Source of the DNA: Candidatus Omnitrophota bacterium | GTDB taxonomy: Bacteria > Omnitrophota > Gorgyraeia > Gygaellales > Profunditerraquicolaceae | DNA length: 64,000 bases | Direction of reading: 5' to 3' | Assembly (NCBI GenBank): GCA_041651115.1 | Contig: JBAZJY010000005.1 | Span: 6,405-70,404 of the forward strand | Shown here: one piece after another, positions 1 to 64,000 of the stretch | Layout: each line of letters begins with the position of its first letter | Numbering within the stretch: position 1 is the stretch's first letter | Translations under genes and position numbers: made by a program | Notes under the pieces: generated by a model | Databases searched by the model: none | What the model was told of the DNA's origin: nothing | The model's input: the letters and a program-made list of their open reading frames with translations, nothing else

Positions 1-178
1 CTCCGGCATCTACCGGGGTGGAATTTACCAAGTAAGAATACAGCTACATAATCAGGCGGATATAGAGAGAGCTACGGGGTATTGGTCAAAAATTACCGGT
101 GTAAAAAGCGATCAGTTTACAAAAGCATATGTAAAAACAAGTCCCAACAAAAATCAAAGGTTGGATACAAGGTTTTAT

Positions 179-253
179 GGCGCTATCGTCTAGCCTGGTC
201 TAGGACATCAGCTTCTCAAGCTGAGTACACGAGTTCAAATCTCGTTAGCGCTA
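179..253 (+). tRNA. tRNA-Glu, anticodon CUC read from the fold
   Basis: Cloverleaf by eye: acceptor GGCGCTA/TAGCGCT (one G:U), D-arm GTCT..GGAC, anticodon stem TCAGC/GCTGA with loop TTCTCAA, T-arm ACGAG-TTCAAAT-CTCGT, discriminator A, no encoded CCA. The D-arm TCGTCTAG..CAGGAC resembles E. coli tRNA-Glu. Confidence 0.7.
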
Positions 254-337
254 TTTACTATTTTTAATCAGAAAAGAATTCACTTGATTTTTGTAAAGGA
301 TTGTGGTAAAAAGAGAACAAATAATGGAGAATAATTA

Positions 338-580
338 ATGCGGGAACATTTGGGATTTCTTAGGGTGTCCAGTGCGGTCGTGAAGATGGCTGCCTGGATT
401 TTTTTGTTGTTGGGCCTGAGCGGCGGGATCGCGATCTTTCTCGGTAAGGTCCCCGGATATCCGAGCTGGACCGGTGCAGTGATAATTGCGGTGTACGCGT
501 TCGTCTTTTTCTTCCTTTCTTTGATCGCGAAGATCGCTGATCTGCTGGGTAAGATCATTAACGAAATAAAAAAAGAATAA
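338..580 (+). CDS. small hypothetical membrane protein with two predicted TM helices
   Basis: 80-aa ORF with two hydrophobic stretches (AAWIFLLLGLSGGIAIFLG and AVIIAVYAFVFFFLSLIA). GGAG lies about 9 nt upstream of the ATG. No recognised family. Confidence 0.35.
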   Translation: MREHLGFLRVSSAVVKMAAWIFLLLGLSGGIAIFLGKVPGYPSWTGAVIIAVYAFVFFFLSLIAKIADLLGKIINEIKKE

Positions 581-638
581 ACGCACCCAAACCTAAAGGA
601 TGGTTTGGTGTGCACTTACTGTGCGAGGAGGTTTAAAA

Positions 639-1553
639 ATGAAACGCCTGATCTTATTTGTTGCGGCAGCGGGTTTTGTGTTTTGCGGCCTGACCGGCTG
701 CGACAAAATGAATTTTCTTAAGCCTAAAAAAGCCGAAGTTGTCAAGGAAAGCCCGGCGGCAGCCCCGGCAGTCGCCGTAAAGGGCCCGGTAGTCGCGAAA
801 GTAAATAATATGCCCATCGGGCTGGAAGACCTGAATCAGGAAGTGGAAAGTTATAATTCAATGGTGCCCGAAGAAAATCCGGAAATGAAGATTGTTACGC
901 GCGAGAAAAAACTGTCCTATCTAAAAGACGAAATGGTGCGCCGGATGCTGCTTTATCAGGCAGCTTTAGACCGCGGCCTTGACCGCAACGAAGACGTGGT
1001 AGACGCGCTGGCAAAGACCAAGATGGACCTCCTGGTAGTCTCTCTGGTCAAGCAGGAAGCCGATAAGATAAACGTGACCTCCAAAGATATCGAAGATTAT
1101 TATAATACTTATAAAGATCAGCTTAAAGAGCCGGAAGAAGTGAGCATCAGGGAAATAGTATTGGCCGGCGAGCCGGAAGCAAAAGACGTCCTGGTGCAGT
1201 TGCTCCAGGGTGGTGATTTTGCCACGCTGGCAAGAGAGCGCTCAAAAGGCAAGACCGCCAATAACGGCGGCGACCTGGGGTTTGTCGCGCTCGACGGTAT
1301 TTTTAAGGAAATGGCCAATGTTGCCGCTACTTTGGATGCCGGCCAGATCTCCAGCGTGTTCAAGGGCCCCGAGGGTTATTATATTATCAAGGTTGAGGCA
1401 AAGCGCGGCGGTAAGCAGAAAACACTCAATGAAATGTGGGATGATATCAAGCGCGGCCTGACTTTCTTAAAACAGCAGCAGCAGGTAGAAGATCTGATCG
1501 GTAAACTTTCCCGCCAGGCAAAGATAGAAGTTTACGAAGGAGAGATAAAGTAA
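639..1553 (+). CDS. parvulin-type peptidyl-prolyl cis-trans isomerase lipoprotein (PrsA/SurA-like)
   Basis: GAGGAGG RBS before the ATG at 639. Lipoprotein signal MKRLILFVAAAGFVFCGLTGC with an LTGC lipobox. C-terminal parvulin domain with a GGDLGFV motif and FKGPEGYYIIKV. Confidence 0.7.
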   Translation: MKRLILFVAAAGFVFCGLTGCDKMNFLKPKKAEVVKESPAAAPAVAVKGPVVAKVNNMPIGLEDLNQEVESYNSMVPEENPEMKIVTREKKLSYLKDEMVRRMLLYQAALDRGLDRNEDVVDALAKTKMDLLVVSLVKQEADKINVTSKDIEDYYNTYKDQLKEPEEVSIREIVLAGEPEAKDVLVQLLQGGDFATLARERSKGKTANNGGDLGFVALDGIFKEMANVAATLDAGQISSVFKGPEGYYIIKVEAKRGGKQKTLNEMWDDIKRGLTFLKQQQQVEDLIGKLSRQAKIEVYEGEIK

Positions 1554-2477
1554 ATGCGGAAAAAACTGCCTTTAATAATAGGTATAGTTTTGGCTTTAGT
1601 AGCCGCGTATCTGATAAAGGTTTATACTGACCAGCAGCGCCAGCTTATTATTGAGGACGCAAGAAAAAAGATAGAGAAGATAAGGACAGAACAGGTGCCG
1701 ATACTTATAGCGGCAAAGGACATCCCTAAAGGCGCGGTCATTGATAAAGAAAGCGTGGGCGTTGCCATTGCGCCTATACAGCATGTACAGCCCCAGGCGG
1801 CTACGTCATTGGACAGGGTTGCCGGTATGATCGCGGTTGTCCCTCTGTCAAAAGGCGAGCAGATCACCTTGAATAAATTAATGTCGTCCAAAGAAGCTGT
1901 GGGCACCGGCTCTCTGGCAATGACCACTCCTATAGGTAAAAGGGCGGTCACTATATCCGTAGATAATATTTCCGCAGTCGGAGGCATGATCTTACCGGGT
2001 GATTATATTGATGTATCGGTGATGATCAGCGTGCCGGTTACAAACCCGGACGGCAAACAGGTTTCGCAGCAAGCAGTTGTGCCTTTGTTTCAGAACATCC
2101 TCGTGCTTGCCGTAGGCCAGGAATTGGCTGCAATGCCTGAAGTGGCGGCAGAAGGCCGTTATGCCAAGAAAGGCAGCAAGCGGGAATTTTCTCCGGCAAT
2201 CACTTTGGCGCTTAGCCCCCAGGAAGCAAATGTCCTCGCTTTTGTCCAGGAGCAGGGAAAGATCCGCCTGTCCCTGCGTTCGCCTTCCGATGCCAAGATC
2301 GAATCAGTGCAACCGGCAAGCTGGGATAGCTTATTCCAGTATCTTATGCCGAAAGAAGAGTTGGAAGCGCAGGCAAGGCAGCGGCAGAAAAAACCCGAGG
2401 AGCCTGCCCCGGAACCGGAGTCATACGTGGAAGTATATAGAGGCTTAAATAAAGAAAAAGTTCCCCTGTTCAAGTGA
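1554..2477 (+). CDS. cpaB: Flp pilus assembly protein CpaB/RcpC
   Basis: N-terminal TM anchor (LPLIIGIVLALVAAYLI), an SAF-like domain (IAAKDIPKGAVIDKESV) and an RcpC-like region (NILVLAVGQ). First gene of a co-oriented Tad cluster. Confidence 0.7.
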   Translation: MRKKLPLIIGIVLALVAAYLIKVYTDQQRQLIIEDARKKIEKIRTEQVPILIAAKDIPKGAVIDKESVGVAIAPIQHVQPQAATSLDRVAGMIAVVPLSKGEQITLNKLMSSKEAVGTGSLAMTTPIGKRAVTISVDNISAVGGMILPGDYIDVSVMISVPVTNPDGKQVSQQAVVPLFQNILVLAVGQELAAMPEVAAEGRYAKKGSKREFSPAITLALSPQEANVLAFVQEQGKIRLSLRSPSDAKIESVQPASWDSLFQYLMPKEELEAQARQRQKKPEEPAPEPESYVEVYRGLNKEKVPLFK

Positions 2478-2487
2478 GGCCGATAAA

Positions 2488-4101
2488 ATGAGAAAGTCTT
2501 TCCTGTCAGTTATTTTGGTGCTTGCGGCAATAACGATGTTCCCTCTTCAGCAGTATGCTTCCGACAGCATAGACGAAGAAATAAAATTATATATGGGTGA
2601 ATTAAAAGTCATCCCGGTCAACGGTATTGCCCGCATTGCCATCGGTAATCCCGCAGTAGCCGACGTAGTTAACGTCGCTAAAACCGAAATAACCATTAGC
2701 CCCAAAGCCCCGGGAACAACCACTTTAGTTTACTGGGACCTTTACGGCGAGCAGTCGTATAAATTAAAAGTTTTTGCGGAAGATATCACAGAGGCAAAAC
2801 GCCGGGTGGATAATCTTTTATCAAAACTTGACCTGCCCGGAGTTTACGCCCAGGCAGAAGAAGACGAGGGAAAAGTATTATTGCTTGGCACGGTAAAGGA
2901 GCCCCAGGACCGCGAAAAGATCGCATTGGCATTAGGAACCTTAAAGGACAAGACAGTTGATCTTATTACCGTAAAGGAAGAAGAAACCGCAGTTGAGATA
3001 GACGTGCAGGTGTTAGAGTTGGATAAAGACGCTACCAAGACATTAGGCTTTACTAATCCTCTGCAGGGCACGACCAGCATTACCGAAGTCGGTTCAGATA
3101 GCCTGACTTCAGTTTGGTGGACCAGGATTTTCCGGGTGGCAAACGTTAAAAGAGATACGGCATTTAACTGGACCATTACGATGCTGGAGCAGGAAGGCAA
3201 AGCGCGCATACTTTCCCGTCCGCGGCTTGCCTGCCAGAGCGGTAAGGAAGCGGAATTGTCCATCGGCGGTGAAAAGCCGGTATTTACTACCGACGTTGCT
3301 TCCGCAGGCGGAGAAGGCACCAGCGTTGACTATAAAGAATTCGGGATCAAGCTAAAGATTAAGCCTACGGTAACCACGGATAACCGTATCAAAGTAGCGT
3401 TAAACGTGGAGATCAGCGAAGTCGGGGTAGCGGATACGATCGGCGCTGCTAACGCGCCCACGGCCAAGGCGTATCCCCTGACCAAGCGCACAGTATCTAC
3501 CGAGCTTTTCCTTGATGACGGCCAGACATTGGCAGTCGGAGGGTTGATCAAGCAAAAACAGGAAGAGAGCCTTACAAAAACCCCCTGGTTGGCAGACCTG
3601 CCGGTTGTGGGAGGGCTTTTCCGTAAAAGAAGCACGACAACAGGCGGCGGGTTCGGAGAAAAGGGCAATACCGAATTATTCATTACCCTTACGCCTAAGA
3701 TTGTCGGCAGGCAAATTGACGCTGCTTCCGGCCAAACAGAAAAAAGTGCGGCAGGTAAAAGCAGTATAACTTCTCCGGCGGCAGAATCTCTCATGGGTGA
3801 GAATGTGCCCGCCGAAATGAAAAGCTATGTCCGCATTATTCAGAAGCGCATCCTTGATAATATAAGCTATCCGGTTTCGGCAAAAGAAGCAGGTTTCCAG
3901 GGGACGGTAAAATTAAGCTTGCATTTGTCTTACCTTGGCCAGCTCATTGATGCTACGGTCAAACAGTCTTCGGGATACAAGATCCTCGACGACAATGCCG
4001 TTACCACGAGCCGCCAGTTGATTTCTTATCCGCCGTTTCCTCCCTCAATAGATAAGAAAGACCTGTGGATAGATATCCCGATACTATACCGCTTGGATTA
4101 A
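2488..4101 (+). CDS. cpaC: Tad secretin CpaC/RcpA with an extra C-terminal TonB_C-like domain
   Basis: Signal peptide. CpaC N-terminal domain (IPVNGIARIAIGNPAVADVVNV...TTLVYWD). Secretin domain (RPRLACQSGKEAELSIGGEKPV...LAVGGLIKQKQEE...TPWLADLPVVGGLFR...ELFITLTPKIV). The last ~90 aa (YPVSAKEAGFQGTVKLSLHLSYLGQLIDATVKQSSGYKILDDNAVTTSRQLISYPPFPP) fit the TonB C-terminal fold. Confidence 0.8.
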   Translation: MRKSFLSVILVLAAITMFPLQQYASDSIDEEIKLYMGELKVIPVNGIARIAIGNPAVADVVNVAKTEITISPKAPGTTTLVYWDLYGEQSYKLKVFAEDITEAKRRVDNLLSKLDLPGVYAQAEEDEGKVLLLGTVKEPQDREKIALALGTLKDKTVDLITVKEEETAVEIDVQVLELDKDATKTLGFTNPLQGTTSITEVGSDSLTSVWWTRIFRVANVKRDTAFNWTITMLEQEGKARILSRPRLACQSGKEAELSIGGEKPVFTTDVASAGGEGTSVDYKEFGIKLKIKPTVTTDNRIKVALNVEISEVGVADTIGAANAPTAKAYPLTKRTVSTELFLDDGQTLAVGGLIKQKQEESLTKTPWLADLPVVGGLFRKRSTTTGGGFGEKGNTELFITLTPKIVGRQIDAASGQTEKSAAGKSSITSPAAESLMGENVPAEMKSYVRIIQKRILDNISYPVSAKEAGFQGTVKLSLHLSYLGQLIDATVKQSSGYKILDDNAVTTSRQLISYPPFPPSIDKKDLWIDIPILYRLD

Positions 4102-4110
4102 AAACCGTAA

Positions 4111-6264
4111 ATGGCTAAGACAATAGTAGTATTCAGCACAAAAGGCGGCGTGGGTAAAACCCTGGTCGCCTCCAACCTTGCCGTATCATTGGCCAAGGAC
4201 CAGAACCAGCGGGTCTGCCTCCTGGATTTTGACCTCCAGGCGATCGGCGACATGTCGCGGATGCTCGGGCTTAACCCCGAAAGGTCGCTGGTAGATATGC
4301 TGGAGCCTTTGAAACAGCAAGGCGCTGATTTTAAAAAAGACCAGTTTTTCAACCGCAATGCTTTTGGAGTTGACTTCTTACCCGCAGTTTTAAAACCCCA
4401 GCATATCCCCAGCCTTAACCCCGAAGGAATAAGAAATGCCTTCAGCCTGCTGGATAAAGAGTACGATTATATCATCGTCGACGGCGGTAAAAGTTTTAAC
4501 GACGCTTTTATGGCGGCATTAAATCAAGCCAATCTTATCCTGTTGGTAATTACTCCGGATATTCTTTCCATATATCAAACTAAACTGGCATTTGATACGC
4601 TGCAGTTCCTGCATTTCCCGCTTTCAATGCTGCGCATCGTTTTAAACCGCGCTGAATCGCTGGCAAGCATCAGCTGGCAGGAGATCAGGGCAAATCTGCC
4701 CGTAGATATCGTTTCGCTTATTCCGTCGGAAGGCAGGGTCGTCGGCCAGGCAGTGAACCGCGGTATACCGGTTGTCGTTGATAATCCCCGCTCAAAGATT
4801 GGCCTGGCAATAAAGAAACTCGCCTTTGATGTTACTAAAGACAGCGGCCTGTTTATTGAGCGCCGTAATTTAGACGAGCTGCAGCTTAAGGAAGAGCCGT
4901 TTGAGAAGTCGGGCGACTTTTGGAAAAAACAGGGCCTCTCGGAAACAATCGCCGAATCCGCATATTCCGAAGAAAGGGATGAAATACAACTTTTAAAACG
5001 CAGGATCCATAACCGCTTGATTGATGAGCTTGATTTGAAACGGCTGGATCTGAAGGTCTTTTCCGACGCTAAGAAAAACAGAGAGATAAATGATAAAGCC
5101 GAGATCCTGGTTGCTAATCTTTTGGCGGATGAAGCCGGCAGCCTGATCTCTTCCCAGGAAGAGCGTAAGAAGATCGTCAAGGAAATCTTAAACGAAGCCT
5201 TGAGGCTCGGGCCCCTGGAAGATTTACTTGCTGACCCGGATGTCACCGACATCATGGTCAACAATAAGGATGAAGTTTACGTAGAACGCAGGGGAAGGAT
5301 TGAGCGGACTGATAAAAAATTCGTTTCCAATATTCAGGTAAAGACGGTTATTGAGCGTATTATTGCGCCCATCGGCAGGCGTATTGATGAAAGCGTTCCA
5401 ATGGTAGATGCCCGCCTGCCTGACGGTTCGCGCGTAAACGCGATCATCCCGCCGCTTTCGCTGACCGGCCCGGCGCTGACAATCAGAAAATTCCGCAAGG
5501 AAAGGTTTAAGATAGACGAGTTGATCGGGATGAACAGTTTAAATTCGGCAATGTCTATATTCTTACAGGCATGCGTAGCCTCGCGCAAAAATATCATTGT
5601 TTCAGGCGGCACAGGTTCCGGTAAAACTACGGTATTGAATGTCTTGTCCGGTTTTATTCCCGACCGGGAGCGCATTATCACCATTGAAGACGCGGCAGAA
5701 TTAAGGCTGCACCAGACCCATTGGATAAGGCTGGAATCACGGCCTCCGAATATTGAAGGAAAGGGCGCGGTGACCATCCGCGATCTTTTCCGTAATACCC
5801 TGCGTATGCGGCCGGACCGCATCATCATCGGCGAATGCCGCGGCATTGAGACATTAGACATGCTCCAGGCAATGAACACCGGCCACGACGGGTCTATGAC
5901 CACTATCCATGCCAATTCCACGTTTGATGCATTAACCAGGCTTGATTCAATGATCCTGATGTCCGGCGTGGACCTGCCGGTCAGGTCAATACGCGAGATG
6001 ATCGCTTCAGCGATTGATATGATTGTCCACACTGCGCGGCTTGCCGACGGCACGCGTAAGATTACCCAAGTAAGCGAGATCTCCGGTATGAAGGAAGACG
6101 GGCACATTGGGCTGCAGGATGTTTTTATGTTCAAGCAGACCGGCATTGACAAGCAACAGATGGCAATAGGTAATTTCTATGCTACCGGATATGTGCCATC
6201 GTTTATTGAAGAAATGAAAGTAAGAGGCATTGCCCTTCCCGAAGATCTCTTCAAAACCCCGTGA
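4111..6264 (+). CDS. fused CpaE/TadZ-like ParA-family ATPase (N-terminal) and CpaF/TadA secretion ATPase (C-terminal)
   Basis: N-terminal deviant Walker A KGGVGKT (MinD/ParA family, as in CpaE/TadZ). C-terminal half has Walker A GGTGSGKTT, RIITIEDAAEL, GHDGSMTTIHANS and a T2SSE-family His box. One continuous 717-aa ORF. Confidence 0.8.
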   Translation: MAKTIVVFSTKGGVGKTLVASNLAVSLAKDQNQRVCLLDFDLQAIGDMSRMLGLNPERSLVDMLEPLKQQGADFKKDQFFNRNAFGVDFLPAVLKPQHIPSLNPEGIRNAFSLLDKEYDYIIVDGGKSFNDAFMAALNQANLILLVITPDILSIYQTKLAFDTLQFLHFPLSMLRIVLNRAESLASISWQEIRANLPVDIVSLIPSEGRVVGQAVNRGIPVVVDNPRSKIGLAIKKLAFDVTKDSGLFIERRNLDELQLKEEPFEKSGDFWKKQGLSETIAESAYSEERDEIQLLKRRIHNRLIDELDLKRLDLKVFSDAKKNREINDKAEILVANLLADEAGSLISSQEERKKIVKEILNEALRLGPLEDLLADPDVTDIMVNNKDEVYVERRGRIERTDKKFVSNIQVKTVIERIIAPIGRRIDESVPMVDARLPDGSRVNAIIPPLSLTGPALTIRKFRKERFKIDELIGMNSLNSAMSIFLQACVASRKNIIVSGGTGSGKTTVLNVLSGFIPDRERIITIEDAAELRLHQTHWIRLESRPPNIEGKGAVTIRDLFRNTLRMRPDRIIIGECRGIETLDMLQAMNTGHDGSMTTIHANSTFDALTRLDSMILMSGVDLPVRSIREMIASAIDMIVHTARLADGTRKITQVSEISGMKEDGHIGLQDVFMFKQTGIDKQQMAIGNFYATGYVPSFIEEMKVRGIALPEDLFKTP

Positions 6265-6608
6265 AAATAATAAACATCACAAAAGGCACTGTCGTAGCAG
6301 ATAATGCCGTTATCGCTTCTACTTTTTTTAAGCGTCTCAAAGGCCTGCTTGGTAGAAAAAGCATTGAGAAGGGCGAAGCGCTTATAATACAATCCTGCAA
6401 TTCTATCCACAGTTTTTTTATGCGTTTTCCCATTGATGTCCTATTTGTTAATAAGACCGATAAAGTAGTTGCTGTCACAAATTCCTTTGCTCCTTTTCGT
6501 ATCAGCAAGATCTATTTTACCGCTTCTTATGTTATTGAGCTTCCCGCCGGCTCTATAAAAGCTACTTCTACCTCTGTGGGAGATAAGATAGAAATAACTG
6601 CTGGTTAA
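6261..6608 (+). CDS. DUF192 (COG1430) family protein
   Basis: 115 aa. GTG start overlaps the upstream TGA (GTGA), suggesting translational coupling. LKGLLGRK...GEALII..CNSIHSFFMRFPIDVLFV...VIELPAG matches the DUF192 pattern. Confidence 0.55.
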   Translation: MKIINITKGTVVADNAVIASTFFKRLKGLLGRKSIEKGEALIIQSCNSIHSFFMRFPIDVLFVNKTDKVVAVTNSFAPFRISKIYFTASYVIELPAGSIKATSTSVGDKIEITAG

Positions 6609-6725
6609 GGTATTGGGTTAGGGTTAAGATGCCAGTATGGTAGGTGGGTTAAGGTTAAGGATTAATGGCCTAACCTCAACCTCTAAACCATACCGGCTTC
6701 TTGACCGTAACCTTAACCATAGCCT
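6603..6725. repeat. ~120-bp palindromic hairpin repeat (GGTTAAGG / CCGGTATGGTA family), copy 1
   Basis: Left arm ggttaaggtattgggttagggttaag..ccagtatggta..ggttaaggttaagg, and right arm cctaacc..aaaccataccggcttc..ccttaaccatagcc is its reverse complement. The same architecture recurs at 19377, 20634/21199, 21364 and 29199. Confidence 0.8.
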
Positions 6726-6730
6726 ATCTA

Positions 6731-6795
6731 ATGTCCATTGACAATCCCTATCTTTAATGATATTCTGGCTTTATAAATGTCCAATCTGAGGAGAG
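6731..6795 (+). promoter_or_regulatory. pair of AATGTCCA(A/T)T boxes overlapping a candidate sigma70-like promoter and RBS for the 6797 gene
   Basis: Boxes at 6731-6741 (aatgtccattg) and 6775-6787 (aaatgtccaatct). TTGACA (6738-6743), 17 nt, then TATTCT. GAGGAG RBS 6788-6793 before the ATG at 6797. The same box recurs at 21313, 21343, 29131 and 29161. Confidence 0.4.
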
Positions 6796-6796
6796 C

Positions 6797-8323
6797 ATGG
6801 GGGTTGTCCATAAATTAACACCGGAAGTCAGGCAATTTGTCCTTGAAAAAAAGCAGCTTAACCCGGAATTAAGCTGCCGGAAGATCAGTTCATTGGTTCT
6901 GGACAAATTCCAGTTCAAGCTCTCCAAGTCCAGCGCCAATGCCATATTTAAGGAAGCAGGTTTAAGCTTAGCCGTAGGCAGGCGGCGCAGCCGCGCTCCG
7001 CTGCCTAAATCTAAACCGTTTATTTATTCCGGCCTTGCGCTTTTTAAAGCCGCGGACAGTATGTTCGGCGGCTCCTTTCATATCAGCGAAGCAATAAAGC
7101 GCGTTGCCGGCGACCCGGATGCCGCGTTAAAAACTGAAAGCCTGCTTGAAGCGCATATCCTGAAGTCCGCGTTAGGCCTGCCGGTGAGTTGGCCTCAATC
7201 TTTTGCCGGAAGTCTTAACCGCAATTCCGGCCTGCTTTCAGAGATCAGCCAGGTATTAAAAAATATCAGCCAGGTCGCCGGCGGTGTTAAAGCCGTTACC
7301 ACCGACGGAAAAGAATTCTATCTTGACGGCCAACTGCACACGCTTTGGCAATCCTCTCAAATCCCGTCTGCGCTTTCCTGCCCTGCCCATAATTTAGAGC
7401 AGCGTATCCTGCAGCAGGCCAAAGGAAAACTGCCGTTCGTACTTTTTTTTGCCCCGGGATTTCGTGAGCCAACGCAGATGTTTTTTGATTTTATCCGCGG
7501 CTTCTCCGATACAGAAAAAAAATTTTCCCACTTCGTTGCGTATAATTATAACCTTGAAGAGCTCAAAAGTATAAAGCTTCCGGAGCCTGCAGGAATAATT
7601 TTCGGCATCTGGCCGTGGCAATTCAAGGAATATATAAAAATAAACGCTGTCTCCGGAATTAAAAAATTTGAATTTGCTCCGCTTAAAAAAGAATTTTTTA
7701 TCTCCGCGGTGGATGTTGAGCTTAAGCAGCCAAAACTGGATGCGACTTTGCATTTTAACGGCTGCCTGCTGAAAGCAAACGCGGAAGAAAAAACCGGTTT
7801 AATTGTTTTAGGCAGCCCGCAGCCCGCAGCTAGTGATCCTGCGGCCCTGGCTAAGGCTTACCTGGAGCATTGGCCTGACCCAACAGGCTCTTTTCAAAGC
7901 TTTAGCCGCAAGGTTGAGGCATCAACCAAGCAAAAAGATACGCAAGACAACGGGGAAGAGACCACATTGTCATTGCGAAGTGCCGCAGGCGCTGAAGCAA
8001 TCCCAATCCCCGGCCTCGATTCCTTACTTGATAACTATCTGAAAACATTAGAGTTATATGTTAGAGATAACCTGCTGCCGGGTAAATATTCAACTGAAAG
8101 CGCGACAATAATAAAAGAGCGTTTTTACCTGTTTGAGTGCGGCCTGACAAAAACAAAAGATAATCTATTTATAAATTTTAAACTTTCCCATGAAGCCGAT
8201 TCTATAAAAGACATTACCTATATCTGCAATCAGGTTAATGAAAAAATAATAATTATGCCTGACAGCCGCAGGCTTTGGCTGGCAGTTTGCTTAGAAAACG
8301 CTTTCCCGGAGGCAGGCAAATGA
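6797..8323 (+). CDS. hypothetical protein with N-terminal helix-turn-helix-like domain
   Basis: 508 aa. The first ~60 aa (LTPEVRQFVLEKKQLNPELSCRKISSLVLDKFQFKLSKSSANAIFKEAGL) look like a homeodomain / transposase-N-type HTH. The rest has no recognised domain. Sits directly downstream of the box pair and hairpin repeat. Confidence 0.5.
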   Translation: MGVVHKLTPEVRQFVLEKKQLNPELSCRKISSLVLDKFQFKLSKSSANAIFKEAGLSLAVGRRRSRAPLPKSKPFIYSGLALFKAADSMFGGSFHISEAIKRVAGDPDAALKTESLLEAHILKSALGLPVSWPQSFAGSLNRNSGLLSEISQVLKNISQVAGGVKAVTTDGKEFYLDGQLHTLWQSSQIPSALSCPAHNLEQRILQQAKGKLPFVLFFAPGFREPTQMFFDFIRGFSDTEKKFSHFVAYNYNLEELKSIKLPEPAGIIFGIWPWQFKEYIKINAVSGIKKFEFAPLKKEFFISAVDVELKQPKLDATLHFNGCLLKANAEEKTGLIVLGSPQPAASDPAALAKAYLEHWPDPTGSFQSFSRKVEASTKQKDTQDNGEETTLSLRSAAGAEAIPIPGLDSLLDNYLKTLELYVRDNLLPGKYSTESATIIKERFYLFECGLTKTKDNLFINFKLSHEADSIKDITYICNQVNEKIIIMPDSRRLWLAVCLENAFPEAGK

Positions 8324-8468
8324 GATTGACGCTTGTTTGTGCGGATGTTATAGTTAGATTGCGATTATAAATATATATATAAGGTAGGATGGTCGGGGGG
8401 GCCGGCCAAGCAAAGCCACGGATGATGTATACTAATTGTCTTTTTATGATTTTGTGGCGTGAAAGCTT

Positions 8469-8500
8469 GCAGCCGGCAGTATTCTGCCGGCTTTTTATTT
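8469..8500 (+). terminator. Rho-independent terminator-like hairpin just upstream of the first pilin gene
   Basis: Perfect 9-bp stem agccggcag / ctgccggct with loop tatt, followed by TTTTTATTT. It lies 10 nt before the pilin RBS (gggag), so it could also act as a 5'-UTR attenuator. Confidence 0.6.
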
Positions 8501-8510
8501 GGGAGTAAAA

Positions 8511-8834
8511 ATGATTTTTAAAAAAGCATTAAGCCAGAGTACCATTGAATATGTGTTGCTGGTGGCAATCACTATAATCGCGCTGGTGGTAGGAGCGAAT
8601 TTTGTTGATCAGATCAAGGGCGGTGCGTTTCAGGCGCATTTTGATGCGGCAAAACCCTTTGTAGCCGGGGAAACAGTTATCTATACCGCGCAGCCTGAGG
8701 CTCCAAGTAACACAGGCAGTACGGGAAATGTTCCGGCGGGCTGTGAATCCTGCCCCAATGATTGCCAATTGTGGCGGACCCAGGTGGGGCCGGATATGCA
8801 GACTTATTGGCGGTGCCCGCCGAACAGAGGATGA
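8511..8834 (+). CDS. Flp-type pilin paralog P1 with a 4-Cys C-terminal extension
   Basis: GGGAG RBS. Class-III leader MIFKKALSQSTIEY followed by the hydrophobic helix VLLVAITIIALVVGA. C-terminus GCESCPNDC...WRCPP. Confidence 0.6.
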   Translation: MIFKKALSQSTIEYVLLVAITIIALVVGANFVDQIKGGAFQAHFDAAKPFVAGETVIYTAQPEAPSNTGSTGNVPAGCESCPNDCQLWRTQVGPDMQTYWRCPPNRG

Positions 8835-8835
8835 G

Positions 8836-9306
8836 ATGATAGATCTGTTAAAGACGACAAGAAAACTAGCCCAGAGCCTTATTGAATACGTGATGATCTT
8901 TGCGATCGTCGCTGCGGCGCTGGGGGTAACTTATAAATATGTTTACCGTTCAATGAACGCGCGTTTGGATGATATACAGGATGTGGTAACTCCTGACCGG
9001 CCTGACGGCGGCAATTGGGATCTGCCCGACGTTGATCCGCCGGATGATCCTGAGCCGCCGAATACGGATTTAGAGAGTTGCCTTGCCGGTAATGACGCGG
9101 AATGTAACCAGCGTTTACAAGAAGGCATAGAATATTGTTGCGTGGAGTGTTGCGGCGCTGTTATGGCTGCTTGTAATGCTAATCCAAGCGACAGCGGTAT
9201 TTGTAACCCGGGTGCTCCCAGTAATGGTTGCCGCTATCCAGAGATTACCAATTGTCAGCAAAGCGGTGAGGCCCAGAGGGATATTTGCTGCGAGAATAAA
9301 TATTAA
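8836..9306 (+). CDS. Flp-type pilin paralog P2 with a 12-Cys C-terminal domain
   Basis: ATG 1 nt after the P1 stop. Leader MIDLLKTTRKLAQSLIEY plus VMIFAIVAAALGV. Pro/Asp-rich linker, then 12 Cys including CC pairs (YCCVECCG, DICCENKY). Confidence 0.6.
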   Translation: MIDLLKTTRKLAQSLIEYVMIFAIVAAALGVTYKYVYRSMNARLDDIQDVVTPDRPDGGNWDLPDVDPPDDPEPPNTDLESCLAGNDAECNQRLQEGIEYCCVECCGAVMAACNANPSDSGICNPGAPSNGCRYPEITNCQQSGEAQRDICCENKY

Positions 9307-9322
9307 CGCGGGTAAAGAAAAG

Positions 9323-9841
9323 ATGAAGAGACCTTACAGATTAGCCCAGAGTCTTATTGAATACGTGATGATCTTTGTGATCGTCGCTGCGGCAGTAGGG
9401 GTAACTTATAAATATATTTATCGCGCAATAAACGCGCGCTTAAAAAACACGCAGGATGAGCTGAACTATAGCCGTTCTGTTGAGGGAGTGGAAGCAGATG
9501 AGTATAATGACGGCAGCGGAGATAAAATTGAGACTTCTGTCGGGAATACTCGTCCGGGCTGTGAGTCTTGCCCGGATAATTGTCGGTCGCGGGTAGTAGC
9601 AACAGGCCGCGGCGGACCTAGTGCGGGTAATTGGGGGGTTGAGTGGTATTGCGCACCGGCTACAGGCGGAAACACAGGTGGAGATACAGGCGGAAACACA
9701 GGTGGAGATACAGGCGGAAACACAGGTGGAGATACCGGCGGTGACACAGGTGGGAATACCGGTGGTTGTCCTGCCGGCTCGCATCGGGTTTGTCATCCAT
9801 GCGGCCGCGGGGATACTTGTTGTAATTGCGTAGGCAATTAA
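9323..9841 (+). CDS. Flp-type pilin paralog P3 with Gly-rich repeats and a 10-Cys C-terminal domain
   Basis: Leader MKRPYRLAQSLIEY plus VMIFVIVAAAVGV. GCESCPDNC motif shared with P1. (GGNTGGDTGG)n repeat encoded by a 30-nt DNA tandem repeat. C-terminal CPAGSHRVCHPCGRGDTCCNC. Confidence 0.6.
   Translation: MKRPYRLAQSLIEYVMIFVIVAAAVGVTYKYIYRAINARLKNTQDELNYSRSVEGVEADEYNDGSGDKIETSVGNTRPGCESCPDNCRSRVVATGRGGPSAGNWGVEWYCAPATGGNTGGDTGGNTGGDTGGNTGGDTGGDTGGNTGGCPAGSHRVCHPCGRGDTCCNCVGN
9655..9765 (+). repeat. 30-nt tandem repeat (about 3.5 copies) inside pilin P3, encoding (GGNTGGDTGG)n
   Basis: acaggcggaaacacaggtggagat acaggcggaaacacaggtggagat acaggcggaaacacaggtggagataccggcggtgacacaggtgggaat. Confidence 0.8.
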
Positions 9842-9897
9842 TGTTGAGCGATCTTAATATGAACAAAAAACAGCAAAACGAAGGAGGTGAAAGAGAA

Positions 9898-10095
9898 ATG
9901 AGAAAGATGAGAAGGGAAGGACAGAGTATTCTTGAATACACCCTGCTTTTGGGTGCGATAATTGCAGTAATCGTAGCGGTTTTATTAGGTGGCCAAAGCA
10001 GCATGAAAGGTAAGGTAGAGGATACGTACGATGCGTTTGGTAATGCAATAAGCAATACGGCAAACGATGCGGATATCGGCGTGCTTACTCCGTAA
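9898..10095 (+). CDS. canonical short Flp pilin P4 (66 aa)
   Basis: GGAGGTG RBS. MRKMRREGQSILEY with the G-XXXX-EY Flp prepilin motif, then LLLGAIIAVIVAVLLGG. Typical Flp size. Confidence 0.75.
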   Translation: MRKMRREGQSILEYTLLLGAIIAVIVAVLLGGQSSMKGKVEDTYDAFGNAISNTANDADIGVLTP

Positions 10096-10114
10096 CGGAT
10101 AAGGAGGTAGTAAA

Positions 10115-10507
10115 ATGTTTCTAAGGAAGAAAGGACAATCTACTGCCGAATACGCGATTGTCATCGGCTTAGTGATTGCCGTGGCAGCAGGCATACTTCA
10201 GGTTGCCTTAAAAGGCGGCATCCGGCAGAAGAATAAACAGGCTACGGATTATTTGGTTGGTGAGAATGACGGCACAGACGGCGGTGCAGGCGGCTACGCG
10301 GCAATGAACGCCCAGATCGCATTAGGTGATCCTGCTGAACTCTACACCCAGGAAATGCGCGATACTACGGTTTTAGGCGGAGATGCCAACTACGTAGATG
10401 AAAGCGTAATGCTTAAAGGCGGAGCAGAGGAAAGACGGCAGAAGCAGGTTACCGAGACAACAGCTGTCAGCGTAGAGGCTATTGAAGGCGTAACAACGGG
10501 GAATTAA
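10115..10507 (+). CDS. Flp-type pilin paralog P5
   Basis: AAGGAGGT RBS. MFLRKKGQSTAEY plus AIVIGLVIAVAAGILQ. Confidence 0.7.
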   Translation: MFLRKKGQSTAEYAIVIGLVIAVAAGILQVALKGGIRQKNKQATDYLVGENDGTDGGAGGYAAMNAQIALGDPAELYTQEMRDTTVLGGDANYVDESVMLKGGAEERRQKQVTETTAVSVEAIEGVTTGN

Positions 10508-10548
10508 ACCGTACCGTAGATCAAAAAGTCATAGGGAGGTGAGCAATA

Positions 10549-11004
10549 ATGTTAAGGCGCAATAGTGGTCAATCAATAGTGGAGTACGCTATTCTTTTAG
10601 GCGTAATCATCGCGGCCTTATTGATCATGCAGGCATTCATCAAAAGAGGCTATCAGGGCGGCCTGAAAGATTCCGCGGACAAGATGGGCGAGCAGTTTTC
10701 CGCAGGAAATACCACAATCAAACAGGCAAGGACAATGGCAGAGGATCAAACTATCAGGGAAGCAGTGGCAACTGATGATGAAATAGCGCTGTTTACCGGC
10801 GACGTAGGCATAGCAGACGTACCGCGTACGCTTGACGCAGGCGCTTATTCTTATAGCGAGCGCAGCCCGGTGGAAATAGCTTCTACCACGCACGTAGTAA
10901 CTGACAGCGCTGATCAGGAAGCAACAAGAAAAGACGCATACGCTAATGTGCAAGTGACCAACTTTCAGTTTGTCAGTCCTGATAGTGATTTTGAAAGGCC
11001 GTAA
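10549..11004 (+). CDS. Flp-type pilin paralog P6
   Basis: GGGAGGTG RBS. MLRRNSGQSIVEY plus AILLGVIIAALLIMQ. Confidence 0.7.
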   Translation: MLRRNSGQSIVEYAILLGVIIAALLIMQAFIKRGYQGGLKDSADKMGEQFSAGNTTIKQARTMAEDQTIREAVATDDEIALFTGDVGIADVPRTLDAGAYSYSERSPVEIASTTHVVTDSADQEATRKDAYANVQVTNFQFVSPDSDFERP

Positions 11005-11017
11005 TAAGGTGGAAAAA

Positions 11018-11209
11018 ATGAAAAGACCCCTTAAGAGAGGACAGAGTATTCTTGAATACGCCCTGCTTTTGGGCGCGATAATCGCAGTGATCGTCGCAGC
11101 TTTACTGGGCAGAGGCGGTATCCAGAGTAAGGTGAGGAATAGTTATGATACTTTCGGAGATGCGATTGAGAGCACGACAACTGATCTAACAAGCAGTGTA
11201 TTTAGATAA
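11018..11209 (+). CDS. canonical short Flp pilin P7 (paralog of P4)
   Basis: AAGGTGG RBS. MKRPLKRGQSILEY plus ALLLGAIIAVIVAALLG. 64 aa. Confidence 0.75.
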   Translation: MKRPLKRGQSILEYALLLGAIIAVIVAALLGRGGIQSKVRNSYDTFGDAIESTTTDLTSSVFR

Positions 11210-11221
11210 GGAGGTAGTAAA

Positions 11222-11581
11222 ATGTTTCTAAGGAAGAAAGGACAATCTACTGCCGAATACGCGATTGTCATCGGCTTAGTGATTGCCGTGGCAGCAGGCA
11301 TACTTCAGGTTGCCTTAAAAGGCGGCATCCGGCAGAAGAATAAAAAAGCAGTGGATTTCTTAGTCGGCGCAGGCAATGACGTTGCTGCCTTTAGCAATGC
11401 CGCGTCCACAGACATCCAACTCTACACCCAGGAAATGCGCGATACTACGGTTTTAGGCGGAGATGCCAACTACGTAGATGAAAGCGTAATGCTTAAAGGC
11501 GGAGCAGAGGAAAGACGGCAGAAGCAGGTTACCGAGACAACAGCTGTCAGCGTAGAAACAATTGACGCTGCAGGACAATAA
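11222..11581 (+). CDS. Flp-type pilin paralog P8 (duplicate of P5)
   Basis: RBS and first ~40 aa identical to P5, and the C-terminal ~45 aa are near-identical. The middle segment has diverged. Confidence 0.7.
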   Translation: MFLRKKGQSTAEYAIVIGLVIAVAAGILQVALKGGIRQKNKKAVDFLVGAGNDVAAFSNAASTDIQLYTQEMRDTTVLGGDANYVDESVMLKGGAEERRQKQVTETTAVSVETIDAAGQ

Positions 11582-11603
11582 AAAATTAGGGAGGTGAGCA
11601 ATA

Positions 11604-12059
11604 ATGTTAAGGCGCAATAGTGGTCAATCAATAGTGGAGTACGCTATTCTTTTAGGCGTAATCATCGCGGCCTTATTGATCATGCAGGCATTCATCAAAA
11701 GAGGCTATCAGGGCGGCCTGAAAGATTCCGCGGACAAGATGGGCGAGCAATATTCTGCCGGCGGAACAACGATCCATAAAAGGAACGCGTTAGGCGCGGG
11801 AGGCCAGCAGATCGTAGAAGAAGTAGCGACAGTAGACGGGTCATCGCCGCTTGCTACTCTTAGCGGGCTTACGCCGGTAGGCACAATCGGCGGCGGAAAG
11901 AGCGCCTATTCTCTGAATACCAGGACAGGCGATACGATGACCTCAACCACAAAAGTGGATACTGACGATGCCCGGCACGAAGCGACAAGAGTGGCGGATT
12001 ACGGCGATGTGTCCAGTTCGGGAGGTAATTTCGCGCTGAGCGATAACGTTGATTTTTAA
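11604..12059 (+). CDS. Flp-type pilin paralog P9 (duplicate of P6)
   Basis: RBS and first ~55 aa identical to P6. The C-terminal half has diverged. Confidence 0.7.
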   Translation: MLRRNSGQSIVEYAILLGVIIAALLIMQAFIKRGYQGGLKDSADKMGEQYSAGGTTIHKRNALGAGGQQIVEEVATVDGSSPLATLSGLTPVGTIGGGKSAYSLNTRTGDTMTSTTKVDTDDARHEATRVADYGDVSSSGGNFALSDNVDF

Positions 12060-12082
12060 GCAGCTAAAAACGGGACAGTGCA

Positions 12083-12409
12083 ATGTTTATAAAAAAGAAT
12101 GGCCAGAGCCTGATGGAATACGCGATACTCTTCAGCGTAGTCGCGGCAGCGCTGTTGATCATGCAGTTTTACGTCAAGCGCGCATACCAGGGCAGGATAA
12201 AGCAGGACGCCGATGAGGTTGGCCAGCAGTATTCTCCGGGCCACACTGCATCTTCGATTTATACCAATACGATGGCAACAAGCACGACCTGCATCGGCGG
12301 CAACTGCTTTGGCCAGGATATTCCCATGGGTATGACCGTGACGAGCGGCAGTACAAGCACGACAATGAGAAAACGGGAAGGGGTTGATTCCTTTGCTTCC
12401 GAGAGGTAG
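12083..12409 (+). CDS. Flp-type pilin paralog P10
   Basis: MFIKKNGQSLMEY plus AILFSVVAAALLIMQ. VKRAYQGRIKQDADEVGQQYSPG is paralogous to the matching segment of P6/P9. Confidence 0.65.
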   Translation: MFIKKNGQSLMEYAILFSVVAAALLIMQFYVKRAYQGRIKQDADEVGQQYSPGHTASSIYTNTMATSTTCIGGNCFGQDIPMGMTVTSGSTSTTMRKREGVDSFASER

Positions 12410-12764
12410 GGCATGCCGCAACAGCGGCTATAGCGTAGTGATGTGGGCAGCAATGTTTGCCGTAATGGTGGGCATGGTGCTTTTTTTCCGCACGCCGATA
12501 AAACGGGCGATGCAGGGGAAAATAAACGATATGGCTGATTATATGTTTTGGACCAAATGGGGCCAGGCGCGTGAGCAATATAAGGGCGATGACACCGGTT
12601 ATACCAAGACAGATACTACCACCATTTCAAGAACAGAACTGGCAGACCGGAGAGGATTTGTTACTTCGGCAATGGATATTTCCGTAGGCGACAGCACCTC
12701 AACTACCGGCGTGAATGACGGGGATCAGGACGCATTGAAAAGCATTGACCTTAACGCTATTTAG
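12384..12764 (+). CDS. degenerate pilin-like paralog, possible pseudogene
   Basis: RNSGYSVVMWAAMFAVMVGMVLFF aligns to RNSGQSIVEYAILLGVIIAALLIM of P6/P9 but the EY is lost, there is no in-frame ATG with an RBS (TTG/GTG only), and it overlaps the P10 stop. IKRAMQGKINDMADYM is conserved with paralogs. Confidence 0.3.
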   Translation: MIPLLPRGRACRNSGYSVVMWAAMFAVMVGMVLFFRTPIKRAMQGKINDMADYMFWTKWGQAREQYKGDDTGYTKTDTTTISRTELADRRGFVTSAMDISVGDSTSTTGVNDGDQDALKSIDLNAI

Positions 12765-12771
12765 CCATAAA

Positions 12772-13584
12772 ATGAAAAAGAATAGGCATAACGATCATAA
12801 AATAATGGGTCAGGCAGCAGTTGAGCTGGCTATTTTCGGCAGTCTGGTGGTATTGGCTTTTTCTGTCCTTATAATGTACGGCCAGCGTTTTGACAACCAG
12901 CAGGAAATAAAAATGGAAGCGTTCCGTCGTGCCCTGCAAAAAGCTTATGAGCGTAATTCAAGCGTAAGTTATACCTATAAAAAAGAAGGCCGTAACTTGA
13001 ACCTTTTCGGCGCGTTTGGCCGCGGCCAGCCCTCTACCGTAGTTTCCACGGCCAGCGTAATGTGGCAAAAAGGCGTATCCGGCGAGCAGGACAGCAGCGG
13101 AAAAGAAAACTTCGCTTATTACCGGATCAACGACTATATGGTAGGCGATGAGATGGGCCTTCCGCGTTATCCTAAACACGTAGAAAGCCTTAGCGGCAAA
13201 AAGGAAAGGGTCCGGGTGCCTGCCAGCGTTTATTCCGAGGAAACGGAAAGAACAGAGATTTACGGTTCCAGCGTAGGCAAGCGCGAGAGCGCTGCGAGCA
13301 TAATTAATACCGCGACTTCCGACTTGACCGATACCGTTTATACAAAATTGCATGTGCGCGTTGACCATTCATACGACGACAATCCTCATGACAATTCAGT
13401 GCCCTTACCGGACTATGCGTATGAAGATCACAGCTATGATAACGAAGGTTCGCAAACAGTCCAATCCGTGCCGGGGGTTTCTCTTGGCGCTTACTCTAAG
13501 GATGCTACCAATCGCGTGAGCTACCGCCAAGATCAGGTTGGCACAACCATTCACCGCGAAAGGACATGGCAAACTGATAATTAA
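12772..13584 (+). CDS. TadE/TadF-like pseudopilin
   Basis: N-terminus GQAAVELAIFGSLVVLAF matches the TadE-like signature (G-x-x-x-VE-F/L-A plus a hydrophobic helix). ~270 aa is typical of TadE/TadF. Confidence 0.55.
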   Translation: MKKNRHNDHKIMGQAAVELAIFGSLVVLAFSVLIMYGQRFDNQQEIKMEAFRRALQKAYERNSSVSYTYKKEGRNLNLFGAFGRGQPSTVVSTASVMWQKGVSGEQDSSGKENFAYYRINDYMVGDEMGLPRYPKHVESLSGKKERVRVPASVYSEETERTEIYGSSVGKRESAASIINTATSDLTDTVYTKLHVRVDHSYDDNPHDNSVPLPDYAYEDHSYDNEGSQTVQSVPGVSLGAYSKDATNRVSYRQDQVGTTIHRERTWQTDN

Positions 13585-13585
13585 T

Positions 13586-15082
13586 ATGAGATCTAAAAAG
13601 TCCCAGTCAATTTTTGATTACACACTTGCCTTTATTGCCTTGGCAGCGCTGGTAGTGGGCATTGTCCGCACCTGGGTCTGGTTCAACGCCAACTATGCCA
13701 AGCGCCAGATGGCTTATCAGACCAGTCGTATTGTTGCCGGCGGCCGCACCTGGCTTGAAGATACCCCAACGGCTTTTGATACTCCTTACGAGGTTCCTTA
13801 TGATATCGGCGCTACCCAGGAAAGCCCCAGCCGTATTTATCAACCCCTTCCTTTGAATAATAACTGGGTATTCGGCGGTCTGGCTTCAGGCAGCACAGGC
13901 GTTGCTGTTGTCGGCGGAGAAGACTGGGTCGGCGGTTTAGGCGCCTGCGGGGACCAATGCACCCAAGAGTGCATTGGTGACACAGCGTGTTATTCAGGAG
14001 TCGGAGATTTTAACACCCTTTGCAGCTGTTACCAGGCTTGTTTTTCAGAATGTAATTGTTTAAGGCAGATATCGCCCATGACCACTCTCTATGCGTCGCA
14101 AATAAGGGATATTTGCGGCCCGGATAACGATTGTAATGTTTCTACTTGCGTTTATTCCGATTGTGAAACTACTGCCGGCTGCGGTCTTGCCTGTAATATG
14201 CGCTGGAGCGCGCAGAGGATGCGGGATGCCGCAGAGCGCTGCGATGACTTTTGGGACGGGCCGTGCAACTGGTTTGGCGGCGGAAGGTCAGCCAGGCAGC
14301 TTAGAGCAGCGGCAAAAGAACTTATCAGGATGGCCTGGCAGCAGGAAATGGGAGCAAGGTTGTCAGGGCGTTCTTCCGTGCGTTTACAGCGTTGCTGTGA
14401 GATGCAGACTGATCTTTTAGCAGCGCAGTGCATGGAAACCGCGCAGAGTACAAATGAATGCGATGCCAATTGCCTGGAGGCCGCTATTGATGTTTTTTAT
14501 GCATGCGTAGAGCGGGGAGTTGATATGGGAATGGTTACCGTTCATCTTGACGGCCCTTGTTTTGTAGAAGCGGAAATCCATAATACTTTTTGCGCTGTTG
14601 CATGCATGACCGGGGAAAACGTACCTTGCGAGGACAAAGTAACGACGCACATTAACGGCTTAAATAGTCAGATAGATGCTTATGAACAGATTATTGAAGA
14701 TAATGAAGATCTTGTAGAAGAAATAGGGGATGTGCTTGCGCAGGCCGCAGCTGCTGCAAGCACAGCTTGTGCTTATAGCAATGATACTTCCTGTTATGCC
14801 GCGGCAAGAAACGATTACTGCATGAACAACTGTTGCCGGGGAGGGGCTTGGGGCAGGGCTTGCGATGAGCCTGCGGAAAACTGCGATAATTGCGCGGGAG
14901 ATGAGTCTTGTCCTGCGTGCGGGCTTTCCCAGCTTAGCGCCAATGTCCAGGCTCAAAATGAAAACTTTGAAGAGGCGATATTAGCGATGCAGGAGGCGAT
15001 CGCGGCTTTGCCGGCCTGCTGCGATGAAGCCGTTGCGATCGTGCAGGACAGGTGCATCAGTAATATAATCAATAACCTATAA
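13586..15082 (+). CDS. Flp/TadE-like prepilin N-terminus fused to a ~400-aa domain with about 40 cysteines
   Basis: MRSKKSQSIFDY plus TLAFIALAALVVGIV, then a domain dense in C-x-x-x-C and CC motifs (GACGDQCTQECIGDTACY, CSCYQACFSECNC, CMNNCCRGG, ENCDNCAGDESCPACG). Confidence 0.6.
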   Translation: MRSKKSQSIFDYTLAFIALAALVVGIVRTWVWFNANYAKRQMAYQTSRIVAGGRTWLEDTPTAFDTPYEVPYDIGATQESPSRIYQPLPLNNNWVFGGLASGSTGVAVVGGEDWVGGLGACGDQCTQECIGDTACYSGVGDFNTLCSCYQACFSECNCLRQISPMTTLYASQIRDICGPDNDCNVSTCVYSDCETTAGCGLACNMRWSAQRMRDAAERCDDFWDGPCNWFGGGRSARQLRAAAKELIRMAWQQEMGARLSGRSSVRLQRCCEMQTDLLAAQCMETAQSTNECDANCLEAAIDVFYACVERGVDMGMVTVHLDGPCFVEAEIHNTFCAVACMTGENVPCEDKVTTHINGLNSQIDAYEQIIEDNEDLVEEIGDVLAQAAAAASTACAYSNDTSCYAAARNDYCMNNCCRGGAWGRACDEPAENCDNCAGDESCPACGLSQLSANVQAQNENFEEAILAMQEAIAALPACCDEAVAIVQDRCISNIINNL

Positions 15083-15099
15083 TTAAAAGAGATGCTGCG

Positions 15100-16428
15100 A
15101 TGATCAAGATATCCCGGAATAAAGCGCGTTATGAAAAAGGCCAGATATTCCCGTTTCTTATTGCCGTATTGGTAGTCATTTTGATCGCAATAATGATTAC
15201 GGTCAACCTTGGCCAAGTCGGGATGCTTAAGGTTGATACATCCAATGCGGCAGATGCCGGAGCGCTTGCCGCGGCCAGCACTTTAAGCGGTTATTTGTTG
15301 GGTTTTGGCCTAAAAAGCGATTTTATGGAAGCGCATATGATCACTACCGAAATCTGGGCGGTGATTAACTTTCTGGTGCATTGCGGGGATGGGCCTTATG
15401 GCTGGATAGTCGGACTGGTCCTGGCGCTTATCACCCATATCGCCGGCATGATCAAGAACTTCATAGAATATTTTATCGCGCTCACCGAAGGTAAAATGGC
15501 TTGGGGCCAGGCGAAAAAAACTGCTTTTCAGTATGCTTTTCAAAACGCCGGGGTAGATGAGGTGCGGCCGACTTTCCGGCAGTTCCTGGAGGGCGTATAT
15601 GGGATTTCCGGCGATGAAATAAACGATGTTTCGCCGGCAGACATGGCGCATTACTACAATGTTTATTCCATTGGCGATGATCCCAATAACGCCGGCTTAA
15701 GAAGCCTGATAAAGCAATATACGCAAACCGGATTTAACAAATATATGGAAGAAGCCAGGTATTGGAGATGGGGAAAGATCGCGCCGTGGGAAGGGACTTT
15801 TCCGCCGCGCGTGACTTCCGGTTACGGGTGGAATGATGATGGCACAAACGTCTGTACGGGCAGTAATGATTGCAGGGTTAATGAAGGCGAAGCGTATAAA
15901 AATTACGAAAACTGGGTAGAAGTTGAAATAATGGGTAACATAATGTATCCCCTTGATATATACAGCCCGCTTGCCGAACTTTTTGAAGCGGCCAGGGACC
16001 GGATCCTTGATGCGATTGAAGATGCAGATATGTGGGGCTGGGTAGAAGATATAGCCGATTTCGTCGTCAATCTGATATTCGGAATTACTGCCGGATCTAC
16101 GCAATTTACTTTTCCCGCCGGCTTGGAAATGAGCCCCATAGTGCCCAATACAAGACAAAATCCCATGCATGTCTGGGTCAGGCGCTACAAGAAGAATAAA
16201 GATATTGGACTATGGAATTTTGATTATGGAACCAGCGAATCGTATGCCCAGGGACGCGCTTTTGGCGAAAGAGGAACTGAAGATATTACGCCTGCATTAA
16301 GCGGCCAGATATCGGGATTTATAACCCAATGGATTGACAGCGGAGATAAGCCGGAAGTAGATGACATGTATGACATGTTTGATACCAGTCAGCATTTGTT
16401 TGAAACCGAAATTTCATACGCGAGGTAG
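15100..16428 (+). CDS. TadG-like pilus assembly protein
   Basis: KGQIFPFLIAVLVVILIAIMITVNLGQVGMLKVDTSNAADAGALAAASTL matches the TadE/G-like N-terminal signature (hydrophobic helix, then VD...A.DAAALAAA). Confidence 0.6.
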   Translation: MIKISRNKARYEKGQIFPFLIAVLVVILIAIMITVNLGQVGMLKVDTSNAADAGALAAASTLSGYLLGFGLKSDFMEAHMITTEIWAVINFLVHCGDGPYGWIVGLVLALITHIAGMIKNFIEYFIALTEGKMAWGQAKKTAFQYAFQNAGVDEVRPTFRQFLEGVYGISGDEINDVSPADMAHYYNVYSIGDDPNNAGLRSLIKQYTQTGFNKYMEEARYWRWGKIAPWEGTFPPRVTSGYGWNDDGTNVCTGSNDCRVNEGEAYKNYENWVEVEIMGNIMYPLDIYSPLAELFEAARDRILDAIEDADMWGWVEDIADFVVNLIFGITAGSTQFTFPAGLEMSPIVPNTRQNPMHVWVRRYKKNKDIGLWNFDYGTSESYAQGRAFGERGTEDITPALSGQISGFITQWIDSGDKPEVDDMYDMFDTSQHLFETEISYAR

Positions 16429-16432
16429 AACT

Positions 16433-17284
16433 ATGCTTAGACAAAAGAATATCTTGATTGCGGCAGTTGTTTTAGCATTGATCACGGTATTTTGCCTGCC
16501 CGGTTTTGCGCAAGCCAATGTTGATTTTGAAGTGCCGGTGCCCGAAGGCAGTAGTTTAGTAGAAGATAGGGATATTGCTATGGGGGGCAGGCAGATAAAG
16601 ATAAAGGTTTATACTGCTCCCGTGAGCAGCGCAGCCATCCTGGGCTATTACCGGAGTTTTTTCAGCCAACAGGGGTTCCAGAAAATCCTGGATAAACCCG
16701 AACCGGAGTTAAACAAGCACCTCTTGCGTTTTAAGCAAGGTGATGCGGTAGTTGCCATCGGTGTCTTGAATAAGCCCGGGATAAACAAGATAGTGATTGC
16801 CCGTTATTTGCAGAAAGCCGGCCAGCTTCCTCCGGAAAAATCCGGCGTTTCTTTGACGGAGCTTTTTTCTATGGTGCCGAAAAAAGAGGCTGCAGGCAAG
16901 GATTTGGCAGCTGTGCCCCGCCCGGATAATAGTATCAGGGCGGCTTTTACGGAGCGCGGCGATCATACGCAGCTTTTGTATATCGCGCCGATGAACGCAG
17001 TATCCGTAGTTGATTTTTACAAGAAAGAAATGGAAGCCCAGGGATGGGAGTTAAAAAGGGAGGTTCTCGGCTCTGAAGGCCTGGGTGCTTACGGGATAGC
17101 TAAAGAAGACGCCTTTACCCCGGAAAATCCTATTCTTGAAAGGCCGGGCCATAAGCAGGTCATCCAGGAGATGTCTATACTTGAGTTCAGCGCTGATTTT
17201 GGCGACGCGGAAATAACTATTTTACCGGATCCCAGCCAGGCCCCTGCTGGTTCCGTAATTAAAATTGAGTACGATGAAAAATGA
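16433..17284 (+). CDS. secreted hypothetical protein with an internally duplicated ~110-aa domain
   Basis: GAGG RBS. Signal peptide MLRQKNILIAAVVLALITVFCLPGFAQA. Two similar halves (ILGYYRSFFSQQGFQKI and VVDFYKKEMEAQGWEL). No recognised family. Confidence 0.5.
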   Translation: MLRQKNILIAAVVLALITVFCLPGFAQANVDFEVPVPEGSSLVEDRDIAMGGRQIKIKVYTAPVSSAAILGYYRSFFSQQGFQKILDKPEPELNKHLLRFKQGDAVVAIGVLNKPGINKIVIARYLQKAGQLPPEKSGVSLTELFSMVPKKEAAGKDLAAVPRPDNSIRAAFTERGDHTQLLYIAPMNAVSVVDFYKKEMEAQGWELKREVLGSEGLGAYGIAKEDAFTPENPILERPGHKQVIQEMSILEFSADFGDAEITILPDPSQAPAGSVIKIEYDEK

Positions 17285-17601
17285 AAAAAAATAGCCAAAC
17301 AATATTGGATTATGTTATACTACTGCTGGTTGTGATTACTGCCTTGATGATCATGGGGCATTATGTGAGGAACAGCCTCTCCGGAAAAATGCGCGAAGGC
17401 GCAGATGTATTTTCGCAGGGAGAAGTTTACAGCAACGCGAATACGCACATAACGGAGAACACCATAACGAACGAGGGCGGGTCTATAGATATTGACCTTA
17501 GCGGCCTTGAAGGTCTTAATCTTACCGGCCTTGATTTCACTTGGCTCAACAACTGGACTTTATTTGATGTTGATTTTGGCGGCTGCCCGTTTTGTTGGTA
17601 A
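17281..17601 (+). CDS. Flp-type pilin paralog P13
   Basis: ATGA overlap with the upstream stop. MKKNSQTILDY plus VILLLVVITALMIMG. C-terminal GGCPFCW. Confidence 0.55.
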   Translation: MKKNSQTILDYVILLLVVITALMIMGHYVRNSLSGKMREGADVFSQGEVYSNANTHITENTITNEGGSIDIDLSGLEGLNLTGLDFTWLNNWTLFDVDFGGCPFCW

Positions 17602-17637
17602 GTAAGTCATAAGCCGGAAAATTAAAAAAACGGAATA

Positions 17638-18495
17638 ATGGTATTTGTCGGCATACTCATAGCTGTTTTTCTTGCCCTCTATATGCTTTCCGATTATTTT
17701 ATGGAAAGCGTCATCCCTTCCCTGACCGGTTATTACGGTGAAATTCAATTAAGGCGCACCGGTAAACTCAGGGGCCAACTTGAAGAATCATTTATTTTCT
17801 GGGAAAAAAAGCGGCTGATGTTGATTTCGCTTGCCCCGCTTATCTTCGGCGGTATATCTTTTCTTTTACTCCGCCACGTCCTTGCCGCGGCTGCCGGGTT
17901 TTTACTGGGGTTTGCTTTCCCGGGATTTATGGTCAAAATGGCGTATCAGGCAAGGATGAAAAAGTTCCAGGGCCAGCTGGTTGATTCGTTGATCATGCTT
18001 TCTTCGTCGCTGAAAGCGGGTTTGAGCTTTATCCAGGCAATAGAGGTTATGTGCGAAGAAATGCCCGCTCCCATATCACAGGAATTCAAGCTGGTTTTGA
18101 AAGAAAACCGCTGGGGCTTAAACCTTGAAGAATCCCTAAAAAGACTACGTAAGCGCGTGCCGCTTGAAGAGGTCAATCTCCTGGTCAGTTCTATCCTCAT
18201 TGCCCGTGAATCAGGCGGCGAGCTGCCCAAGGTCCTTATGCGGTTGACAACTACTATACGCGATAACATTAAATTAAAAGAAAAGATCGCCACTCTCACA
18301 TTGCAGGGAAGGCTGCAGGGCTTAATCATGATGTTTTTGCCTATCGGCTTTAGCTATTTTGTTTCCAAGCAGAACCCCGAGCATTTTGTGGTAATGTGGC
18401 AGAATGCCACGGGCAGGATGTTCATTATGATTGCCGTAGGGCTGCAGATCGTCGGCATGGTCTTGATAAAGAAGATAAGCACAATACGCATATGA
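17638..18495 (+). CDS. tadB: Tad pilus inner-membrane platform protein TadB (T2SS F-type domain)
   Basis: Polytopic. T2SSF-type domain (SLKAGLSFIQAIEVMCEE...VNLLVSSILIARESGGELPKVLMRL). Confidence 0.75.
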   Translation: MVFVGILIAVFLALYMLSDYFMESVIPSLTGYYGEIQLRRTGKLRGQLEESFIFWEKKRLMLISLAPLIFGGISFLLLRHVLAAAAGFLLGFAFPGFMVKMAYQARMKKFQGQLVDSLIMLSSSLKAGLSFIQAIEVMCEEMPAPISQEFKLVLKENRWGLNLEESLKRLRKRVPLEEVNLLVSSILIARESGGELPKVLMRLTTTIRDNIKLKEKIATLTLQGRLQGLIMMFLPIGFSYFVSKQNPEHFVVMWQNATGRMFIMIAVGLQIVGMVLIKKISTIRI

Positions 18496-19373
18496 TGCTC
18501 TATATAATTCTCGCCCTAATCGCAAGTTCAGTATTCCTAATTGTTTACGGAATTTTTGAAGCAAGGCAGGTGCCCCGGCTGCAGTTATTTAATAATATGC
18601 CGCGCCAGAAAAAAGGCGGCTTTGAAAGTATTAAAAAGTCAGCGGCTTACGGCCTGTTGTTGAGGCAAACCGGATTTATTACCCGGCCGTTATTAAAGCT
18701 GCCGTATTTTGTGAACTTGCAGGCGCAGGCAGACGTATTAAAGATAAACATTGACCTCCCCGCGTTTATTCTATTAAAGTTGATCGTGGGCGTCATTGTT
18801 TCTTTCTTAGTCTTTAGATTGCTGTCTCCGACCTATGCCATAATCGGCCTTTTGGTGGGGTTTTTCGTGCCGGATTTTTTTATGTGGAACAAAGTCAAAG
18901 AAAAGAAAGACGCCATTGTCAGGATCTTTCCGGAAACAGTTGACCTTTTGGACATGTGTATTAATGCCGGAGCGGATTTCCTTTCCGCTATTAAATGGGT
19001 GGTGGAAAAAAGCGACCCCAATCCATTTATTGAGCAGCTTTCTATTGTCTTAAGCGAGATCCAGGTTGGTAAAACCCGTTCGCAGGCGCTCAAGGACTTG
19101 GGCAACAGGCTCAAACTTCCCGATATCAGTAGTTTTGTGCGCACGATAATCCAATCGGAAAGAATGGGTACTTCCATTGAAGAGGCGTTCGGCAACATGT
19201 CCCAAGATACGCGCGAAAAGCGCTTCCAGTCCGGCGAGAGATATGCCATTAAGGCTTCGCTGAAGATCCTTTTCCCCTTGCTTTTTTGTATCCTGCCTGC
19301 TATATTAATCGTAGTTGCCGGCCCGGTTATTATTAAATTTACCTCGGGCGAGCTGATCCCCAAGAATTTCTAA
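18492..19373 (+). CDS. tadC: Tad pilus inner-membrane platform protein TadC (T2SS F-type domain)
   Basis: ATGA overlap with the tadB stop. T2SSF domain (TVDLLDMCINAGADFLSAIKWVV...SFVRTIIQSERMGTSIEEAF). TM helices at both ends. Confidence 0.75.
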   Translation: MMLYIILALIASSVFLIVYGIFEARQVPRLQLFNNMPRQKKGGFESIKKSAAYGLLLRQTGFITRPLLKLPYFVNLQAQADVLKINIDLPAFILLKLIVGVIVSFLVFRLLSPTYAIIGLLVGFFVPDFFMWNKVKEKKDAIVRIFPETVDLLDMCINAGADFLSAIKWVVEKSDPNPFIEQLSIVLSEIQVGKTRSQALKDLGNRLKLPDISSFVRTIIQSERMGTSIEEAFGNMSQDTREKRFQSGERYAIKASLKILFPLLFCILPAILIVVAGPVIIKFTSGELIPKNF

Positions 19374-19376
19374 TAT

Positions 19377-19473
19377 AGGTTAAGGTTAGGGTTATGAAGC
19401 CGGTATGGTAGTTAGGTTAGGGTTAAGTGTCAATAACCTAACCTTAACCACTAAACCATACCGGTATCCTTAC
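19377..19473. repeat. palindromic hairpin repeat, copy 2
   Basis: ggttaaggttagggttatgaagccggtatggtagttaggttagggttaag, loop, then aacctaaccttaaccactaaaccataccggtatccttaccctaacc. Sits between tadC and the lipoprotein gene. Confidence 0.8.
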
Positions 19474-19487
19474 CCTAACCATACACT

Positions 19488-20024
19488 ATGAGATACAAAC
19501 TATTTTTTCAAAAGTCATATAGTCTACTAGTACTGCTGCTTTGCCTTGCCGGGTGTACTTCAGAATGGACCCGCTACGTTAATAAAGAACATAAGCTATC
19601 CATACTCCTGCCTGCTTCGTGGGAAAAAGAAGAAGGGGCTTTTAAGACCGTGATTATTGCCTTAGCGCCCCTTGATACAACCAAGCCCAAGCTTTCCCGT
19701 GTCCGGACAAATATAAACGTTATTGCTTCCGAATTGCCTACACCCGTTGATGTAAGCACGCTTTTTGAATTGAATAAGACCGAGCTAGGCACTAAGCTGG
19801 CGAGGATGGATGAATTCCTTGAAGGTGATATATATGCGGGAACTCTGCGCGGTAAATGGCTGTCTTTTGAGGGGTTACTGCGCGAGGCGAGAGTGAAAAT
19901 AATCAGCGGCATCTGGGTAAAGGACAGGCGCGTTTATAGCGTTACTTGCACTGCCCGTACAGATGAGTTCGCGAAATACGATCCGTTATTCCAGAAGGTA
20001 CTGCGCAGCCTGCGCGTCAAATAA
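19488..20024 (+). CDS. lipoprotein, possibly PsbP/DUF1795-like (family assignment tentative)
   Basis: Lipobox LLCLAGC. ILLPASWEKEEG...NVIASELP...AGTLRGKWLSFEG...RVYSVTCT. Confidence 0.55.
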   Translation: MRYKLFFQKSYSLLVLLLCLAGCTSEWTRYVNKEHKLSILLPASWEKEEGAFKTVIIALAPLDTTKPKLSRVRTNINVIASELPTPVDVSTLFELNKTELGTKLARMDEFLEGDIYAGTLRGKWLSFEGLLREARVKIISGIWVKDRRVYSVTCTARTDEFAKYDPLFQKVLRSLRVK

Positions 20025-20070
20025 GTAGGGACAGAGACTACTTTTCTTCGGTTTTATCAAGTATCCTGCT

Positions 20071-20601
20071 ATGAAGCCTCGATTCTTTCCAAAATTATGT
20101 GTTTTACTGCTGTTGGTGCCTTTTCTATGCAGCTGTGAATTCGGCTGGAAACAGTATATTAACGAAGATAATGATTTTTCTATATTATTGCCTGCTTCAT
20201 GGGAAAAACAAGAAGATGTGTTTGATGCGGCATTGATTGTCTTGGCTCCCGTAAAAGGCAAAAATAAAAACCCGCCGGTCAGGGCGAATATGAATATCAT
20301 CGTCGCTGACTTGCCGGCAAGGGCGGACCTGGATATAGTTTTTGATTTTAACAGAACCGAGCTTTCCAGCAAACTGGCAAGAATAGACGATATCATTGCA
20401 GGCGATATCTATGCCGGTCCATTACTCGGCAGGCAGGTTTCATTTGCGGGCCTGCTTAGCGGATTCCAAGTGAAGATAATCAGCGCCAACTGGGTAAAAG
20501 GCAGGCGCGTTTATACCGTTACCTGCACCTCCGCCCTAAATGAATTCCCCAAATACGAGAAAACATTCAAAAAAATGTTCCGCACCCTGCGTATTAAGTA
20601 G
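20071..20601 (+). CDS. lipoprotein, tandem paralog of 19488-20024
   Basis: Lipobox FLCSC. ILLPASWEKQED...NIIVADLP...AGPLLGRQVSFAG...RVYTVTCT, collinear with the upstream paralog. Confidence 0.55.
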   Translation: MKPRFFPKLCVLLLLVPFLCSCEFGWKQYINEDNDFSILLPASWEKQEDVFDAALIVLAPVKGKNKNPPVRANMNIIVADLPARADLDIVFDFNRTELSSKLARIDDIIAGDIYAGPLLGRQVSFAGLLSGFQVKIISANWVKGRRVYTVTCTSALNEFPKYEKTFKKMFRTLRIK

Positions 20602-20633
20602 TTCTTCCAAGAGTAGTTAAATCTAAGTTGTAA

Positions 20634-21260
20634 TCGTTAGGTTTAGTAATTAGGTTATGGTAAGGAAGCCGGTATGGTAGTTAGGTTATGGTTAAGTATA
20701 AAACCCGGATCGTTTTTTGAATTTAGTCCAAGACATTGACAGCTTATATAATTGCCTGCCCGAGATATCATATGAAGTAATAAGCTCATCGCATAGTTGC
20801 ATATTTATGGCATAGGAATATATATCTTTACACTGATTTAGACTCACTACCGTTTCATTACATTCTCCCATAGCATCATCAAGGTATTTTTGAAACCCCA
20901 TTTTTTGGTGTCTCTTGGCATAGCCTTCAGCTATCAATCTTGGGATAGCCTTACATGATCTCGCCAGTTGGTCTTTTAAATCATATTTTTCGTTATCAGG
21001 TAATCTCGGGATAATTTTTGTCATTACCTCTATGGCAGCTTTATAAGTGTTTTGGTACACATTCAAATCACAAAAACTTCTAATTGGTTTTTTAATTTCC
21101 ATAATTTGGTCCTATTTCTTCAGCTAGACTTAGAATACGATCGCCTTCTGTAATAATAGACGAATAAACAGAATAAATCTAACTCAAAAACATGTCATTT
21201 TAACCTAACCTTAACCCTTTAAACTATACTGGTTTCTTTACCATAACCTTAAACATAACC
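20634..21260. mobile_element. IR-flanked cassette: arms of the hairpin-repeat family enclosing a four-helix-bundle gene
   Basis: Left arm 20634-20696 (..ggttatggtaaggaagccggtatggtagttaggttatggttaag). Right arm 21199-21260 (aacctaaccttaacc..aaactatactgg..ccataaccttaaacataacc) is its reverse complement. In copies 1, 2 and 5 the arms abut across a short loop. Here they are ~500 bp apart with a gene between. Confidence 0.5.
20692..21102 (-). CDS. four-helix-bundle protein (23S rRNA intervening-sequence / Avd-like family)
   Basis: SFCDLNVYQNTYKAAIEVMTKIIPRLPDNEKYDLKDQLARSCKAIPRLIAEGYAKRHQKMGFQKYLDDAMGECNETVVSL matches the conserved F-x-DL-x-VWQ / IAEG signature of this family. Only convincing minus-strand gene in the window. 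Confidence 0.7.
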   Translation of the reverse strand: MEIKKPIRSFCDLNVYQNTYKAAIEVMTKIIPRLPDNEKYDLKDQLARSCKAIPRLIAEGYAKRHQKMGFQKYLDDAMGECNETVVSLNQCKDIYSYAINMQLCDELITSYDISGRQLYKLSMSWTKFKKRSGFYT

Positions 21261-21281
21261 TGGGGAGTGTTATCAAGTACT

Positions 21282-21355
21282 TCAGTTTGGACATTAAAAA
21301 TAAACGTTTTTTAAATGTCCAATCTATTTTTAATCGTTAAATAATGTCCAAACTG
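21282..21355 (+). promoter_or_regulatory. three AATGTCCAA(T/A)CT boxes (one inverted, two direct) upstream of giant gene 1
   Basis: cagtttggacatt at 21283-21295 is the reverse complement of aatgtccaaactg at 21343-21355. A direct aaatgtccaatct sits at 21313-21325. The direct copies are 30 bp apart, as at 29131/29161. Confidence 0.45.
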
Positions 21356-21363
21356 GAATAAAT

Positions 21364-21437
21364 TGGTTAAGTCAGCTTATAACCTAACCTTAACCGCTAA
21401 ACTATACCGGTATCCTTGCCCTAACCTTAACCATAAC
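21364..21437. repeat. hairpin-repeat family, partial copy (short left arm ttggttaagtca plus full right arm)
   Basis: ttggttaagtcagcttataacctaaccttaaccgctaaactataccggtatccttgccctaaccttaaccataacc. Confidence 0.6.
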
Positions 21438-21561
21438 CAGGCTTATATACATAACTGAAGAAAGCGTTATCAATATCCGTATCTTTATACCTTGATAGAT
21501 ATATGCTTTGTGCTATACTTTTTGTGCTAATTATTTAAATATAAAAGTAATATAAATATAT

Positions 21562-24500
21562 ATGATGAATCCAACCTCATTACTTGAAAGAAGAAAAATG
21601 ACAAAGGCCGGATTTTTTACTTTCGGGTTTCTTAGAAAACAAAAATGGCTTAGCGTGATCCTGGCGCTGGCCTTTTTGCTTAATACTATTTCACCTGCTT
21701 TTGCGCGCGAGGGAAATTCCGGCAGACGGACTTCTCTTGAAATGTACGGCCTCGGCGCATTAGCCGGCTCCGCTTTAGGCGCCTCTATCCTTATCGGTTA
21801 TGAAACCGGCCAATGGTGGGGCGTTGCCGCTGCCGCAGCCGCAAATATGGCAAGCGACCTTACCGGCCTTGTGATGTATTACTATTTTTATGAGAGCTAC
21901 GGGGAAACCGCAACAGTATTCGGAAAAGAACTTAAATTCGGCAATGTAGAAATTAGCAAAGGAATGCTTTATTCAATGTATGCCGGAACGATCACCGGCG
22001 CGCTTGTTGGTATTGTGGGAGGCCTGGCCTCTGGTGCTTCCAGCGGCGCAAGTTCAAGCCTTGAAAGCGGCGCAAGTTCAGGCATTGAGAGTGCTGCTGC
22101 TAGCGCCGGGGAAGGTGCTGTGTCAGGCGCGGCTACCGGTGCTGCGTCAGGCGCGACATCTGGTGCTGTAGCAGGCGCAGCCAATAGCGTGATTACAGCT
22201 ATTGTGAATGCCGCAAAAGCCCTCTGGCAAGCTATCGTGAATGCAGCCAAAGCCATTTGGACAGCGCTTAAAAACGCTTGGCAAGCTATCGTGAAATTTT
22301 TTGATCGTCCTCTTAAGGAAATATTAAAGTCAGTCGGAAAAGCCCTTTGGGAGAACGTATTAAAGCCGATTTTAGAGCCTATCTGGAAGAATCTCATTAA
22401 GCCTATCTGGAACTTCATTACGCACCCCATTAGGACAATAAAGGATTTTTTTGCTAGAATCGCGAAAACTGCGGCAGACAACAATATTAATTGGTTAAGA
22501 GCAGCAATAAGAGTTGTGTATAAGCTTGATAAGCTTAAACCCGGCAGCGTTGCCAATCCTTATATCCGTTACGGAGCAGAACGCTCTTTTGGAGCTGCGT
22601 TTGCGCATTTAGTAGGCGACCTGGTTATTAATACGGCAAAGCTGTTTTTCAGAGAAACAATAAAGCAGAACCTTGAGAAAGGATTTGAGATCACGATTGG
22701 TAAAGGTAAGAATAAGAAAACGCTCATTGCAATTGACGAGCAAGATGAAACTATCGCCGAGATCGCTGCCGATATCGCAACCATATATTTTTCAGCATGT
22801 ATCACTCCGACAGTAAGGATACTTTTGGGCAACTTAATGCACGTGTATGGAGGCAAGGGCAAGTTTGTTCTTGATAACCAGGGCGGATACTTAAGTAAGG
22901 AAGGGGAAGGCTTTATTGATGAGGGCGTAACCTATGAAATTGACGCAGTAGAGATGAATTCTCAGGAAATCAACAGGCGCCTGGAAGCCAAGCAAATTAA
23001 GGGTGACGCAATGGTGAAAGTTACCCGTGACGGAAAAACCGAAGAGATAAAGGCTGAAGCGGTAGCCAATATGTTAAACGGCAAGAATTACACCGTTACC
23101 CTGCAAGCCGACGTAACTTTAAACGGCGAAACCGTGAAAGCCGGCACAAAGATAGCCGTTAATGCGACAGAGTTTACTAACCTTTGGCAGCAGGAAGGCG
23201 TGATCAACAAATCCGGTTCCGTAGATGTCACTAATACAGATGGAGTAACGCAGCAGATCAGCGCGGAGGCGGCATACGCAGGCGCAGTTAATATTTTGAG
23301 CGCCAGTTATACTGCCGGGATTACCATAGCCGCCCACGACTATTTCCAGATGCGGGAAAGTGAAACGATCAAAGAAGGCAGCACGCCTGTGCGCGTTACT
23401 TCTGCCGACAAAAAAAATCAGGTTGATACTACTGCCAAAGAATTAGACGGCGTTTTTAACGATACCTATGTGCAGCTGGAAATGGCCCGGCGGCTGGAAA
23501 ATAAAATCATTACTTTTCAAGACGCTGCCACCGGCGAACTGCATGAAATGAAAATGAGCGAGGTTGCCCGGGAAATAGCCCCGAATAAAGACGGCACAGT
23601 AGGCGTACAAAACGATAACGGCACTTATAGCGTAGTAATAAACGGCAAGGAAGTTATAGTTGACGCTGCCACATCTGCTCAACTGCACAGCAATCTTGTT
23701 GCCTACGCTACTATCATGGCAAGCAGTGCCCATCAGACCGCGCTCGCCTTAACCGGTGGACTCTTAAACGACATTCACGGCAATCCCGTAAGCAGTAAAC
23801 CGCTTAAGGCAGGCTTGCAGACCATGCGCAGCATCGGCCTGCATCCTCTTGTCGGCGCGGGAGTAAAAATACTTGCTTTGAAATTGATGAAGTACCGCAC
23901 GCATTACGGCGATGAAAGCGGCCGCGTTGCGGAAAACGCGAAAAAAATGGCAATTGCTGATTTCTTCGGCAATCTTGCTTCGTCAGCAGTGGCCAATTCC
24001 TCGCGTTTCAATACTTGGTATGCCGGCACAGATGAAAATCCATATGTGCAAAGGGGCGACTCCGGTGAATATTTAGGCAGGGAATATGCCCAGCGAATGG
24101 GCAAAGAATTTGTTACACAAACCGCCCTATTGGCCAATGAATTAGCTTGGGCAAATTATTGCAAGAAAAAAGACATTACTCCCGATGCGTTAGATGAAGT
24201 AAGGCATCTGGCAGCAGGTTCGCTTGTTAGCGGCTTGGTAGATGCAATTTACCGCCGCGATCCCGGCACCGTAGAGAAAAAAGACCAGGTGCTGGTAGAA
24301 ACCAGCGGTATGGCATCTGGCAACGGAGAGCTTATGTTTGTAGACCGCGACAGCCTTACCGAGAGCACATATGACAAAGATACCTTTTTATTCAAGGTTA
24401 ACGGCGAGGACCTAAGAGGTAAAATCAGAACACTTGATAATAAAGAAAAAGTATTCCTTAATGAAGATGACGTTCTCTTTGTCGGCGCCAAGGCGCCCGA

Positions 24501-27500
24501 CGACAACAAGAAGTGGTCTGCGGTAACATGGCAGACGAATAACGCTTCTGTAAAAACAGGCGGGCAGGTATCTTATAATGTTACATACGACGTGTCTTCC
24601 CGGCTTAATGATCCTCAATTCCAGAGCAGGCAGAATCTGACCGCTGGCAAGTTTGTAAAGAGCGTGGCGCAGGATTTCAATAACCATTTTATACAGGCGG
24701 CCGCGCGCAGCAGCCTGTATTTATCTCCGATGTTTACGCCCGGCACAGGCCCGGCAGGATTTTTGGCGCAGCAGCAGATGCAGGACCAGTGGATCCAGCA
24801 CATCCAAGGCATGGCGCAAGGCACTGGCCCGGGAATGCTGATGGCCAACCGCCTTGGCGGCAACATGCGCTATTATGCCAATATGAACGTTGCCGATTCG
24901 CTCGGCGCGGCAATCACCAATCGCTTTATGCGCCAGGAGCTGCGTTCTTATGCTACCTTCATGACTACGCAAGAAAAACTCCAGTATTTGCAGGTTACAG
25001 AAGAGAAAAATCTGAAACGGAAAGTAGAATTATTGGGTAGCCTGCGGGCTTTTAATAAAGAATATGGCGGTGACATTAATAAATTGAATGCAGACATAGA
25101 GCAGGCGAATATAGATCTGGCAACAGCGGAACAGGCCGGGCGCGTTGATGAGGTCAATACCATGCGCAAAGCGCTGGAGACGATGTACGGCATGGTAATA
25201 GCTGCAGATGAAGTTTTAAAGAAAGCTTACAGCCTGCAAATCGTCCGCGCTAACGAAGTTTATAGCCTTCCCGCAGAGGCGCAGTCAAGAATCTTTAATG
25301 ATTTAATGCCGGAAGTAATAGACGGCCTGCAAGCGGACGTAGATGCCTCTGCTTATAAGATTGGGGCCATGGAAAGGGCTAAGGGTTCGCTGGGCATACT
25401 CTCCAGCGTGCCTATCCTCGGCGCAATGATCCAGTCAGCCGTGCTTTCTAACCTGGCGACATCAACCGGCCAGGCGCAAGGCATAAATGATTTTATTATC
25501 GGCGGTATAGTTGATTATAATGTTGACCGCACTTTTGATATCTATGCGCCGATGAGCGGCTATACGGCAGGGGCGCTGGAAAGCACGGTAGATAACAGCG
25601 CGAAAACAACGCAGATGAGTGAAAAAGATAAACAGGCTTTCCGTTCGCTTTTAAAAGATCCCGAGCTCAGGAAGCGCAGCGAGCTTAGAAGCAATTATTC
25701 AATGTCGGTTGCCGGGGTTTATCAGGGCAGTGAAAGCTACGCCAATACTCCGCTTTTGAATGCAAGCGGCATCTCGCAGGAGGTAAGGTCAACAAGAATG
25801 GAGCTTAGGGAAGCCGAGACCGGCGGTAAGGCGCTGGTAGTAACAGATTCTACAAAAATAGATGCCATTAACGTGATTAAAGAAATGAGAAAAAATAACC
25901 CGAATGTTGAGGCATTTACTTATATACCGGAAGATAAGGATAAAACACCGGAGCAGGTTGAAACTGCGCTATATGAATTAAAGACCGGCAGGGTGTTGTT
26001 CTCCGATTATGGCCTGACCAGTCGCACCACAGTTGATCAGTTCGGCCGCGCCGTAGAAACCAGGCATTATGCCCCCGACTTTGTTTTTAGCGATATCGGG
26101 AGTGAATGGCAAACCGGCATAGAGCAGGATGTGATCACCCGGCATTATTACGGGCCGTTTGGCCACGCGGTTTCCATTACTACCGACTATACGCAGATAG
26201 GGGTTCCTGATGCGGATAACTGGCCGGGAGCAAAAGATTGGACTATCGGCATGGGCAAGGTATGGAATGATCTGGCCGCGGAATTCAAGGTTGTCGGCGT
26301 AACGCCCGAGCAGCTTGCCGGAAAATTAGGCATTGAACTCACTGGCCAGGAAAGCGCAGAAGAGCTGCAGGTTAAATTCACCAGCTTTCTGCAGGAAAAG
26401 CTCAAAGAAGGGCCTGATGCGATTGAGAAAATTGATGCAGATATTAAAACTTTTGCCGGTAGCTTAAATGTTGAGCCGAAGAATATCGGCGGCGATTTCA
26501 GCAATTATATTCCTAAGATCAAAAAATATGTTTATGCTACAGATCCCAAGACAGGAGAATACCGTACTGATAAATCCGGCCGCTTAATCCCTATCGGCAG
26601 CGTGCTTAACGCAAAGGCGGCGCAAACTCAGCGTTTCCTTGCTGCAGCGCAAAATTTAAGGGAGGGCAAACCTATAGAATATTCATACGCAGGTAAGGAG
26701 GATTATCAGGTAACCGCCCTCAAGGTTCCTCAAGAAGAAATTGATAAGAGCAGGGCTCTTGTGACCCAGGACATGCTTGAAGAATTTGCCGGCTTTGCAA
26801 CAGACGTATACGGTAAAAAGGTCAGGGCAAAGGATATCAACATGAATACGCCCTGGGGCGGCATCCTTGCGTATATGGCGGTTAACCCGCAGCCGGATGG
26901 CCGTAAATGGTCAGAGCTGACAACTGATGAAAAGCAGGACATCTTTGCGGGTGTAACTGCATGGAGGCTTCTAACCTACGGATTATACGCAGAGGATCCG
27001 AACGTAAAGCAAACCATTCCTAATAATCAAAGCACTTTGACCCTTTTCTTAGGCAGCGGCGCTGATCAGATCCGCGGCGCCAACTATTTATACGTGCCTG
27101 CGATCGCCGGGCAGAAAATGGAACCTTTGAAAACTACCCTAACCGGGCCCGAAGGCTATTATCAGCCGGTTTCTGTCGGCCCGAATTACAGCTACGATAT
27201 CAGTATTTATTCTACCGGAGAGGGCAAGACCCCGTATTCCGGGCCAAGCCACAGGGCCAGCGTCAGCGATATTAATTCCGGCCCCGCGCTCAATGCCGCT
27301 GCGCAGTACACGCTTCCGACAGATGCCGTTGAGCGGCAATTGCAGCAATTGGTTTATAACTTTGCAGCTACCGATTTTAAAGGCGCTGACCAGCGCGCAG
27401 AATTGATCGGCTTTATGAAAAATGAACTGGGTATAGACGAAGAAGATGCTATTGCAAAAGTAGATAGGTTAAATTCAAGAGAATATGGTAGAGAATTTTT

Positions 27501-29109
27501 GGAAGGCATACAGGAAAAAGTAGATGAATCCAGGATCAACCTTGATAAGATCACGCAGGCGCCGCTTACGCTTACTGCTACTACTGCGCAAACAGAAACT
27601 CCAAAACTAAAAACTCAGGCTCTTCCCAATATGTCTTTTCCGGATTTAGATAGAACTAAATGGGCAATGCAAAGGCTTGAGGGCCAGGATTTAGAAGTAT
27701 ATACCGCGGTGCAGAATAAACAACAGGAATTAAATAGCAATTTAAACCGCGACCTGTCTAATGTCAAACAAATGCAGTTCTTTGAATATAAGGATATTGG
27801 CGGCAGGACACTGATGCTTCCGACATGGGGCATGAGTATGGGTTCTGTTTTGCAGACGCGGGATGATGCTATGGCAGCTGCCATAAATCAGGAAGAATTA
27901 AGGTTCAGCAAGCTCATGGCCTATAATTATGACAGGCAAGGCATAGAAACTTCCATTGACAAAGGCTACAAGGAAGCGTTGGTTAGCGGCAATGATTTCC
28001 TTACTAACATGTTCAAAGAAACCAAGACCCTTCCCATAAACGGCCATAGCTTAGTAATGGAGCCTAATAATAATGGCATGTTGGGAGCTTTTTACGATCG
28101 TTCAACTACGGTTTATGTGCCGGGAGAATATGGCAGCTATGACGCCGCACTTCCCGAGGGTACCTACAAGTATGACGGAAGGGGTTCTGCGGATGTTATT
28201 CAGAGAAGCCAATTAAGGCTAAAAAATTCAGAAGAAGCAAAATTGGTCCCGTTAGACGGCAGGTCTACTTCTACGAACACGGCCGCGGCGCCGGTAATTA
28301 ATAATCCGCCGGTACAAACAGCGCCTGCGCCGGTTACAGGCCCTGACCTGCAGTCGCAGGAAGCAGAGCTTAAACCGCTTAAGCCTATCGTAAAACCTAT
28401 ACCAAACAATATTGATCAATCAATCCCGCTGTCCCGGGCATATCCGCAGCAGCAACCTGTAAGTGTTAATACAACCGTGCCTGAATTGACCGACGAGCCG
28501 GCAGTTGAAACAATAAAACAGGAAACTGTAACCGTACCCCAATATGACCTAAAAGATTACATCCAGCTTGAAACAGCTGTTTTGAATATGGCCCCTACCC
28601 TAGGCGTAGGCGACATCGGCTTCTTATCCCAATGCGCTCAATATGGAACAATCGATAGCGATAATATCAATAAGATCGTGCCTTTGTTTGCAGAAGCAAG
28701 AAAAAATGGCGCGATTGATGATATGGGGTTAGTATACCTAGAGCAGTTTATGTCTATTAAAAAGATACCAATAGTACCAGAGGGCTCTGTTCGAGAAGGT
28801 GACGTTACAGCACTTGCTTTGGCAGAAGAAGAAGCTCTCAAGCAAGGAAATGTAGTAGAGATCCCTCCTATCATAACTTCGGAAAATTCCGAGGCATTTT
28901 TTACCACAATAGGCAATCAAGATTTTGTCAATAGATTAGGGAGGAATAACGAAGCTATATATGGATTCTACTCGGCTTTGAATAAACTATCGGATAGCGG
29001 TAAGGTATCTCCAGACAATCTGTTGAAAGTCACGGATTATTTACGCGATCATCCAGACGAGATTGAGTATTCCCGCAGAACCGGTGAGCTAAGAGGTTTT
29101 GAGAAATAA
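21562..29109 (+). CDS. giant secreted/surface protein (2,515 aa), function unknown
   Basis: Uninterrupted ORF. N-terminal signal-like segment WLSVILALAFLLNTISPAFA. Gly/Ala/Ser-rich low-complexity block. Trp-containing amphipathic 11-mer repeats (AIVNAAKALWQAIVNAAKAIWTALKNAWQAIV...KPIWKNLIKPIWNF). Pro-rich segment near 28280-28400. No recognised catalytic motif. Confidence 0.7.
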   Translation: MMNPTSLLERRKMTKAGFFTFGFLRKQKWLSVILALAFLLNTISPAFAREGNSGRRTSLEMYGLGALAGSALGASILIGYETGQWWGVAAAAAANMASDLTGLVMYYYFYESYGETATVFGKELKFGNVEISKGMLYSMYAGTITGALVGIVGGLASGASSGASSSLESGASSGIESAAASAGEGAVSGAATGAASGATSGAVAGAANSVITAIVNAAKALWQAIVNAAKAIWTALKNAWQAIVKFFDRPLKEILKSVGKALWENVLKPILEPIWKNLIKPIWNFITHPIRTIKDFFARIAKTAADNNINWLRAAIRVVYKLDKLKPGSVANPYIRYGAERSFGAAFAHLVGDLVINTAKLFFRETIKQNLEKGFEITIGKGKNKKTLIAIDEQDETIAEIAADIATIYFSACITPTVRILLGNLMHVYGGKGKFVLDNQGGYLSKEGEGFIDEGVTYEIDAVEMNSQEINRRLEAKQIKGDAMVKVTRDGKTEEIKAEAVANMLNGKNYTVTLQADVTLNGETVKAGTKIAVNATEFTNLWQQEGVINKSGSVDVTNTDGVTQQISAEAAYAGAVNILSASYTAGITIAAHDYFQMRESETIKEGSTPVRVTSADKKNQVDTTAKELDGVFNDTYVQLEMARRLENKIITFQDAATGELHEMKMSEVAREIAPNKDGTVGVQNDNGTYSVVINGKEVIVDAATSAQLHSNLVAYATIMASSAHQTALALTGGLLNDIHGNPVSSKPLKAGLQTMRSIGLHPLVGAGVKILALKLMKYRTHYGDESGRVAENAKKMAIADFFGNLASSAVANSSRFNTWYAGTDENPYVQRGDSGEYLGREYAQRMGKEFVTQTALLANELAWANYCKKKDITPDALDEVRHLAAGSLVSGLVDAIYRRDPGTVEKKDQVLVETSGMASGNGELMFVDRDSLTESTYDKDTFLFKVNGEDLRGKIRTLDNKEKVFLNEDDVLFVGAKAPDDNKKWSAVTWQTNNASVKTGGQVSYNVTYDVSSRLNDPQFQSRQNLTAGKFVKSVAQDFNNHFIQAAARSSLYLSPMFTPGTGPAGFLAQQQMQDQWIQHIQGMAQGTGPGMLMANRLGGNMRYYANMNVADSLGAAITNRFMRQELRSYATFMTTQEKLQYLQVTEEKNLKRKVELLGSLRAFNKEYGGDINKLNADIEQANIDLATAEQAGRVDEVNTMRKALETMYGMVIAADEVLKKAYSLQIVRANEVYSLPAEAQSRIFNDLMPEVIDGLQADVDASAYKIGAMERAKGSLGILSSVPILGAMIQSAVLSNLATSTGQAQGINDFIIGGIVDYNVDRTFDIYAPMSGYTAGALESTVDNSAKTTQMSEKDKQAFRSLLKDPELRKRSELRSNYSMSVAGVYQGSESYANTPLLNASGISQEVRSTRMELREAETGGKALVVTDSTKIDAINVIKEMRKNNPNVEAFTYIPEDKDKTPEQVETALYELKTGRVLFSDYGLTSRTTVDQFGRAVETRHYAPDFVFSDIGSEWQTGIEQDVITRHYYGPFGHAVSITTDYTQIGVPDADNWPGAKDWTIGMGKVWNDLAAEFKVVGVTPEQLAGKLGIELTGQESAEELQVKFTSFLQEKLKEGPDAIEKIDADIKTFAGSLNVEPKNIGGDFSNYIPKIKKYVYATDPKTGEYRTDKSGRLIPIGSVLNAKAAQTQRFLAAAQNLREGKPIEYSYAGKEDYQVTALKVPQEEIDKSRALVTQDMLEEFAGFATDVYGKKVRAKDINMNTPWGGILAYMAVNPQPDGRKWSELTTDEKQDIFAGVTAWRLLTYGLYAEDPNVKQTIPNNQSTLTLFLGSGADQIRGANYLYVPAIAGQKMEPLKTTLTGPEGYYQPVSVGPNYSYDISIYSTGEGKTPYSGPSHRASVSDINSGPALNAAAQYTLPTDAVERQLQQLVYNFAATDFKGADQRAELIGFMKNELGIDEEDAIAKVDRLNSREYGREFLEGIQEKVDESRINLDKITQAPLTLTATTAQTETPKLKTQALPNMSFPDLDRTKWAMQRLEGQDLEVYTAVQNKQQELNSNLNRDLSNVKQMQFFEYKDIGGRTLMLPTWGMSMGSVLQTRDDAMAAAINQEELRFSKLMAYNYDRQGIETSIDKGYKEALVSGNDFLTNMFKETKTLPINGHSLVMEPNNNGMLGAFYDRSTTVYVPGEYGSYDAALPEGTYKYDGRGSADVIQRSQLRLKNSEEAKLVPLDGRSTSTNTAAAPVINNPPVQTAPAPVTGPDLQSQEAELKPLKPIVKPIPNNIDQSIPLSRAYPQQQPVSVNTTVPELTDEPAVETIKQETVTVPQYDLKDYIQLETAVLNMAPTLGVGDIGFLSQCAQYGTIDSDNINKIVPLFAEARKNGAIDDMGLVYLEQFMSIKKIPIVPEGSVREGDVTALALAEEEALKQGNVVEIPPIITSENSEAFFTTIGNQDFVNRLGRNNEAIYGFYSALNKLSDSGKVSPDNLLKVTDYLRDHPDEIEYSRRTGELRGFEK

Positions 29110-29130
29110 AACTAATAAAAATATTAAATT

Positions 29131-29172
29131 AATGTCCAATCTGAAATAAAATCGCTTATAAATGTCCAATCT
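29131..29172 (+). promoter_or_regulatory. two direct AATGTCCAATCT boxes, 30 bp apart, between the giant genes
   Basis: aatgtccaatctg at 29131 and aatgtccaatcta at 29161, followed by ttggttaagtca and hairpin repeat copy 5. Confidence 0.45.
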
Positions 29173-29198
29173 AAAATAAGAGTCTTAATTCCAATATT

Positions 29199-29321
29199 GG
29201 TTAAGTCATTAGGTTAAGGTTAAGAGGCCAGTATGGTAAATAGGTTATGGTTAAGTGCCAAATAACCTAACCTTAACCCCTAAACCATACCGGCTTCCTG
29301 ACCCTAACCTTAACCTAATTA
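29199..29321. repeat. palindromic hairpin repeat, copy 5
   Basis: ggttaagtcattaggttaaggttaagaggccagtatggtaaataggttatggttaag, loop, then aacctaaccttaacccctaaaccataccggcttcctgaccctaaccttaacc. Confidence 0.8.
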
Positions 29322-29527
29322 CCCTTTTATTACCAATAAGTTTTAGCTCTCCTTAAGAAGAAAACGCTACCAAAAATCACCGACAAAATTCTTGACAACT
29401 ACTATATATATGTTATATTTAGAGTGTCATTCCTGAACAATATTACCGAATAGAAAAATGAAGTTCGGTTTTTATATTGCTACTTAATAATGAGTTTTAA
29501 AAAGTACCGCTAAAACTCACAAAAAAA

Positions 29528-32500
29528 ATGGAAAACCCGGCTAACAAAGCTGAAAGAAAAATGGGGGAAAGGGGGAATTTGTCGGTTCCCCTTTTCTATT
29601 TAGGTACTAATAAGAAACAAGAAAATCTTTCAGCGGTCGTTGATGAGCCACAATTTAAATCCAAGTTCAAAACCTGGATCAGAGTTGTGGCTTTTATTGT
29701 GGTCGCGGTATTCCTGCCGGAGCAGGTAGCGCAGGCAGTAGAATATGATTGGCGCGTGCTCTGGCAGAAGCCGGCGGCAATGGGCAATGCGTTTGCGCCT
29801 GCGTATTTGGCGGACACAAAGAACCTTGATATCCCTATTGCCGTAAGAAACATCCTCAAAGACGTTGCCGGCAAACCGATCACATCAATAAAAATTTCTC
29901 CTACGCTTACAGTTGACCTGCCCAAGCCACTGAATATTTCCAAACAAAGAATTGAAGAGATCTTTAATTGGCTACAGGGCAGGCCTTGCGGTTCCAAGGC
30001 GCTGTATGATCTATTAAGTTATGGCGGCGCCAAGGCAACAGAGCAGGATATTGCCGTATTCGCCCTGACCGTGGATATCTTAAGCGGTACAGTCAAGCCA
30101 GAGGGTAACCCGGAAATAATCAAAAATTCCCTCTACGCCTTAGCTAAAGCTTCCGAATTTTTCGGCGTTAAACTTTATCCGGCCAAGGTTAATAACCAAA
30201 CACCTAACACCCAGCACCTAACACCTTTTATTGTCCACTTGAGCAATGATCACTATGTTCTCGTTACCAACATCACTCCGGAAAAAGTTTATTATATTTC
30301 AAACCACAAAGAAGAATTCATCCCCACGGAGAAATTTAATGCCAGATTCACCGGCTATTGTTTGGTATCTGAGATAAAAGGCAGCCTTGAAGCAATAAGC
30401 GAAGAAGAGGCCAAGAAAATAAAAGGCGCCAGCGATTGGGGCGATAATTATAGCTATGACGCCGGCACTTATGGCTCCAACAGCTATTACACCAACAATT
30501 ATAGCAACAACTACAATTACAATAATTATAATTCCGGCTATACCGGATTTGATTACCGCCGCAATAATGCTAATCTTAATCTTAACCCGTTCGGCGTTAA
30601 CTTGACGTTAAACAACGGCTCAAGGCAGCAAGCCATACAGCAGGTCTGGGGTTTTGAAACCCGCTATAACCAGCCCAACACAAAAAATTATGCCAGTTTT
30701 TATACTAGCCTTAATAAGCCGATAACCGGCTATTATAAAGATAGCGGCAAGGGCCTTGTCTTAGACAAAGGCAAATTTGGCAATACCTGGCTTACTCCGG
30801 GAGGCAGCTCCATTTCTACCCCGATCACCGGTATTAACAATTGGCAGATCGGCAGCAATAGCGGGGCGGTAGCGTATAAGACAGCGAGCAAGGATTTTGC
30901 TAAATTTGACGACCGGATGACGGTTTGGGTAGGCTCAACGCCAAGCGCAGTATTTGCCCAGAGTTTGAATTTAAATAAAGAATCGTTCTACAAGAGTAAT
31001 TTTGAGACCGGCACAAATCTGCCCGTATGGCATTTTACGCCGATGATGAATACTTTCTTTAACCCGGAAGAGATCGGCAAGGCAGGCGCAGGTTATACTC
31101 CGCCGATCGGCGCTCCTTCGCCCGTAGCTTCACAGTTTTCCATTAATCCCGTAAAAGCAAGTAACGGCAGCGCCATAGGCGTAAAAGACGGATTTTTTGC
31201 CATGGGCGGCCTGAAAGATAAGCCATTCCAGATCAACCTTACCAATGCCGGTGTAACTATCAGGCCGGGCAGCACCATCGGGGTGAGTACAGATTATAAA
31301 AGTGTAGCCGGAAGCACAGCCGCATTTAATAAATATTTTATTCCCGGTCAGCAATTCAATCTTGAGTCCGGCGTTGAATCCCAATTCCATTTCCAACCGC
31401 AAGTGCAGTCAGGCAGATCCTTGGTGTTACAGCCGGGTAAAGGCGTTTTAAGCATGGCCAATACCGGCCGCGATGACGTGCGCTTTGTCGGCACCGGATA
31501 TCTGCAGGGTTTTGATAAGACGTACAGCGCTGCCATATTTACCCGCGAATTAAAAAAGGATAATTGGAAAATTGATTTTAAAGATGAGATGCCGACTTTA
31601 AGCAGCTTGAATAAAGCGGCGAAATCAGCCGGAGAATTACGCAGCCGCACCAGTGAAGGCTTTGAAAGAATAGCCAAGATCCAGAATTGGCATGGTCAGG
31701 ATGATGTCATTACGGGTTTTAGGGCGCAGGGCGACTGGGTCAGGCCGATCACAACTTTGCCCGGAGCTGCTGGTGAAGATAATAAGCGCTATGACAGCTG
31801 GGTAGGCGGCACAGGCACGATCGGCAACCTTGGTAAGGAAACCTTAGAGTTGCATAAGGCCCAGTTCAATATGGGCGTTACCAAAGACGGCCTTGATTTT
31901 ACGCCTACACTCTGGGGTAAATGGAATATCCGCGATAACGCGGTAAAGATCCAGGGTTTGAATTTCCGCGGAGAAAAACTCTTCAATGCCAAAGACGGAT
32001 TTTATTCCGACAGAAAATTAGATGTAGATATTTACGAGATCCTTGACCGCGACAGCCATGGCATTATTACCCGTGCCCCGCTTGTATCCGCAGCGAAATT
32101 AGCCACCTTTACTCCGAAGAGCGGATGGAAAGAGCTGCCGCGTTCGTCTGATACGCAATTCAAGTCAATAACTCAATATACACAGTCTCCTGATACCGGC
32201 GAACTGCAAACAATTAACCGTGCCCTTGGAACCTTGACTAAAGATAATAAGATCCTTATTGATAAAATTGTTTATAGCGCAGTGGAAGTTCCGGAAGCGC
32301 AACTGGGCGCGGACAAGGCAAGCCAGGCTGGCCTGAACGAAAAGCACCGCATTGCAGCTTGGAACACGAGCCTGTTCGCAGACAAGAAATATACATATTT
32401 TTCAGAAAGCGGAGATACTAAACTTCAGCACGCGGCGAACTTAACCTTAAAAATGACTGCGGATAAAAAATATCTCCAGGGCACAGGCCTGGATTATTCG

Positions 32501-35500
32501 CCGATGTTCCATAATGTCAAGCATACCTTCACCGGCGAGATCAAGGAATTCGTCGGCCAGATAGATACAAAGGGCAACAAGTTCATTTCCGCGATCAGAG
32601 AAGACGGCAGGAAGCTCGCCAATAGCAAACAGGTCTATATTAATGCCAGCGGCATTGCTGATACAAAAGGCGTGATGTCAAGATATGAAGCGGCAGCGCC
32701 GGATAAGAAATTAAACATCCTGTTAACAGGGCTTACTAACAGGCCGGATGACCCCAAAAATCACGATGAAATTAATTTCTTGGTTCGCCTGCATTCAGTC
32801 AATATCAAGGATGGCGGCAAGACCCTTTCAGGCCTCAAGGGCCTGGACGCGCTTTCCTTTAAAAAGGATAAATGGACAAATGTAAGCGCAAGTATTGACA
32901 AGGATAATCCGGGCCTCCTGTCTGTTAAGGACATTAAGGGTCAGAAGTATATATTAGGCAATCAGGCATTGCCACATAACGACGCTGAATTTGAAAATAG
33001 TTTACGGGATCAGGCAAAGAAGGCTGGCATGGCTGACGCGGATAAAGCCGCAATGGCAGCGGTTGTGGAGCATATTAATAAGATTAACGAAGATTCTCCT
33101 GCTGCAAAAATAACCCAGGAACCGGTTCTTGTGCCGACCACCACAATCAGCAATAAGGGTATTGCCGATTCACAGAAGCTCCTCGTAAGCTTAAGTGGCG
33201 ATTTCCGCGGCGCGGCAGAACAGGATTTAAGAAATGCCGTGATCAAGAATGAATACGGCAAGGATTTTAACCTTGCAGCTGTCAAGGATCCTACCAAAGG
33301 CGAAATTCACGCTTATCTGGGCCTGAAATCCGGAACACAAAATAATCCCGCGATCATGCGTTTTAACGAGAGCGGCATCCAGGATTTTGTCAAGGGCACA
33401 GGCTACTATCAGGCAAGACAGGGCGATTATCATTATGTAGGCTTTACGAGCAATAATGCAGACCTGCCGGCTGTCGGTTTGCAGTTGAGCCGTATCGAAT
33501 TTACCACTCAGAAAAACAACGCAGGCGAATATGTCAGCAAGACTGTTGATATTACCCGTTTTACTCCAGATAAAAATGTACTCACCTCTACTTCCGGCGA
33601 TGTTGGTTTCAGTAAATTACTGCGTTCCCCGGATTCCGGCGCGTTAGCATTTAAGGACGTAAAAGGCATTGATTATTCTGCCACGGTAAACTATGGCTTG
33701 AACGGCTCAATGGCTATTCCGCAGCTCCAGGAAACCAGCAAAGAAAAAGAAAAGCAACCTTCCATGATGAAGCGGGAGGATTTATTCCTGCGTTTCGCTA
33801 ATTGGCTGAATAGATATGCCGCGAATAATAAAGAAGATAAAGCCTTAACTGAATTTGCCGAATCACTGAGGAGCCAGCACGCGGATTATGTGGATAAATC
33901 CAATAAGTTAAAATGGATAGAAGTAGGAGATCAATTAATCCTTCAGGTTAAGTTTGATGGGATTGAGGGTAAAATAAAAGCTATTTTTACTGTCGGTAAA
34001 AACGATGAGGATCTTTTGGTCGAGTTGGGGCGCGGTAATACCGAGGCTGTTAACAAGGCGTTAGGAGATGGCTATGAAGTAGAGCTGCGCCGGAACGGTG
34101 AGTTTAAAAATGTCTATAAATATGACAAAGATAAAAATAAGTATGAAGTATTGGGAAAATTCAAGGATCGTTTCGGAGAAAAACATAAATGGGCCAGGCA
34201 ACCCAATGTTGAGGACTATCTTGTAGTTAAACAGGTTGAGAATAAAGAGGGAAAGCAGGTCAAACGCAGCGCCTGGGGATTTTTAAGTAACGAGGGTGAG
34301 TTTTCTAATTCGCTCAGCCAAAAAATAGCAGATAACGCCGAGATATTCTCCACGGTTGATAAAAAAGGCAGCGTAACAAACACCGCTATTATTCATGCGG
34401 CCGCGGGCGACATATCGACTGAATATTTTGAATACAGTGATGGCGGTTACTTTGGGCTTCCCCTGCTTACCTTTACCGCCAACATATCGCCAACGATTAC
34501 CCATGGCACCAGTGTTTCCGAAACCTCCACGGAAGTCGAAGTTTCCAATAACCTAAAAATAGAAATTAATGAATTCGCTCCTGCCGATAACATTAATAGA
34601 GTCGTGACTACTATGTCCCCGGGTGAATTTGAGGCAGCTACTGCGCTTGAGAGCACAGCCTATGCCATCATCGGCGGCCAGGCGGTTCTCATTGATTCCG
34701 AAGCGGCTAAGAATGCCGGCAAGGCCCAGATCTTGAATCATCTCCGCAGTGAGGGCATAACAGCAGAAAATATCAACGAAAACAGTGTATCTATAACGTC
34801 CTACGGCTCACTCTCAAGGGCATCGTTTAAATTTGATGGCGAAGATCAACAGGGTATGGAATATGAGTTCTATGGGATCAAAAGAAATGAATCCGGAGAT
34901 GTCTTTATCAAGGTCAATAGATTCAACGCAGCTAATATTAATGACGGTGGATTCTGCATGATCACCAGAGAAGGCCAGGTCCTCAATAGCTACACAACTC
35001 CGGACGGGAGAGATTCCATCAGCATAGATCCTTCAACCGGAAATTTCCATTCGACATGGACCGGCCCCGACGGCAATAAATATAACTATGTTACTACTAT
35101 ATTAGGCCAGAATATCTACACTCTGGACAGGCCCGCGCAGGAGGCGCCGGACGCATTCTGGTTTAATCTAAGCAATTTCAGCCTGGCGGAGTATTTCAAT
35201 AAACAATATACGGAACAAGCAAGGTTTGACCGGCTGTATTTCACCGACGGAAAAGGAAATATGGTTGAACACGCCGAAGGTATGAAATCTTTAAGCAGGT
35301 ATTTATCTCAGGTGCAGTTAAGCGCTTTGAATTCCGGCAATAAAATGGATTTTGATAATACTATAGCTCTTTATCGCGTTCCCGGCCGTGGATTTTTCCA
35401 TAGTACCTGGGCATTTGCCAGTCCCTTAAAGAGGAGGCGCGGGATCATGGTAGAGGAAGAGGGCCAGGTAAAGGATATGAGCTTTAAGGACCTGGGCCTC

Positions 35501-38500
35501 AATAAAGAAGACCTCCGCAATATCAACAGCCTTTTTGTAGGACTAAAAGGTCGCATCAAAAACGGAACCTATATACATCAAGCGGAGTATTTAAATGCGT
35601 TGGCGTGTTCTCAAGCCAGGGCTTTTGAATACCTGCTTATTAATACTGACTTAGGCGCAAAAGGCATTATTCCTCTGGGTATCAGAGATAAGGCAGTTAC
35701 CGGAGGTAAAATAAATACTATCGCCACAGCCACGGTCTTGATTGCCGGCGGCACCGTTGCCAGCTTCTACAGCGCGGGCGCTGCCAGCCCCATAGCTGCT
35801 GCGGGCTTGACCATGCTTGCCGGAGCCCTCGGCGCTACCTCCTCGGAAGTTTTCAAATACGGCTTCAGAGGCGAACATCTTACGTTTAAAGAGGGAGCTA
35901 CTTCTTTTGTTTTTTCCGCGGCTCCCGGAGCATTAGGAAGATTAGGGGCCGGAGTTAAAGGCGCCGGAACGATAAAGACCATCGCCGATATCGCCGTTAA
36001 GGGAACCAGAAGCGGCTATGTTATTTATAATGCTTCTAACGCGCTGAATATCTACACTACAGGTAAACCGCTTAATTTTGCCCAAAGTGCAGGAGTTTTA
36101 GCGGCAAATTATCTTTTTACCGCGCCGTCTGCAATGGGAGGGATTTTCGGCAGCACCGGCAAAATAGCTACTAAGTATACCCAATTGATAACTAAGGTAG
36201 GTTTTGGTAGTCCCCGGCTTGGTAGGGTGATCGTTAACACGGCAACCAACCAGATTTTATTGCAAGGTACTTCGTTAGTAACCACGGGTAAATGGGCTGA
36301 CAGGAAGGTTACCTTGGGAGTTATTGGAGCCAGCATATTACCTTCAGTTTATATGCGCAGCAGCGGTATTGGCATTCTTCCGGGCATGGCGATTACCACT
36401 GCCGATACGGTTAAATATAAGATTACCCAAAAGAAAGACAAAGACGGTATTGGCCAGCACTTGACTTGGGGACAGATTAGTTTGATCGGCGGCGCGGCAA
36501 TGGTTCCGGGAATTTTAAAGAGAGGATTTACCGCATTAGAATCCAGACTTGGCACTATGACAGGAAAATTTGCCATACCCAAGATACCTGCCTTAGTAAC
36601 CGGGAAAACCGCGTCTTATGTTGCAAAGGCCGGGTTACATTCTCTTGCCGGCGCAGCGCTTTATCCTGCTTTTACTAAGGATAGATATACCGTAAAGAAT
36701 ATCGGTATTGGAGCGCTCGTAGGCTTAGGCGTTTGGGGCCTGCGTTTAGTCAATAACTGGGCAGGCAAAAAGCTTGAATCTTTGATCAGCCGCGCTACAA
36801 AAGCAAATGCCGAGCGCATAGATGTGGCAAATAGGCTGCTGAATAAGGTTGGCGTTCAGACAGCTGAAGAGGTAATTAAAGTACCGACAAACGCAAAAAG
36901 CTTTTTTGTAAATCAGGCTACATTCCTTACTACTTCTACTGTTTTTGCTTATTTAGAACAGAAAGACCCGCTCTACAATTCTTTTGGCACTGCCAGCGCA
37001 ATCAGCTCCGTACTTCTTAATCCGGGGAGAAATATACTTTCTACCATTTCCAACCTCGGCAGATATCTTGACAATAGAAAAGGCCTTGCCGATAAGGAAG
37101 AGGTAGAGGCGATCCTGGGCGATCGGTGGCAGGAATTCTTTAAAGAGGACAAAGATCTAGGAGGCAAATACGTCAGATTTAAAGAGAGCAGGTTTAAAGA
37201 CGCATTAAAAGATTATAATCTTGATTCCGACACTAAGCGTAAACTACGCACTCTTTGGACAAAGTCGGAAAGCGCATTATCTGCCCGGCTTGCATACATA
37301 CAAGGAAAAGAAAGAAACACTTTTAATGAACTTCTACGCAATGAAGTCGGCGGCATACCGTCGGCAATCCTTGCTTTTGGTTATTACGGTTTAGATACTT
37401 ATCTGCAGGCTTTTAGCGGCAGCTATACCATAAAGGCAGCAGCTAATTTCAAACAGACCGCGCAGGATTTCTTCTCTTTTGCCGATAAGACCAGAGAGGT
37501 GATTACCGAGATCCGGCAGACCTATGAGCTTCCCGACGATAAATGGGTGGAGGTTGGCATGCTTTTAGGAAGCGTGATGGGCGCAAAAAGAGGATATAGC
37601 GCCCTTGGCAATAAATTTAAAGGCATGGCAGCTGCTGATAAGAGCAAGTTCCTGCAGTTTGTTTCCAAGACCCATATTAATGCCGCTAATCTTACTTTTT
37701 TAAATACCGGTTTTGCCGTAGTTGCTCCTCTGTTGAATAAAGGCGCTGATTCAGAAGACTACTTAAGACAGATTTTTTACACTGCTTATGCTAAGGATTC
37801 GGTAATGGAGGGCGCAATGGGAGCAAGCTTGGTCTGGAATAGTTTTGCCGGCGCAGCGAATTTATTAACCAAGACCGGCGCAGGCAAGTCCATTAAAACT
37901 TATATGGATGGCCAGTATAAATTCAGGGTCATTGATACGCCTGTTACCGTCGGAAAGTCCACTACTCTCCTTAAGCCGGTGATCAAGGTTGGCGTCAAAT
38001 TTGGCACACCCGCGGCGCTAGTCGGCGTTGGCACAGGCACGTATCTTTTAGCCACAGAAAATAAATTTGTTGAAGAACGTCTTGATCCTACGGTACGCGC
38101 AGTGGTTGCTAATTTAGGCTTGATCACTGCTGCGGCAGGCTTAAGGCTTTTGACAAAAAGCATCAGCAATGTTAAGCAATTTAAGCAGTTAATGCGCGAA
38201 GGAAAGATTATGAGGCCTGAGAGGGTTGTATATAAACATAACGTTAAGGACTTATCGGCAATTAAATATAAACCCGGATCAGCTAACTGGTTTTTCGGCA
38301 CAGGCAATGAACATCTGCAAGGATGGAAAGCCTTCGGCCACCAGATGAAATATAACGCCATCTGGACCGGCGTAGGCACTGGCGCTGGTTTGGCGCTGCA
38401 TAGGATAAATGTTGCCCGCGGCAAAGCAGATAAGGATGACCGGCTGCTTTATATGGTATTGGGCGGATTATCAGGTATGGGTGCCAAGAATCTACCGGGC

Positions 38501-41500
38501 ATTACCCGTTTTGGCGCGCACGCCGCAGTTAATCTCGTGGATATAGCTGCTACCGGTGCTCTTGTTTACAGCGCTAAGAAACTTATCATTGACCCTGCCC
38601 TATCTAAGATAGAATCAAGATTTGATTATAATAATAAAGATTTTAGCTATGCAGAGATCGCCATGCCGCACGTTTTTGATAAACATTCCACCAATGAAAT
38701 TGAAACCGAGTTGGATAAGGATGCTTTAACAAGTGGCAACCTGCAGTCTAAGAAGAAAGAAGACCCCGCCGGCAAAGGCTATATTTACAAGAACGAACAG
38801 ACCAGCGATTGGGATTATATTTTACTTACCGGTTTGCTGGTTTCCTCTATATTTAAGGTAGGTAAAGTAGCTGCCAAGTCTTATAAAGGCCCTGACTTAA
38901 AAGATCCCAGAGGATGGAAGGGCATTTGGCAGGAAGGCTGGAACCAGGGCATCTTGCGCGCAGGTTTGGAAAAAGAAACCTTTAAAGCCAGCTTCTCCAA
39001 GTTCCAATTGTCCAATACTCTGGCTACCCCGGCGATTATGGCTGCCGGCGGCGGCGCTTTACTGATGGCAGGCAAGTCAAAAGAGATAGAAAAGACCCCC
39101 TGGGGTAAGTTGTTCAGGTACGCTGGTACAGGTTTATTAGCTTACGGCTCTTTAAAATTAGTGGACAGTTTAGGTGGTAACTTAAGCCCGCTTCAGATAC
39201 ACCGCTATGCTATGGAGAATTTAAGATTCGGCAAGCTTGGCGCAGTAGGCAAAGGCGCAGCTTCGGTGCTGGCCGCAGGCAAATGGGGAGTTTGGAACTT
39301 TGCCACCCGTGGCACTTTAGCAAACATGTTCACGGTAATCGCTCCTTTATACGGCGTGGTTGAGCTGGCTTCTTTGTTGACCAAACGGACAATAACTCCT
39401 TCCGCCTTTACCCAGACAGAAAAATCTTTCTGGAACGCCACCCTTGGCGCATTCTGGCGCGATGCCGAGTTCTATAGCACGGTTACCGGCGAGCGCGTGG
39501 GTTATGATCAAAGCGATAAGAGCTCGGTGATCCTCTTACCCGGCACCGGCAATGATTTAAAATACCGCAAGGTATTACTTGATGAAAAAGGCGAAAGTAA
39601 ATGGAAATCGCTTAACCTCTTCCAAAAGGCCGTGCTTTCCGGCAGGCTGGCAGAGATCTCTTATTGCACCGGTTTATTCGGCGTTGATCCGGAAACAGGC
39701 TTGCCCAAGATTGATTCTTTCCAGGATAGCCGCTTAAAGACTTTTAAGGGATTCTTTAAGGCAATTGATAAACAGAACCTGCAATTCTCCGCGATCTTAG
39801 CCGTGTTCCAGCCGATTGCCAATGCGATTTTCTCTAACATCAAGAACATTAACGCCATTGGCGTGAAGAACTTCGGCAGGAAATTCCAGGCTATTGGTAC
39901 GGGTATGGAAAATGTCTTTAGCGCCGATGTTGTCTTAGGTAAGTCTCCGCGTTTTGCCAAGTCAAACCCGCTTTCCGGAGGCCAGTTATTAAATATGGTA
40001 GTTACCGGCACAGTTGAAGAAACCATCACTGAACAGGGCATCCAGATGGGCTTAAGCCTGATTCCCTTTAATTTCTTAGGCCCGCGCACCGGCCCGTTAG
40101 TCAGCGAAGTATTGCAGGAAATCCTTTCACCTTTTGGCGCAGGTTCGCCCAATTATATGTATACTCGCAAAGAAGCGATCAATTTCAACAATCAGAAACT
40201 CGTGCAGTTTGCCGAGCAGATGCTTGGTAGCCAGATCTCTGACCAACAGCGCAAGCAGTTAAGCGATAGCATGGCTACCCTGCAGAATAAAAAATCAGAC
40301 AAGAAAGCGCAAAAAGCTGCAGCAGAAGCTATTGTTAAGGTAGGCGAGCAGACCGCCAGCCTGGGAGACGCCAGAAAGATCAAGGCTCATGCCAAGTCAT
40401 TGGGGCTCCTTCAGAATTTAAAATCAAACACCGCGGAGGCCGTGGGCGATTGCCTGCTGCCGGTTGCGGAGCAATACGGCAAAGAACTAAACCGCGAATT
40501 TGAAGGTAGGCTAAAGCTGGCTTTTGGCGATAAGATAAAGATAGCGCCGCTTAAGGCCATGGGTGTTAATAAACTAATTAATAAGCTAACCGGGTCTCCT
40601 ACTCCGGCGCAGTATAACCCGAACCCTAACGGTAAAGATTATATTACTTTTGATATCGGCCAGAATTTCCTCTTTACCACCGATGAAAAAGGCAACCACG
40701 AAATAAAGCCGAGCATCATTGCCGTTTATAACATCATCCACGAAAATATCCACGGTATAATTAATCATAACAAGGAGGACCTTGATACATTCAAGAATAG
40801 CGTAGAATTCAAGGAACGCATGGGCCAGATTGCTGACTTCTTAGGTTATAAAGGCGCGGATAAATTAAAGATGGTAGATCTGGATATCAGCGAATGGAAC
40901 CCCAATGAAATGCTTACCCAGTATTACAGCATGCTTATGCTCGCCAGTTATGTTATTGAAGGCAAGCAGAAATACGGCGAAGATTACGGTACCGAGAATA
41001 TGAAAGACCTGATTGAGCGTACCTTGAACAAACATTTTGACAGCTTTACCGACTCTATGCAGGCTTTATTTGATATGGGCGAGGCAGGTTACGTAAGAGA
41101 GGCCGATCCTTATATAGTTAACCCCGAGTTTATGTCTAATGTCATTGATTTTGTGCAGTGGACCAACGGTAACATTGCCGTGCCAAGGCCTTTGGTAGGC
41201 ATTCCTGATGATGACGAGGTGGATAAACAGATAATGGACCTGCTTAAGCTTTCAGCAGATAAGCAGGAAGAGTTGCGCAAGCTGGGCATTGAGCCCGGAG
41301 AGCGTATTACCAATGCCACATATAAGAAACTCCTTTCGCTGCCCGTTGAGTTCGCGGGTAGGGTTGATGCTATTTTTGAGAAAGGCACCGATCAATTAAA
41401 GGACTATTACCACAAACTGATCAAGAAGGACAACGCAGATACCCGTTTAAAGATCGTTTCCAGGCTTGCCCCGTTCTTTTTAATGCCGGCAGTGTACGGA

Positions 41501-44500
41501 GGTATAGAATTGTTTGCGGGCAATAAGAGCCCTGTGCATAAGGATGTGCTTTTAGGCAGGATGATCTTTGAGCTTGATGCCGAAAGCAACGCAGAAGTGA
41601 AAAAAGAATTGGAAAGCCTTTATGCTCAAGAAACCGGCTGGAATATTGAAAAATTACGCGTTGAACCTAATTACGAAGTAATGGCAGGGAAAGTTTCCGA
41701 AGAAATGAATAAGGTGTTTGAGGAAAAGGGCATCAATATAAAAATTCATCCTAAAGAGCAGATGGACGAAGTTACGCGGGCAAAGGGCGTATTTACTCCG
41801 GCTGCGGCAAACGTCAGCGAAGATTCAACCGAAGACGTAAGCATAGACTTTGCTGCTGAAAGTTTATTTGACGCGAAGATGTTCCTTAAGGCCTATCTGC
41901 ATGACGGCCACCATGCCCTGCTTACAAGGATGGGGTACAAATATGTGGTGGATAAAATACAGGCCTTTGATGCGCTTCTGCATAAGGTAGCTTCTGAAGC
42001 AAAAGACAAGGAATTAGAGAGTCTGCGTAAAGATATAATGAAGTACTTCAGCGGAGAAAAGGTCAAGAATGAGTTTACTGAAGAAAAAGAAAGCTATGAT
42101 CATACCGTTGACGCTTTCTATAAGAACAAGATTGCAGGAATTGAAAACGACGAGGCACAAAAGAAGGCTTATACGAATGAGGAATTCGCGAAAGACCTGA
42201 AGATATTGAAGAATCGCATTACTACCAGCCTGCACCTTACGAACAATGGGGTAGTCTTGCCTCAGAATAAGAAAATAATTAAGCAGCTAGAAAAAGCGAT
42301 CAACACCGCAGAGCAAACCCCGAGCCTTTCTTTTGAACAGATGGAGAAGATAACCAGAGATTTAAGGGCTATGCCTTTGCGTAAGTCAGATTTTGGTATT
42401 TCTATTGAGCAGCTTGGTCATTTGAGCGAAGAATTATATATGCGTTCAGCCGCCAGGTCTTCCTATAAATATACGCCGGCAGTGGTTAATTTGATGAAGA
42501 AAGTCAGGCAATACGGGCAGCTGGAAGAATTTTTAGTCAACTTGAACGCCGAGATCGGCATGCCCAAGATAGAAAATGTCATTTCCTCACCGCTTAAGCA
42601 GGCCGAACCCAAAGATATTGTCCTGGCAGGCGCAATTGCCGCAATGACCGGAGGTAAAGTTGTTGGTAGAGGCGCTAATATAGGTAAGGGTAACGGCTTT
42701 GGCGGCGATATTAAGGTAAGTGAGCCAATAAAGCCTGCAAATAAGAAGCAAGATAAGGAATCTTCGCCTCTTGAAAGGCAGCAGCCGGCCAATGTTCCTG
42801 TGGTACCGTTCAACCTGCCTATAGTCAACGTGGTCTTTGGCCAAAACAGCACTGGCTGGGGCGCTTTAGTCAGCTTCCTGGGCCGCAGCCAAACAAAGGC
42901 ATTTTCATCCAGCCCCATGGCATTATATGAGGCTGCACAAGTCAATATAGAAGACATATTACCCCTTAAGTCCCCAGTTTTACACCTTTCAACCGGCGTT
43001 GCCCCGCCTGTTGGCGCCTTCTTGGCTAAACTTTTTGCGCAAGCCTTAGCCAAGGTTGCAAATATAGGCGCAAATATAGTAGAATTTATAGCAGAAAGCA
43101 GCACAGTAGTAGAAGCAAATGGCAACATTTGGGGTTCTTGGAGTCTGTTCGCCGAGAATACCAGAGAAGCAGAAGGTGTAAGCGAAAAAACCAAATATGC
43201 CAGCAGTGCAGTTAATGATTCAACCATAGAAGACGCACTCCGCGCCACAAGCAACGGAGTTTTGCCTGTTTCCAGCCCGATTTTAGCTGATAAAACCTTA
43301 GAAACCAAAGCACGTATGGCCAGGCTTTTGATGATCCTGATGAAAGCTCAGCTTAAATACCGTAAATTAGGCACAAGCCTCTTTTCCAAAGACGAAACCC
43401 GCGATATCTTCTTGGAATCTGCCGGTATTATCAGCGATACCTTAATGTCCACTGCCAAGAATATCAATGGTAAGACCGTCAAAGAAGAAGCGGTTGAATC
43501 CCTGGATCAGTGGTTAGAAGAAACAATACAGACCCTTGGCCTGGACGCTAAAGATTTAGCTGAATTAGAACATGACATTGTGGATGAAAATCCTGATAAT
43601 AACAAGAGAGTTGGTTCCAGGATTTCTGATATGCGCAATGGCCTTGGTGATATGATTGAAACCGGTATTGATGTCCTTGGTACAGTAATAGGAGCTGATG
43701 AGGGGTTAAGAAGGGCCCTTGCCCTGGAAGGAACTGATCCGGGAACTAAGTATATATTGAGACAGATATTAGATGAGCAGAAGAAGATGTCTAAGAAGCT
43801 CACTGAAGTAGAAGAAAAAGCAGTGGAAGCTAATATCCAGGCAAAAGTAGCAGTTAAGGGCGTTGTAAAATATTTGAATACCGATAACCCCGTTGACTGC
43901 TTAATCTTTTCTATCTATGCCTTAGTAGACAGAAAAGCCGGTGAAAAACTGGAAAATCAGATCCGTATGTTAAGGGCAGAAGGTAAAGAGGTTTCCTTAG
44001 AGACTGCGATAGAGATAGCCCAGGGTATATTAGGTGCGTTTGCTTTCTCCGAGGAAGCTTTACGTCAGATGCCGGAAGAATTACTGAGCAGGCTTATATT
44101 AATGAAGAAAGTCGGAAATGGTAAATATCACGCCTTTAATGTCATGGGTAGAGAGTCTAATGGCGATTTGATTATTTCTGAAGATAATGCAGCTGCGCGT
44201 ACTGCAATAGGAAGAACCGTTTCTTTAAAAGATTTAGCTACATATAATGGAGATATCGTTGTGTTAGGCCTCAATACAGAAACGGAAGCATTAGAAAATG
44301 AAGGCGCAAGAAAATTAAGTGATAAAGAAGTAAAAGAAATTTCTAAAGAGATAAGAGATATACAGGGTGAAGGTAATGGCGCAGGCGCTGGCAACGGCAC
44401 AAGCGGCACCGGCACCACCGGTACAGATGCAGGCGGCGCTGGTTCTTCCCCTGCTGGCAATGGCGATGATGATAACGCAAGAGGCGCATTCGTCGGTGTA

Positions 44501-47500
44501 AATGGCTATACCAAGAGCACTGCCAAAAAGCAGGATCGTATATCAATCGCTCCTTTGAAGATTACCGGTCATATTGGCGTTAATTACGTCGGAAATAATA
44601 ATTATTTTGCATACGCCATTTATCACAATAGAGGGGCAAATGTTGTTTACACTATGGTTGATCCTAAAGATGCAAGCAGAGATCGCCAGTTAATTAATAA
44701 CTTTGGCAAAGTATTTAATGTGGCGTTAGTAATGTTGACGAATAGCAACAAAGATGCTGATACTCGCAGCAACGAAACAACGACTACAACTACAACAGCA
44801 ACCACCGTCAATAACAATAACCGCAATACTACCGGCAACGGATCAAACAACAACGAGATTGCTTCGCTCGCTATGCTCGCTGGCAATGACAAGATCAATA
44901 TCAATAGCACCGGCTTAATCAATCACAGCATTTATCCTTATACTAATATTACCTTAATTAACCTGTATGAAACCGCTCCTCCGGCAGGCAATGCTATATC
45001 CTCTCCTGCCGCAGAAAATACCACCGTTGAAAAGACCTCATCTTCTATTAGAAAATTCGATCTTGCTAAAACCTCAATTAATTTTGTTGTTTCCCTGATG
45101 TTCGGTAAGGAAGAAGGCCGCGACATATCAAATGAATGGGCAGCGGAAAGAGATGCGCGCAAAGCCACAGCTAAAGCAAAGAAAGAAGAAGTTTCCCATT
45201 CCCAGAGCCGCAGGAATTTCATTAAATTAGCAGTAGGGGTAAGCGCAGCTGCCGCTACGGTTGGCTTGATTGGTTTGTCTGGACAGGATAAAGAAGAGGC
45301 TGAAACTGCAGCCGAAACGCTGCGTTACGGATTGTTGACTGACATAGCTAAATTTGAATCCGGCAACACCATTACCGAAGGCGTAGTGGGGATCACCTCC
45401 GGCTACCTGGGCACAAACGAGATCCAGGCTAATCAGTGCGTTGTCGTCCTTACTTACGATAGCCGCAGTAATAAAGTGGTCCTGGCGCATATATTCTCCG
45501 GCGCCACGGATGAGATGGAATATAACTCCTATGTTTATAGCCCGGATGCGGCAAAAACCCAGGTCAGTAACCTCGCCGAAGTATTAAGACAGAACAATAT
45601 TGATCCTAAGGCGCTCGTAGCCAACGCGATTTATGCTTATCCGGTGCTTTATACCGAAGCCTATAATGAAATTGAGGCTGCTGTCCGCATGGCTGCTTTT
45701 AAAGATGCGGTTATTGAAGCCTTGAATAGAGAATTCGCTTCCGCAGCGGAATTCAATTATAACCAGAATACTATAAAGGTAGATGTGACCGCTGGAGAAT
45801 TAAGCGGCAGCGTGTACACCGGCACTTTAAACGACCTCGCCGAATTTGATATCGCCAAAGACAGCAGCCTGACAATGAAGCAGCCCGGCAACAGCCTTGC
45901 TATCCTGCTGGCCTTATTTGCCGGTTCAACATTCTTGATGGGCGGGTTAGTTTCATATGCATACAACAAGTTCTCCAAGAAGGCTGCCAATTCCAGCTCG
46001 CCGATCGTGCCGAACGCCGAAGAAATAATCATCAAAAAGATGATGGAGCGTTTTACGGATGGAAAGATTAACGGGATCAAGATTGATACTCTCATCTGGA
46101 ATGTCAGGACCTATAACGCAAGCCAGCAAGCCCCGGCGAAATTCGTGAGCCTGGCCAAGCCTGCCAGCTCGCCTATAGATAACCTGCCGGTTAATGGCAA
46201 GAATATGCCGGTTGGCTTACCTATTAATACGGCTGTCGCGGTTTCCGTAATTGCGGCTAACGGCACTGACGCAAATAATGATTTTGTTCAGCAGGCATTA
46301 GTTGCCGATGCAAAGAATTTAAAGACCAGCTCTTCTGCTGATGCGCTTACTGATAACTTAGCGGAATTATTCAAACTGAAAGCAATTATAACCAGCATCA
46401 AGGCGCAGGGTCCTCCTGCCTTTGTTGGTATTGTTTCTGCTGTTAGTGGGTCAGTAACAGAAACGCAAACCAACAAAGGAGGAAGCAATGGACGCAAGAT
46501 TGAGAAGAGTAAGATTAGACAGGTTTCAGGAGGAAATGAGGAGCTTAGAAACACAGTACGCCATACGGGAACTGGAACTACGCCGGGAAGAGAGAGAAAT
46601 ACCCGGAGAGTTTATTATTCCGGAAATGCCGGAAACCAGAAGGATTTTGAATTAATATCAGGCGTTAAATTCGTCTTCATCAAAGCGTTATTCAGCCGCT
46701 TAGGCGCTTTAGTTGCGTTGTTGTCGCGCAACGAAGCAGCATTTCATATTGATTCTACAGGCCCACCTTTAACTACCAAGAGAGAAAATCGGAGAAACCT
46801 TTTAACCAGGCTGCAAGCTATACCTTCCGTGGCAGGAAATATGGCTGCAGCCATTGTTGTATTCGGGAGCGCAGTGGCCCTCCTCCGGGGACTGACCCCC
46901 ACTGTTGCTCCCGTTACAACTATTCAAGGAGGTGTAACATGTGTAACATACGGTTTGAAGAACTTGAACTCGATCATATTGTCGAGTTCACAAAAGATTC
47001 AACGCTCTTTGTGGCAGCGCGCGAAAGCGTCAGCGGTTACCTTAGGCTCTTTCTTGTTCACAGCGTTACCGGAAACGTTTATACAAGAAATGGCCGTGTT
47101 GATTCGTGGGAACAACTCTTCGGATCAAATCGCGATGCAGTTCTCGCTCGCCTCGTCTCCGCTCGCAACGGAAAGCACATCCCTACCTATAAGATTAACG
47201 GCTCCCATAACAATTAATTCGGGGGCCGTTAGTTCCTCTCCTGTTAACTTAAAGGTTGCCGGGTTTATGGTTGGCGTGTTAATGGTATTAAGTGTCTTGG
47301 CAGCCAATGCGCAGAAGTTTCATATCGTACAGAAAGGTGAGACCATTTGGGGCATTACCGGCAATAATTGGCCGGTTATTTACGAAAAGAATCCCCAGAT
47401 ACAAAATAGGCCTGGTGAAAGAGTCTACCGTAGCCAGAGTGGGGATATTTATATTAAAGGCAGCAAGCGGGAAGCGCCCAATGATTACGACTTGGTTATT

Positions 47501-50500
47501 ATCTACCCGGGCGATACGATTGTCTTTGAGCCTAATGCGGCAGTAGCCACCACAGTTGCCCCCGAAAACAAGCCTGTTGCTCCGGCGGTTGATTCAGCTA
47601 AGATAGAGGCCCAGAATAAAGCCAAACTTGAAGCCCAGAAAAAAGCTGAAGCGGAGAAGGCTAAAATCGAGGCTGAGAAAAGGGCTGAAGAACTCAAGAA
47701 GCAGCAGGCTTTGAAAGAGCAGGCCAGGCAGGACAGCATAGCCAGAGCAGATAGTATAGCCAATGCAAAAGCCGCACAGCAAGAACTGCTTCAGGAAGAG
47801 AAGCCGGCCGCTGATTCAGTAAATATCGCAGATTCCCTTGCCAATGATACCGTTTTAACCACGGTTGCCCAGGAGCCGGTTGATACTGTTTTACCTGCCC
47901 CTGCCCAGCTTCAGGCCAAGGTTGACGCCGGCTTATCCGCCAAGATTGACCTGTATTTATCCTATATTTTATGGCTGGTGCCGGTACTTCTTTTATTGGC
48001 CATTGCAAAGAGGATATTCGGCAGACGTAATATAACCAAAGTTGATCCAACAGAAAAGAAGATAGGACCCGTAGAAGAATCAAAGGATGAGGAAGAAGCC
48101 GAATTAAAAGCCCAGCAAATAGATGATGCTTGGAAGAAATTTGAAAAAGACAATAAGAAAAAGCTCAATAAAACCGCCAAAGAAACCAAGACCTCAAAAG
48201 CAGGCGATATGGATAAGGCTTGGGAAGATAAGGCAAGGGCTGAAGCAGATGAAAAGAGTAAGCTTGAACAGGAAATAGATGATTATGAGAGCGCCTCCGG
48301 CGTTAAAGAAATATGGGAAATGTTTAATGAAGCCGCGCCTGAGGAAAAGCAGGTAATTAATACCGCCAAGGCAGAAGCCTTGAAACAAGTTGGAGCGGCA
48401 TTAGAGAGCGCGGCGCAGAAGCTTAATGATAAAAAGGTTGATGAGTGTATAGCAGAATTAGAAGAACTTAGGGACAATCTCAAGGATATGCCTTTTGAAG
48501 AAGAGAGAAAGGCGGAGTTTATAAATGGTATAAATAACTCTTTGGCTTTGATAAAAAGAGATTTCAAGAAAACAGAAACTATTTCTAATAAAGATAATGC
48601 TACCAGTAAGGACAACACCGTTAAGCAGAATAAAGAAACCGGTAAAAAGATATTAAAGATCTTTAAGAAATTATTCACTCTTGTTGCGGTCATTGGTCTT
48701 ATTCTCGGTGCTTTCTACGCTGCCTATAGCTTTTTCCAGAATAATCGTTCTGCATTAGCAGGAGTTCCTGCTAATTCCGGCGATGTAACCAATAAGGTCA
48801 TAACCGTAGATAGCATCCCCAGCGTAAGCCTTACCTCATTTGAAGGCCTTGGAACGTTCACGTTTTTACCTGAAGAAGAGCTCAAAACCGGATTTGCATC
48901 AGAAGGCGATCAGGAAGAATTCTGGGCATTAGTCAACGGCGAAGTCGGCAGATACAAAGCTTCTATGGAGCGCCATAAGCAGACCAACGTGATCAACCGC
49001 ACTTATGCCGGCCGCCTGCAAGACCATGAGGTACTCTTTAATAACGCATTCAATAACCTCATTCGCGATAATAGGGCAATCTTCATTGATATAGGCCCGG
49101 GCGTAGGTAATGCAGAGGGCCCGACCACTTCCCTGGAAATTGCCAAGGCATTCTCCGGTTATGACTTTACGGTTGTGGCGCTTGACCTGCTCGAATCTGT
49201 AACGATGTTTAACGATGAAGTCAGCCCGGCAGTGCAGGAAAAATATCTAAGCCAATCAAACCTCTTTATTATCAGCGGAGACGGCCTTGAGCCGCTTAAA
49301 CAGCAGATAAATAGTCGGATTCCGGCAGTAGGTACCGATGATGTTGTGATCATCCGCGCTGCCAACTCCATAGACGTATACTTTGAGCGGCCGGTAATTG
49401 AAAAATGGCTTAGCAGCGTTGCCGAAGATTTCAGGGAACAGAAAGTAGTGCTCTTATTCAACCGGGCGATCCTCGTCAAAGACAATAACAGCCTGCAGTG
49501 GAATTTTACCGGAAAGGTTTCTTCAAGAGGCTTCAATCATAACAGCCGGGCAATAACGCCTTATGGCGCAGGGTATCCGGCTGCTTATGTTATCTTAAAT
49601 ACTACAAGCTCAAGCCCCTTAAAGGCCAGGAGCAAATTTAACGAATATCTTAAATACGGCCTGCTCATTCTGGCTTATATGAGTTATACGGGCTTGGCCC
49701 TTACCCTTTACAATAGCCTGCTTGTGGAATATATCGCCAGCCATATCTTGAACCTCTTGATTGTAAATTCAATCGTCGCCCTGCCGGTCGGCCCCTTAAG
49801 CAGCTATATCAACCAGAGCTATAAAGTGAATATTAAAAAGGAAACGCCGCGCATTGACCGCAGTAAGGTATTAAGCGTGCTTAAGGTATTTCCTTACTTT
49901 GTATTGATCTGGGGCACTCTCTGGTACGGCATTCTTCTGCCCATAATCCCCGCGGCAGCCATGCTTATCATTCCTGCGGTTTTCCTGGGGATTTACATAA
50001 AGCATTCCCGTGTTGGCATCTTCTCTGTAAAGGCGCTTAAGGCGACGCTTATCGCTGCTGCCGTCGGAACTTCAATATATCTGCTTATGCCTTTCATCCC
50101 GCATTATATTGCTACGGCAATGATCAACGAGCTGATCTGGTCTCCTTTATTATCTTACAGGCTGGCTTCCCTGCTTTTTAACTACCATGTGGAGAAGCGC
50201 ACGCTTAAACAGAGCCTCAAGAACGCTAGTAGCATAGGATATAAGATATACATTGTCACTCTTATCCCCTGGATATCCGTAATGTCCTTCGGCGCGATGT
50301 TTGAGCCTGTGACGACCTTTGTCATTGTTGAAGTAGCCACCCTTATTGAGAGTGTCTTCATACTTAGATGGATAGACGCGAATGAGATTAAAATATTTGA
50401 TTCGGTGGCCGGAAAGCTAAAAGGCATTACCAGCCGCCGCGGCGCGGTCATGACGACCGTTACTACCAGCTCGCCGGTTGAAGCGGAGCAGTTATTTAAG

Positions 50501-53500
50501 ATAGCTGAAGCTGCTGTAGGCAAGGAGAATATGGCGATCATTGAAAAGGCCCAGGCGGTTGCCGCGGCAGTGCATGCTTCCAAAAAAGATAAAGCAGCTG
50601 TTCAGGAAAGCCTTGAACTGGCTGCTATATTGATTGAGATTTCAGGCAGTATTTTTGCCGCGGATGGAGATAAAAAGGCCTATGCTCAGCTTATTGCCGC
50701 ATCTCTGATGTTCGGCCTTCCTTCCCAGAGTATAGAGGCGTCATTCGGCAAACAGGGCAAGGATATCGCCAAATTAGTAAATAAAATAAAGTTTGCCGTC
50801 TCTACCACCGCCTACGAACATAACAGTAAAGATAATTACCATCTGAATAAGTTTAAAAATATGATCAAGGATATCCTTGATACCACCGAAGAAGTAATGC
50901 TTTACTTTGCAGTCAGGATGCTTGAGCTGAAAATTTCAGAAGATATCACCAGCCTCAAGAATGAGGAATTCATTTATGTGGTTGCCGCCATTGCCTACGA
51001 TTACCATCTCAAGGAATTGGGAAATGAAATCCGCAAGCAGTCGCTGATGAAATTCAGCCCGCAATCATGCACGGATATTTCCACGAAGATAGAAGAAGCA
51101 ACCGGGATGGATGAAGAGACCTCAAAGGTTTACATCGGTTATCTTATTGAGCAGCTCAAAAAGGAACTGGCAGCGCAGGGAGTAAACGTTGCCAAATTTG
51201 AGTTCTCCGGCAGGCGTAAGGATTTTGTGAGCACCCTTGAGAAGATAAATGATCGGGATTATGAGTTTGAAGCAATATCTGACCTTTTCGCCCTCAGAAT
51301 AGTTACGAGGGATGAAGACAGGTGTTGGGAGGCCTTCAGCAAATTAAGGGCTGCCCTGCAGGAAGAAGATTCGCTATTAGGGCAGGAAAATTCCGAGGAT
51401 TTTGATGATTATATCTCCAAGCCCAGAGGCGGCTATCAGGCCTTGCACGGCTCAATATGGCACCCTATCAATAAAACCCTTATCCCCGATACGTTAAAAG
51501 ATGCGATTTACGGAGAAGGCAATATTGTCGGAGTAGAAGTGCAGATCCGTACTGAAAAAATGGATAAAATTGCTAAAACCGTCCTTGCCGACCATGAACG
51601 CAAGGCAGAAAATAGCGGGCATAAGCATTATGATTATGCCTTTATGCGCGAGGCAGGAGAGAGTTTAGCCCAGAACATCGCTGCGGTCAAGGAGCAGATC
51701 TGGTTTGGCGACGAAGAGCATAAGTGGGGCAAATCGGTATTCGTGAATGTTTCCCGTAAGGGTAAAGAGGAGAGGATTTTTGTCATACCGGTGAGCGAAA
51801 ACGGGCCTACAGTTGTGGACGCGCTTAGCCACCGCCGTTCAGCGTTTGAGGCTATTCCGAATAACCTGCGTTTGAGCCTGGTATTACGCGACCGCGATAC
51901 GGAAACCGAAAAAACAGTAAAGATTATTGTAGACTCAAGCGGAAAAAACCTTGGCATTTCCTATTTGGGATATGTCTTGCGCAGCGGAGACCGCGTTAAT
52001 ATAGAATTTAGCGAACCTTATAAGAAGGGCCAGGGAGTTTCCAATCTACCTGCCAAATTCCTGCAGTATGCGACTACCTACCGGGCAAAGGTGCTTGCGG
52101 TTGCGGTAGATGAAAATAAGAGAAAAGACCTGATCAATAGCGGCCGGCAGATCCTGAATTCAAAGAAAAACGGGATATTCCTGTCTGATCCGAATATACG
52201 CAGCTACCTGGAGTTAATTACCCGCAATCTCTATCCCTTAAGAGCAGAGTCATGGTCTGATGAATTAAGCATTGCCATTGCCGCCGGTATTATTGATGTG
52301 GCAGAGGTAAAATCCATTATTGACCAGATGCAGGCAAAGATCAACGTTGTTTTTGACAGCGCGCGCAAAACTTCCAGCTCGCCGGTTTCCACTATTATTG
52401 ATATAGCTGTGGAATTATTAAGATTTGGTTCCGTGGATTTAATGGTGGGCCAGAGAAAATTATCAGTTAATCTGGCTTCAGAATCAAGTTTGGGCAACAT
52501 AGAGAAAATACTCTTGCAGTTGTATTCAGGCGCCGGACGCATCGGCTTCAGATATTTTACCGTTAACCCGAATACCAGAGAAGCCATTGCAGATGATACG
52601 CTGTATTGCGGAGAAGAAAAGGTCGGCATACAAATAATTCATAATGAACAGCATAGCGGATTGGCCTTATTCCTTACCAATCTTTCAAGGGCCATTGCTG
52701 CTTTAAAGAATTCCACAGTTTTTATCGTTAAGCGCGTTGACTACGAATACCACATCCATAACGCTTTTCAGTCAGTTAATACAAGAGAGGCCGGGCCGTT
52801 AGAGATGGTCCTTAGGAAAGCCGGCTTCGTTGCCTTAGAAGAAAAGGCAGAGACAGTATCCATACCGCGCCATCATTCTAGGGATACAAAGGCATTATCG
52901 CTTTCGATGGTGTGTAACCTTAAACAGCCCATTGTTGGCTCAACGATCAAGGTAGCTGAAACCTGGGGCGAAGGCAATATAGTCGCGAGGGAGTATTTGC
53001 CGGAAATTATCGGCCGTAACACCAGCTCGCCGCTTGAGGCAGTCAAATTCGGCGCGGTGGTGGCTGGTGGATTGATCGTATCTAGTCCGATAGAGATAAT
53101 TTTAATAAGCAAAGATGGTAAGCGAGAGGCGTTGGAGGTTAATTTCCCGGCCATCCCTTCTGATATGCCAACCCAAAAGCAGCTTATTAAGCGGGCATTA
53201 TTAGAAAACCATGGAACAATGCCGCGTTATTCCCGCCACTCATATATTCAGCCTGAGCCTATAAGGCGCCCTTTTGGGACCTACCGGAAAGTTTGTGGAA
53301 ATAGCAAGATAAATTCAGATGGTTCAATACTGGACGATATTCTTAGCGATAAGATGAAATCATTTTTCTCTTGGCTGGCGGGTATGGATACGCTTACCGC
53401 AGCCGCAATGTTGGTCCTTGTGCCTGCCATAAAGCTTGTGGATGGACTTTGCAGCCTGGGAGAAAAGATATTCTTTGCCATAGCCAATGCGCTTTACAAG

Positions 53501-56500
53501 CCTAGTGCCATGAAATACAGGGTTCAGCGCTTCTTTTCGGGATTGTCACACTTAGACGAACTGACCGCAGCCGCAATGCTGGTTCTTGTGCCTGCCATAA
53601 AGCTTGTGGATGGACTTTGCAGCCTGGGAGAAAAGATATTCTTTGCCATAGCCAACGCCTTTTACAAACCCAGCGCCCTGAAATACAAAATCCAGAATTT
53701 CTTCTCTAGCTTTAGCGGTATGGATGAGCTTACCGCAGCCGCAATGTTGGTCCTTGTGCCGTTTATATCATTATTAGATAAAATCGCAAATGCGGGCGAA
53801 AGGATATTAGATGTAATTGATATCCGCGGTAAAGTTAATGCATTTAAACTTAACACAGAACGTTTTCTTTTAGGCTTAGCAAATACAGATGTATTAACTG
53901 CGGTTGGAATGATTATCTTAGCGGTTCCTATGTATTTGATGAATAAACTATGGCTAAAGAGAGTTAGGTTGGCTGTTTTTGGTCTGACTTTTATGACTCT
54001 TGCTTCTTCATTCACGATCCCTTCAGAGGCAGCAATACTTGATAATAAAGTTGCGAAATTGAATACAATAAAGGCAAAAGCTTTTGAAGACGGTAAACTT
54101 GATTATAAAGAAGTTATTAAAATAGATGAAGCTTACGAAAATGTATTAGAAAAAGAAATAGCCGCGTTAGGATGGGAAGCAGGAGCCAGCGCGCGTAAAG
54201 AAAAGATAAAAGAGATTACCGGACAAATTAAGAATGAAAAAGACGCAAATAAGCTTACGGAACTTAAGAAAGAATTGCTCCAGCTTTATAAATTGCAGCT
54301 AATATATTATCAGGATAAGGTGGAATTGGAATCACGGAAGATGGCCGAGCTTAGCGAAAAGAACAAAAAGAAGCATAGCGACCGGATTGAAGAGAAAATC
54401 AATGAGAAGATAGACAATATTGCTGATGCGACAAAAGAGCTTAAGGATACCTATAATGAACAGTGGCCGATGTTAAAAGAAGTCATCGCTGAAGTAGAGC
54501 CTAATGTTAAAACAGCCGAAGATATAGCATTTTTACAGGATTTATATAGGATGGCCGTAGATAACCGCAGCTTTGTCTTAAAAAGCCTGGATGAATCGAG
54601 CAAAGAACAAGCCATAGTAAAACAAGAATTAGATTATTATTCCAGCAAGATCCCGGAATATAAAGAGAGCAGAGAAATTGCGGATAGCCAGGAAAAGTCC
54701 GAAGCTACAAATACACCTAATATGGCCGATACCCAAATAGCGGGAACAGAGAATAAGGCTTATAAGCCGGAAGGTAAAATTGAAGAAATTAATAAGGTTA
54801 TTGAAGCAATAAATGATAAAACATTAGAAATCGTAGCGGATATGGCCAAGAAAGAAACGGCTTTTGAAGGGTTGGAATATTATTGGCAGATTATTAAGGC
54901 GGCTGAAGAAAATAATGAAAATGGCAGATTTGATACCCAGATAGCCGAAATCAGGAAACTGTATGATCTTGCCCGCATTTTAGAAGGATATAACCGTAAG
55001 GATGCTGATATAAGCTATTCTACCCGTATCAATCTTATTGATTTTATGTTCCTTAACCGCGCAGCCGGCACTGAAGACACCTATTTGGATATGTTAAAGG
55101 GTACAGATACACTCTTGGCAGATGATATTAATGAAGCGGTTTTGGCAGTAGAGCTTAATGCAGTGCCCTTACTTAAAGATATACGGCTGTATGAAAACGC
55201 AACTGTTACGATTAACAAACAGATAAAAACTTCCAATGATGCACTAGCTAAGGCAGATGCTGATGCGAAAGATATTTATCAGAGCCTTATTGAAGAAAAT
55301 ACCAAGCTCGTAAATATATTTACCGATTTGACTAAAGTTTTAAGAGAAAGATTAAATCTTAGCGACAAGTATAAAACGATTCAAACCGGCAGCAAGGGAG
55401 AAAGGATTGTTGTTATTGCATTGCCCCCGGAAGAAGAGGATAAGCTTAATGATGCGGAAAATAAGTTTAAGCAAGAAATCAATGCCATAAGCGCAAAAGG
55501 TAAAGTTTTAGGAGAAGCTGCCAAATTATATCAGGAGCGTAAAGGTGAGAGAGACACGGATAAGATCAAGCTGATAGATTTGAAGATCAGTTTAGTTAGA
55601 AAACAATTGGCAGGCGCAGTTTTACTTGATAAAAACATCCAGGCTGCTTTACAGGAAGTCAACAATACGCCCAACAGAGAAAGGCCGGCGTTAATTGAAA
55701 AGAAGATTTCAGGGCTTAAGGGGCTGGATTTGGGGTATAAGAATGATTTTAGCGAGATGCTGAATATCAGCCGCCAGATCAGTGAGCAGGAGAAGAAAAT
55801 AGCTGATAAGCAGGGCTTAGAGGAAAAATTAGCTCAAGCCGGCGCAAATAATAAGGAGTCCGAAATTAACGCGGAAGCTGCCGATGAATCGACCAAGAAA
55901 TCAGCCAAGGCAGTAGTAAAACTTTTCTTGGAAAAATTAGGCGTTCCGGAATTAAACGATACAATTGATGCTAATGCTTGGGATAATCTTAACACGCTTG
56001 AACAGTGGCTCGCGGAAAACGTCTTTATCGGCACATTAAAGGATGCGGATGCTAACGAGCTCTTGGGAATTGCCCTTTCGGCAATATACCGGACAACAAT
56101 ATCTCTTAAAGAGATCAGGGGCCAGCCAATGGGCGCTATAGAGATAAAGTATGAGTATCGTCGGGAAGAGATAGCCGGCAAAAGCAGCACCGATAACAAT
56201 ATGTCTATTTTCTACTTTGTCGGCGGCATACGCGTGAGCGAAAAATCACTTTCTTTTGTCGGTGGCGTGAATTTGGGCGGGGAGCTGGATAATATTGGCC
56301 GTTCCATTGCGGAAATGTTCAAAAAGACAATTACTCGCAAAGACCTGATTTCTTTACAGGAAGAGATCGGCAATAAGATCACCAGCAAGATTGAAGAAAT
56401 AGAAAAAGCAAGAATTGATATCATTGCTGCGGCGCGGAAGGTGCAGTTGATTGACGCAAGAGAAAAGAACGGAGAGATTCTTCCTTACAGCCGCCAGGAA

Positions 56501-59500
56501 GCAGAGTTGGATTTACTTGCGGCGCAGGAAAATTACTATAAGGTTACTGAAAATTATTTTGGCAAAGACAAAGGCCAGTATGTAGCTATTGACCGTGGTA
56601 ATTGGACCATAAAGATTAAAGATATTAACATAGAAATTGACGATGATAAGGCTGTGAAAAAAGCATTAACAGACTTAATGAGAGAAGATTTGAATAATGT
56701 GCAGAAAGGCCTTGAGGATTATCTTAATAATAATTTAGCGCGCTACCGCGTGCCTAAGGCTCATGTAGGTTTCATCAGCCGCACCCTTTCCCATATTTTT
56801 GTTAATCTCGGCGCTACCTTTACCGGCGTAAGGATCCAGCAGGGTTTGGTTGTAAGCTGGACCTTATGGGATGGGGGACGCAAGTTTGAAGAAGCCCTGA
56901 AGCTATTGGAAGACGGAGGAAAAGTATTACAGATTGAGCAGGAAATCGCGGAGTTAGATGCTTTGATTATTGAGTTCAACGGTTTTTATGAGGCCGCAGG
57001 TGACAATGATATAGAAAAGAAATACTACAGCCTTTACGCCGCTATTACGTTGGAGGCTCATCGGGATATGCTTCGTGATGAACTGAAGCAGGACACTAAG
57101 GGCATGCTTAAAGCTCCCAGAGCTAAAAATCACACCAAGACCGATAAAAATATCCCAGCCACCACTAATTTTAGCACTGTTTCGGAGCCGGCAGATGATG
57201 ATATTCTCGTTGACTACGCGGAAGGGGTTATTGATGGATTTGTCGCTAAGAAGACCTTGTCCGTAGATTGCACCATTGTCGCTAATGATGCTCCGGCAGG
57301 CAGGATCAGCGAAGCTAATAGCACTAACTGGAGGCTTTATGAAAGAGGGAATATCGCAGATGAAGCTGGAAAGACTGCGGAAGAGAAGATCAAAGAAGCC
57401 GGAAATGAACTTTGGAAGAATGCCACGCAGAGTAGCAGGGTGATATCGGATAAGCAGGAATTATTTATTCTTGCTGAAAGTTTCAGCCGCTATACGATGG
57501 TTAATTTTGACGTAATCAAGGCCTGGTTTGAGGCTAAGGCCGATCAGTTATCAGCAGAAGAAAGCTGGATAAAGGCCAAAATAGAAGCTTTAGCTGAAAT
57601 GAGGCTGGAGCAGTTAGACTCAAGAAGGCAGAAATTATTAAAAGAGAAATTTGATCTTGCGGCAGAAGGAAAAGATATTACAGCGGTTGAAACCAAACTA
57701 GGGCTAATAGAAACAGAAGCAATGGCCATAAACGCTGGTTGGAAAACTAATGCGGATCAGGAAAAGGCAATAAAAGACGCCCTGACGGAGCAATTCAAGC
57801 AGAAGTGGGATGCCTGGTTTAGCCCGGCAAGCAAGAATGGCAAATTAGATAAGTTCAGTGATGAGTTAAAAAGAATAATCCAGCCGGAGCTGGATAAGTA
57901 TAGTAATATTTTTGATTTATTATCTGAAATAGTAACAACCGGTAAGCTCGCCGGAAAAGACGTCCGTCCAGAACTCATAAAGGAAGTTTACCGGTTGTTA
58001 AGCGCAGTATTGGTAGATCTTTCCGGAACAATAAGGTTGGTAGGTGCGGTTGAGGTGGAGATTAATGGCGTAAAGACAACCATTGACAACAGCATATTAA
58101 GCCAGAAGCAAGCGGACCTGCAGAAATCCTATTCTACAAGAGAAACTGATAGAATTAATGCGCTAAAGAAATATAACGATGAGAAAGACAAGCTCATAAC
58201 CGACATCCTCGTAAATACCAAAGACAGCAAGTCCAAGAAAAATACAAACCAGAAGTCTGCGGATATCTTAATTTCTGAATGGAATGATTTATTTAAAAAG
58301 AATGCTCAATACTTTAACTCAACAGATGGCGATTACGAGCTTCAGTTGATCAGTACCTATGAAGATATTTTTAGCAAGCAATTAAACGCCTCAAACCTGA
58401 AGAATAAATCTCCTCCGTCCGTAGATGATTTCAACGCCGCCGTTAATACATTCTATTCCGCGTATGACAAATTAAACGATGATAATAAATCCAAGATCAA
58501 TAGTATTTTAAGAGTATTTACCCACCCCAAGAATAACGCTCAGCTCGATCTCTCTGACGGTTTAAATGACGATGATCGTTATATACTTGGCTATAGAAGC
58601 GGCCTCATTTATGGTGACAATGGTAAAATCATAAACGATTTTGATATCCTCATGCAGTCATTTATTGCCGTCTACGATCATCTTAATAAAGGTGCCTTTA
58701 ACCATCCTTACGAAAGAATAGATTATCTGGAAGAGTTCATAGCTTCCGCATATCCTGCCTACAGTAGAAAAGTAACAGTTTCCTTAGTAAATGTCCTCGG
58801 CGTGCTGCAATACAGCGAAGGCAAAGAAGTATCACCCGAATATAGAGAATTTCTCCAAAATTCCGTTAAAGCGCTGGTAGTTTTAAGCGGAGATATTTTT
58901 GAAATAGATCTCACTAAAGATACCAAATTTGACCGCCAGCTTAGCCGCAGGCTTGAAGACATCAAGAAACGTTTTCAAACTTCTATAGATGAAGCCGCAC
59001 TTCCTTACAGCCTGATCCAGATAGAAAAAGCCATAAAAGTGGCAGCTGCTGATCCCAGCCTTGACCAGAGTTTTGTCCAAGAATTGGAAAGCCTGCGCCA
59101 GCAATATGTCAGCCAGTATATGAATTATGCCCTTGCTGCGCAGCGTTCTTATCTGAAATTCTTAGCCAATAATCCCCGCGCAATTAATGTAAGCATAGCT
59201 TCAGATTACACTATGTGCGCCATACTCTTGGCTTATTCCGGATTATCCATGGCCCTGCCGCAAAAGGATAATAAGCAGGAAATAAATGCCTATCTTAACG
59301 TCGTAAAGCAGACCGTTGAGAAGCTGATGCCGCCGAAAGCCACTCCTACTTCAGATGACCATCTTTATTACGATCATGAGGGATTATATATCAGGACCAT
59401 CGTAATAAGGAATGGCCAGCCCTTAGAGAAATATTTGACTCCTGATGAATACCTTGAACTGTTAATGAGGAACATAATTTATCAGGATAACAACTTTATC

Positions 59501-62500
59501 CTCGGGACCAATCAGGAAGGTTTTGACACCATCAATCACGATACATTTGCCAGCACAAACAATAATTATTCCTATTACGGCCGTGCCTTTAATCAGTTCA
59601 GCCTTGGAGAATTAAATGACGGCCAGATCAACCTGAACGCGGTTTATAGTTTCTGGTTGAACGCGGAAGATTCTAATTGGAAAGGCTTAAAAGATGCGTC
59701 AGAGGAAGGGATATTAAGAAAGCCTAACCAGCAGAGGATGAGCATTGATCTTGGCCATAATGGCAATAACAACCAGAGCATGCGCATAGATTACATTATC
59801 AGCGAAAGTTCTAATAAGAGGGAGTTGGATTCCCTGAACGGAGAGATCGCTTCTCTAGAAAATGAATTAAGCGTATTGGAAAATAAAGACCCGGCCCAAT
59901 TGACCCAGGAAGAATTAACTCGCATTAATCAATTGAACAATCAAATTACAGAAAAGAACGCCAACAAAGAAGAATTAAAGGGCAAGGATATGTATGATGA
60001 GAAAATGGTCCTGACTTTTAATCAGAACGGAGAACATGTCTCCTTTACCGTGGGCGCGGAAATAAAAGAAAATCAGGGCTATGGCGTTGAGGGTGCTGAA
60101 GATAAAGATAAGAAATATGATGCGCGAGTGCTTGCCGGAGTAAACGCATCTTATAACACAGATAAGAATTCCGATTACCGGGGTAATCTTGGGATATACT
60201 TGACTGAAGGAATGGTTTCTGTGAACTGGAATCAGGATCTTGGCGGATTCCAGCTTAGGTTTAATGCCAATAAAGATTACAACAGCAATAGCCAGGATGA
60301 ATATTCTTCCGATTATAAGAGCAGCCGCATTGGCCTTGAAGTAACCCGTGAATCATCTGTAAATAAACAGTTCATGACCGGTATAGGGTTTATGTCTTCT
60401 GAATATTCCGGCGATAACCTGCAGAAAAAAGAGGATATTGTTTATGTAGTGATGAAAGGCCCCGGGCTGCTTGGAGCGGATAATCTTGACTTGAGGATAG
60501 GCTATGATATGGAGAATGACAGGCCGGTATTGGATTTCAACATACAGGGCACTGCCGGCAAGTGGAATCCGCATTTTGGCATCAGCTCTTTTAGCGAAGA
60601 ATATTTTGAATTAACCGCAGGGGTAAAATATACCAATGATAGAGGAAGCTATATTGAAACCACCGCGAATGCCTCTGAAGATTACTTTGGCTGGGGCGTC
60701 AGGATGGGCAATCGTTGGGGCAATATCTTAGCCGGAGCCAACACCCGTTTTGCTACGGTCCAGGCCAGGGTTAATCCTTTTGCCTCTATCTTTAAGAGCA
60801 AGGCTGTGAATGCGGGAGATAAGAAAGATAATTTTGCCGCTCAAGGCGACATCATCTATGAGGAAGATCTTGAACAGCTAGCCAAAAACCTGCAGCAGGC
60901 ATTTAATGAAGTTCCCGGATCAAAAAAGAAGGTTTTCTCTTTTGTTGACCAATTAAAAGGCTTAGTTAAAGGCAAAAAGACGGTTTACAAATCATGGATA
61001 GATTTAGCGGAGAACTTAGGCGAAAATGTAACAGATATGAAGGATAACGAACTGGATAAGTTTAACAAGTTCTATCTGGTTGAGAAGTTCTTTAATAAGG
61101 AAAATAGAAAACACCCGACATTATTTAAGGATTTTGACGAATTATTTGAATATATACAAATAGCAGCAGAGCTGGAAACTGCCGAAGGTAAGAGCCTTAA
61201 GGATTATCTTTATCTGAATAATCCTTCCCAGCAGATAGACATCGCTGAAAATGAACTGGTTTTCTGGGAGGCAGTAACAACGGCAGGAATGATTAAGAAA
61301 TATGTAGATGAAGGATCAACCCTGGATGAGGCCAAGAGAAAAGTAACAGAAACATTATCCCGCTCAATTGAAATTGAAGAAGAGGTGGGAGGGCTTTTCG
61401 CCGGAAGATTCTTGCCCGGAGACGAAGAAAACCTGGCAGTCTTAAGGTTCTTCCGTTCTCTGGATACGAAAGATATCAAAAATACTGAAGATTTTCTGGT
61501 CGCCTTAAAAAATTACCTGCCGGCAATAAGCAAGATCTATAAGCAGGAGAATAATAAGGGATTGGACCTCTCCAGCAAGGAAGGAATGCAATACGTGCTG
61601 GATTGGATGGCGGTATTGAGCAACAACAAGGAAGATGATCAGCAGATGCTCAATAATGTCCTCTGGCTCTTAGAAGGTGGCGTCAAAATCGCCGATGCCA
61701 AGGCGCAAGCAAAGGATATTCACGGCGCAATGATTACCGCCGGTAACTACAAATACTCCAAGGAAACCGTGGATAACCTGATAATTATTAACCGGTTAAC
61801 CGGAGATTGGCAGTTGGCCGCGGAGATGATTAATCTCTTCCGCTATAGCGTGGTTGAGGATGTGCTGAAAAATGCGCTGGCTGAAGTAAATAAATATGGG
61901 GTCAAGAAGGACGATAATATCAAGTTCTACGGCAATCTGGTTTATAGAGAATATGTCACCCTGCAGAACAATGGCAAGCCCAGCGGTAATATTCCTTATA
62001 TCTTAGATGTTAGAAATGTTGCTCTGCGGGCTGGAGTAGAATTGAATGATTCTGCCAGCCACTATGACAGCTTAGTTTACTGGGCAGGAATTTTAAGGAT
62101 CCTTGAAGGCAAGCAAGATAAGGCGCAGGCATTGGAACGCTTAGAAACAGTTTTTGTGATTAATAGAGGCAGCTTTTCTTCCCGCTTAACCCATAATTCT
62201 AATTTGATAAAGTTTATTTTAGGCGAGCAGGCAATAGACAATGTCTCTATCAAGAACAAGGAAGAGTTAGGCGGTTCAGTTAGCGAGGCAAAGAAGTTCA
62301 TTGGCTTAGTCCTGAAAGAATCCGGGGCAGCTTCTCAAGACAAAAAATTGAACAGCCTGCAATTTAAGAGCTCCAACTTGATCAGGGAACCGGCTAATGA
62401 CGGAAACACAACCATATATCTGCCCGCAGGGTTATTCTCTAATAACAATGAGTTGACCAAGGCGATTATCCATGAGACTGGCGCCTTATTAGGCTTTGAG

Positions 62501-64000
62501 CACAGCAAAAACATTGCATTGGAAAATGCTTATGAAGATTGGAAGGGCGGAAAGCTTGCCCTTTCAGAAGATTTGAAATCATATATTAGAGGAAACGTTA
62601 ATAAAATCAGTATTGACCGTCATGCTGAACCGTTCCCGGATGGAAGCGACGATCCGTATGTTCAGATCGCCCATGAACTGTTACATAATGCTTCTTTCCT
62701 TGAGCTGTTTGGGGTAAATACCTACGATGATTGGAATCTTATCTATGGCGAGAATCAGGATGCGATAACCTTTGTGGCTGTACGCGCCTGGGATGCGGAT
62801 GTTAATTTCGGCGGCATGTATGCGTATATAAGCGCATTAGAGGAAAATCAGAATTTATCATACGAGTTAAACAATCTTGACAGCGATACGCAGCAGCTTT
62901 TCTATCAGGCTTACGGAACGATGCCGCAGCAATTGACCTGGCAGAGCGAAAATTATATGGCATTGTTATTCTCCATCACCATGAGCCCGGATTATCTGGG
63001 TGCTGACGCGGTGATCAGCAATTTGGCAGAAATGAATGGATTCTTCAGCAGCTGGCAGCACGAAGATTTATATTACCGTAATGAGATCAATAGCCGCATC
63101 TTAAGCAACTTTGGGATAAATCTAAACGACGGCGTACAGGCTTCGGATATTGCCGCGGTCAATAACCGCCAGTTTGGCATTCTTTATAATGAAGCTGGCC
63201 AGCCGCGCGATGTCTTCAGGGTAATTGAGTTTTATGAGTTGGCAATTAGATACGATGACGCTTTTCATAACGCTGATTATTCCAGCGAGATCAGCCAGCA
63301 GATACTTTCCTTATTCAATATGAACTTAGCTGATAATAATATTTCTATCAGCGACCTGCGGGGTTTTGGCGATCCTGATTTCGGCGTATTGTATAAAGAA
63401 AACGGCGTGGCGCGCGATGCCGATGAAGTGATGAGAGTCTTTGATTCCGTGATATACCTGACCAGGCTCTCTGGTTCCAGGATAGCGTTGCTTGGTGACA
63501 TATTCTCTGGCGAAGGTATAAATTTAAGCAACGGCATTAATTCCACCAATGAATTACAGGCAACCATTGATCGTATATCCTATGCCGCGGAATATGATAT
63601 CAACGGTAATCCTATAGATATTAACGGCAACGGCATTAGCGGGGAATATTTATATTACGACAGCGCAAGCCGCACCTTTGATTTCAGCTTATTGGAAGAA
63701 AATCTTGACGGTGTCAATGACCTTAGGGGAGTAGTTATCGGTAACGGACAGACGGATAATCTTAGAAGAATATTCGGGGTTGATTTTAATGATCTTGATG
63801 TAGAAGGGTTTATAGCCGCCATAGACATAATCCACGGCCATAAAGTCTATGACAACGGATATGTTTATGATTACACTGATGCCGAGACTTTCGTGGCGAA
63901 CTTAGAGAAGGTAGTTGCTTTATACAATGAGCTGGCTTCCAGGGGCCAGGTTGATAATTTTAACGCTATATTTAAAGCCGTGATCGGAGGCGATTTAAGC
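29528..64000 (+). CDS. giant multi-domain protein, more than 11,491 aa, 3' end beyond the window. Contains C39-like peptidase, methyltransferase-like fold, polytopic membrane block, RelA/SpoT-like (toxSAS-like) nucleotidyltransferase domain, LysM-like module, coiled coils, beta-barrel-like segment
   Basis: ATG at 29528 (alternative 29561) after an in-frame TAA at 29498. The frame (positions congruent 2 mod 3) was hand-checked at the start, around 46.9-47.3 kb and at the last codon 63998-64000. The ORF track lists no complete plus-strand ORF in this frame, consistent with one ORF open to the window edge. N-terminal TM anchor TWIRVVAFIVVAVFL. Confidence 0.75.
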   Translation, partial: MENPANKAERKMGERGNLSVPLFYLGTNKKQENLSAVVDEPQFKSKFKTWIRVVAFIVVAVFLPEQVAQAVEYDWRVLWQKPAAMGNAFAPAYLADTKNLDIPIAVRNILKDVAGKPITSIKISPTLTVDLPKPLNISKQRIEEIFNWLQGRPCGSKALYDLLSYGGAKATEQDIAVFALTVDILSGTVKPEGNPEIIKNSLYALAKASEFFGVKLYPAKVNNQTPNTQHLTPFIVHLSNDHYVLVTNITPEKVYYISNHKEEFIPTEKFNARFTGYCLVSEIKGSLEAISEEEAKKIKGASDWGDNYSYDAGTYGSNSYYTNNYSNNYNYNNYNSGYTGFDYRRNNANLNLNPFGVNLTLNNGSRQQAIQQVWGFETRYNQPNTKNYASFYTSLNKPITGYYKDSGKGLVLDKGKFGNTWLTPGGSSISTPITGINNWQIGSNSGAVAYKTASKDFAKFDDRMTVWVGSTPSAVFAQSLNLNKESFYKSNFETGTNLPVWHFTPMMNTFFNPEEIGKAGAGYTPPIGAPSPVASQFSINPVKASNGSAIGVKDGFFAMGGLKDKPFQINLTNAGVTIRPGSTIGVSTDYKSVAGSTAAFNKYFIPGQQFNLESGVESQFHFQPQVQSGRSLVLQPGKGVLSMANTGRDDVRFVGTGYLQGFDKTYSAAIFTRELKKDNWKIDFKDEMPTLSSLNKAAKSAGELRSRTSEGFERIAKIQNWHGQDDVITGFRAQGDWVRPITTLPGAAGEDNKRYDSWVGGTGTIGNLGKETLELHKAQFNMGVTKDGLDFTPTLWGKWNIRDNAVKIQGLNFRGEKLFNAKDGFYSDRKLDVDIYEILDRDSHGIITRAPLVSAAKLATFTPKSGWKELPRSSDTQFKSITQYTQSPDTGELQTINRALGTLTKDNKILIDKIVYSAVEVPEAQLGADKASQAGLNEKHRIAAWNTSLFADKKYTYFSESGDTKLQHAANLTLKMTADKKYLQGTGLDYSPMFHNVKHTFTGEIKEFVGQIDTKGNKFISAIREDGRKLANSKQVYINASGIADTKGVMSRYEAAAPDKKLNILLTGLTNRPDDPKNHDEINFLVRLHSVNIKDGGKTLSGLKGLDALSFKKDKWTNVSASIDKDNPGLLSVKDIKGQKYILGNQALPHNDAEFENSLRDQAKKAGMADADKAAMAAVVEHINKINEDSPAAKITQEPVLVPTTTISNKGIADSQKLLVSLSGDFRGAAEQDLRNAVIKNEYGKDFNLAAVKDPTKGEIHAYLGLKSGTQNNPAIMRFNESGIQDFVKGTGYYQARQGDYHYVGFTSNNADLPAVGLQLSRIEFTTQKNNAGEYVSKTVDITRFTPDKNVLTSTSGDVGFSKLLRSPDSGALAFKDVKGIDYSATVNYGLNGSMAIPQLQETSKEKEKQPSMMKREDLFLRFANWLNRYAANNKEDKALTEFAESLRSQHADYVDKSNKLKWIEVGDQLILQVKFDGIEGKIKAIFTVGKNDEDLLVELGRGNTEAVNKALGDGYEVELRRNGEFKNVYKYDKDKNKYEVLGKFKDRFGEKHKWARQPNVEDYLVVKQVENKEGKQVKRSAWGFLSNEGEFSNSLSQKIADNAEIFSTVDKKGSVTNTAIIHAAAGDISTEYFEYSDGGYFGLPLLTFTANISPTITHGTSVSETSTEVEVSNNLKIEINEFAPADNINRVVTTMSPGEFEAATALESTAYAIIGGQAVLIDSEAAKNAGKAQILNHLRSEGITAENINENSVSITSYGSLSRASFKFDGEDQQGMEYEFYGIKRNESGDVFIKVNRFNAANINDGGFCMITREGQVLNSYTTPDGRDSISIDPSTGNFHSTWTGPDGNKYNYVTTILGQNIYTLDRPAQEAPDAFWFNLSNFSLAEYFNKQYTEQARFDRLYFTDGKGNMVEHAEGMKSLSRYLSQVQLSALNSGNKMDFDNTIALYRVPGRGFFHSTWAFASPLKRRRGIMVEEEGQVKDMSFKDLGLNKEDLRNINSLFVGLKGRIKNGTYIHQAEYLNALACSQARAFEYLLINTDLGAKGIIPLGIRDKAVTGGKINTIATATVLIAGGTVASFYSAGAASPIAAAGLTMLAGALGATSSEVFKYGFRGEHLTFKEGATSFVFSAAPGALGRLGAGVKGAGTIKTIADIAVKGTRSGYVIYNASNALNIYTTGKPLNFAQSAGVLAANYLFTAPSAMGGIFGSTGKIATKYTQLITKVGFGSPRLGRVIVNTATNQILLQGTSLVTTGKWADRKVTLGVIGASILPSVYMRSSGIGILPGMAITTADTVKYKITQKKDKDGIGQHLTWGQISLIGGAAMVPGILKRGFTALESRLGTMTGKFAIPKIPALVTGKTASYVAKAGLHSLAGAALYPAFTKDRYTVKNIGIGALVGLGVWGLRLVNNWAGKKLESLISRATKANAERIDVANRLLNKVGVQTAEEVIKVPTNAKSFFVNQATFLTTSTVFAYLEQKDPLYNSFGTASAISSVLLNPGRNILSTISNLGRYLDNRKGLADKEEVEAILGDRWQEFFKEDKDLGGKYVRFKESRFKDALKDYNLDSDTKRKLRTLWTKSESALSARLAYIQGKERNTFNELLRNEVGGIPSAILAFGYYGLDTYLQAFSGSYTIKAAANFKQTAQDFFSFADKTREVITEIRQTYELPDDKWVEVGMLLGSVMGAKRGYSALGNKFKGMAAADKSKFLQFVSKTHINAANLTFLNTGFAVVAPLLNKGADSEDYLRQIFYTAYAKDSVMEGAMGASLVWNSFAGAANLLTKTGAGKSIKTYMDGQYKFRVIDTPVTVGKSTTLLKPVIKVGVKFGTPAALVGVGTGTYLLATENKFVEERLDPTVRAVVANLGLITAAAGLRLLTKSISNVKQFKQLMREGKIMRPERVVYKHNVKDLSAIKYKPGSANWFFGTGNEHLQGWKAFGHQMKYNAIWTGVGTGAGLALHRINVARGKADKDDRLLYMVLGGLSGMGAKNLPGITRFGAHAAVNLVDIAATGALVYSAKKLIIDPALSKIESRFDYNNKDFSYAEIAMPHVFDKHSTNEIETELDKDALTSGNLQSKKKEDPAGKGYIYKNEQTSDWDYILLTGLLVSSIFKVGKVAAKSYKGPDLKDPRGWKGIWQEGWNQGILRAGLEKETFKASFSKFQLSNTLATPAIMAAGGGALLMAGKSKEIEKTPWGKLFRYAGTGLLAYGSLKLVDSLGGNLSPLQIHRYAMENLRFGKLGAVGKGAASVLAAGKWGVWNFATRGTLANMFTVIAPLYGVVELASLLTKRTITPSAFTQTEKSFWNATLGAFWRDAEFYSTVTGERVGYDQSDKSSVILLPGTGNDLKYRKVLLDEKGESKWKSLNLFQKAVLSGRLAEISYCTGLFGVDPETGLPKIDSFQDSRLKTFKGFFKAIDKQNLQFSAILAVFQPIANAIFSNIKNINAIGVKNFGRKFQAIGTGMENVFSADVVLGKSPRFAKSNPLSGGQLLNMVVTGTVEETITEQGIQMGLSLIPFNFLGPRTGPLVSEVLQEILSPFGAGSPNYMYTRKEAINFNNQKLVQFAEQMLGSQISDQQRKQLSDSMATLQNKKSDKKAQKAAAEAIVKVGEQTASLGDARKIKAHAKSLGLLQNLKSNTAEAVGDCLLPVAEQYGKELNREFEGRLKLAFGDKIKIAPLKAMGVNKLINKLTGSPTPAQYNPNPNGKDYITFDIGQNFLFTTDEKGNHEIKPSIIAVYNIIHENIHGIINHNKEDLDTFKNSVEFKERMGQIADFLGYKGADKLKMVDLDISEWNPNEMLTQYYSMLMLASYVIEGKQKYGEDYGTENMKDLIERTLNKHFDSFTDSMQALFDMGEAGYVREADPYIVNPEFMSNVIDFVQWTNGNIAVPRPLVGIPDDDEVDKQIMDLLKLSADKQEELRKLGIEPGERITNATYKKLLSLPVEFAGRVDAIFEKGTDQLKDYYHKLIKKDNADTRLKIVSRLAPFFLMPAVYGGIELFAGNKSPVHKDVLLGRMIFELDAESNAEVKKELESLYAQETGWNIEKLRVEPNYEVMAGKVSEEMNKVFEEKGINIKIHPKEQMDEVTRAKGVFTPAAANVSEDSTEDVSIDFAAESLFDAKMFLKAYLHDGHHALLTRMGYKYVVDKIQAFDALLHKVASEAKDKELESLRKDIMKYFSGEKVKNEFTEEKESYDHTVDAFYKNKIAGIENDEAQKKAYTNEEFAKDLKILKNRITTSLHLTNNGVVLPQNKKIIKQLEKAINTAEQTPSLSFEQMEKITRDLRAMPLRKSDFGISIEQLGHLSEELYMRSAARSSYKYTPAVVNLMKKVRQYGQLEEFLVNLNAEIGMPKIENVISSPLKQAEPKDIVLAGAIAAMTGGKVVGRGANIGKGNGFGGDIKVSEPIKPANKKQDKESSPLERQQPANVPVVPFNLPIVNVVFGQNSTGWGALVSFLGRSQTKAFSSSPMALYEAAQVNIEDILPLKSPVLHLSTGVAPPVGAFLAKLFAQALAKVANIGANIVEFIAESSTVVEANGNIWGSWSLFAENTREAEGVSEKTKYASSAVNDSTIEDALRATSNGVLPVSSPILADKTLETKARMARLLMILMKAQLKYRKLGTSLFSKDETRDIFLESAGIISDTLMSTAKNINGKTVKEEAVESLDQWLEETIQTLGLDAKDLAELEHDIVDENPDNNKRVGSRISDMRNGLGDMIETGIDVLGTVIGADEGLRRALALEGTDPGTKYILRQILDEQKKMSKKLTEVEEKAVEANIQAKVAVKGVVKYLNTDNPVDCLIFSIYALVDRKAGEKLENQIRMLRAEGKEVSLETAIEIAQGILGAFAFSEEALRQMPEELLSRLILMKKVGNGKYHAFNVMGRESNGDLIISEDNAAARTAIGRTVSLKDLATYNGDIVVLGLNTETEALENEGARKLSDKEVKEISKEIRDIQGEGNGAGAGNGTSGTGTTGTDAGGAGSSPAGNGDDDNARGAFVGVNGYTKSTAKKQDRISIAPLKITGHIGVNYVGNNNYFAYAIYHNRGANVVYTMVDPKDASRDRQLINNFGKVFNVALVMLTNSNKDADTRSNETTTTTTTATTVNNNNRNTTGNGSNNNEIASLAMLAGNDKININSTGLINHSIYPYTNITLINLYETAPPAGNAISSPAAENTTVEKTSSSIRKFDLAKTSINFVVSLMFGKEEGRDISNEWAAERDARKATAKAKKEEVSHSQSRRNFIKLAVGVSAAAATVGLIGLSGQDKEEAETAAETLRYGLLTDIAKFESGNTITEGVVGITSGYLGTNEIQANQCVVVLTYDSRSNKVVLAHIFSGATDEMEYNSYVYSPDAAKTQVSNLAEVLRQNNIDPKALVANAIYAYPVLYTEAYNEIEAAVRMAAFKDAVIEALNREFASAAEFNYNQNTIKVDVTAGELSGSVYTGTLNDLAEFDIAKDSSLTMKQPGNSLAILLALFAGSTFLMGGLVSYAYNKFSKKAANSSSPIVPNAEEIIIKKMMERFTDGKINGIKIDTLIWNVRTYNASQQAPAKFVSLAKPASSPIDNLPVNGKNMPVGLPINTAVAVSVIAANGTDANNDFVQQALVADAKNLKTSSSADALTDNLAELFKLKAIITSIKAQGPPAFVGIVSAVSGSVTETQTNKGGSNGRKIEKSKIRQVSGGNEELRNTVRHTGTGTTPGRERNTRRVYYSGNAGNQKDFELISGVKFVFIKALFSRLGALVALLSRNEAAFHIDSTGPPLTTKRENRRNLLTRLQAIPSVAGNMAAAIVVFGSAVALLRGLTPTVAPVTTIQGGVTCVTYGLKNLNSIILSSSQKIQRSLWQRAKASAVTLGSFLFTALPETFIQEMAVLIRGNNSSDQIAMQFSLASSPLATESTSLPIRLTAPITINSGAVSSSPVNLKVAGFMVGVLMVLSVLAANAQKFHIVQKGETIWGITGNNWPVIYEKNPQIQNRPGERVYRSQSGDIYIKGSKREAPNDYDLVIIYPGDTIVFEPNAAVATTVAPENKPVAPAVDSAKIEAQNKAKLEAQKKAEAEKAKIEAEKRAEELKKQQALKEQARQDSIARADSIANAKAAQQELLQEEKPAADSVNIADSLANDTVLTTVAQEPVDTVLPAPAQLQAKVDAGLSAKIDLYLSYILWLVPVLLLLAIAKRIFGRRNITKVDPTEKKIGPVEESKDEEEAELKAQQIDDAWKKFEKDNKKKLNKTAKETKTSKAGDMDKAWEDKARAEADEKSKLEQEIDDYESASGVKEIWEMFNEAAPEEKQVINTAKAEALKQVGAALESAAQKLNDKKVDECIAELEELRDNLKDMPFEEERKAEFINGINNSLALIKRDFKKTETISNKDNATSKDNTVKQNKETGKKILKIFKKLFTLVAVIGLILGAFYAAYSFFQNNRSALAGVPANSGDVTNKVITVDSIPSVSLTSFEGLGTFTFLPEEELKTGFASEGDQEEFWALVNGEVGRYKASMERHKQTNVINRTYAGRLQDHEVLFNNAFNNLIRDNRAIFIDIGPGVGNAEGPTTSLEIAKAFSGYDFTVVALDLLESVTMFNDEVSPAVQEKYLSQSNLFIISGDGLEPLKQQINSRIPAVGTDDVVIIRAANSIDVYFERPVIEKWLSSVAEDFREQKVVLLFNRAILVKDNNSLQWNFTGKVSSRGFNHNSRAITPYGAGYPAAYVILNTTSSSPLKARSKFNEYLKYGLLILAYMSYTGLALTLYNSLLVEYIASHILNLLIVNSIVALPVGPLSSYINQSYKVNIKKETPRIDRSKVLSVLKVFPYFVLIWGTLWYGILLPIIPAAAMLIIPAVFLGIYIKHSRVGIFSVKALKATLIAAAVGTSIYLLMPFIPHYIATAMINELIWSPLLSYRLASLLFNYHVEKRTLKQSLKNASSIGYKIYIVTLIPWISVMSFGAMFEPVTTFVIVEVATLIESVFILRWIDANEIKIFDSVAGKLKGITSRRGAVMTTVTTSSPVEAEQLFKIAEAAVGKENMAIIEKAQAVAAAVHASKKDKAAVQESLELAAILIEISGSIFAADGDKKAYAQLIAASLMFGLPSQSIEASFGKQGKDIAKLVNKIKFAVSTTAYEHNSKDNYHLNKFKNMIKDILDTTEEVMLYFAVRMLELKISEDITSLKNEEFIYVVAAIAYDYHLKELGNEIRKQSLMKFSPQSCTDISTKIEEATGMDEETSKVYIGYLIEQLKKELAAQGVNVAKFEFSGRRKDFVSTLEKINDRDYEFEAISDLFALRIVTRDEDRCWEAFSKLRAALQEEDSLLGQENSEDFDDYISKPRGGYQALHGSIWHPINKTLIPDTLKDAIYGEGNIVGVEVQIRTEKMDKIAKTVLADHERKAENSGHKHYDYAFMREAGESLAQNIAAVKEQIWFGDEEHKWGKSVFVNVSRKGKEERIFVIPVSENGPTVVDALSHRRSAFEAIPNNLRLSLVLRDRDTETEKTVKIIVDSSGKNLGISYLGYVLRSGDRVNIEFSEPYKKGQGVSNLPAKFLQYATTYRAKVLAVAVDENKRKDLINSGRQILNSKKNGIFLSDPNIRSYLELITRNLYPLRAESWSDELSIAIAAGIIDVAEVKSIIDQMQAKINVVFDSARKTSSSPVSTIIDIAVELLRFGSVDLMVGQRKLSVNLASESSLGNIEKILLQLYSGAGRIGFRYFTVNPNTREAIADDTLYCGEEKVGIQIIHNEQHSGLALFLTNLSRAIAALKNSTVFIVKRVDYEYHIHNAFQSVNTREAGPLEMVLRKAGFVALEEKAETVSIPRHHSRDTKALSLSMVCNLKQPIVGSTIKVAETWGEGNIVAREYLPEIIGRNTSSPLEAVKFGAVVAGGLIVSSPIEIILISKDGKREALEVNFPAIPSDMPTQKQLIKRALLENHGTMPRYSRHSYIQPEPIRRPFGTYRKVCGNSKINSDGSILDDILSDKMKSFFSWLAGMDTLTAAAMLVLVPAIKLVDGLCSLGEKIFFAIANALYKPSAMKYRVQRFFSGLSHLDELTAAAMLVLVPAIKLVDGLCSLGEKIFFAIANAFYKPSALKYKIQNFFSSFSGMDELTAAAMLVLVPFISLLDKIANAGERILDVIDIRGKVNAFKLNTERFLLGLANTDVLTAVGMIILAVPMYLMNKLWLKRVRLAVFGLTFMTLASSFTIPSEAAILDNKVAKLNTIKAKAFEDGKLDYKEVIKIDEAYENVLEKEIAALGWEAGASARKEKIKEITGQIKNEKDANKLTELKKELLQLYKLQLIYYQDKVELESRKMAELSEKNKKKHSDRIEEKINEKIDNIADATKELKDTYNEQWPMLKEVIAEVEPNVKTAEDIAFLQDLYRMAVDNRSFVLKSLDESSKEQAIVKQELDYYSSKIPEYKESREIADSQEKSEATNTPNMADTQIAGTENKAYKPEGKIEEINKVIEAINDKTLEIVADMAKKETAFEGLEYYWQIIKAAEENNENGRFDTQIAEIRKLYDLARILEGYNRKDADISYSTRINLIDFMFLNRAAGTEDTYLDMLKGTDTLLADDINEAVLAVELNAVPLLKDIRLYENATVTINKQIKTSNDALAKADADAKDIYQSLIEENTKLVNIFTDLTKVLRERLNLSDKYKTIQTGSKGERIVVIALPPEEEDKLNDAENKFKQEINAISAKGKVLGEAAKLYQERKGERDTDKIKLIDLKISLVRKQLAGAVLLDKNIQAALQEVNNTPNRERPALIEKKISGLKGLDLGYKNDFSEMLNISRQISEQEKKIADKQGLEEKLAQAGANNKESEINAEAADESTKKSAKAVVKLFLEKLGVPELNDTIDANAWDNLNTLEQWLAENVFIGTLKDADANELLGIALSAIYRTTISLKEIRGQPMGAIEIKYEYRREEIAGKSSTDNNMSIFYFVGGIRVSEKSLSFVGGVNLGGELDNIGRSIAEMFKKTITRKDLISLQEEIGNKITSKIEEIEKARIDIIAAARKVQLIDAREKNGEILPYSRQEAELDLLAAQENYYKVTENYFGKDKGQYVAIDRGNWTIKIKDINIEIDDDKAVKKALTDLMREDLNNVQKGLEDYLNNNLARYRVPKAHVGFISRTLSHIFVNLGATFTGVRIQQGLVVSWTLWDGGRKFEEALKLLEDGGKVLQIEQEIAELDALIIEFNGFYEAAGDNDIEKKYYSLYAAITLEAHRDMLRDELKQDTKGMLKAPRAKNHTKTDKNIPATTNFSTVSEPADDDILVDYAEGVIDGFVAKKTLSVDCTIVANDAPAGRISEANSTNWRLYERGNIADEAGKTAEEKIKEAGNELWKNATQSSRVISDKQELFILAESFSRYTMVNFDVIKAWFEAKADQLSAEESWIKAKIEALAEMRLEQLDSRRQKLLKEKFDLAAEGKDITAVETKLGLIETEAMAINAGWKTNADQEKAIKDALTEQFKQKWDAWFSPASKNGKLDKFSDELKRIIQPELDKYSNIFDLLSEIVTTGKLAGKDVRPELIKEVYRLLSAVLVDLSGTIRLVGAVEVEINGVKTTIDNSILSQKQADLQKSYSTRETDRINALKKYNDEKDKLITDILVNTKDSKSKKNTNQKSADILISEWNDLFKKNAQYFNSTDGDYELQLISTYEDIFSKQLNASNLKNKSPPSVDDFNAAVNTFYSAYDKLNDDNKSKINSILRVFTHPKNNAQLDLSDGLNDDDRYILGYRSGLIYGDNGKIINDFDILMQSFIAVYDHLNKGAFNHPYERIDYLEEFIASAYPAYSRKVTVSLVNVLGVLQYSEGKEVSPEYREFLQNSVKALVVLSGDIFEIDLTKDTKFDRQLSRRLEDIKKRFQTSIDEAALPYSLIQIEKAIKVAAADPSLDQSFVQELESLRQQYVSQYMNYALAAQRSYLKFLANNPRAINVSIASDYTMCAILLAYSGLSMALPQKDNKQEINAYLNVVKQTVEKLMPPKATPTSDDHLYYDHEGLYIRTIVIRNGQPLEKYLTPDEYLELLMRNIIYQDNNFILGTNQEGFDTINHDTFASTNNNYSYYGRAFNQFSLGELNDGQINLNAVYSFWLNAEDSNWKGLKDASEEGILRKPNQQRMSIDLGHNGNNNQSMRIDYIISESSNKRELDSLNGEIASLENELSVLENKDPAQLTQEELTRINQLNNQITEKNANKEELKGKDMYDEKMVLTFNQNGEHVSFTVGAEIKENQGYGVEGAEDKDKKYDARVLAGVNASYNTDKNSDYRGNLGIYLTEGMVSVNWNQDLGGFQLRFNANKDYNSNSQDEYSSDYKSSRIGLEVTRESSVNKQFMTGIGFMSSEYSGDNLQKKEDIVYVVMKGPGLLGADNLDLRIGYDMENDRPVLDFNIQGTAGKWNPHFGISSFSEEYFELTAGVKYTNDRGSYIETTANASEDYFGWGVRMGNRWGNILAGANTRFATVQARVNPFASIFKSKAVNAGDKKDNFAAQGDIIYEEDLEQLAKNLQQAFNEVPGSKKKVFSFVDQLKGLVKGKKTVYKSWIDLAENLGENVTDMKDNELDKFNKFYLVEKFFNKENRKHPTLFKDFDELFEYIQIAAELETAEGKSLKDYLYLNNPSQQIDIAENELVFWEAVTTAGMIKKYVDEGSTLDEAKRKVTETLSRSIEIEEEVGGLFAGRFLPGDEENLAVLRFFRSLDTKDIKNTEDFLVALKNYLPAISKIYKQENNKGLDLSSKEGMQYVLDWMAVLSNNKEDDQQMLNNVLWLLEGGVKIADAKAQAKDIHGAMITAGNYKYSKETVDNLIIINRLTGDWQLAAEMINLFRYSVVEDVLKNALAEVNKYGVKKDDNIKFYGNLVYREYVTLQNNGKPSGNIPYILDVRNVALRAGVELNDSASHYDSLVYWAGILRILEGKQDKAQALERLETVFVINRGSFSSRLTHNSNLIKFILGEQAIDNVSIKNKEELGGSVSEAKKFIGLVLKESGAASQDKKLNSLQFKSSNLIREPANDGNTTIYLPAGLFSNNNELTKAIIHETGALLGFEHSKNIALENAYEDWKGGKLALSEDLKSYIRGNVNKISIDRHAEPFPDGSDDPYVQIAHELLHNASFLELFGVNTYDDWNLIYGENQDAITFVAVRAWDADVNFGGMYAYISALEENQNLSYELNNLDSDTQQLFYQAYGTMPQQLTWQSENYMALLFSITMSPDYLGADAVISNLAEMNGFFSSWQHEDLYYRNEINSRILSNFGINLNDGVQASDIAAVNNRQFGILYNEAGQPRDVFRVIEFYELAIRYDDAFHNADYSSEISQQILSLFNMNLADNNISISDLRGFGDPDFGVLYKENGVARDADEVMRVFDSVIYLTRLSGSRIALLGDIFSGEGINLSNGINSTNELQATIDRISYAAEYDINGNPIDINGNGISGEYLYYDSASRTFDFSLLEENLDGVNDLRGVVIGNGQTDNLRRIFGVDFNDLDVEGFIAAIDIIHGHKVYDNGYVYDYTDAETFVANLEKVVALYNELASRGQVDNFNAIFKAVIGGDLS
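53385..53790 (+). repeat. 168-bp intragenic tandem repeat, about 2.4 copies, inside giant gene 2
   Basis: accgcagccgcaatg recurs at 53396, 53564 and 53732 (period 168 nt). It encodes repeated LTAAAMLVLVPAIKLVDGLCSLGEKIFFAIANA(L/F)YKPSA(M/L)KY units. The third copy has diverged. Confidence 0.8.

Follow-up and report, generated by a model that had tools for sequence, protein, structure and literature searches.

Gene content and the Tad-like cluster

The window, meaning the whole 64,000-nt stretch of DNA analysed here, contains a Tad-like machine, a set of prepilin genes, two giant ORFs, and hairpins accompanied by a 12-nt box; the four linked parts on a single strand that a preliminary description had claimed were thus all found. 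In the ORF list of the window, the long ORFs from 600 to 64000 lie on the plus strand throughout, with a single 136-aa gene (20692-21102) as the exception, and coordinates below refer to the plus strand unless a strand is given. The window covers most of its contig. A Candidatus Omnitrophota MAG encodes proteins identical to the secretin and to giant1, the smaller of the two giant proteins (giant1 is NCBI WC532_08835), and a search for related loci returned 80, nearly all from Omnitrophota. These are abundant, uncultured, ultra-small bacteria that are thought to live on other cells, and their giant genes rank among the longest known.

Module 1 (338-6608) encodes envelope parts of the system. 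Ahead of the locus proper is a gene for an 80-aa small hydrophobic protein (338-580), for which no Pfam family scored above its cutoff; a gene of about 80 aa occupies the same place, before the rotamase gene, in two distant genomes (L083 and L084). It is followed by a PpiC/SurA-like peptidyl-prolyl isomerase (600-1553; Rotamase_2, PF13145, 3.9e-18), found in the same position in both of those genomes, by RcpC/CpaB (1554-2477; PF16976, 4.9e-25; SAF, 5.9e-08), and by a CpaC/RcpA-type secretin (2488-4101; PF00263, 2.2e-39; PF13629, 1e-12) with a C-terminal TonB_C domain (PF03544, 6.7e-14, residues 458-536). The next gene (4111-6264) encodes a 717-aa protein in which a ParA/MinD-like NTPase resembling TadZ/CpaE (PF13614/PF01656/PF10609 at residues 3-184) is fused to a T2SSE ATPase resembling TadA/CpaF (PF00437, 2.5e-64, residues 366-645), and this is the fused motor of the preliminary description. 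The last gene of the module encodes a DUF192 protein (6261-6608; PF02643, 1.4e-20) that is kept in L084 and in a third locus, L048.

The secretin-TonB_C fusion is likewise real, but its designation as atypical does not hold, as the same three domains are present in all 120 homologues among the matches listed as well as in L083 and L084, making the fusion the norm in this lineage. The ParA-T2SSE fusion recurs in L083 and L084 (720-723 aa), and the entire 5' half of the locus, including both fusions, is syntenic in these two genomes. Both fusions are therefore lineage-wide.

Module 2 (6797-19373) opens with the gene for an HTH-like protein (Orf508, described below), and the genes after it encode prepilins and pseudopilins of the Flp type, 13 in all, together with a TadG-like protein and the two platform proteins TadB and TadC. 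The count of 13 comes from a motif scan of the window for ORFs in which a G-X4-[E/D]-Y prepilin motif is accompanied by a hydrophobic helix. Ten of these are small Flp-type genes (pil1-pil10, 8499-12409) with G-X4-EY motifs, none of which matches a Pfam pilin family above cutoff; within this array a three-gene block has been tandemly duplicated (10098-10719 and 11205-11774, 94-95% identical). Downstream are a 279-aa candidate TadE-like pseudopilin (12745-13584; prepilin motif GQAAVELAIFGSLVV), with homologues in most related loci, and a 514-aa prepilin-like protein (13538-15082) that contains 40 cysteines (8.1%) and also has homologues in related loci. The TadE model itself (PF07811) scored at best 17 bits among the ORFs of the window, under its cutoff of 22.9. 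An eleventh small prepilin gene, pil11 (17281-17601; motif SQTILDYVILLLVV), has homologues immediately upstream of TadB in many loci. The extreme pilin repertoire that had been proposed is borne out by these 13 genes, but the disulfide-rich heads attributed to it are not general: cysteine-rich heads are found in only four of the 13, and seven have no cysteine at all.

The remaining genes of module 2 encode a 442-aa TadG-like protein (15100-16428; PF13400, 2.1e-07, 31.6 bits against a cutoff of 22.3), a conserved 307-aa protein without a Pfam match (16361-17284) that has weak homologues (21-25%) in the same position in several loci, and two T2SSF platform proteins, TadB-like (17638-18495; PF00482, 8e-20) and TadC-like (18489-19373; PF00482, 7.2e-16), the latter ORF possibly starting already at 18396. 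Gene order within the Tad part differs among loci, with TadB and TadC placed before or after the pilins. Neither an A24 prepilin peptidase (TadV/CpaA) nor a pilotin was found, either within the window or over the preceding 6.4 kb, although the peptidase may be encoded elsewhere in the genome. With no prepilin peptidase in view, it would go too far to describe pilus assembly as complete, and the earlier term "complete" for the Tad machine is not confirmed.

The giant genes and the RelA_SpoT domain

Beyond module 2 come two more transcription units, one for each giant gene. The first giant gene is preceded by two paralogous lipoprotein-like genes (19488-20601; 178 and 176 aa) with a PsbP-like C-terminus near cutoff (PF01789, 23.0 and 22.2 bits against 23.5), and homologues of this pair lie ahead of giant1-like genes in four related loci. 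Giant1 (21562-29109), a protein of 2,515 aa, has at its N-terminus a hydrophobic segment that resembles a signal sequence; Pfam detected no domain in any of its 2,515 residues. Weak relatives (27-41%) are found in the same position in seven of the 80 loci. Giant1 would be a secreted or membrane-associated protein.

The second giant gene (29528-64000) is open to the end of the window and encodes more than 11,490 aa, so that both of the mega-proteins described earlier are present. Over its N-terminal ~270 residues, giant2 shares 53-67% identity with 43 fragments of giant proteins from Omnitrophota. A membrane anchor at residues ~45-68 lies N-terminal to a C39 peptidase-like domain (29945-30400; PF03412, 4.4e-08, 33.5 bits against a cutoff of 22), in which the cysteine and histidines (C115, H198 and H203) are invariant in the alignment; the protease-like start ascribed to this protein is thus a Peptidase_C39 domain. 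A hydropathy scan detected a cluster of about 13 hydrophobic transmembrane-like segments (45215-50374; residues 5230-6949), a second hydrophobic cluster at residues 7840-8133, and at least 20 hydrophobic segments overall, in agreement with the internal membrane anchors reported previously. Part of the second cluster (53363-53930; residues 7950-8133) consists of three to four tandem 168-nt (56-aa) repeats that encode hydrophobic segments and fall into two repeat families (D8 and D11). The cell-wall-binding-like loop of the preliminary description is not confirmed: the LysM-like stretch HIVQKGETIWGIT ... IYPGDTIVF, located right after a transmembrane segment (47321-47500), is a candidate that stays below threshold, at 14.6 bits against a cutoff of 20.9 with only 12 profile positions matched. 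A rough hydropathy scan, read with the positive-inside rule, suggests that giant2 is a polytopic membrane protein with an anchor and a C39 cysteine-peptidase-like domain at its start. Its C-terminal half, with a possible SecA-like domain and possible toxin ends, is outside the view, as are any pilZ genes downstream, because the ORF runs past both the window and the end of the 71,867-bp contig.

Between the two hydrophobic clusters, at residues ~7228-7356, giant2 contains a RelA_SpoT (RSH synthetase) domain (51209-51595; PF04607, 3.8e-16, 59.8 bits against a cutoff of 27). Four synthetase motifs are intact (GRRKDFVS, DLFALRIV, GGYQALH and EVQIRT), which we take to be characteristic of active RSH synthetases. 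The NCBIfam model TIGR00691 (spoT_relA) also matches, at 9.8e-20 and 70 bits against a full-length cutoff of 499. PDB matches at E up to 1 comprise 13 RelA/Rel/SpoT-type chains and one lipase (E 0.99), and include no chain named toxSAS, CapRel, FaRel or Tas1. In a representative library, the four strongest matches are proteins of 709-6,022 aa, three of them from Omnitrophota, and most of the weaker matches are proteins of ~700 aa in which the N-terminal half is aligned. The synthetase is preceded by a degenerate HD-like region (50555-50947; HD_4, PF13328, E 9e-4, 19.4 bits against a cutoff of 27.2), in which the position of the HD dipeptide is occupied by MF. In the 160 residues that follow the synthetase, Pfam matched neither TGS nor ACT at E-values up to 5. 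A K/R-rich loop comes after the last transmembrane segment ahead of this module, suggesting that the module lies on the cytoplasmic side.

It was as a toxSAS-type nucleotidyltransferase that this domain had been introduced, and because of that name the locus was read as a device for contact-dependent toxin delivery, with pili that bind a target cell and a giant protein that carries the toxin domain into it. Secreted RSH toxins do exist elsewhere (Tas1, toxSAS), the giant2 module belongs with them to the RelA_SpoT synthetase fold family (PF04607), and its catalytic motifs are intact; a predatory or parasitic lifestyle has, moreover, been proposed for Omnitrophota (Seymour 2023, PMC10066038). 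However, the toxSAS identity was rejected, since the domain is internal to an ORF of more than 11,490 aa, follows a cluster of membrane helices, has an HD-like region before it, and finds its best matches among long RelA/Rel enzymes. Unlike toxSAS and Tas1, the module is not small and stand-alone, it is extended at its N-terminus in the manner of long RSH proteins, and no antitoxin gene adjoins it, as no separate gene could adjoin an internal domain; it sits mid-protein within a 34-kb ORF rather than as C-terminal cargo, and no small immunity gene is nearby. Polymorphic or contact-dependent toxin systems such as CDI, Rhs and MafB have a toxin domain at the C-terminus and an immunity gene beside it; the C-terminus of giant2 is beyond the window, and giant1 has no recognisable domain. 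Together with the K/R-rich loop and the absence of toxSAS-named chains from the PDB matches, these features make toxin delivery very improbable, and a tempting reading of the RelA_SpoT domain is thereby corrected.

The supposed toxin domain instead looks like an ordinary RelA-type alarmone synthetase. It has intact synthetase motifs and a preceding HD-like region in common with the long RSH proteins (RelA, Rel and SpoT), which are also its best matches in the PDB, NCBIfam and the representative library. It differs from them in being embedded in a membrane protein of more than 11,490 aa, in the degeneration of the HD-like region, and in having no Pfam-detected TGS or ACT domain. The module would probably face the cytoplasm of the producer itself, as a nucleotide-signalling output and not as a delivered toxin. 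In this it would resemble the GGDEF domains that have been reported for other giants of Omnitrophota. Both giants would stay in the producer's own membrane as a surface coat, an adhesin or an enzyme scaffold.

Boxes, promoters and hairpins at the module junctions

A 12-nt box, AATGTCCAWWCT, has six matches in the window against 1.0 expected, located solely at three module junctions. It is common to the pilin module and to both giant genes, and the shared operator elements mentioned in the preliminary description can be recognised in it. Among 69 related loci, 61 have the box in the interval from -1000 to -100 relative to the giant gene. Box matches upstream of giants in these loci are strongly strand-biased (200 on the plus strand and 22 on the minus strand), and the spacings between them cluster at 20-22, 29-31 and 40-41 nt, a phasing of ~10 bp.

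Within the window, a promoter scan placed the promoter of module 2 and its two boxes at 6728-6787 (TTGACA-17-TATTCT with TG), with a box-like AATGTCCATTGA that overlaps the -35 element and a box AATGTCCAATCT that lies 10 nt before the start codon. This box/promoter/box layout is found at the promoter of the orf508 family in four genomes (the window, L048, L083 and L084). The gene that it precedes, Orf508 (6797-8323), encodes a conserved 508-aa protein with a weak N-terminal HTH signal and is a candidate for the box-binding regulator. In Orf508 and two homologues, HTH_32/HTH_33 remain under the Pfam cutoff (E 5e-4 to 1e-2). Homologues in the same position were found in 16 loci; a single-sequence AF2 model of Orf508 was unusable (pLDDT 35.7).

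Upstream of giant1 there are three boxes (21284-21354), one on the minus strand at 21284 and two on the plus strand at 21314 and 21343, 29 nt apart, followed by a sigma-70-like extended -10 promoter (21492-21519; TTGATA-16-TATACT with TG). Giant2 is preceded by two boxes AATGTCCAATCT (29131-29172) that are 30 nt apart, with the same position and phasing in related loci, and by a second promoter of the same type (29392-29419; TTGACA-16-TATATT with TG, 11/12), which is homologous to CTTGACAGCG...TGTTATACT in related loci. The boxes of the giant genes lie 230-260 nt ahead of the predicted -35 elements with a long hairpin in between, which is not the usual layout for a simple sigma-70 activator. 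A box-associated sigma-70-like extended -10 promoter precedes module 2 as well as each of the giant genes, so the three are probably switched together. One DNA-binding factor, most simply the HTH-like Orf508, would probably be responsible, as far as can be judged from the sequence.

Most relatives have an additional layer of control. In about 70 of the 80 related loci, a riboswitch of the c-di-GMP-I family with good covariation (Rfam clan CL00126; best-scoring model RF03167, c-di-GMP-I-GGC) lies between the conserved promoter and the giant gene. The window differs from these relatives: it has no c-di-GMP-I aptamer, the best match with filters off having an E-value of 1.8, and the leader of giant2 from promoter to start codon is only ~110 nt long. 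It is possible, as a tentative and rather doubtful extension, that these elements form a phylum-wide regulon, in which a transposase-like HTH family, that of Orf508, binds phased AATGTCCAWWCT boxes before the pilin module and the giants, mostly layered with a c-di-GMP-family riboswitch that is fed by a conserved neighbouring FIST / histidine kinase / GGDEF module. In such a scheme the riboswitch would have been lost here, and the RelA-like synthetase in the giant would link the state of the surface protein to nucleotide signalling.

The module borders are also marked by long hairpins, of which the window holds three full copies of ~115 nt each (MFE -51 to -62 kcal/mol). The first, which is REP/REPIN-like, is at 6603-6725 (MFE -61.6 kcal/mol, z -6.6), the second at 19371-19490 (-58.6 kcal/mol, z -8.5), and the third at 29199-29320 (-51 kcal/mol, z -6.8). 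A further copy is split into a left arm (20640-20697) and two right arms (21205-21274 and 21383-21452), comprising repeat families D2, D6, I3 and I4. This split hairpin (20640-21452) encloses the one minus-strand gene of the locus (20692-21102), which encodes a four-helix-bundle protein (TIGR02436, 2.3e-15) with a 58%-identical homologue upstream of a giant1-like gene in another locus. The three full copies and the split one account for the shared repeat elements that had been noted at module borders.

These hairpins look like genome-specific REP-like elements. The third copy has an 86%-identical counterpart beside an unrelated gene on another contig, and in L083 and L084 the junction corresponding to the first copy is occupied by RAYT-like Y1_Tnp genes that are flanked by other hairpins. 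The Y1_Tnp-flanking hairpins of the relatives recur upstream of the giant gene. As in REP/REPIN systems with RAYT, the hairpins of the window are long, imperfect and intergenic, occur in several copies, and are found directly after stop codons. Unlike those systems, the window contains no RAYT gene, and the one hairpin that is split surrounds a four-helix-bundle gene and not a transposase.

Conservation of the linkage and comparison with known systems

Homologues of the C39-headed giant gene with at least 6 kb of upstream sequence were available in 47 related loci, and 41 of these have same-strand Tad-locus genes upstream. In three of the other six, a giant1-like gene displaces the Tad genes beyond the 10-kb range. 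The C39 ORF is open to the end of the locus in 42 of 46 loci (2,228-3,658 aa). The idea that homologues of the giants and the Tad locus never co-occur, which the preliminary description had itself named as its refutation, is therefore clearly contradicted, and the 41 linked loci provide an independent, quantified confirmation that C39-headed giants sit behind a Tad-like cluster. While gene identities, domain types, synteny and its conservation, and the conservation and phasing of the box were established directly, a functional coupling of pili and giants is something we infer from the synteny and the shared motifs.

The pilus and the giants could instead be neighbours that act independently, their adjacency stemming from shared ancestry in small genomes. 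Each unit does have a promoter-like site of its own, strong hairpins stand between the units, the position of TadB and TadC relative to the pilins varies, and six of the 47 loci have no Tad gene within range. However, the linkage is kept across species in which the N-termini of the giants are only 39-73% identical, and the same strand-specific box occurs at the promoter of the pilin module and at both giants. In Seymour 2023 (PMC10066038), which cites Kizina 2022, the Tad complex is described as expressed in co-culture, and peptides of the giant ORF as up 3-fold in attached V. archaeovorus cells. Independent action is thus quite unlikely, and the earlier assertion that these are not unrelated genes agrees with both the linkage and the common cis-box.

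An alternative form of coupling would make the Tad-like cluster a dedicated T2SS-like exporter of the giants, with a pseudopilus that pushes their extracellular parts through the secretin-TonB_C channel. The tight and conserved adjacency and the shared boxes would be expected of such a device, and its logic is matched by a secretin, a PPIase chaperone and many minor-pilin-like genes. No Tad system is known to export substrates of several thousand residues, and the parts found here are of the Tad/Flp type (RcpC, a CpaC-type N-domain, an NTPase resembling TadZ, two T2SSF proteins of one domain each, and G-X4-EY prepilins). With an anchor at its N-terminus and numerous transmembrane segments further in, giant2 would be inserted by Sec/YidC rather than passed through a secretin as a folded protein. 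West-Roberts 2023 (bioRxiv 10.1101/2023.11.21.568195) did describe the cluster as type II secretion-like and raised the export of the giants as a question, yet on balance a dedicated exporter appears unlikely.

The explanation that we favour, and consider moderately probable as a whole, is that of a conserved Omnitrophota Tad-like cluster with giant genes, co-switched through the boxes, whose giants remain in the membrane of the producer with a RelA-like module on the cytoplasmic side. The variable pili built by the Tad-like machine would then serve to attach the cell to its host or prey, and the machine may also help to export parts of the giants.

The locus is a further example of a known Omnitrophota arrangement, in which a Tad-type pilus/secretion cluster is followed by enormous membrane-protein genes. 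Section 11 of West-Roberts 2023 (10.1101/2023.11.21.568195) describes Omnitrophota giants that are preceded by a system of more than 10 subunits with gspD/E/F, rcpC and Rotamase_2, with many class III signal peptide genes and with N-terminal C39 domains on the giants. The same Tad/giant association is reported in Seymour 2023 (PMC10066038) and in a 2026 preprint (10.64898/2026.06.07.730766), and all three studies propose a role in predation or attachment. The arrangement is already published and therefore not new, contrary to what had been suggested for this locus. A search of the West-Roberts text returned none of the terms SpoT, ppGpp, alarmone, nucleotidyltransferase, promoter, intergenic or transcription, and no description of the conserved phased box, the candidate regulator or the riboswitch of the relatives was found in the literature examined. 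The newest detail is the conserved DNA box ahead of the pilin and giant genes, and these regulatory parts offer handles on when such enormous genes are switched on. The window does not reveal a new kind of system, but it sharpens a known one.

Tad/Flp systems generally have one to three prepilin genes. With the Tad/Flp (type IVc) systems of Aggregatibacter, Caulobacter (Cpa) and Pseudomonas, the window has in common a TadA/CpaF ATPase, a TadZ/CpaE-like NTPase, TadB, TadC, an RcpA/CpaC secretin with its N-domain, RcpC/CpaB, a TadG-like protein and G-X4-EY prepilins. It differs from them in the fusion of TadZ to TadA, in the TonB_C domain on the secretin, in its 13 prepilin-like genes, in having no visible TadV/CpaA peptidase or TadD pilotin, and in the giant genes that follow the cluster.

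The closest comparison is with the "Archaeovorin" loci of West-Roberts 2023, whose type example is that of Velamenicoccus archaeovorus LiM. Unlike these loci, the window has its Tad genes separated from the C39 gene by an additional 2,515-aa gene, a feature of only ~7 of the 80 related loci. The visible 11,490 residues of giant2 contain only C39 and RelA_SpoT among Pfam domains and none of the glycosyltransferase, methyltransferase, GH, HEAT, NUDIX and SecA DEAD domains of Archaeovorins, a difference that is not decisive for an ORF that continues past the window. The pilZ and carbohydrate import genes that lie downstream of the giants in the published loci would likewise fall beyond the window. 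Common to both are the phylum, Rotamase_2, rcpC, gspD/E/F-like genes and class III signal peptide genes, and a giant ORF that starts with a C39 domain near a signal or transmembrane segment and continues with many transmembrane segments.

Gene order and linkage

The genes of the Tad-like cluster and of the two giant proteins can be identified, their order is conserved in related genomes, and conserved cis-elements lie between them. Between position 600 and the end of the window, every long reading frame is on the plus strand except a 136-aa gene at 20692-21102. A tRNA-Glu gene (178-254) is the only match in an Rfam search of the window, and is followed, on the plus strand, by the gene for an 80-aa hydrophobic protein. 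Next come the genes for a PpiC/SurA-like rotamase, for RcpC/CpaB and for a CpaC-type secretin that carries TonB_C at its C-terminus, then those for a 717-aa protein in which a ParA/MinD-like NTPase is fused to a T2SSE ATPase, and for a DUF192 protein. The pilin module then begins with orf508 (6797-8323), whose 508-aa product matches no family above cutoff, and continues with ten small prepilin-like genes and three more, a TadG-like gene (PF13400) and, at its end, TadB and TadC, each a single-domain T2SSF protein. Two paralogous lipoprotein-like genes, with a PsbP-like end scoring near the cutoff, lie between TadC and giant1, a 2,515-aa reading frame (21562-29109). The last gene, giant2, starts at 29528 and is still open at 64000, with more than 11,490 aa.

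In the preliminary description, this machine was called complete, with an atypical secretin-TonB_C fusion and a fused motor. Both the secretin-TonB_C fusion and the ATPase fusion are real, but neither is special to this locus; of the 957 secretin homologues with E <1e-10, the 120 listed all have the same three domains, and two distant Omnitrophota genomes contain a 720-aa ParA-T2SSE fusion in an identical gene order. The word "complete" is too strong, as neither an A24 prepilin peptidase nor a pilotin is found in the window or in the 6.4 kb upstream, which were read from a second assembly of the same organism (L001). The C39 domain of giant2 was rejected as the missing prepilin peptidase, because the prepilins have a single glycine (K/R-G-Q-S) and not a double-glycine leader; C39 peptidases cut double-glycine leaders.

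The pilin repertoire is large, with 13 products that begin with G-X4-[E/D]-Y and a hydrophobic helix, the Flp prepilin signature. The disulfide-rich heads ascribed to it are limited to four of the 13 (with 4, 12, 10 and 40 cysteines), and seven contain no cysteine at all. One block of small prepilin genes, pil4-pil5-pil6 (9826-11004), is duplicated in tandem as pil7-pil8-pil9 (10970-12059), with 94-98% DNA identity in the 5' parts and only 56% overall between pil6 and pil9, which suggests a recent duplication with diverging C-terminal heads. In pil3, a 12-nt tandem repeat of about nine registers (9637-9780) encodes (GGNT/GGDT)n ahead of a cysteine-rich end, and could be a site of length variation. 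A DsbA/thioredoxin-like gene is located about 5.5 kb upstream of the cluster (L001 778-1554); a link to the cysteine-rich pilin-like proteins is only a thought. A T2SS-like export role for the cluster is a rival reading that is considered unlikely, and the preferred reading is that the Tad-like machine would use a variable repertoire of Flp-type pilins to assemble pili.

The linkage of these genes to the giant genes extends well beyond the window. Over its first ~270 aa, giant2 shares 53-67% identity with 43 fragmentary Omnitrophota proteins, and PF03412 is on record for 41 of them. An alignment of this N-terminal region (A1) led to 80 related loci in species-representative genomes, nearly all labelled Omnitrophota, which were searched by tblastn with the Tad-locus proteins of the window. 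In 47 loci, 6 kb or more of sequence is available upstream of the C39 gene, and 41 of these have Tad-locus genes (TadB, TadC, TadG-like, prepilins) there, always on the same strand. In three of the other six, a giant1-like gene is present and displaces the Tad genes past the 10-kb flank. Downstream sequence is sufficient in 46 loci, and in 42 of them the C39 reading frame is open to the end of the locus, over 2,228-3,658 aa. The proposal that homologues of the giant genes sit beside Tad loci is therefore borne out, and the opposite result, that the two never occur together, was not seen; as the loci were chosen by their C39 head, this applies to C39-headed giants only. Several contigs on which a C39 giant gene is found together with Tad genes have records that name "uncultured Planctomycetales", Ignavibacteriae, Margulisiibacteriota or Dehalococcoidales (L006, L008, L019, L023, L027, L028, L047 and others; P0031), which probably reflects binning or labelling errors and not spread beyond Omnitrophota.

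Boxes, hairpins and a riboswitch of related loci

The shared repeat and operator elements described earlier are two different things: a box that is conserved before the modules, and hairpins that are not specific to the locus. The box, a 12-nt motif (AATGTCCAWWCT), occurs six times in the window (1.0 expected), and each copy falls at one of three junctions, those ahead of orf508, giant1 and giant2. When one mismatch is allowed, 61 of the 69 related loci with enough upstream sequence have it at -1000 to -100 relative to the giant gene; half of the matches are between -600 and -400, and 200 are on the plus strand vs 22 on the minus strand. The distances between adjacent boxes in these loci fall mainly into three groups (20-22, 29-31 and 40-41 nt) that differ by about one helical turn. 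A further 35 one-mismatch matches at 0 to +1000 are inside the coding region of the C39 head, where they probably represent a conserved peptide (…EMSNQ…) and not a regulatory site. An ops-like antitermination site was considered on account of the strand-specificity, and was thought less likely given the phasing and the positions at the orf508 promoter; because of the 10-bp phasing and this placement, binding to double-stranded DNA is suggested.

By sequence reading and a promoter scan, a sigma-70-like extended -10 promoter was identified for each unit, at 6738-6766 (orf508), 21492-21519 (giant1) and 29392-29419 (giant2). All three are homologous to a conserved CTTGACAGCG...TGTTATACT element of the related loci. 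A mere conserved neighbourhood is a rival reading that is considered improbable, and the preferred reading is that the pili and the giant proteins would be switched on together. The orf508 promoter of the window has the same layout as that of three other genomes: one box is just upstream of the -35 or overlaps it, and another is between the -10 and the ribosome-binding site. HTH_32/HTH_33 matches at the N-termini of Orf508 and two homologues are consistent, all below cutoff, and an AlphaFold2 model made without an alignment (mean pLDDT 35.7) is moderately confident only at residues ~10-40, in a three-helix N-terminus. The simplest hypothesis is that Orf508 is a candidate autoregulated box-binding protein that would couple the pilin module to the giant genes. 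A simple activator model does not account well for the boxes before the giant genes, which are separated from the downstream -35 by 230-260 nt that include a hairpin.

Three 115-nt hairpins with GGTTAAGG-type arms directly follow the stop codons of DUF192, TadC and giant1, with folding energies of -51 to -62 kcal/mol and z-scores of -6.6 to -8.5. The fourth copy is divided into a left arm (20640-20697) and right arms (21205-21274 and 21383-21452), which enclose, in the "loop" of the palindrome, the minus-strand gene at 20692-21102. This gene encodes a four-helix-bundle protein of TIGR02436, the family to which 23S rRNA intervening-sequence proteins and DGR Avd proteins belong; a homologue with 58% identity is upstream of a giant1-like gene in another locus (L028). 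The hairpin sequence is absent from all 80 related loci. Other, genome-specific palindromes occupy the same positions in related genomes, and a copy with 86% identity is present on a 1.1-kb JGI metagenome contig (L085 34-161) that is otherwise dissimilar to the window. By eye, the reading frame 3' of that copy, which starts GKLGEFGLIDRF, looks thiL-like. Because the hairpins are absent from these loci and a copy adjoins an unrelated gene, a locus-specific regulatory module was rejected. They are best read as REP/REPIN-like elements, and are probably terminators or insulators as well. At the DUF192/orf508 junction, which in the window has a different hairpin and no transposase, the two distant genomes have genes for Y1 transposases (RAYT-like, IS200-like; L083 14183-14665, L084 14277-14759) bordered by GGGACACCC...GGGTGTCCC palindromes, and sequence beside the L083 transposase is repeated upstream of a giant gene on the same contig (L081 9429-9570).

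Shared upstream k-mers in the related loci revealed a c-di-GMP-I-family aptamer; of seven loci tested, six score 62.7-67.5 bits with RF03167 (the GGC variant; gathering score 59). These aptamers were used to build a covariance model, which matches 78 times across about 70 of the 80 loci, with 90.9% standard pairs in the paired cells and 13 pairs changed on both sides, values that none of 500 shuffles reach. The aptamer is in most cases downstream of the conserved promoter and upstream of the C39 start codon (for example L025 9668-9765, L024 9669-9769 and L017 9683-9782), and is followed by a terminator-like stem that overlaps its 3' strand; aptamers are also found before giant1-like genes (L068 2559-2645, L008 80-200). 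No aptamer was detected in the window, either by Rfam (E up to 1, 20600-29600) or by the covariance model (best E = 1.8, 1-31000, filters off), and it is also absent from L003, the closest relative of the window, and from L028, L030 and L048. Directly upstream of the cluster, a FIST / histidine kinase / response-regulator-GGDEF set is encoded on the opposite strand in this genome and in the two distant Omnitrophota (L001 2257-5934, L083 3298-6988, L084 1-3097), and its retention suggests a conserved second-messenger input to the locus. Together with the aptamer, it fits a second-messenger circuit in the relatives that has been partly lost in this lineage. To our knowledge, the ligand of the c-di-GMP-I-GGC variant is not settled.

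The giant proteins and the RelA-like module

The two mega-proteins described earlier are both present, and giant2 is a real coding sequence, because a stop-free run of 11,490 codons is impossible by chance. Both giant1 and the secretin have exact counterparts among the annotated proteins of a 71,867-bp contig from a "Candidatus Omnitrophota bacterium" MAG. In a word-index search, giant1 matched only itself, and weak relatives were found solely by tblastn in syntenic loci. When the giants were scanned against Pfam in 5,000-aa pieces, RelA_SpoT alone was detected; 1,000-aa pieces added C39 and a weak HD_4, with no other match above cutoff. The protease-like start of giant2 is confirmed as a membrane anchor followed by a C39 peptidase-like domain (PF03412, 33.5 bits vs a cutoff of 22), the cysteine and histidine of which are unchanged across 13 aligned relatives. 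Internal membrane anchors are likewise supported, with hydrophobic segments clustered at aa 5230-6950 and 7840-8133. The "cell-wall-binding-like loop" was not accepted as a LysM domain, as the LysM-like start immediately past one transmembrane segment falls short of the Pfam cutoff at 14.6 bits, with just 12 profile positions matched. At 53363-53930, three to four tandem 168-nt repeats encode 56-aa units, each with a hydrophobic segment (…ELTAAAMLVLVP…).

The RelA_SpoT domain is internal (aa ~7228-7356; 59.8 bits vs a cutoff of 27), and its GRRKDFVS, DLFALRIV, GGYQALH and EVQIRT motifs, which we take to be those of active RSH synthetases, are intact as read from the sequence. Directly 5' of it is an HD_4-like region (E 9e-4, below cutoff) with the HD dipeptide replaced; a TGS domain suspected 3' of it was dropped, as Pfam gave no match. 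The module matches the long-RSH NCBIfam family TIGR00691 (9.8e-20), and 13 of its 14 PDB sequence matches (E up to 1) are RelA/Rel/SpoT-type, with one lipase (E 0.99) and no chain named toxSAS, CapRel, FaRel or Tas1. HMMER against 1.84 billion representatives returned four strong matches of 709-6,022 aa, three annotated as Omnitrophota and the longest unnamed; the weaker matches are mostly ~700-aa proteins aligned along the HD and synthetase halves. A K/R-rich loop between the last transmembrane segment and the module suggests, by the positive-inside rule, that the module is cytoplasmic.

The domain had been assigned to the toxSAS type, an assignment that its internal position, the HD_4-like region, the long-RSH match and the names of the PDB chains do not support. 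Toxin delivery, the corresponding reading of a giant membrane protein with an intact synthetase, is thus very unlikely. The internal position, the HD_4-like region, the long-RSH matches and the K/R-rich loop therefore argue for a RelA-like module, apparently captured by a giant membrane protein.

Working model and published systems

In the proposed model, the giant proteins would be anchored in the membrane of the producer and exposed at its surface, and, with the pili, would serve in attachment to, and processing of, the surface of a host or prey cell. Like the box binder, the membrane topology and what the RelA-like module does, these attachment roles are proposed, in part from publications on V. 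archaeovorus. According to Kizina et al., as cited by Seymour et al. 2023 (PMC10066038), its Tad complex is expressed in co-culture and giant-ORF peptides are up 3-fold in attached cells.

The original observation is largely real and the linkage correct in outline, but the toxin gives way to a RelA-like domain and the arrangement is not new, having been published in 2023 by West-Roberts et al. and Seymour et al. and in a 2026 preprint. No paper joining the c-di-GMP-I-GGC riboswitch with Omnitrophica was found in a literature search. There is no mention of SpoT, ppGpp, alarmone, nucleotidyltransferase, promoter, intergenic or transcription in 10.1101/2023.11.21.568195, or of PF04607, ppGpp, promoter, cis-regulatory or intergenic in 10.64898/2026.06.07.730766. 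The phased box with its candidate regulator, the riboswitch in relatives with its loss here, and the RelA-like module inside a giant were not found in the literature consulted.

The published systems are otherwise close. West-Roberts et al. (10.1101/2023.11.21.568195) describe a giant-gene secretion cluster with gspD, gspE, gspF, rcpC, a Rotamase_2 PPIase and many small class III signal peptide genes, as well as N-terminal C39 domains on full-length giants. Tad complexes and giant ORFs occur throughout Velamenicoccia (Seymour et al. 2023, PMC10066038), and secretion or pilus genes flank 13 of the 14 giants that reach 80 kAA or more (10.64898/2026.06.07.730766). GGDEF domains occur in other Omnitrophota giants (West-Roberts et al., 10.1101/2023.11.21.568195), and the captured RelA-like module of giant2 is, by analogy with them, probably a signalling output.

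Follow-up and report, generated by a model that had tools for sequence, protein, structure and literature searches.

A TonB/TolA-type C-terminal domain fused in frame to the Tad-type secretin of an Omnitrophota giant-gene locus

The secretin gene and its locus

We analysed a stretch of 64,000 nucleotides from a Candidatus Omnitrophota bacterium (contig JBAZJY010000005.1, positions 6,405 to 70,404), hereafter the window. It carries giant open reading frames at 21562-29109 and from about 29.1 kb onward, and the locus ahead of them is the Tad/T2SS-like locus already described as conserved upstream of Omnitrophota giant genes, in which the peptidyl-prolyl isomerase was also named (West-Roberts et al. 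2023). The features around and within the secretin gene are the following.

600..1553, + strand: SurA/PrsA-like lipoprotein peptidyl-prolyl isomerase (PPIase), first gene of the operon (Rotamase_2, Rotamase, weak SurA_N)
1554..2477, + strand: CpaB/RcpC alignment protein, inner-membrane anchored, directly upstream of the secretin (PF16976 RcpC and SAF)
2488..4101, + strand: Tad-type secretin with C-terminal TonB_C domain, whole gene; single open reading frame of 537 aa plus stop (PF13629, PF00263 and PF03544)
2488..2562, + strand: Sec signal peptide, residues ~1-25 (MRKSFLSVILVLAAITMFPLQQYAS), read from the sequence, without a lipobox cysteine
2575..2772, + strand: N-terminal beta-sandwich (T2SS-T3SS_pil_N; Tad-secretin N-domain), residues 30-95 (PF13629, E 1e-12)
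2779..2982, + strand: probable second periplasmic alpha/beta domain, BON/N1-like, ring-building, residues ~98-165 (weak BON match, AF2)
3184..3705, + strand: secretin domain, residues 233-406, ending in ELFITLTPKIV (PF00263, E 2.2e-39)
3706..3822, + strand: disordered linker, residues ~407-445, at the place of the S-domain of other Tad secretins (pLDDT, conservation)
3823..4098, + strand: TonB/TolA-type C-terminal domain, residues 446-537 (PF03544, TIGR01352, AF2, PDB folds)
4111..6264, + strand: fused CpaE/TadZ-like ParA ATPase and CpaF/TadA secretion ATPase, 717 aa, directly downstream (AAA_31/CbiA/ParA at residues 3-184, T2SSE at 366-645)

The gene content is that of a tad locus, comprising RcpC, a ParA-type and T2SSE ATPase, two T2SSF proteins and a TadE/G-like protein, and several short proteins of the locus have Flp-like N-termini. 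Two PsbP-like lipoproteins are also encoded. The arrangement is well conserved: synteny was retained in 74-78 of 80 related loci, several of which bear the title 'uncultured Planctomycetales', with CpaB and the fused ParA-T2SSE ATPase each found in 78 of the 80 and the order PPIase-CpaB-secretin colinear in 74/74. In two long loci the genes upstream of the PPIase differed and included no conserved partner gene, so the operon appears to begin at the PPIase gene. The PPIase of the window has a GC(D/E)K lipobox, and so do 24 homologues among the 25 listed; the other one reads GCG. In the 15 open reading frames of the locus that were scanned with Pfam, no TPR (TadD-like) or OmpA-like (CpaD-like) protein was detected. 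Pfam was blank for four proteins (6797-8323, 12745-13584, 13538-15082 and 16361-17284), which may conceal a divergent analogue of TadD, CpaD or CpaI; TadD- or CpaD-like proteins could also have their genes elsewhere in the genome.

The reading frame of the secretin is unbroken, and its product is 100% identical over the full length to a deposited protein, 'MAG: TonB family protein [Candidatus Omnitrophota bacterium]' (P0001). At its N-terminus, the cleavage site of the signal peptide was read from the sequence rather than predicted by a tool; the AF2 model has a helix at residues 2-17 and, after it, low confidence over residues 19-28, and with a mean pairwise identity of 0.27 this is the least conserved structured part of the protein. 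The following beta-sandwich is all-beta in the model (residues 30-95, pLDDT 85-89). The second periplasmic domain was modelled at the same confidence as helix 100-114, strands 119-136, helix 139-155 and strand 156-162, and its BON match at residues 123-163 is weak (E 0.035, under the cut-off). Its conservation is 0.58, within the 0.57-0.58 of the N-domains. The secretin domain, which covers positions 2-168 of the 169 in the PF00263 profile, is the best-conserved region of the protein (0.70).

PF13629 ahead of PF00263 is the order of a Tad secretin, and homologues are labelled 'pilus assembly protein CpaC' by JGI. In a fold search, the full-length model matched solved secretins, including RcpA (8odn) and the TsaP-PilQ complex (6ve2), as well as the N-terminal domains of VirB9, a likeness that has also been reported for RcpA (PMC10499894). 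GspD, the T2SS secretin whose name was used in the giant-gene paper, was rejected as an identity: the GspD equivalog TIGR02517 reached 133 bits, under its cut-off of 351, and matched the secretin core only (residues 201-413).

A folded TonB_C domain behind a disordered linker

After the secretin domain ends at residue 406, 131 residues remain. The first-pass annotation had assigned 3800-4101, which takes in residues ~438-537 and the stop codon, to a TonB_C-like segment, and every motif that it quoted (YP...A, GFQGTVKLSL, SSGYKILDDNA and PPFPP) was found there. Residues 458-536 align to PF03544 along almost its entire profile (positions 2-79 of 79), with E 6.7e-14 and 52.5 bits against a gathering threshold of 24.6, and the NCBIfam model TIGR01352 (tonB_Cterm) scores 46.4 bits against a cut-off of 27.1. 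In the full-length AF2 model, residues 440-537 have a pLDDT of 82-93 and form, in order, a helix, a short helix, two strands, a helix and a strand, which rules out an unstructured tail. The elements can be placed as helix 442-458, YP 461-462, strands 472-481 and 486-493, helix 498-510, PPFPP 515-519 and strand 525-534. When modelled in isolation, the tail reached a pLDDT of 78.5.

Since a sequence search of the tail against the PDB gave only marginal matches (E ~0.1), a fold search was needed. The top 25 Foldseek matches of the isolated tail were exclusively C-terminal domains of TonB, TolA/TolA-III, HasB and FusB, with TM-scores of 0.41-0.79 when normalised to the target and up to 0.72 when normalised to the query. 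The best were the Helicobacter pylori TonB C-terminal domain structures 6sly and 5lw8 (0.68-0.79), and complexes with a bound partner strand (2gsk, 2grx, 6s3w and 6i97) were among the neighbours. The tail is therefore confirmed as a genuine TonB_C/TolA-III fold, carried in frame on a Tad-type secretin, as the first-pass annotation had proposed.

The linker between the two folds is disordered and variable. Residues 410-433 have a pLDDT of about 35, and the mean pairwise identity of the linker is 0.14. Across 259 homologues its length runs from 16 to 356 aa with a median of 34, many having 16-34 aa and some 100-356 aa, and its composition is rich in E, A, K, S and P. In the window protein it is about 40 aa long and, at about 9% proline, not notably proline-rich. 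The TonB_C domain has an identity of 0.59, level with the N-domains, and twelve positions are invariant among 50 homologues (Y461, P462, A465, G472, G484, S495, G496, Y497, D501, P515, F517 and P518); the YP and SSG...LD...A segments are present and conserved in the window protein. Set against the 0.14 of the linker, this pattern of conservation suggests that the domain is under selection.

What usually accompanies a TonB_C domain is missing from the protein. There is no N-terminal motor-binding membrane helix of the TonB (SHLS) type, its place being taken by the signal peptide and the PF13629/secretin part, and apart from the signal peptide no element of the AF2 secondary structure reads as a hydrophobic helix. 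Nor is there a long proline-rich or helical domain II as in TonB or TolA; the linker of about 40 aa joins TonB_C to an outer-membrane domain. In the full-length monomer model (pTM 0.39), the TonB_C domain is not confidently docked onto the rest.

Distribution of the fusion and its relation to known systems

That Tad secretins do not normally carry this fold had also been claimed, and it holds for the plasmid records: among 1281 with a secretin match, alignments stop by query residue 434, in one case at 470, and none spans 458-536. Close relatives give a different picture. All 120 closest homologues are fused. Among the 150 best cluster representatives at 50% identity, 141 have the fusion too, with query-region identity among the fused ones falling to 32%; for the 80 GTDB species loci kept out of 165 confirmed relatives, essentially the whole query was matched, TonB_C included, almost always through residues 535-537. 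Some homologues from several lineages have two TonB_C domains in tandem. The named fused matches listed were all Omnitrophota or Omnitrophica, apart from one generic 'bacterium' and a short contig under the label Hydrothermarchaeota, which is probably mis-binned because its close relatives are Omnitrophica. No clear case outside Omnitrophota occurred among the matches listed, which came from a representative library without taxonomy. Judged from these homologues, the fusion is conserved across much of Omnitrophota as a family trait, a phylum-wide architecture that the first-pass annotation did not know of. The searchable literature holds no description of it, and the NCBI name for these secretins is "TonB family protein".

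With RcpA of Pseudomonas aeruginosa and CpaC of Caulobacter crescentus, the window protein shares the signal peptide, the PF13629 beta-sandwich and the secretin domain, as well as a gene context of CpaB/RcpC, CpaE/F-type ATPases, TadB/C, TadE/G-like proteins and Flp-type pilins. The difference lies at the C-terminus. Structural work on both secretins describes a short coil S-domain there (PMC10499894, PMC13170226); in RcpA it is a random coil of about 35 aa outside the barrel, and the TPR pilotin TadD is bound by its final four residues (PMC10499894). In Caulobacter, the OmpA-like lipoprotein CpaD forms a belt round the CpaC barrel and joins it to peptidoglycan (PMC13170226). The window secretin, in contrast, ends not in a short pilotin-binding S-domain but in a disordered tether and a folded domain of about 90 aa, with neither a TadD-like nor a CpaD-like gene detected in the locus around it.

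The C-terminal domains of TonB, TolA, HasB and FusB (PF03544/PF13103/PF06519) have in common with the window domain the YP motif and a strand-strand-helix-strand core with a preceding helix (TM 0.6-0.79). They end inner-membrane-anchored, motor-bound proteins that span the periplasm and reach up to outer-membrane targets, whereas the window domain has the reverse polarity, hanging from an outer-membrane channel without a motor-binding helix. GspB/ExeB, TonB3 of P. aeruginosa and TonB2 of Acinetobacter baumannii are genetically linked in trans to type IV pilus or secretin assembly, but they are separate inner-membrane proteins and none is fused to a secretin.

Other secretins are likewise tied to the envelope by lineage-specific accessory domains, such as AMIN of PilQ, the LysM protein TsaP acting on PilQ, and LysM in Armatimonadetes secretins. 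These modules are N-terminal or act in trans and are established peptidoglycan binders; the window domain is C-terminal, sits on a flexible tether and has a fold best known as a binder of protein strands. Among the nearest non-fused relatives, Armatimonadetes Tad secretins have the architecture LysM-PF13629-BON-Secretin, so anchoring modules specific to a lineage have a precedent in cis on Tad secretins. A secreted TonB_C on an outer-membrane barrel is also known from a Wzi-like barrel of FCB-group bacteria, which differs in family and in the N-terminal attachment of the domain. Closer to the window protein, a protein (P0275) from a cluster whose representative bears the label Omnitrophica has six tandem TonB_C domains on a TolC-like outer-membrane channel. 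They are of the same subtype (27-34% identical), with the N-terminal helix in common and a Pro/Phe-rich motif that is closely similar, although the channel family is different and the attachment is N-terminal. This points to TonB_C as a general accessory of outer-membrane channels in Omnitrophota.

Possible roles of the TonB_C domain

We favour, with a probability of about one half, a reading in which TonB_C is a passive periplasmic docking module that anchors, positions or stabilises the pore and is not an energy transducer. The gene product would be the outer-membrane secretin of the Tad/T2SS-like machine beside the giant genes, in which the S-domain coil that captures the pilotin in other Tad secretins would have been swapped for the disordered tether and the TonB/TolA-type domain. 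Structural work on RcpA and CpaC points to twelve to fourteen subunits (PMC10499894, PMC13170226), and a pore of roughly this size would display a ring of TonB_C domains suspended from the outer face of the barrel, within the periplasm, a location that we assign by analogy with other secretins. Through strand addition, the edge strand of TonB_C would pair with a short beta-strand 'box' of its partner, as the C-terminal domains of TonB and TolA do; that partner may be the cell-wall layer, or else a protein or lipoprotein close to the outer membrane. TadD in Pseudomonas and the CpaD belt in Caulobacter do the equivalent job in trans, and AMIN or LysM on other secretins in cis. The shortest tethers would hold the partner within a few nanometres of the barrel. 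Against this reading, the very long linkers (100-356 aa) or two tandem domains of some homologues could reach much deeper into the periplasm. The tether to peptidoglycan or a partner that the first-pass annotation suggested is plausible; binding of peptidoglycan by TonB-type domains is itself contested.

The domain might instead serve assembly only, as a built-in pilotin receptor that transiently binds a chaperone or lipoprotein guiding or folding the secretin and is dispensable later. TonB_C does occupy the S-domain position, the pilotin site of other secretins, and there are candidates in the co-conserved PPIase lipoprotein, which is foreign to canonical Tad loci and opens the colinear operon, and in the two PsbP-like lipoproteins of the locus. 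Most PPIase homologues listed, however, have Asp or Glu at position +2, which by E. coli rules means retention in the inner membrane, rules that are possibly invalid in Omnitrophota; and the tandem domains and the use of TonB_C on a TolC-like protein suit a permanent structural role better. We regard this explanation as unlikely. Self-association, in which the domains would bind each other or the barrel wall and stabilise a collar with no external partner, would profit from the high local concentration of twelve to fourteen copies per pore and fits the tandem duplications of several lineages and the crystallisation of some TonB C-terminal fragments as dimers (1u07). It is improbable in view of the undocked domain and disordered linker of the monomer model and of a linker length unusually variable for a fixed collar.

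Recruitment of cargo or of a machine component is, in our judgement, rather unlikely. Here the ring would grab a TonB-box-like strand of the giant proteins, of pilins or of the CpaB tail; the captured protein would thereby be enriched near the pore, or the secretin would be connected with the inner-membrane platform. TonB-type domains do bind short N-terminal strands of their targets in PDB complexes, the locus is conserved upstream of giant genes, and CpaB combines a variable linker with a strongly conserved strand-like tail, which reads YVE(I/V)YRGLNKE(K/R)VPL in the loci examined (...SYVEVYRGLNKEKVPLFK in the window, nt 2421-2474). With its TonB-box look and its place on an inner-membrane protein, this tail was considered as a specific partner and then demoted. 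CpaB of Ralstonia and Sinorhizobium has a similar tail, and the secretins there lack TonB_C, so the tail predates the fusion. Its modelled partner elsewhere is moreover of a kind that the window secretin already has at its N-terminus, a PF13629-type beta-sandwich, since the Caulobacter tail was modelled onto the beta-sandwich of CpaI (PMC13170226). A box motif was not identified in the giant proteins, and the secretin tail should exit on the outside of the barrel rather than into the substrate lumen.

The proposal that the domain couples the secretin to an energised system was not supported. TonB_C would pair with a box or the C-terminal domain of an inner-membrane TonB/TolA-ExbBD/TolQR system, and the proton motive force would open or remodel the pore for very large cargo. 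Homology to the C-terminal domains of force transducers, the in trans links of TonB paralogues and GspB/ExeB to pilus or secretin assembly, and the linkers of 100-356 aa in some homologues speak for such coupling. Against it, the secretin has a signal peptide in place of an anchor helix, with no membrane anchor or motor-binding segment, and carries the domain on an outer-membrane protein; genes for ExbB, ExbD, TolQ, TolR or a TonB-dependent receptor were not found by Pfam in the 15 open reading frames scanned, nor was a target bearing a TonB box identified; a linker low in proline and with a median of 34 aa should not span the periplasm; and canonical TonB-dependent receptor clusters were absent from a 2026 survey of complete Omnitrophota genomes. 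We therefore consider it very improbable. A TonB/TolA link of reversed polarity is a similarly long shot: the TonB_C ring would take the strand box of a PMF-energised inner-membrane partner or of a giant cargo, and the secretin gate would be pulled open or kept in register for the export of proteins whose length runs from several thousand residues to over ten thousand. If true, the secretin would be the first that is force-coupled or cargo-gated.

Under the name "TonB family protein" the pore of the system is hidden and can be tallied by mistake as a capacity for nutrient uptake; a 2026 preprint describes "TonB-domain" genes that flank giant genes, and these may be the fused secretin gene. How secretins are targeted, anchored and connected to their machine varies by system, and Tad machines are still being worked out, with TadD resolved in 2023 (PMC10499894) and CpaD and CpaI in 2026 (PMC13170226). 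The fusion extends the uses of the TonB_C fold to an outer-membrane-anchored setting without a motor, and a soluble, expressible domain of about 90 aa offers a tangible starting point in the search for the machine's envelope partner. The Omnitrophota, ultra-small and probably predatory or parasitic bacteria, have a solution of their own, a TonB/TolA-type domain welded to the secretin, and this secretin sits in the very locus that is believed to serve the largest bacterial proteins known.

TonB_C tail of the Tad secretin

The frame at 2488-4101 (+) is a single unbroken ORF of 537 residues, in which Pfam finds the following domains (residue numbers, all + strand).

Domains of the secretin
30-95, +, T2SS-T3SS_pil_N, above gathering score
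123-163, +, BON-like, weak match
233-406, +, Secretin, above gathering score (E 2.2e-39)
458-536, +, TonB_C, above gathering score (52.5 bits, cut-off 24.6; E 6.7e-14), profile positions 2-79 of 79

The first-pass annotation had proposed a TonB C-terminal-like domain at 3800-4101 (residues ~438-537), and both these coordinates and the motifs it quoted are correct. The domain itself is borne out by the PF03544-type Pfam match and by NCBIfam TIGR01352 tonB_Cterm (46.4 bits against a cut-off of 27.1), while the NCBIfam GspD, PilQ and SctC equivalogs scored far under their cut-offs and matched only the secretin core. In the full-length AlphaFold2 model, built from 50 homologues (mean pLDDT 75), the N-domains and secretin core are modelled well, residues 410-433 are disordered (pLDDT ~35) and the C-terminal domain is confident (pLDDT 82-93), so that the tail is both matched by TonB_C and predicted to be folded, not an unstructured extension. 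Its layout is helix 442-458, short helix 463-468, strands 472-481 and 486-493, helix 498-510 and strand 525-534. Modelled in isolation (pLDDT 78.5), the tail retrieved exclusively TonB, TolA, HasB or FusB C-terminal domains among the top 25 PDB folds; the closest were H. pylori TonB structures (6sly and 5lw8, TM 0.68-0.79), and several matches have a partner strand bound. The full-length model matched solved secretins, including RcpA (8odn), and its N-domain resembles VirB9 N-terminal domains, a likeness already published for RcpA.

Mean pairwise identity on the 50-sequence alignment was 0.70 for the secretin core, 0.59 for TonB_C, 0.57 and 0.58 for the two N-domains and 0.14 for the linker. 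Invariant residues include Y461, P462, A465, G472, G484, S495, G496, Y497, D501, P515, F517 and P518. The constraint on TonB_C is comparable to that on the other periplasmic domains of the machine, and for the tether only its existence is constrained.

Secretion locus upstream of the giant genes

A deposited Candidatus Omnitrophota MAG protein, listed by NCBI as "TonB family protein", matches this one at 100% identity; JGI calls the same family CpaC. The locus also holds DUF192, a run of Flp-like pilin genes, a TadE/G-like protein and two T2SSF platform proteins.

Genes of the locus
600-1553, +, SurA/PrsA-like PPIase, lipoprotein, first gene of the operon
1554-2477, +, CpaB/RcpC
2488-4101, +, secretin with TonB_C
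4111-6264, +, fused ParA-type and T2SSE ATPase, 717 aa
10115-10507 and 10549-11004, +, pilin cassette, first copy
11222-11581 and 11604-12059, +, pilin cassette, second copy
19488-20024 and 20071-20601, +, two paralogous PsbP/Mog1-like proteins, Pfam matches just under cut-off
21562-29109, +, giant ORF, 2515 aa, without Pfam match
~29.1 kb to 64000, +, giant frame, still open at the window end after 11,500 codons or more

These giant ORFs fit the published Omnitrophota giant genes. West-Roberts et al. described a "type II secretion-like locus" kept upstream of such genes, with gspD, gspE, gspF, rcpC and a Rotamase_2 PPIase (bioRxiv 10.1101/2023.11.21.568195), and Seymour et al. treated the Tad complex (PMC10066038). 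The locus studied here is the same one, and the word "TonB" is absent from both papers.

In model Tad systems the CpaE/TadZ-type and CpaF/TadA-type ATPases are separate, whereas here one protein carries the ParA/MinD-type (CpaE/TadZ-like, residues 3-184) and T2SSE (CpaF/TadA-like, residues 366-645) parts, a fusion kept in 78/80 related loci. The PPIase is not a component of canonical Tad loci; the order PPIase-CpaB-secretin is colinear in 74/74 related loci. The PPIase is assigned as a lipoprotein because of its conserved lipobox ...GC(D/E)K; by E. coli rules its Asp or Glu at +2 would mean retention in the inner membrane. The Flp-like pilin cassette of two genes is tandemly duplicated (10115-12059, +), with nearly identical N-terminal halves and diverged C-terminal halves. 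Three adjoining or overlapping ORFs at 8499-9841 (+) are pilin-like with Cys-rich C-termini, and one of them (9176-9841, +) has a GG(N/D)TGG repeat run. The PsbP/Mog1-like pair, between tadC and the first giant gene, bears lipoprotein signal sequences (LAGC, LCSC) and is possibly a pair of outer-membrane accessory proteins; it lies outside the 10 kb flanks taken for related loci.

Distribution of the fusion

PF13629, PF00263 and PF03544 occur together in all of the best 120 90%-identity clusters (49-100% identical to the query). Scanning GTDB with each species represented by one genome gave 165 relatives, and in the 80 kept the match spans essentially all of residues 1-537. All 80 are MAGs or single-cell genomes titled Omnitrophota/Omnitrophica, 'bacterium' or 'uncultured Planctomycetales'; the last title, borne by many species-representative MAGs (related loci L004, L005, L015, L021, L022 and others), probably reflects submitter labelling and not that the locus truly occurs in Planctomycetota.

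With residues 330-537 as query, an exhaustive HMMER search through 1.84 billion cluster representatives returned 301 matches below 1e-10. With custom domain HMMs, the secretin end and TonB_C were both present in 141 of the best 150, and the other nine look like fragments or multi-TonB_C proteins. Of seven divergent members scanned with Pfam, four bear a secretin, and the architecture was confirmed in all four. The linker is 16-356 aa long (median 34), E/A/K/S/P-rich and very weakly conserved. Some homologues have two tandem TonB_C domains, or linkers of 100-356 aa (P0131, P0140, P0145, P0148, P0152, P0171, P0176, P0204, P0209 and P0243). The most divergent clade probed, that of P0243 (~1045 aa, two TonB_C domains, a coiled-coil-like E/K/R-rich linker of ~190 aa), is Omnitrophica by its named relatives; one cluster member deposited as 'Candidatus Hydrothermarchaeota archaeon' is probably a mis-binned contig. 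Further down the match list than P0243 come Tad secretins from Armatimonadetes, Acidobacteria and Proteobacteria that lack the fusion.

As a control, the span 458-536 was covered in 0/1281 plasmid records with a query-matching secretin, the matches stopping by residue 434 except one that extends to 470. This supports the earlier claim that Tad secretins are not normally fused to this fold, and the fusion appears to be an Omnitrophota trait among the matches listed.

TonB_C modules were also found on another channel. P0275 (1183 aa, in the 90%-identity cluster of P0168, NCBI MBN2119841.1, Candidatus Omnitrophica) has a signal peptide, six tandem N-terminal TonB_C domains and a C-terminal TolC-like OEP domain, giving Omnitrophota a second outer-membrane channel family with such modules. 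These domains are of the secretin-tail subtype (27-34% identical to the tail), and their motif PYPFPF closely resembles the tail's PPFPP at the same site. Tad-type secretins of Armatimonadetes and unnamed bacteria (P0354, P0358, P0367, P0380 and P0385) run LysM-PF13629-BON-Secretin; this N-terminal LysM is another lineage-specific in-cis accessory domain. Both cases fit TonB_C as a general channel-accessory domain.

Proposed docking role and candidate partners

The C-terminal domains of TonB and TolA take up a short strand of their target at the edge of their sheet, and force is supplied through an N-terminal membrane helix seated in ExbBD/TolQR. The secretin fusion has the strand-binding type of domain and lacks that helix, and none of the 15 locus ORFs scanned was a motor gene; on its own the protein cannot act as an energy transducer. 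Of the readings considered, force coupling by way of a separate TonB/TolA system has the least support. In its favour, TonB paralogues and GspB/ExeB have been linked in trans to the assembly of secretins or pili, and the linkers of some homologues are very long.

The post-secretin residues of P. aeruginosa RcpA form a coil, the S-domain, which lies outside the barrel and binds the pilotin TadD through its final four residues (PMC10499894); in Caulobacter the OmpA-like lipoprotein CpaD encircles the barrel as a belt that links it to peptidoglycan (PMC13170226). Because the Omnitrophota tail leaves the barrel at the same place, we take it to be a tethered docking module, which would fix or assemble the pore in the envelope. 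A tether of the median length, 34 aa, should span no more than about 12 nm, and the shortest some 6 nm, which makes a partner near the outer membrane or at the level of the wall likelier than one at the inner membrane.

Candidate partners for this docking module are peptidoglycan, the locus lipoproteins (the PPIase and the PsbP-like pair), a box on the giant cargo, and other TonB_C domains through self-association. The C-terminal tail of CpaB is a further, less likely candidate.

2421-2474, +, (E/S)YVE(I/V)YRGLNKE(K/R)VPL(S/F)K, C-terminus of CpaB

This tail follows a variable charged/Pro linker and is itself strikingly conserved; however, Ralstonia and Sinorhizobium CpaB carry a like tail in systems without the TonB_C fusion. 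Those tails correspond to the C-terminal beta-hairpin of Caulobacter CpaB, which has been modelled onto a different receptor, CpaI.

The component families are known, the locus is published and automated annotations already show the domain combination; literature searches on secretin with TonB_C and on Omnitrophota with TonB, and a survey of TonB/TolA transducer evolution, gave no paper in which TonB_C on a secretin is recognised or discussed. A 2026 preprint lists two "TonB-domain" ('TonB C-terminal domain') genes flanking giant genes and regards them as having nothing to do with secretion; these may be the secretin of this family. The NCBI name "TonB family protein" conceals the system's pore and can push up tallies of TonB or nutrient-uptake genes. 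The fusion would gain much interest if its partner is the cargo or a motor.

Follow-up and report, generated by a model that had tools for sequence, protein, structure and literature searches.

Palindromic hairpins between protein genes of a Candidatus Omnitrophota bacterium as probable gene-less relatives of an intervening-sequence-type cassette

The window analyzed here, a 64,000-nucleotide stretch of a Candidatus Omnitrophota contig (GCA_041651115.1 JBAZJY010000005.1:6405-70404), carries five copies (A to E) of a palindromic repeat within 23 kb, all of them between protein-coding genes. The initial annotation had described six repeat stretches, built from GGTTA(A/G)GG units around a CCGGTATGGTA core and placed after DUF192, TadC, the lipoproteins, and giant gene 1. 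That description and placement are correct and all six stretches are present, with the end of copy B corrected from 19473 to about 19483. The features are as follows.

6603-6725, no strand assigned: copy A, gene-less hairpin (-61.6 kcal/mol, z -6.25; covariance-model match of 106.8 bits, E 8e-26, with the 112-nt-scale model)
19377-19483, no strand assigned: copy B, gene-less hairpin (-57.4 kcal/mol, z -8.2; 101.9 bits; orthologous sites empty)
20634-20696, minus strand: copy C, arm on the downstream side of the ORF (3′ when read along the ORF strand), paired with 21199-21260 in the MFE and centroid folds
20692-21102, minus strand: copy C cargo, gene for a 136-aa four-helix-bundle protein of the 23S_rRNA_IVP / TIGR02436 family (PF05635, E 1.8e-17; TIGR02436, E 2.3e-15)
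21103-21198, minus strand: copy C leader, the 96 nt that separate the 5′ arm from the ATG, as compared with other loci
21199-21260, minus strand: copy C, arm on the upstream side of the ORF (5′ when read along the ORF strand), paired with 20634-20696
21364-21437, no strand assigned: copy D, 5′-truncated gene-less copy (loop and right arm, with the left arm lost), by hairpin alignment
29199-29321, no strand assigned: copy E, gene-less hairpin (-52 / -63.3 kcal/mol; 112.4 bits, E 2e-27)

Copies A, B, and E are the three full hairpins of the window, and each is an inverted repeat over its whole length according to both folding and repeat finding, which recovered families D2/D4/D6 and I1-I8. Whichever strand is folded, each gives a single long hairpin, with energies of -52 to -63 kcal/mol and z of -6.3 to -8.4 that none of 200 shuffles equaled; the long stem-loop proposed earlier is borne out. 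With at most one mismatch, AACCATACCGG occurs six times against 0.82 expected (six was reached in 0 of 100 shuffles), while CCTAACCTTAACC, allowing two mismatches, occurs 23 times against 1.14 expected, with 21 of these matches inside the six stretches. The window copies are 71-84% identical to one another, and the complementarity within a copy (72-79%) is not above this between-copy identity, giving no sign of concerted evolution of the two arms. A covariance-model search returned no further copies elsewhere in the window; regex matches at 46424-46474 and in locus L055 were false positives. In Rfam, no family matched the hairpins at its gathering score, and permissive E-values yielded generic miRNA-precursor-like matches far below threshold.

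The hairpins fit closely against their neighbors. The DUF192 stop codon (6606-6608) lies inside the first GGTTAAGG unit of copy A, and copy B makes up the entire 114-nt spacer from the TadC stop (19373) to the lipoprotein start (19488). Copy E follows the stop of giant gene 1 (29109) and precedes the conserved promoter region of giant gene 2, and the truncated copy D, likewise intergenic, occupies the equivalent position before the promoter of giant gene 1. Both D and E are upstream of promoters and may be outside operon transcripts. A AATGTCCAATCT motif that adjoins the hairpins was considered as part of the repeat and rejected, because it is conserved together with the promoters where orthologous loci have no hairpin.

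Copy D is a partial copy, as had been stated, whereas the two other stretches given as partial, 20634-20696 and 21199-21260, are the arms of a single hairpin, copy C. A minus-strand ORF of 136 aa separates the arms precisely where the apical loop would be, and its stop codon (20692-20694) is inside the 20634-20696 arm. When all 646 nt of the element are folded, the two arms pair and enclose the ORF. The encoded protein is predicted to form four helices (pLDDT 84.7), and its best PDB matches are 2GSC and 2RLD, with Avd of the diversity-generating retroelements (DGRs) also matched. It has every residue that is invariant among 39 close homologues and has no match in PADLOC or PHROGs. No transposase domain occurs in it, and the gene-bearing form encodes only this four-helix-bundle protein. 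Neither a relative of the protein nor a two-core hairpin was found in viral contigs, and phages are therefore not an evident vector.

The leader of copy C contains a promoter-like ATGACA-17-TATTCT and an AGGA nine nucleotides 5′ of the ATG. This leader is atypical, in that the arm adjoins the ATG directly in other loci. Since the gene is also antisense to the host genes of the window, copy C is not a typical read-through cassette.

The arrangement of a hairpin around the gene recurs at close homologues (62-83% identical) in 80 genomes from more than 15 phyla. Hosts include Omnitrophota, Planctomycetota, Nitrospirota, Desulfobacterota, Gammaproteobacteria, and Bacteroidales, as well as CPR, WOR-3, Elusimicrobia, and Chloroflexota, and the gene looks horizontally spread and not vertically inherited. 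In this arrangement, the arm adjoining the ATG is G-rich, and the stop codon marks the start of a C-rich arm. A conserved core (GAAGCCNGTAT/ATACNGGCWTC) lies between hexamer repeats in the strictly scorable loci, of which there are 35, and these share the order hexamers, GAAGCC-N-GTAT, hexamers, ATG ... TAA, ATAC-N′-GGCWTC, hexamers. Loci L002, L003, and L007 hold a homologous gene between the same type of arms as copy C, with compensatory arm changes from GCCGGTAT/ATACCGGC to GCCCGTAT/AAACGGGC. Pairing between the flanks is far above shuffled controls in most of the 80 loci (about 55, judged by reading), and 75-nt flanks reach -40 kcal/mol or lower in 40 of 79 loci. As a potential RNase III substrate, the stem folds to at least 40 bp and is mostly Watson-Crick paired. 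Sense and antisense arm pairing show no asymmetry (-47.4 versus -46.6 kcal/mol, p = 0.67) and G-U use is likewise negative; given this symmetry, selection on RNA specifically is unsupported, and the palindrome could equally serve as DNA. The core is conserved in sequence and not merely in pairing, which points to protein recognition more than to generic cleavage by RNase III.

These cassettes are solitary in operons and sit in tight spacers, with gaps around them that are about arm-sized. In 71 of 78 loci the upstream neighbor runs in the same direction as the cassette gene, and in 59 of 75 both neighbors do. The flanks are protein ORFs, including those of ATP-synthase, purine, and glutamate-synthase operons in other phyla; conserved rRNA motifs were present in 0 of 94 loci, and Rfam detected no rRNA in the window.

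Gene-less hairpins also occur outside the window. A covariance model identified about 36 of them in about 30 homologue loci, 30 of the 36 being intergenic with a tight fit between one stop and the next start, and the same model identified none in 35 kb of orthologous Tad loci. Among 16 gene-less hairpins taken from 14 loci, the share of cells that pair is 84.6%, against 25-45% with a slid partner. Both sides have changed in ten pairs, and the covariation score of 0.161 (0.100 in shuffles) was reached by 0 of 500 shuffles. Gene-bearing and gene-less copies have a within-genome "dialect" in common: arms that enclose an ORF are closest to the gene-less hairpin at the same locus, which ranked 1-3 among 23 in 10 of the 11 non-overlapping cases. 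In L014, L059, L070, L032, and L088, the gene is flanked by repeats or the order is hairpin-gene-hairpin. A strict 25-nt right-arm pattern had 0 matches in 185,579 GTDB species genomes, the source genome not being among the representatives, and was found in only five contigs of JGI metagenomes, with one match on a 414-kb contig. From such counts, copy number looks low.

Comparison with orthologous Tad loci bears on how the hairpins came to be where they are. Loci L095, L096, and L097 have the same gene order without these hairpins, and TadC-to-lipoprotein spacers in orthologues measure 23, 24, and 5 nt, as opposed to 114 nt in the window. Because the hairpins are absent from these loci, at least copy B is most simply read as an insertion. 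Because gene order is unchanged in them, the suggestion that the repeats are recombination sites that shuffle modules is unsupported. The filled and the empty orthologous sites have diverged too far for alignment, duplex folding places the boundaries too far out, and no target-site duplication could be defined; together with the 71-84% identity among copies, this leaves recent mobility unsupported. A search for a cassette-free site in the purine operon led instead to related loci in which another gene lies downstream and the palindromes are unrelated. The proposal of MITE-like mobile repeats holds to the extent that the hairpins are gene-less relatives of a gene-bearing element and that copy B is missing from three orthologous loci. 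It is limited in that the parent encodes a four-helix-bundle protein and not a transposase, that the strict motif is rare, and that a target-site duplication could not be delimited.

A role as terminators had been suggested as well, and is unsupported because no U-tract follows the hairpins. A terminator scan of 19000-21700 called none of the hairpins, its sole call within a repeat being a minor 10-bp stem in copy D on the minus strand, and T-runs are absent directly after the stems of A, B, and E. Of the RNA-level roles, that of a processing site appears the most plausible, by analogy with the RNase III excision of 23S rRNA intervening sequences (PMC4990558).

We consider it probable, at roughly 0.6, that the repeats are gene-less derivatives of a selfish cassette of the intervening-sequence type that resides in operon spacers. 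Copy C would then be the gene-bearing unit, A, B, and E the same hairpin without the gene, and D a truncated hairpin; we infer that the gene-bearing form gave rise to the gene-less one. In other genomes, where it sits in short spacers of co-directional gene strings, the unit would be transcribed with the host operon, and the arms on either side are then predicted to form a long duplex stem in the RNA. When transcribed, this stem is probably processed by RNase III, by analogy with those rRNA intervening sequences that contain a gene of this protein family. The cut would release the cassette RNA and separate the neighboring cistrons; without the gene, the hairpin would serve simply as a site of processing or stability. 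The protein presumably recognizes the conserved core or the hexamer arms.

It is conceivable, if unlikely, that the hairpins are instead resident "punctuation" of operon spacers, and that a separate selfish four-helix-bundle gene inserts in their loops as it does in those of 23S rRNA helices, A, B, and E being unoccupied host hairpins. Related Omnitrophota do carry unrelated palindromes of other short units at equivalent places, namely after DUF192 (L095), after the lipoprotein gene (L097), and after a LOG-like gene (L098, L100). The arms differ strongly even between close protein homologues, for example GGAAGTA units at L022/L024 as opposed to GTGAGTG at L052, and the strict core patterns are passed by only 35 of the 80 loci. 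However, the GAAGCC-N-GTAT / ATAC-N-GGCWTC core and GGTWAS hexamers accompany the gene across unrelated phyla, which would be unexpected were the arms host-specific, and a hairpin that is missing from three orthologous loci, as B is, is not conserved punctuation. Still less likely are DNA elements of the REPIN/MITE type moved in trans by an unlinked transposase, such as a RAYT or an IS200/IS605-type Y1 enzyme, with the four-helix-bundle gene as a passenger or favored neighbor. Imperfect palindromes of about 100-125 nt that are strictly intergenic, the equal stability of both strands, and the resemblance of the repeat-flanked gene layouts listed above to REPIN-flanked RAYT genes would all suit such elements. 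Against them, no transposase or recombinase domain was found in the scanned ORFs of the window or in the called genes of the loci with annotation, the gene adjoining the repeats is always PF05635 with arms touching its start and stop codons, and the copy number looks low.

Regulators evolved by the host for the Tad pilus and giant genes, whether terminators, attenuators, or mRNA stabilizers, are a very improbable explanation. The hairpins do lie at gene-cluster boundaries next to conserved promoters and operator-like motifs, but they are not terminators by U-tract or scan, the orthologous Tad loci keep promoters and AATGTCCAATCT motifs in their absence, and the same hairpin type stands in metabolic operons of other phyla; the comparison with orthologous loci thus largely refutes this explanation. 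That the repeats resemble one another by chance, or stem from one local duplication limited to this contig, has next to no probability and is already refuted. The clustering of all copies within 23 kb might recall it, as might the homologous positions in two paralogous upstream regions of D and E, either of which may have come from segmental duplication. Yet shuffle controls exclude chance, and the repeat is neither local nor single: the strict pattern is in five JGI contigs, the broader family in about 30 other loci, and the family as a whole in many unrelated genomes.

Several known systems resemble these elements in part. As in the ORF-bearing 23S rRNA intervening sequences (IVSs) of the Leptospira, Coxiella burnetii, and Xanthomonas/Brucella type, terminal inverted repeats form a long stem, with an S23p / PF05635 ORF in the loop of copy C and of the 80 homologous loci. 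The Coxiella IVS has a 28-bp stem that RNase III cuts in the middle, an S23p ORF in its loop, and short tandem repeats 5′ of the ATG (PMC4990558). Such tandem repeats are shared with the cassettes, as is a sporadic distribution resembling horizontal transfer (PMC4990558), and gene-less forms exist in both (A, B, D, and E here; Salmonella-type IVSs). Unlike IVSs, which occupy 23S rRNA helix 9, 25, or 45, the present elements lie in spacers between protein-coding genes, with longer stems (about 45-55 bp versus 28 bp) and a conserved core with hexamer arms, and RNase III excision would apply to them by analogy. Their hairpins share terminal inverted repeats with MITEs, but a MITE is a deletion derivative of a transposase element, and the gene-bearing form here is without a transposase.

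The comparison with REPIN-RAYT systems is based on REP doublets with an associated gene, as reportedly described by Bertels and Rainey in 2011. Common to both are intergenic imperfect palindromes of about 100-120 nt, an associated gene directly between repeats, and one within-genome "dialect" for gene flanks and dispersed copies. The gene here is a four-helix bundle (PF05635 / TIGR02436) with no HUH/Y1 domain, and in contrast to RAYT systems the hairpins appear few and the gene horizontally spread. De Gregorio and colleagues are said to have described miniature palindromic insertions in transcription units, where the transcribed hairpins undergo RNase III cleavage or affect the stability of the mRNA. 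Copies A and B might work in this way, as co-transcribed miniature palindromes like Correia/NEMIS and ERIC, to which they have no sequence relation; those elements have defined terminal repeats, a TA duplication, hundreds of copies, and no PF05635 gene-bearing form. Integron cassettes are similar in having a promoter-less small ORF tightly bounded by an imperfect palindrome (attC), inserted in sense and expressed from an upstream host promoter. In contrast to them, the present cassettes are solitary in ordinary operons and form no arrays, no integrase domain was found among the scanned window ORFs, and the palindrome encloses the ORF instead of following it. Avd, which in DGRs is part of a ribonucleoprotein with structured RNA, has the same fold and a distant family relation (8UBE, 4DWL). 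Sequence identity to it is about 10%, and the scanned window ORFs contain no reverse transcriptase or template/variable repeats.

A broader and tentative proposal, which we hold to be well short of probable, is that PF05635 genes and their enclosing hairpins form one unrecognized class of mobile promoter-less cassettes, in rRNA helices and operon spacers of most bacterial phyla. The pentameric four-helix-bundle protein would propagate or maintain the element by acting on the conserved core and hexamer stem that belong to it, in RNA or DNA form, possibly via an RNA intermediate as for Avd in DGRs, and gene-less hairpins would be non-autonomous offspring.

To our knowledge, IVSs and the S23p protein have had no known function or spread mechanism since about 1990, and the idea of IVS mobility has so far rested on rRNA cases only. 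The element described here is a cassette of the IVS kind already known from rRNA, found between ordinary protein genes in many bacterial phyla. If the hairpin-plus-gene unit lives in operon spacers of many phyla, together with a conserved core and derivatives that lack the gene, the IVS question becomes testable outside the ribosome, and one could ask what the core binds, whether the unit is removed from mRNA by RNase III, and whether filled and empty sites segregate in populations. Earlier work took the gene neighborhoods of four helix bundle genes as functional association (PMC3936711); if the present reading is true, "four helix bundle protein" genes inside cas, ATP-synthase, and purine operons may be selfish insertions. 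Since the hairpins provide stop codons and occupy whole spacers, gene calls and operon models are affected in Omnitrophota and other uncultured phyla.

All six stretches of palindromic repeat claimed in the initial annotation were found in the window, each in the intergenic placement that had been proposed, and they correspond to copies A to E as follows.

6603-6725: copy A, a complete imperfect palindrome that contains the stop codon of the DUF192 gene
19377-19483: copy B, a complete imperfect palindrome that occupies the entire TadC-to-lipoprotein spacer
20634-20696 and 21199-21260: copy C, left and right arms, with an ORF between them (20692-21102, minus strand)
21364-21437: copy D, of which only the loop and right arm remain
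29199-29321: copy E, a complete imperfect palindrome

As was also anticipated, copies A, B and E, which carry no gene, each form a single long hairpin whichever strand is folded (-52 to -63 kcal/mol, z -6.3 to -8.4; 0 of 200 shuffles as stable). The conserved hairpin core is GAAGCCNGTAT, and matches to AACCATACCGG with at most one mismatch (6 versus 0.82 expected) and to CCTAACCTTAACC with at most two mismatches (23 versus 1.14 expected) lie almost all within the six stretches. No Rfam family was matched by any copy. The stretches 20634-20696 and 21199-21260 had been taken for separate partial copies; alignment of the copies shows them to be the two arms of copy C, parted exactly at the apical loop. 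The window copies are mutually 71-84% identical, which suggests that they are old, and they show no sign of concerted evolution of the two arms. The G-rich arms (6616-6628, 19384-19396 and others) read GGTTAGGGTTA, the vertebrate telomere repeat hexamer; we know of no functional link between the two.

The ORF of copy C is intact and encodes a 136-aa protein that matches Pfam PF05635 ('23S rRNA-intervening sequence protein', E 1.8e-17) as well as NCBIfam TIGR02436 ('four helix bundle protein'). Structure prediction gives a four-helix bundle (pLDDT 84.7), to which the closest solved structures are XCC0516 (2GSC) and BT_0352 (2RLD), with the Avd subunit of diversity-generating retroelements as a more remote match; defence and phage protein libraries gave no match. 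The stop codon of the ORF lies inside one arm, and the minimum-energy and centroid structures of the whole 646-nt element both have the arms paired, with the ORF enclosed. Copy C is antisense to the host genes, unlike the typical cassette (hairpin arms plus the enclosed PF05635 gene); its extra leader of 96 nt holds a promoter-like site, and an AGGA precedes the ATG.

Homologues of this protein number in the thousands, the best 120 being 69-100% identical and the named ones coming from several phyla, and an alignment of 39 homologues contains 38 invariant positions, including AIPRLIAEGYAKR-Q--GFQ-Y. Three homologous loci were inspected first: in Omnitrophota, an ATP-synthase region and a purine operon, and in WOR-3, a glutamate-synthase cluster. 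In each, arms of the same kind directly flank the gene, with compensatory differences (GCCGGTAT/ATACCGGC versus GCCCGTAT/AAACGGGC). Scanning one genome per species with the protein as guide yielded 218 loci, of which the best 80 (62-83% identity to the window protein) span Omnitrophota, Planctomycetota (Scalindua, Brocadia), Nitrospirota, Desulfobacterota, Gammaproteobacteria, Clostridia, Bacteroidales, many CPR lineages, WOR-3, Cloacimonadota, Elusimicrobia, Chloroflexota and Auribacterota. In about 55 of these best 80 loci, the ~80-nt flanks upstream of the start codon and downstream of the stop codon pair far above shuffled controls, and the 75-nt flanks form a duplex of -40 kcal/mol or lower in 40 of 79. 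Read on the ORF strand, the arms have a common anatomy, whose strict core patterns are passed by 35 loci.

5' side: two or three GGTWAS hexamers; GA(A/G)-GCC-N-GT(A/T)T-(C/G)G; two more hexamers; 4-8 nt; ATG and ORF
3' side: stop codon opening the other arm (TAACC...); C(G/C)A(A/T)AC-N'-GGC(A/T)TC; hexamers

Hairpin and gene are one conserved unit. Since conserved rRNA motifs were found in 0 of 94 loci, the cassettes lie outside rRNA genes; the family was not found on viral contigs. Some genomes hold two cassettes, near each other or on different contigs (loci L048, 1544-1963 and 2938-3357; L081, 746-1105 and 2998-3390; CP070660.1, L055 and L089; CAYSQE01, L027 and L044).

Gene-less hairpins also occur elsewhere. 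A strict 25-nt pattern matched five JGI contigs, three or four of which have gene-less hairpins and one a gene-bearing copy arranged as in the window. When pairs were counted in an alignment of sixteen gene-less hairpins from 14 loci, 84.6% of cells were paired versus 25-45% with the partner slid, ten pairs had changed on both sides, and the covariation score was 0.161 versus 0.100 in shuffles (matched by 0 of 500). Since large parts of the core are invariant among these hairpins, conservation extends beyond pairing to the sequence itself. With a covariance model made from the alignment, about 36 distinct hairpins lacking a gene were detected in about 30 of the homologue loci, and none in 35 kb of orthologous Tad loci. 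Thirty of the 36 are intergenic, usually starting -10 to +20 nt from the upstream stop and ending 5-30 nt before the next start, and the order hairpin-gene-hairpin is seen in L014, L032, L059, L070 and L088. In 10 of the 11 loci whose gene-less hairpin lies clear of the gene flanks, the hairpin of the same locus ranks 1-3 of 23 as a match to the arms around the gene, which indicates that gene-bearing and gene-less copies share a within-genome dialect.

The window, from a contig of a Candidatus Omnitrophota MAG, has as its host locus a Tad pilus operon with RcpC/CpaB, a secretin with a C-terminal TonB_C domain (2488-4101), an N-terminal ParA/MinD-like domain fused to a CpaF-type ATPase (4111-6264), DUF192, pilin-like genes, a TadE/G-like gene, TadB and TadC. 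It is followed by two paralogous PsbP-like lipoprotein genes (19488-20024 and 20071-20601, ends 73% identical; one in orthologous loci) and two giant ORFs, 21562-29109 (2,515 aa, no Pfam match) and 29528-64000 (11,798 aa in the gene call of the source contig). The scanned window ORFs contain no transposase, integrase or reverse transcriptase domain. A tRNA gene stands at the window start (179-253; Rfam RF00005, 60.3 bits), and several repeats lie within or across genes: a 12-nt unit (ACAGGCGGAAAC / ACAGGTGGAGAT; 9637-9780) repeated nine times in register within ORF 9176-9841, which would encode a repetitive four-residue stretch in a pilin-region protein; a ~1.1-kb tandem duplication (9918-10719 versus 11038-11774, 88-98% identical) spanning several small pilin-like genes; and three direct repeats of 168 nt (53363-53760, 68-88% identical) in the second giant gene.

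Three orthologous Tad loci (TadC 67-80% identical) keep the gene order unchanged; the hairpins do not mark synteny breaks. The TadC-to-lipoprotein spacer is 114 nt in the window, all of it hairpin B, versus 23, 24 and about 5 nt in the orthologues, so by parsimony copy B appears to be an insertion. The motif AATGTCCAATCT(GAGG) and the promoters that adjoin A, D and E are kept in the orthologous loci without hairpins, and thus belong to the host rather than to the repeat.

6776-6787, 21284-21295 (minus strand), 21314-21325, 21343-21354, 29131-29142, 29161-29172: AATGTCCAATCT(GAGG) in the window
L095 about 1100 and 13073; L096 11460 and 11483: AATGTCCAATCT(GAGG) in orthologous Tad loci
21455-21530 and 29355-29420; L095 about 13290-13360; L096 about 11680-11750: conserved promoter-like block GAAGAAAGCGCTACC ... 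CTTGAYA ... TATGTTATACTT, upstream of the giant genes here and in the orthologues

AATGTCCAATCT(GAGG), which recurs ahead of the pilin cluster and of each giant gene, is probably a host operator or leader element. The regions upstream of the two giant genes are paralogous, and D and E occupy matching positions in them; one or the other may therefore stem from segmental duplication.

Because they share the anatomy of 23S rRNA intervening sequences that bear an ORF, these elements are best read as hairpin cassettes of the intervening-sequence type that live in operon spacers and have gene-less derivatives. In 71 of 78 loci the cassette points the same way as the gene upstream of it, and in 59 of 75 it runs with the genes on both sides; the gaps between its gene and the neighbours are about one arm length. 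Since the cassette lacks space for its own promoter, expression is most simply explained by read-through from the host operon. Once transcribed, the arms would pair into a long double-stranded stem, which RNase III, by analogy, probably cuts; the cut would free the cassette RNA and part the flanking cistrons, and the protein may recognise the conserved core or the hexamer arms. The gene-less copies, which probably derive from gene-bearing ones, would serve as bare processing or stability sites.

Several observations argue against a purely RNA-level reading. Arm pairing is equally strong on both strands, the core is conserved in sequence, and D and E are located upstream of promoters; the old, diverged copies show no sign of concerted arm evolution. 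No target duplication could be defined, and the copy number looks low in strict-pattern searches of genomes and JGI metagenomes. Furthermore, long palindromes unrelated to the family, with other short tandem units (GGGGACAC, CCAATAA, TTCGAAT), are found in related Omnitrophota loci at places equivalent to the window hairpins (L095 981-1050; L097 about 2400-2480 and 1819-1841; L098 4660-4800, the same as L099 2935-3054; L100 2650-2770). These also keep alive an account that we consider unlikely, in which long hairpins serve as resident punctuation, with the gene homing into the loops.

The intervening-sequence-type cassette can be set beside known systems. The Coxiella intervening sequence has a 28-bp terminal stem around an S23p ORF, a mid-stem RNase III cut and short tandem repeats before the ATG, and intervening sequences have long been suspected of mobility and horizontal transfer (PMC4990558). 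The cassette would work alike, the RNase III step being by analogy, but it does not sit in an rRNA helix, which defines that family. Its layout and within-genome dialect recall REPIN-RAYT systems, but its gene is not a Y1 transposase. It is not an integron cassette, there being no array and no integrase domain in the scanned window ORFs. The initial annotation, whose observation of the repeats is confirmed and extended here, was right in part in its interpretation: the hairpins are not intrinsic terminators in a terminator scan, and the family is not a canonical MITE, as the gene-bearing parent encodes no transposase and a target duplication could not be defined, although gene-less relatives of a gene-bearing element partly fit the proposed MITE-like character.

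The searchable open-access literature holds nothing on hairpin-enclosed PF05635 genes outside rRNA; in CPR bacteria, PF05635 ORFs also occur in rRNA insertions (PMC11270868). An earlier survey described 18 PF05635 genes inside cas operons and took this as a functional link (PMC3936711). Insertion of a cassette of this type may offer an alternative reading of those genes.
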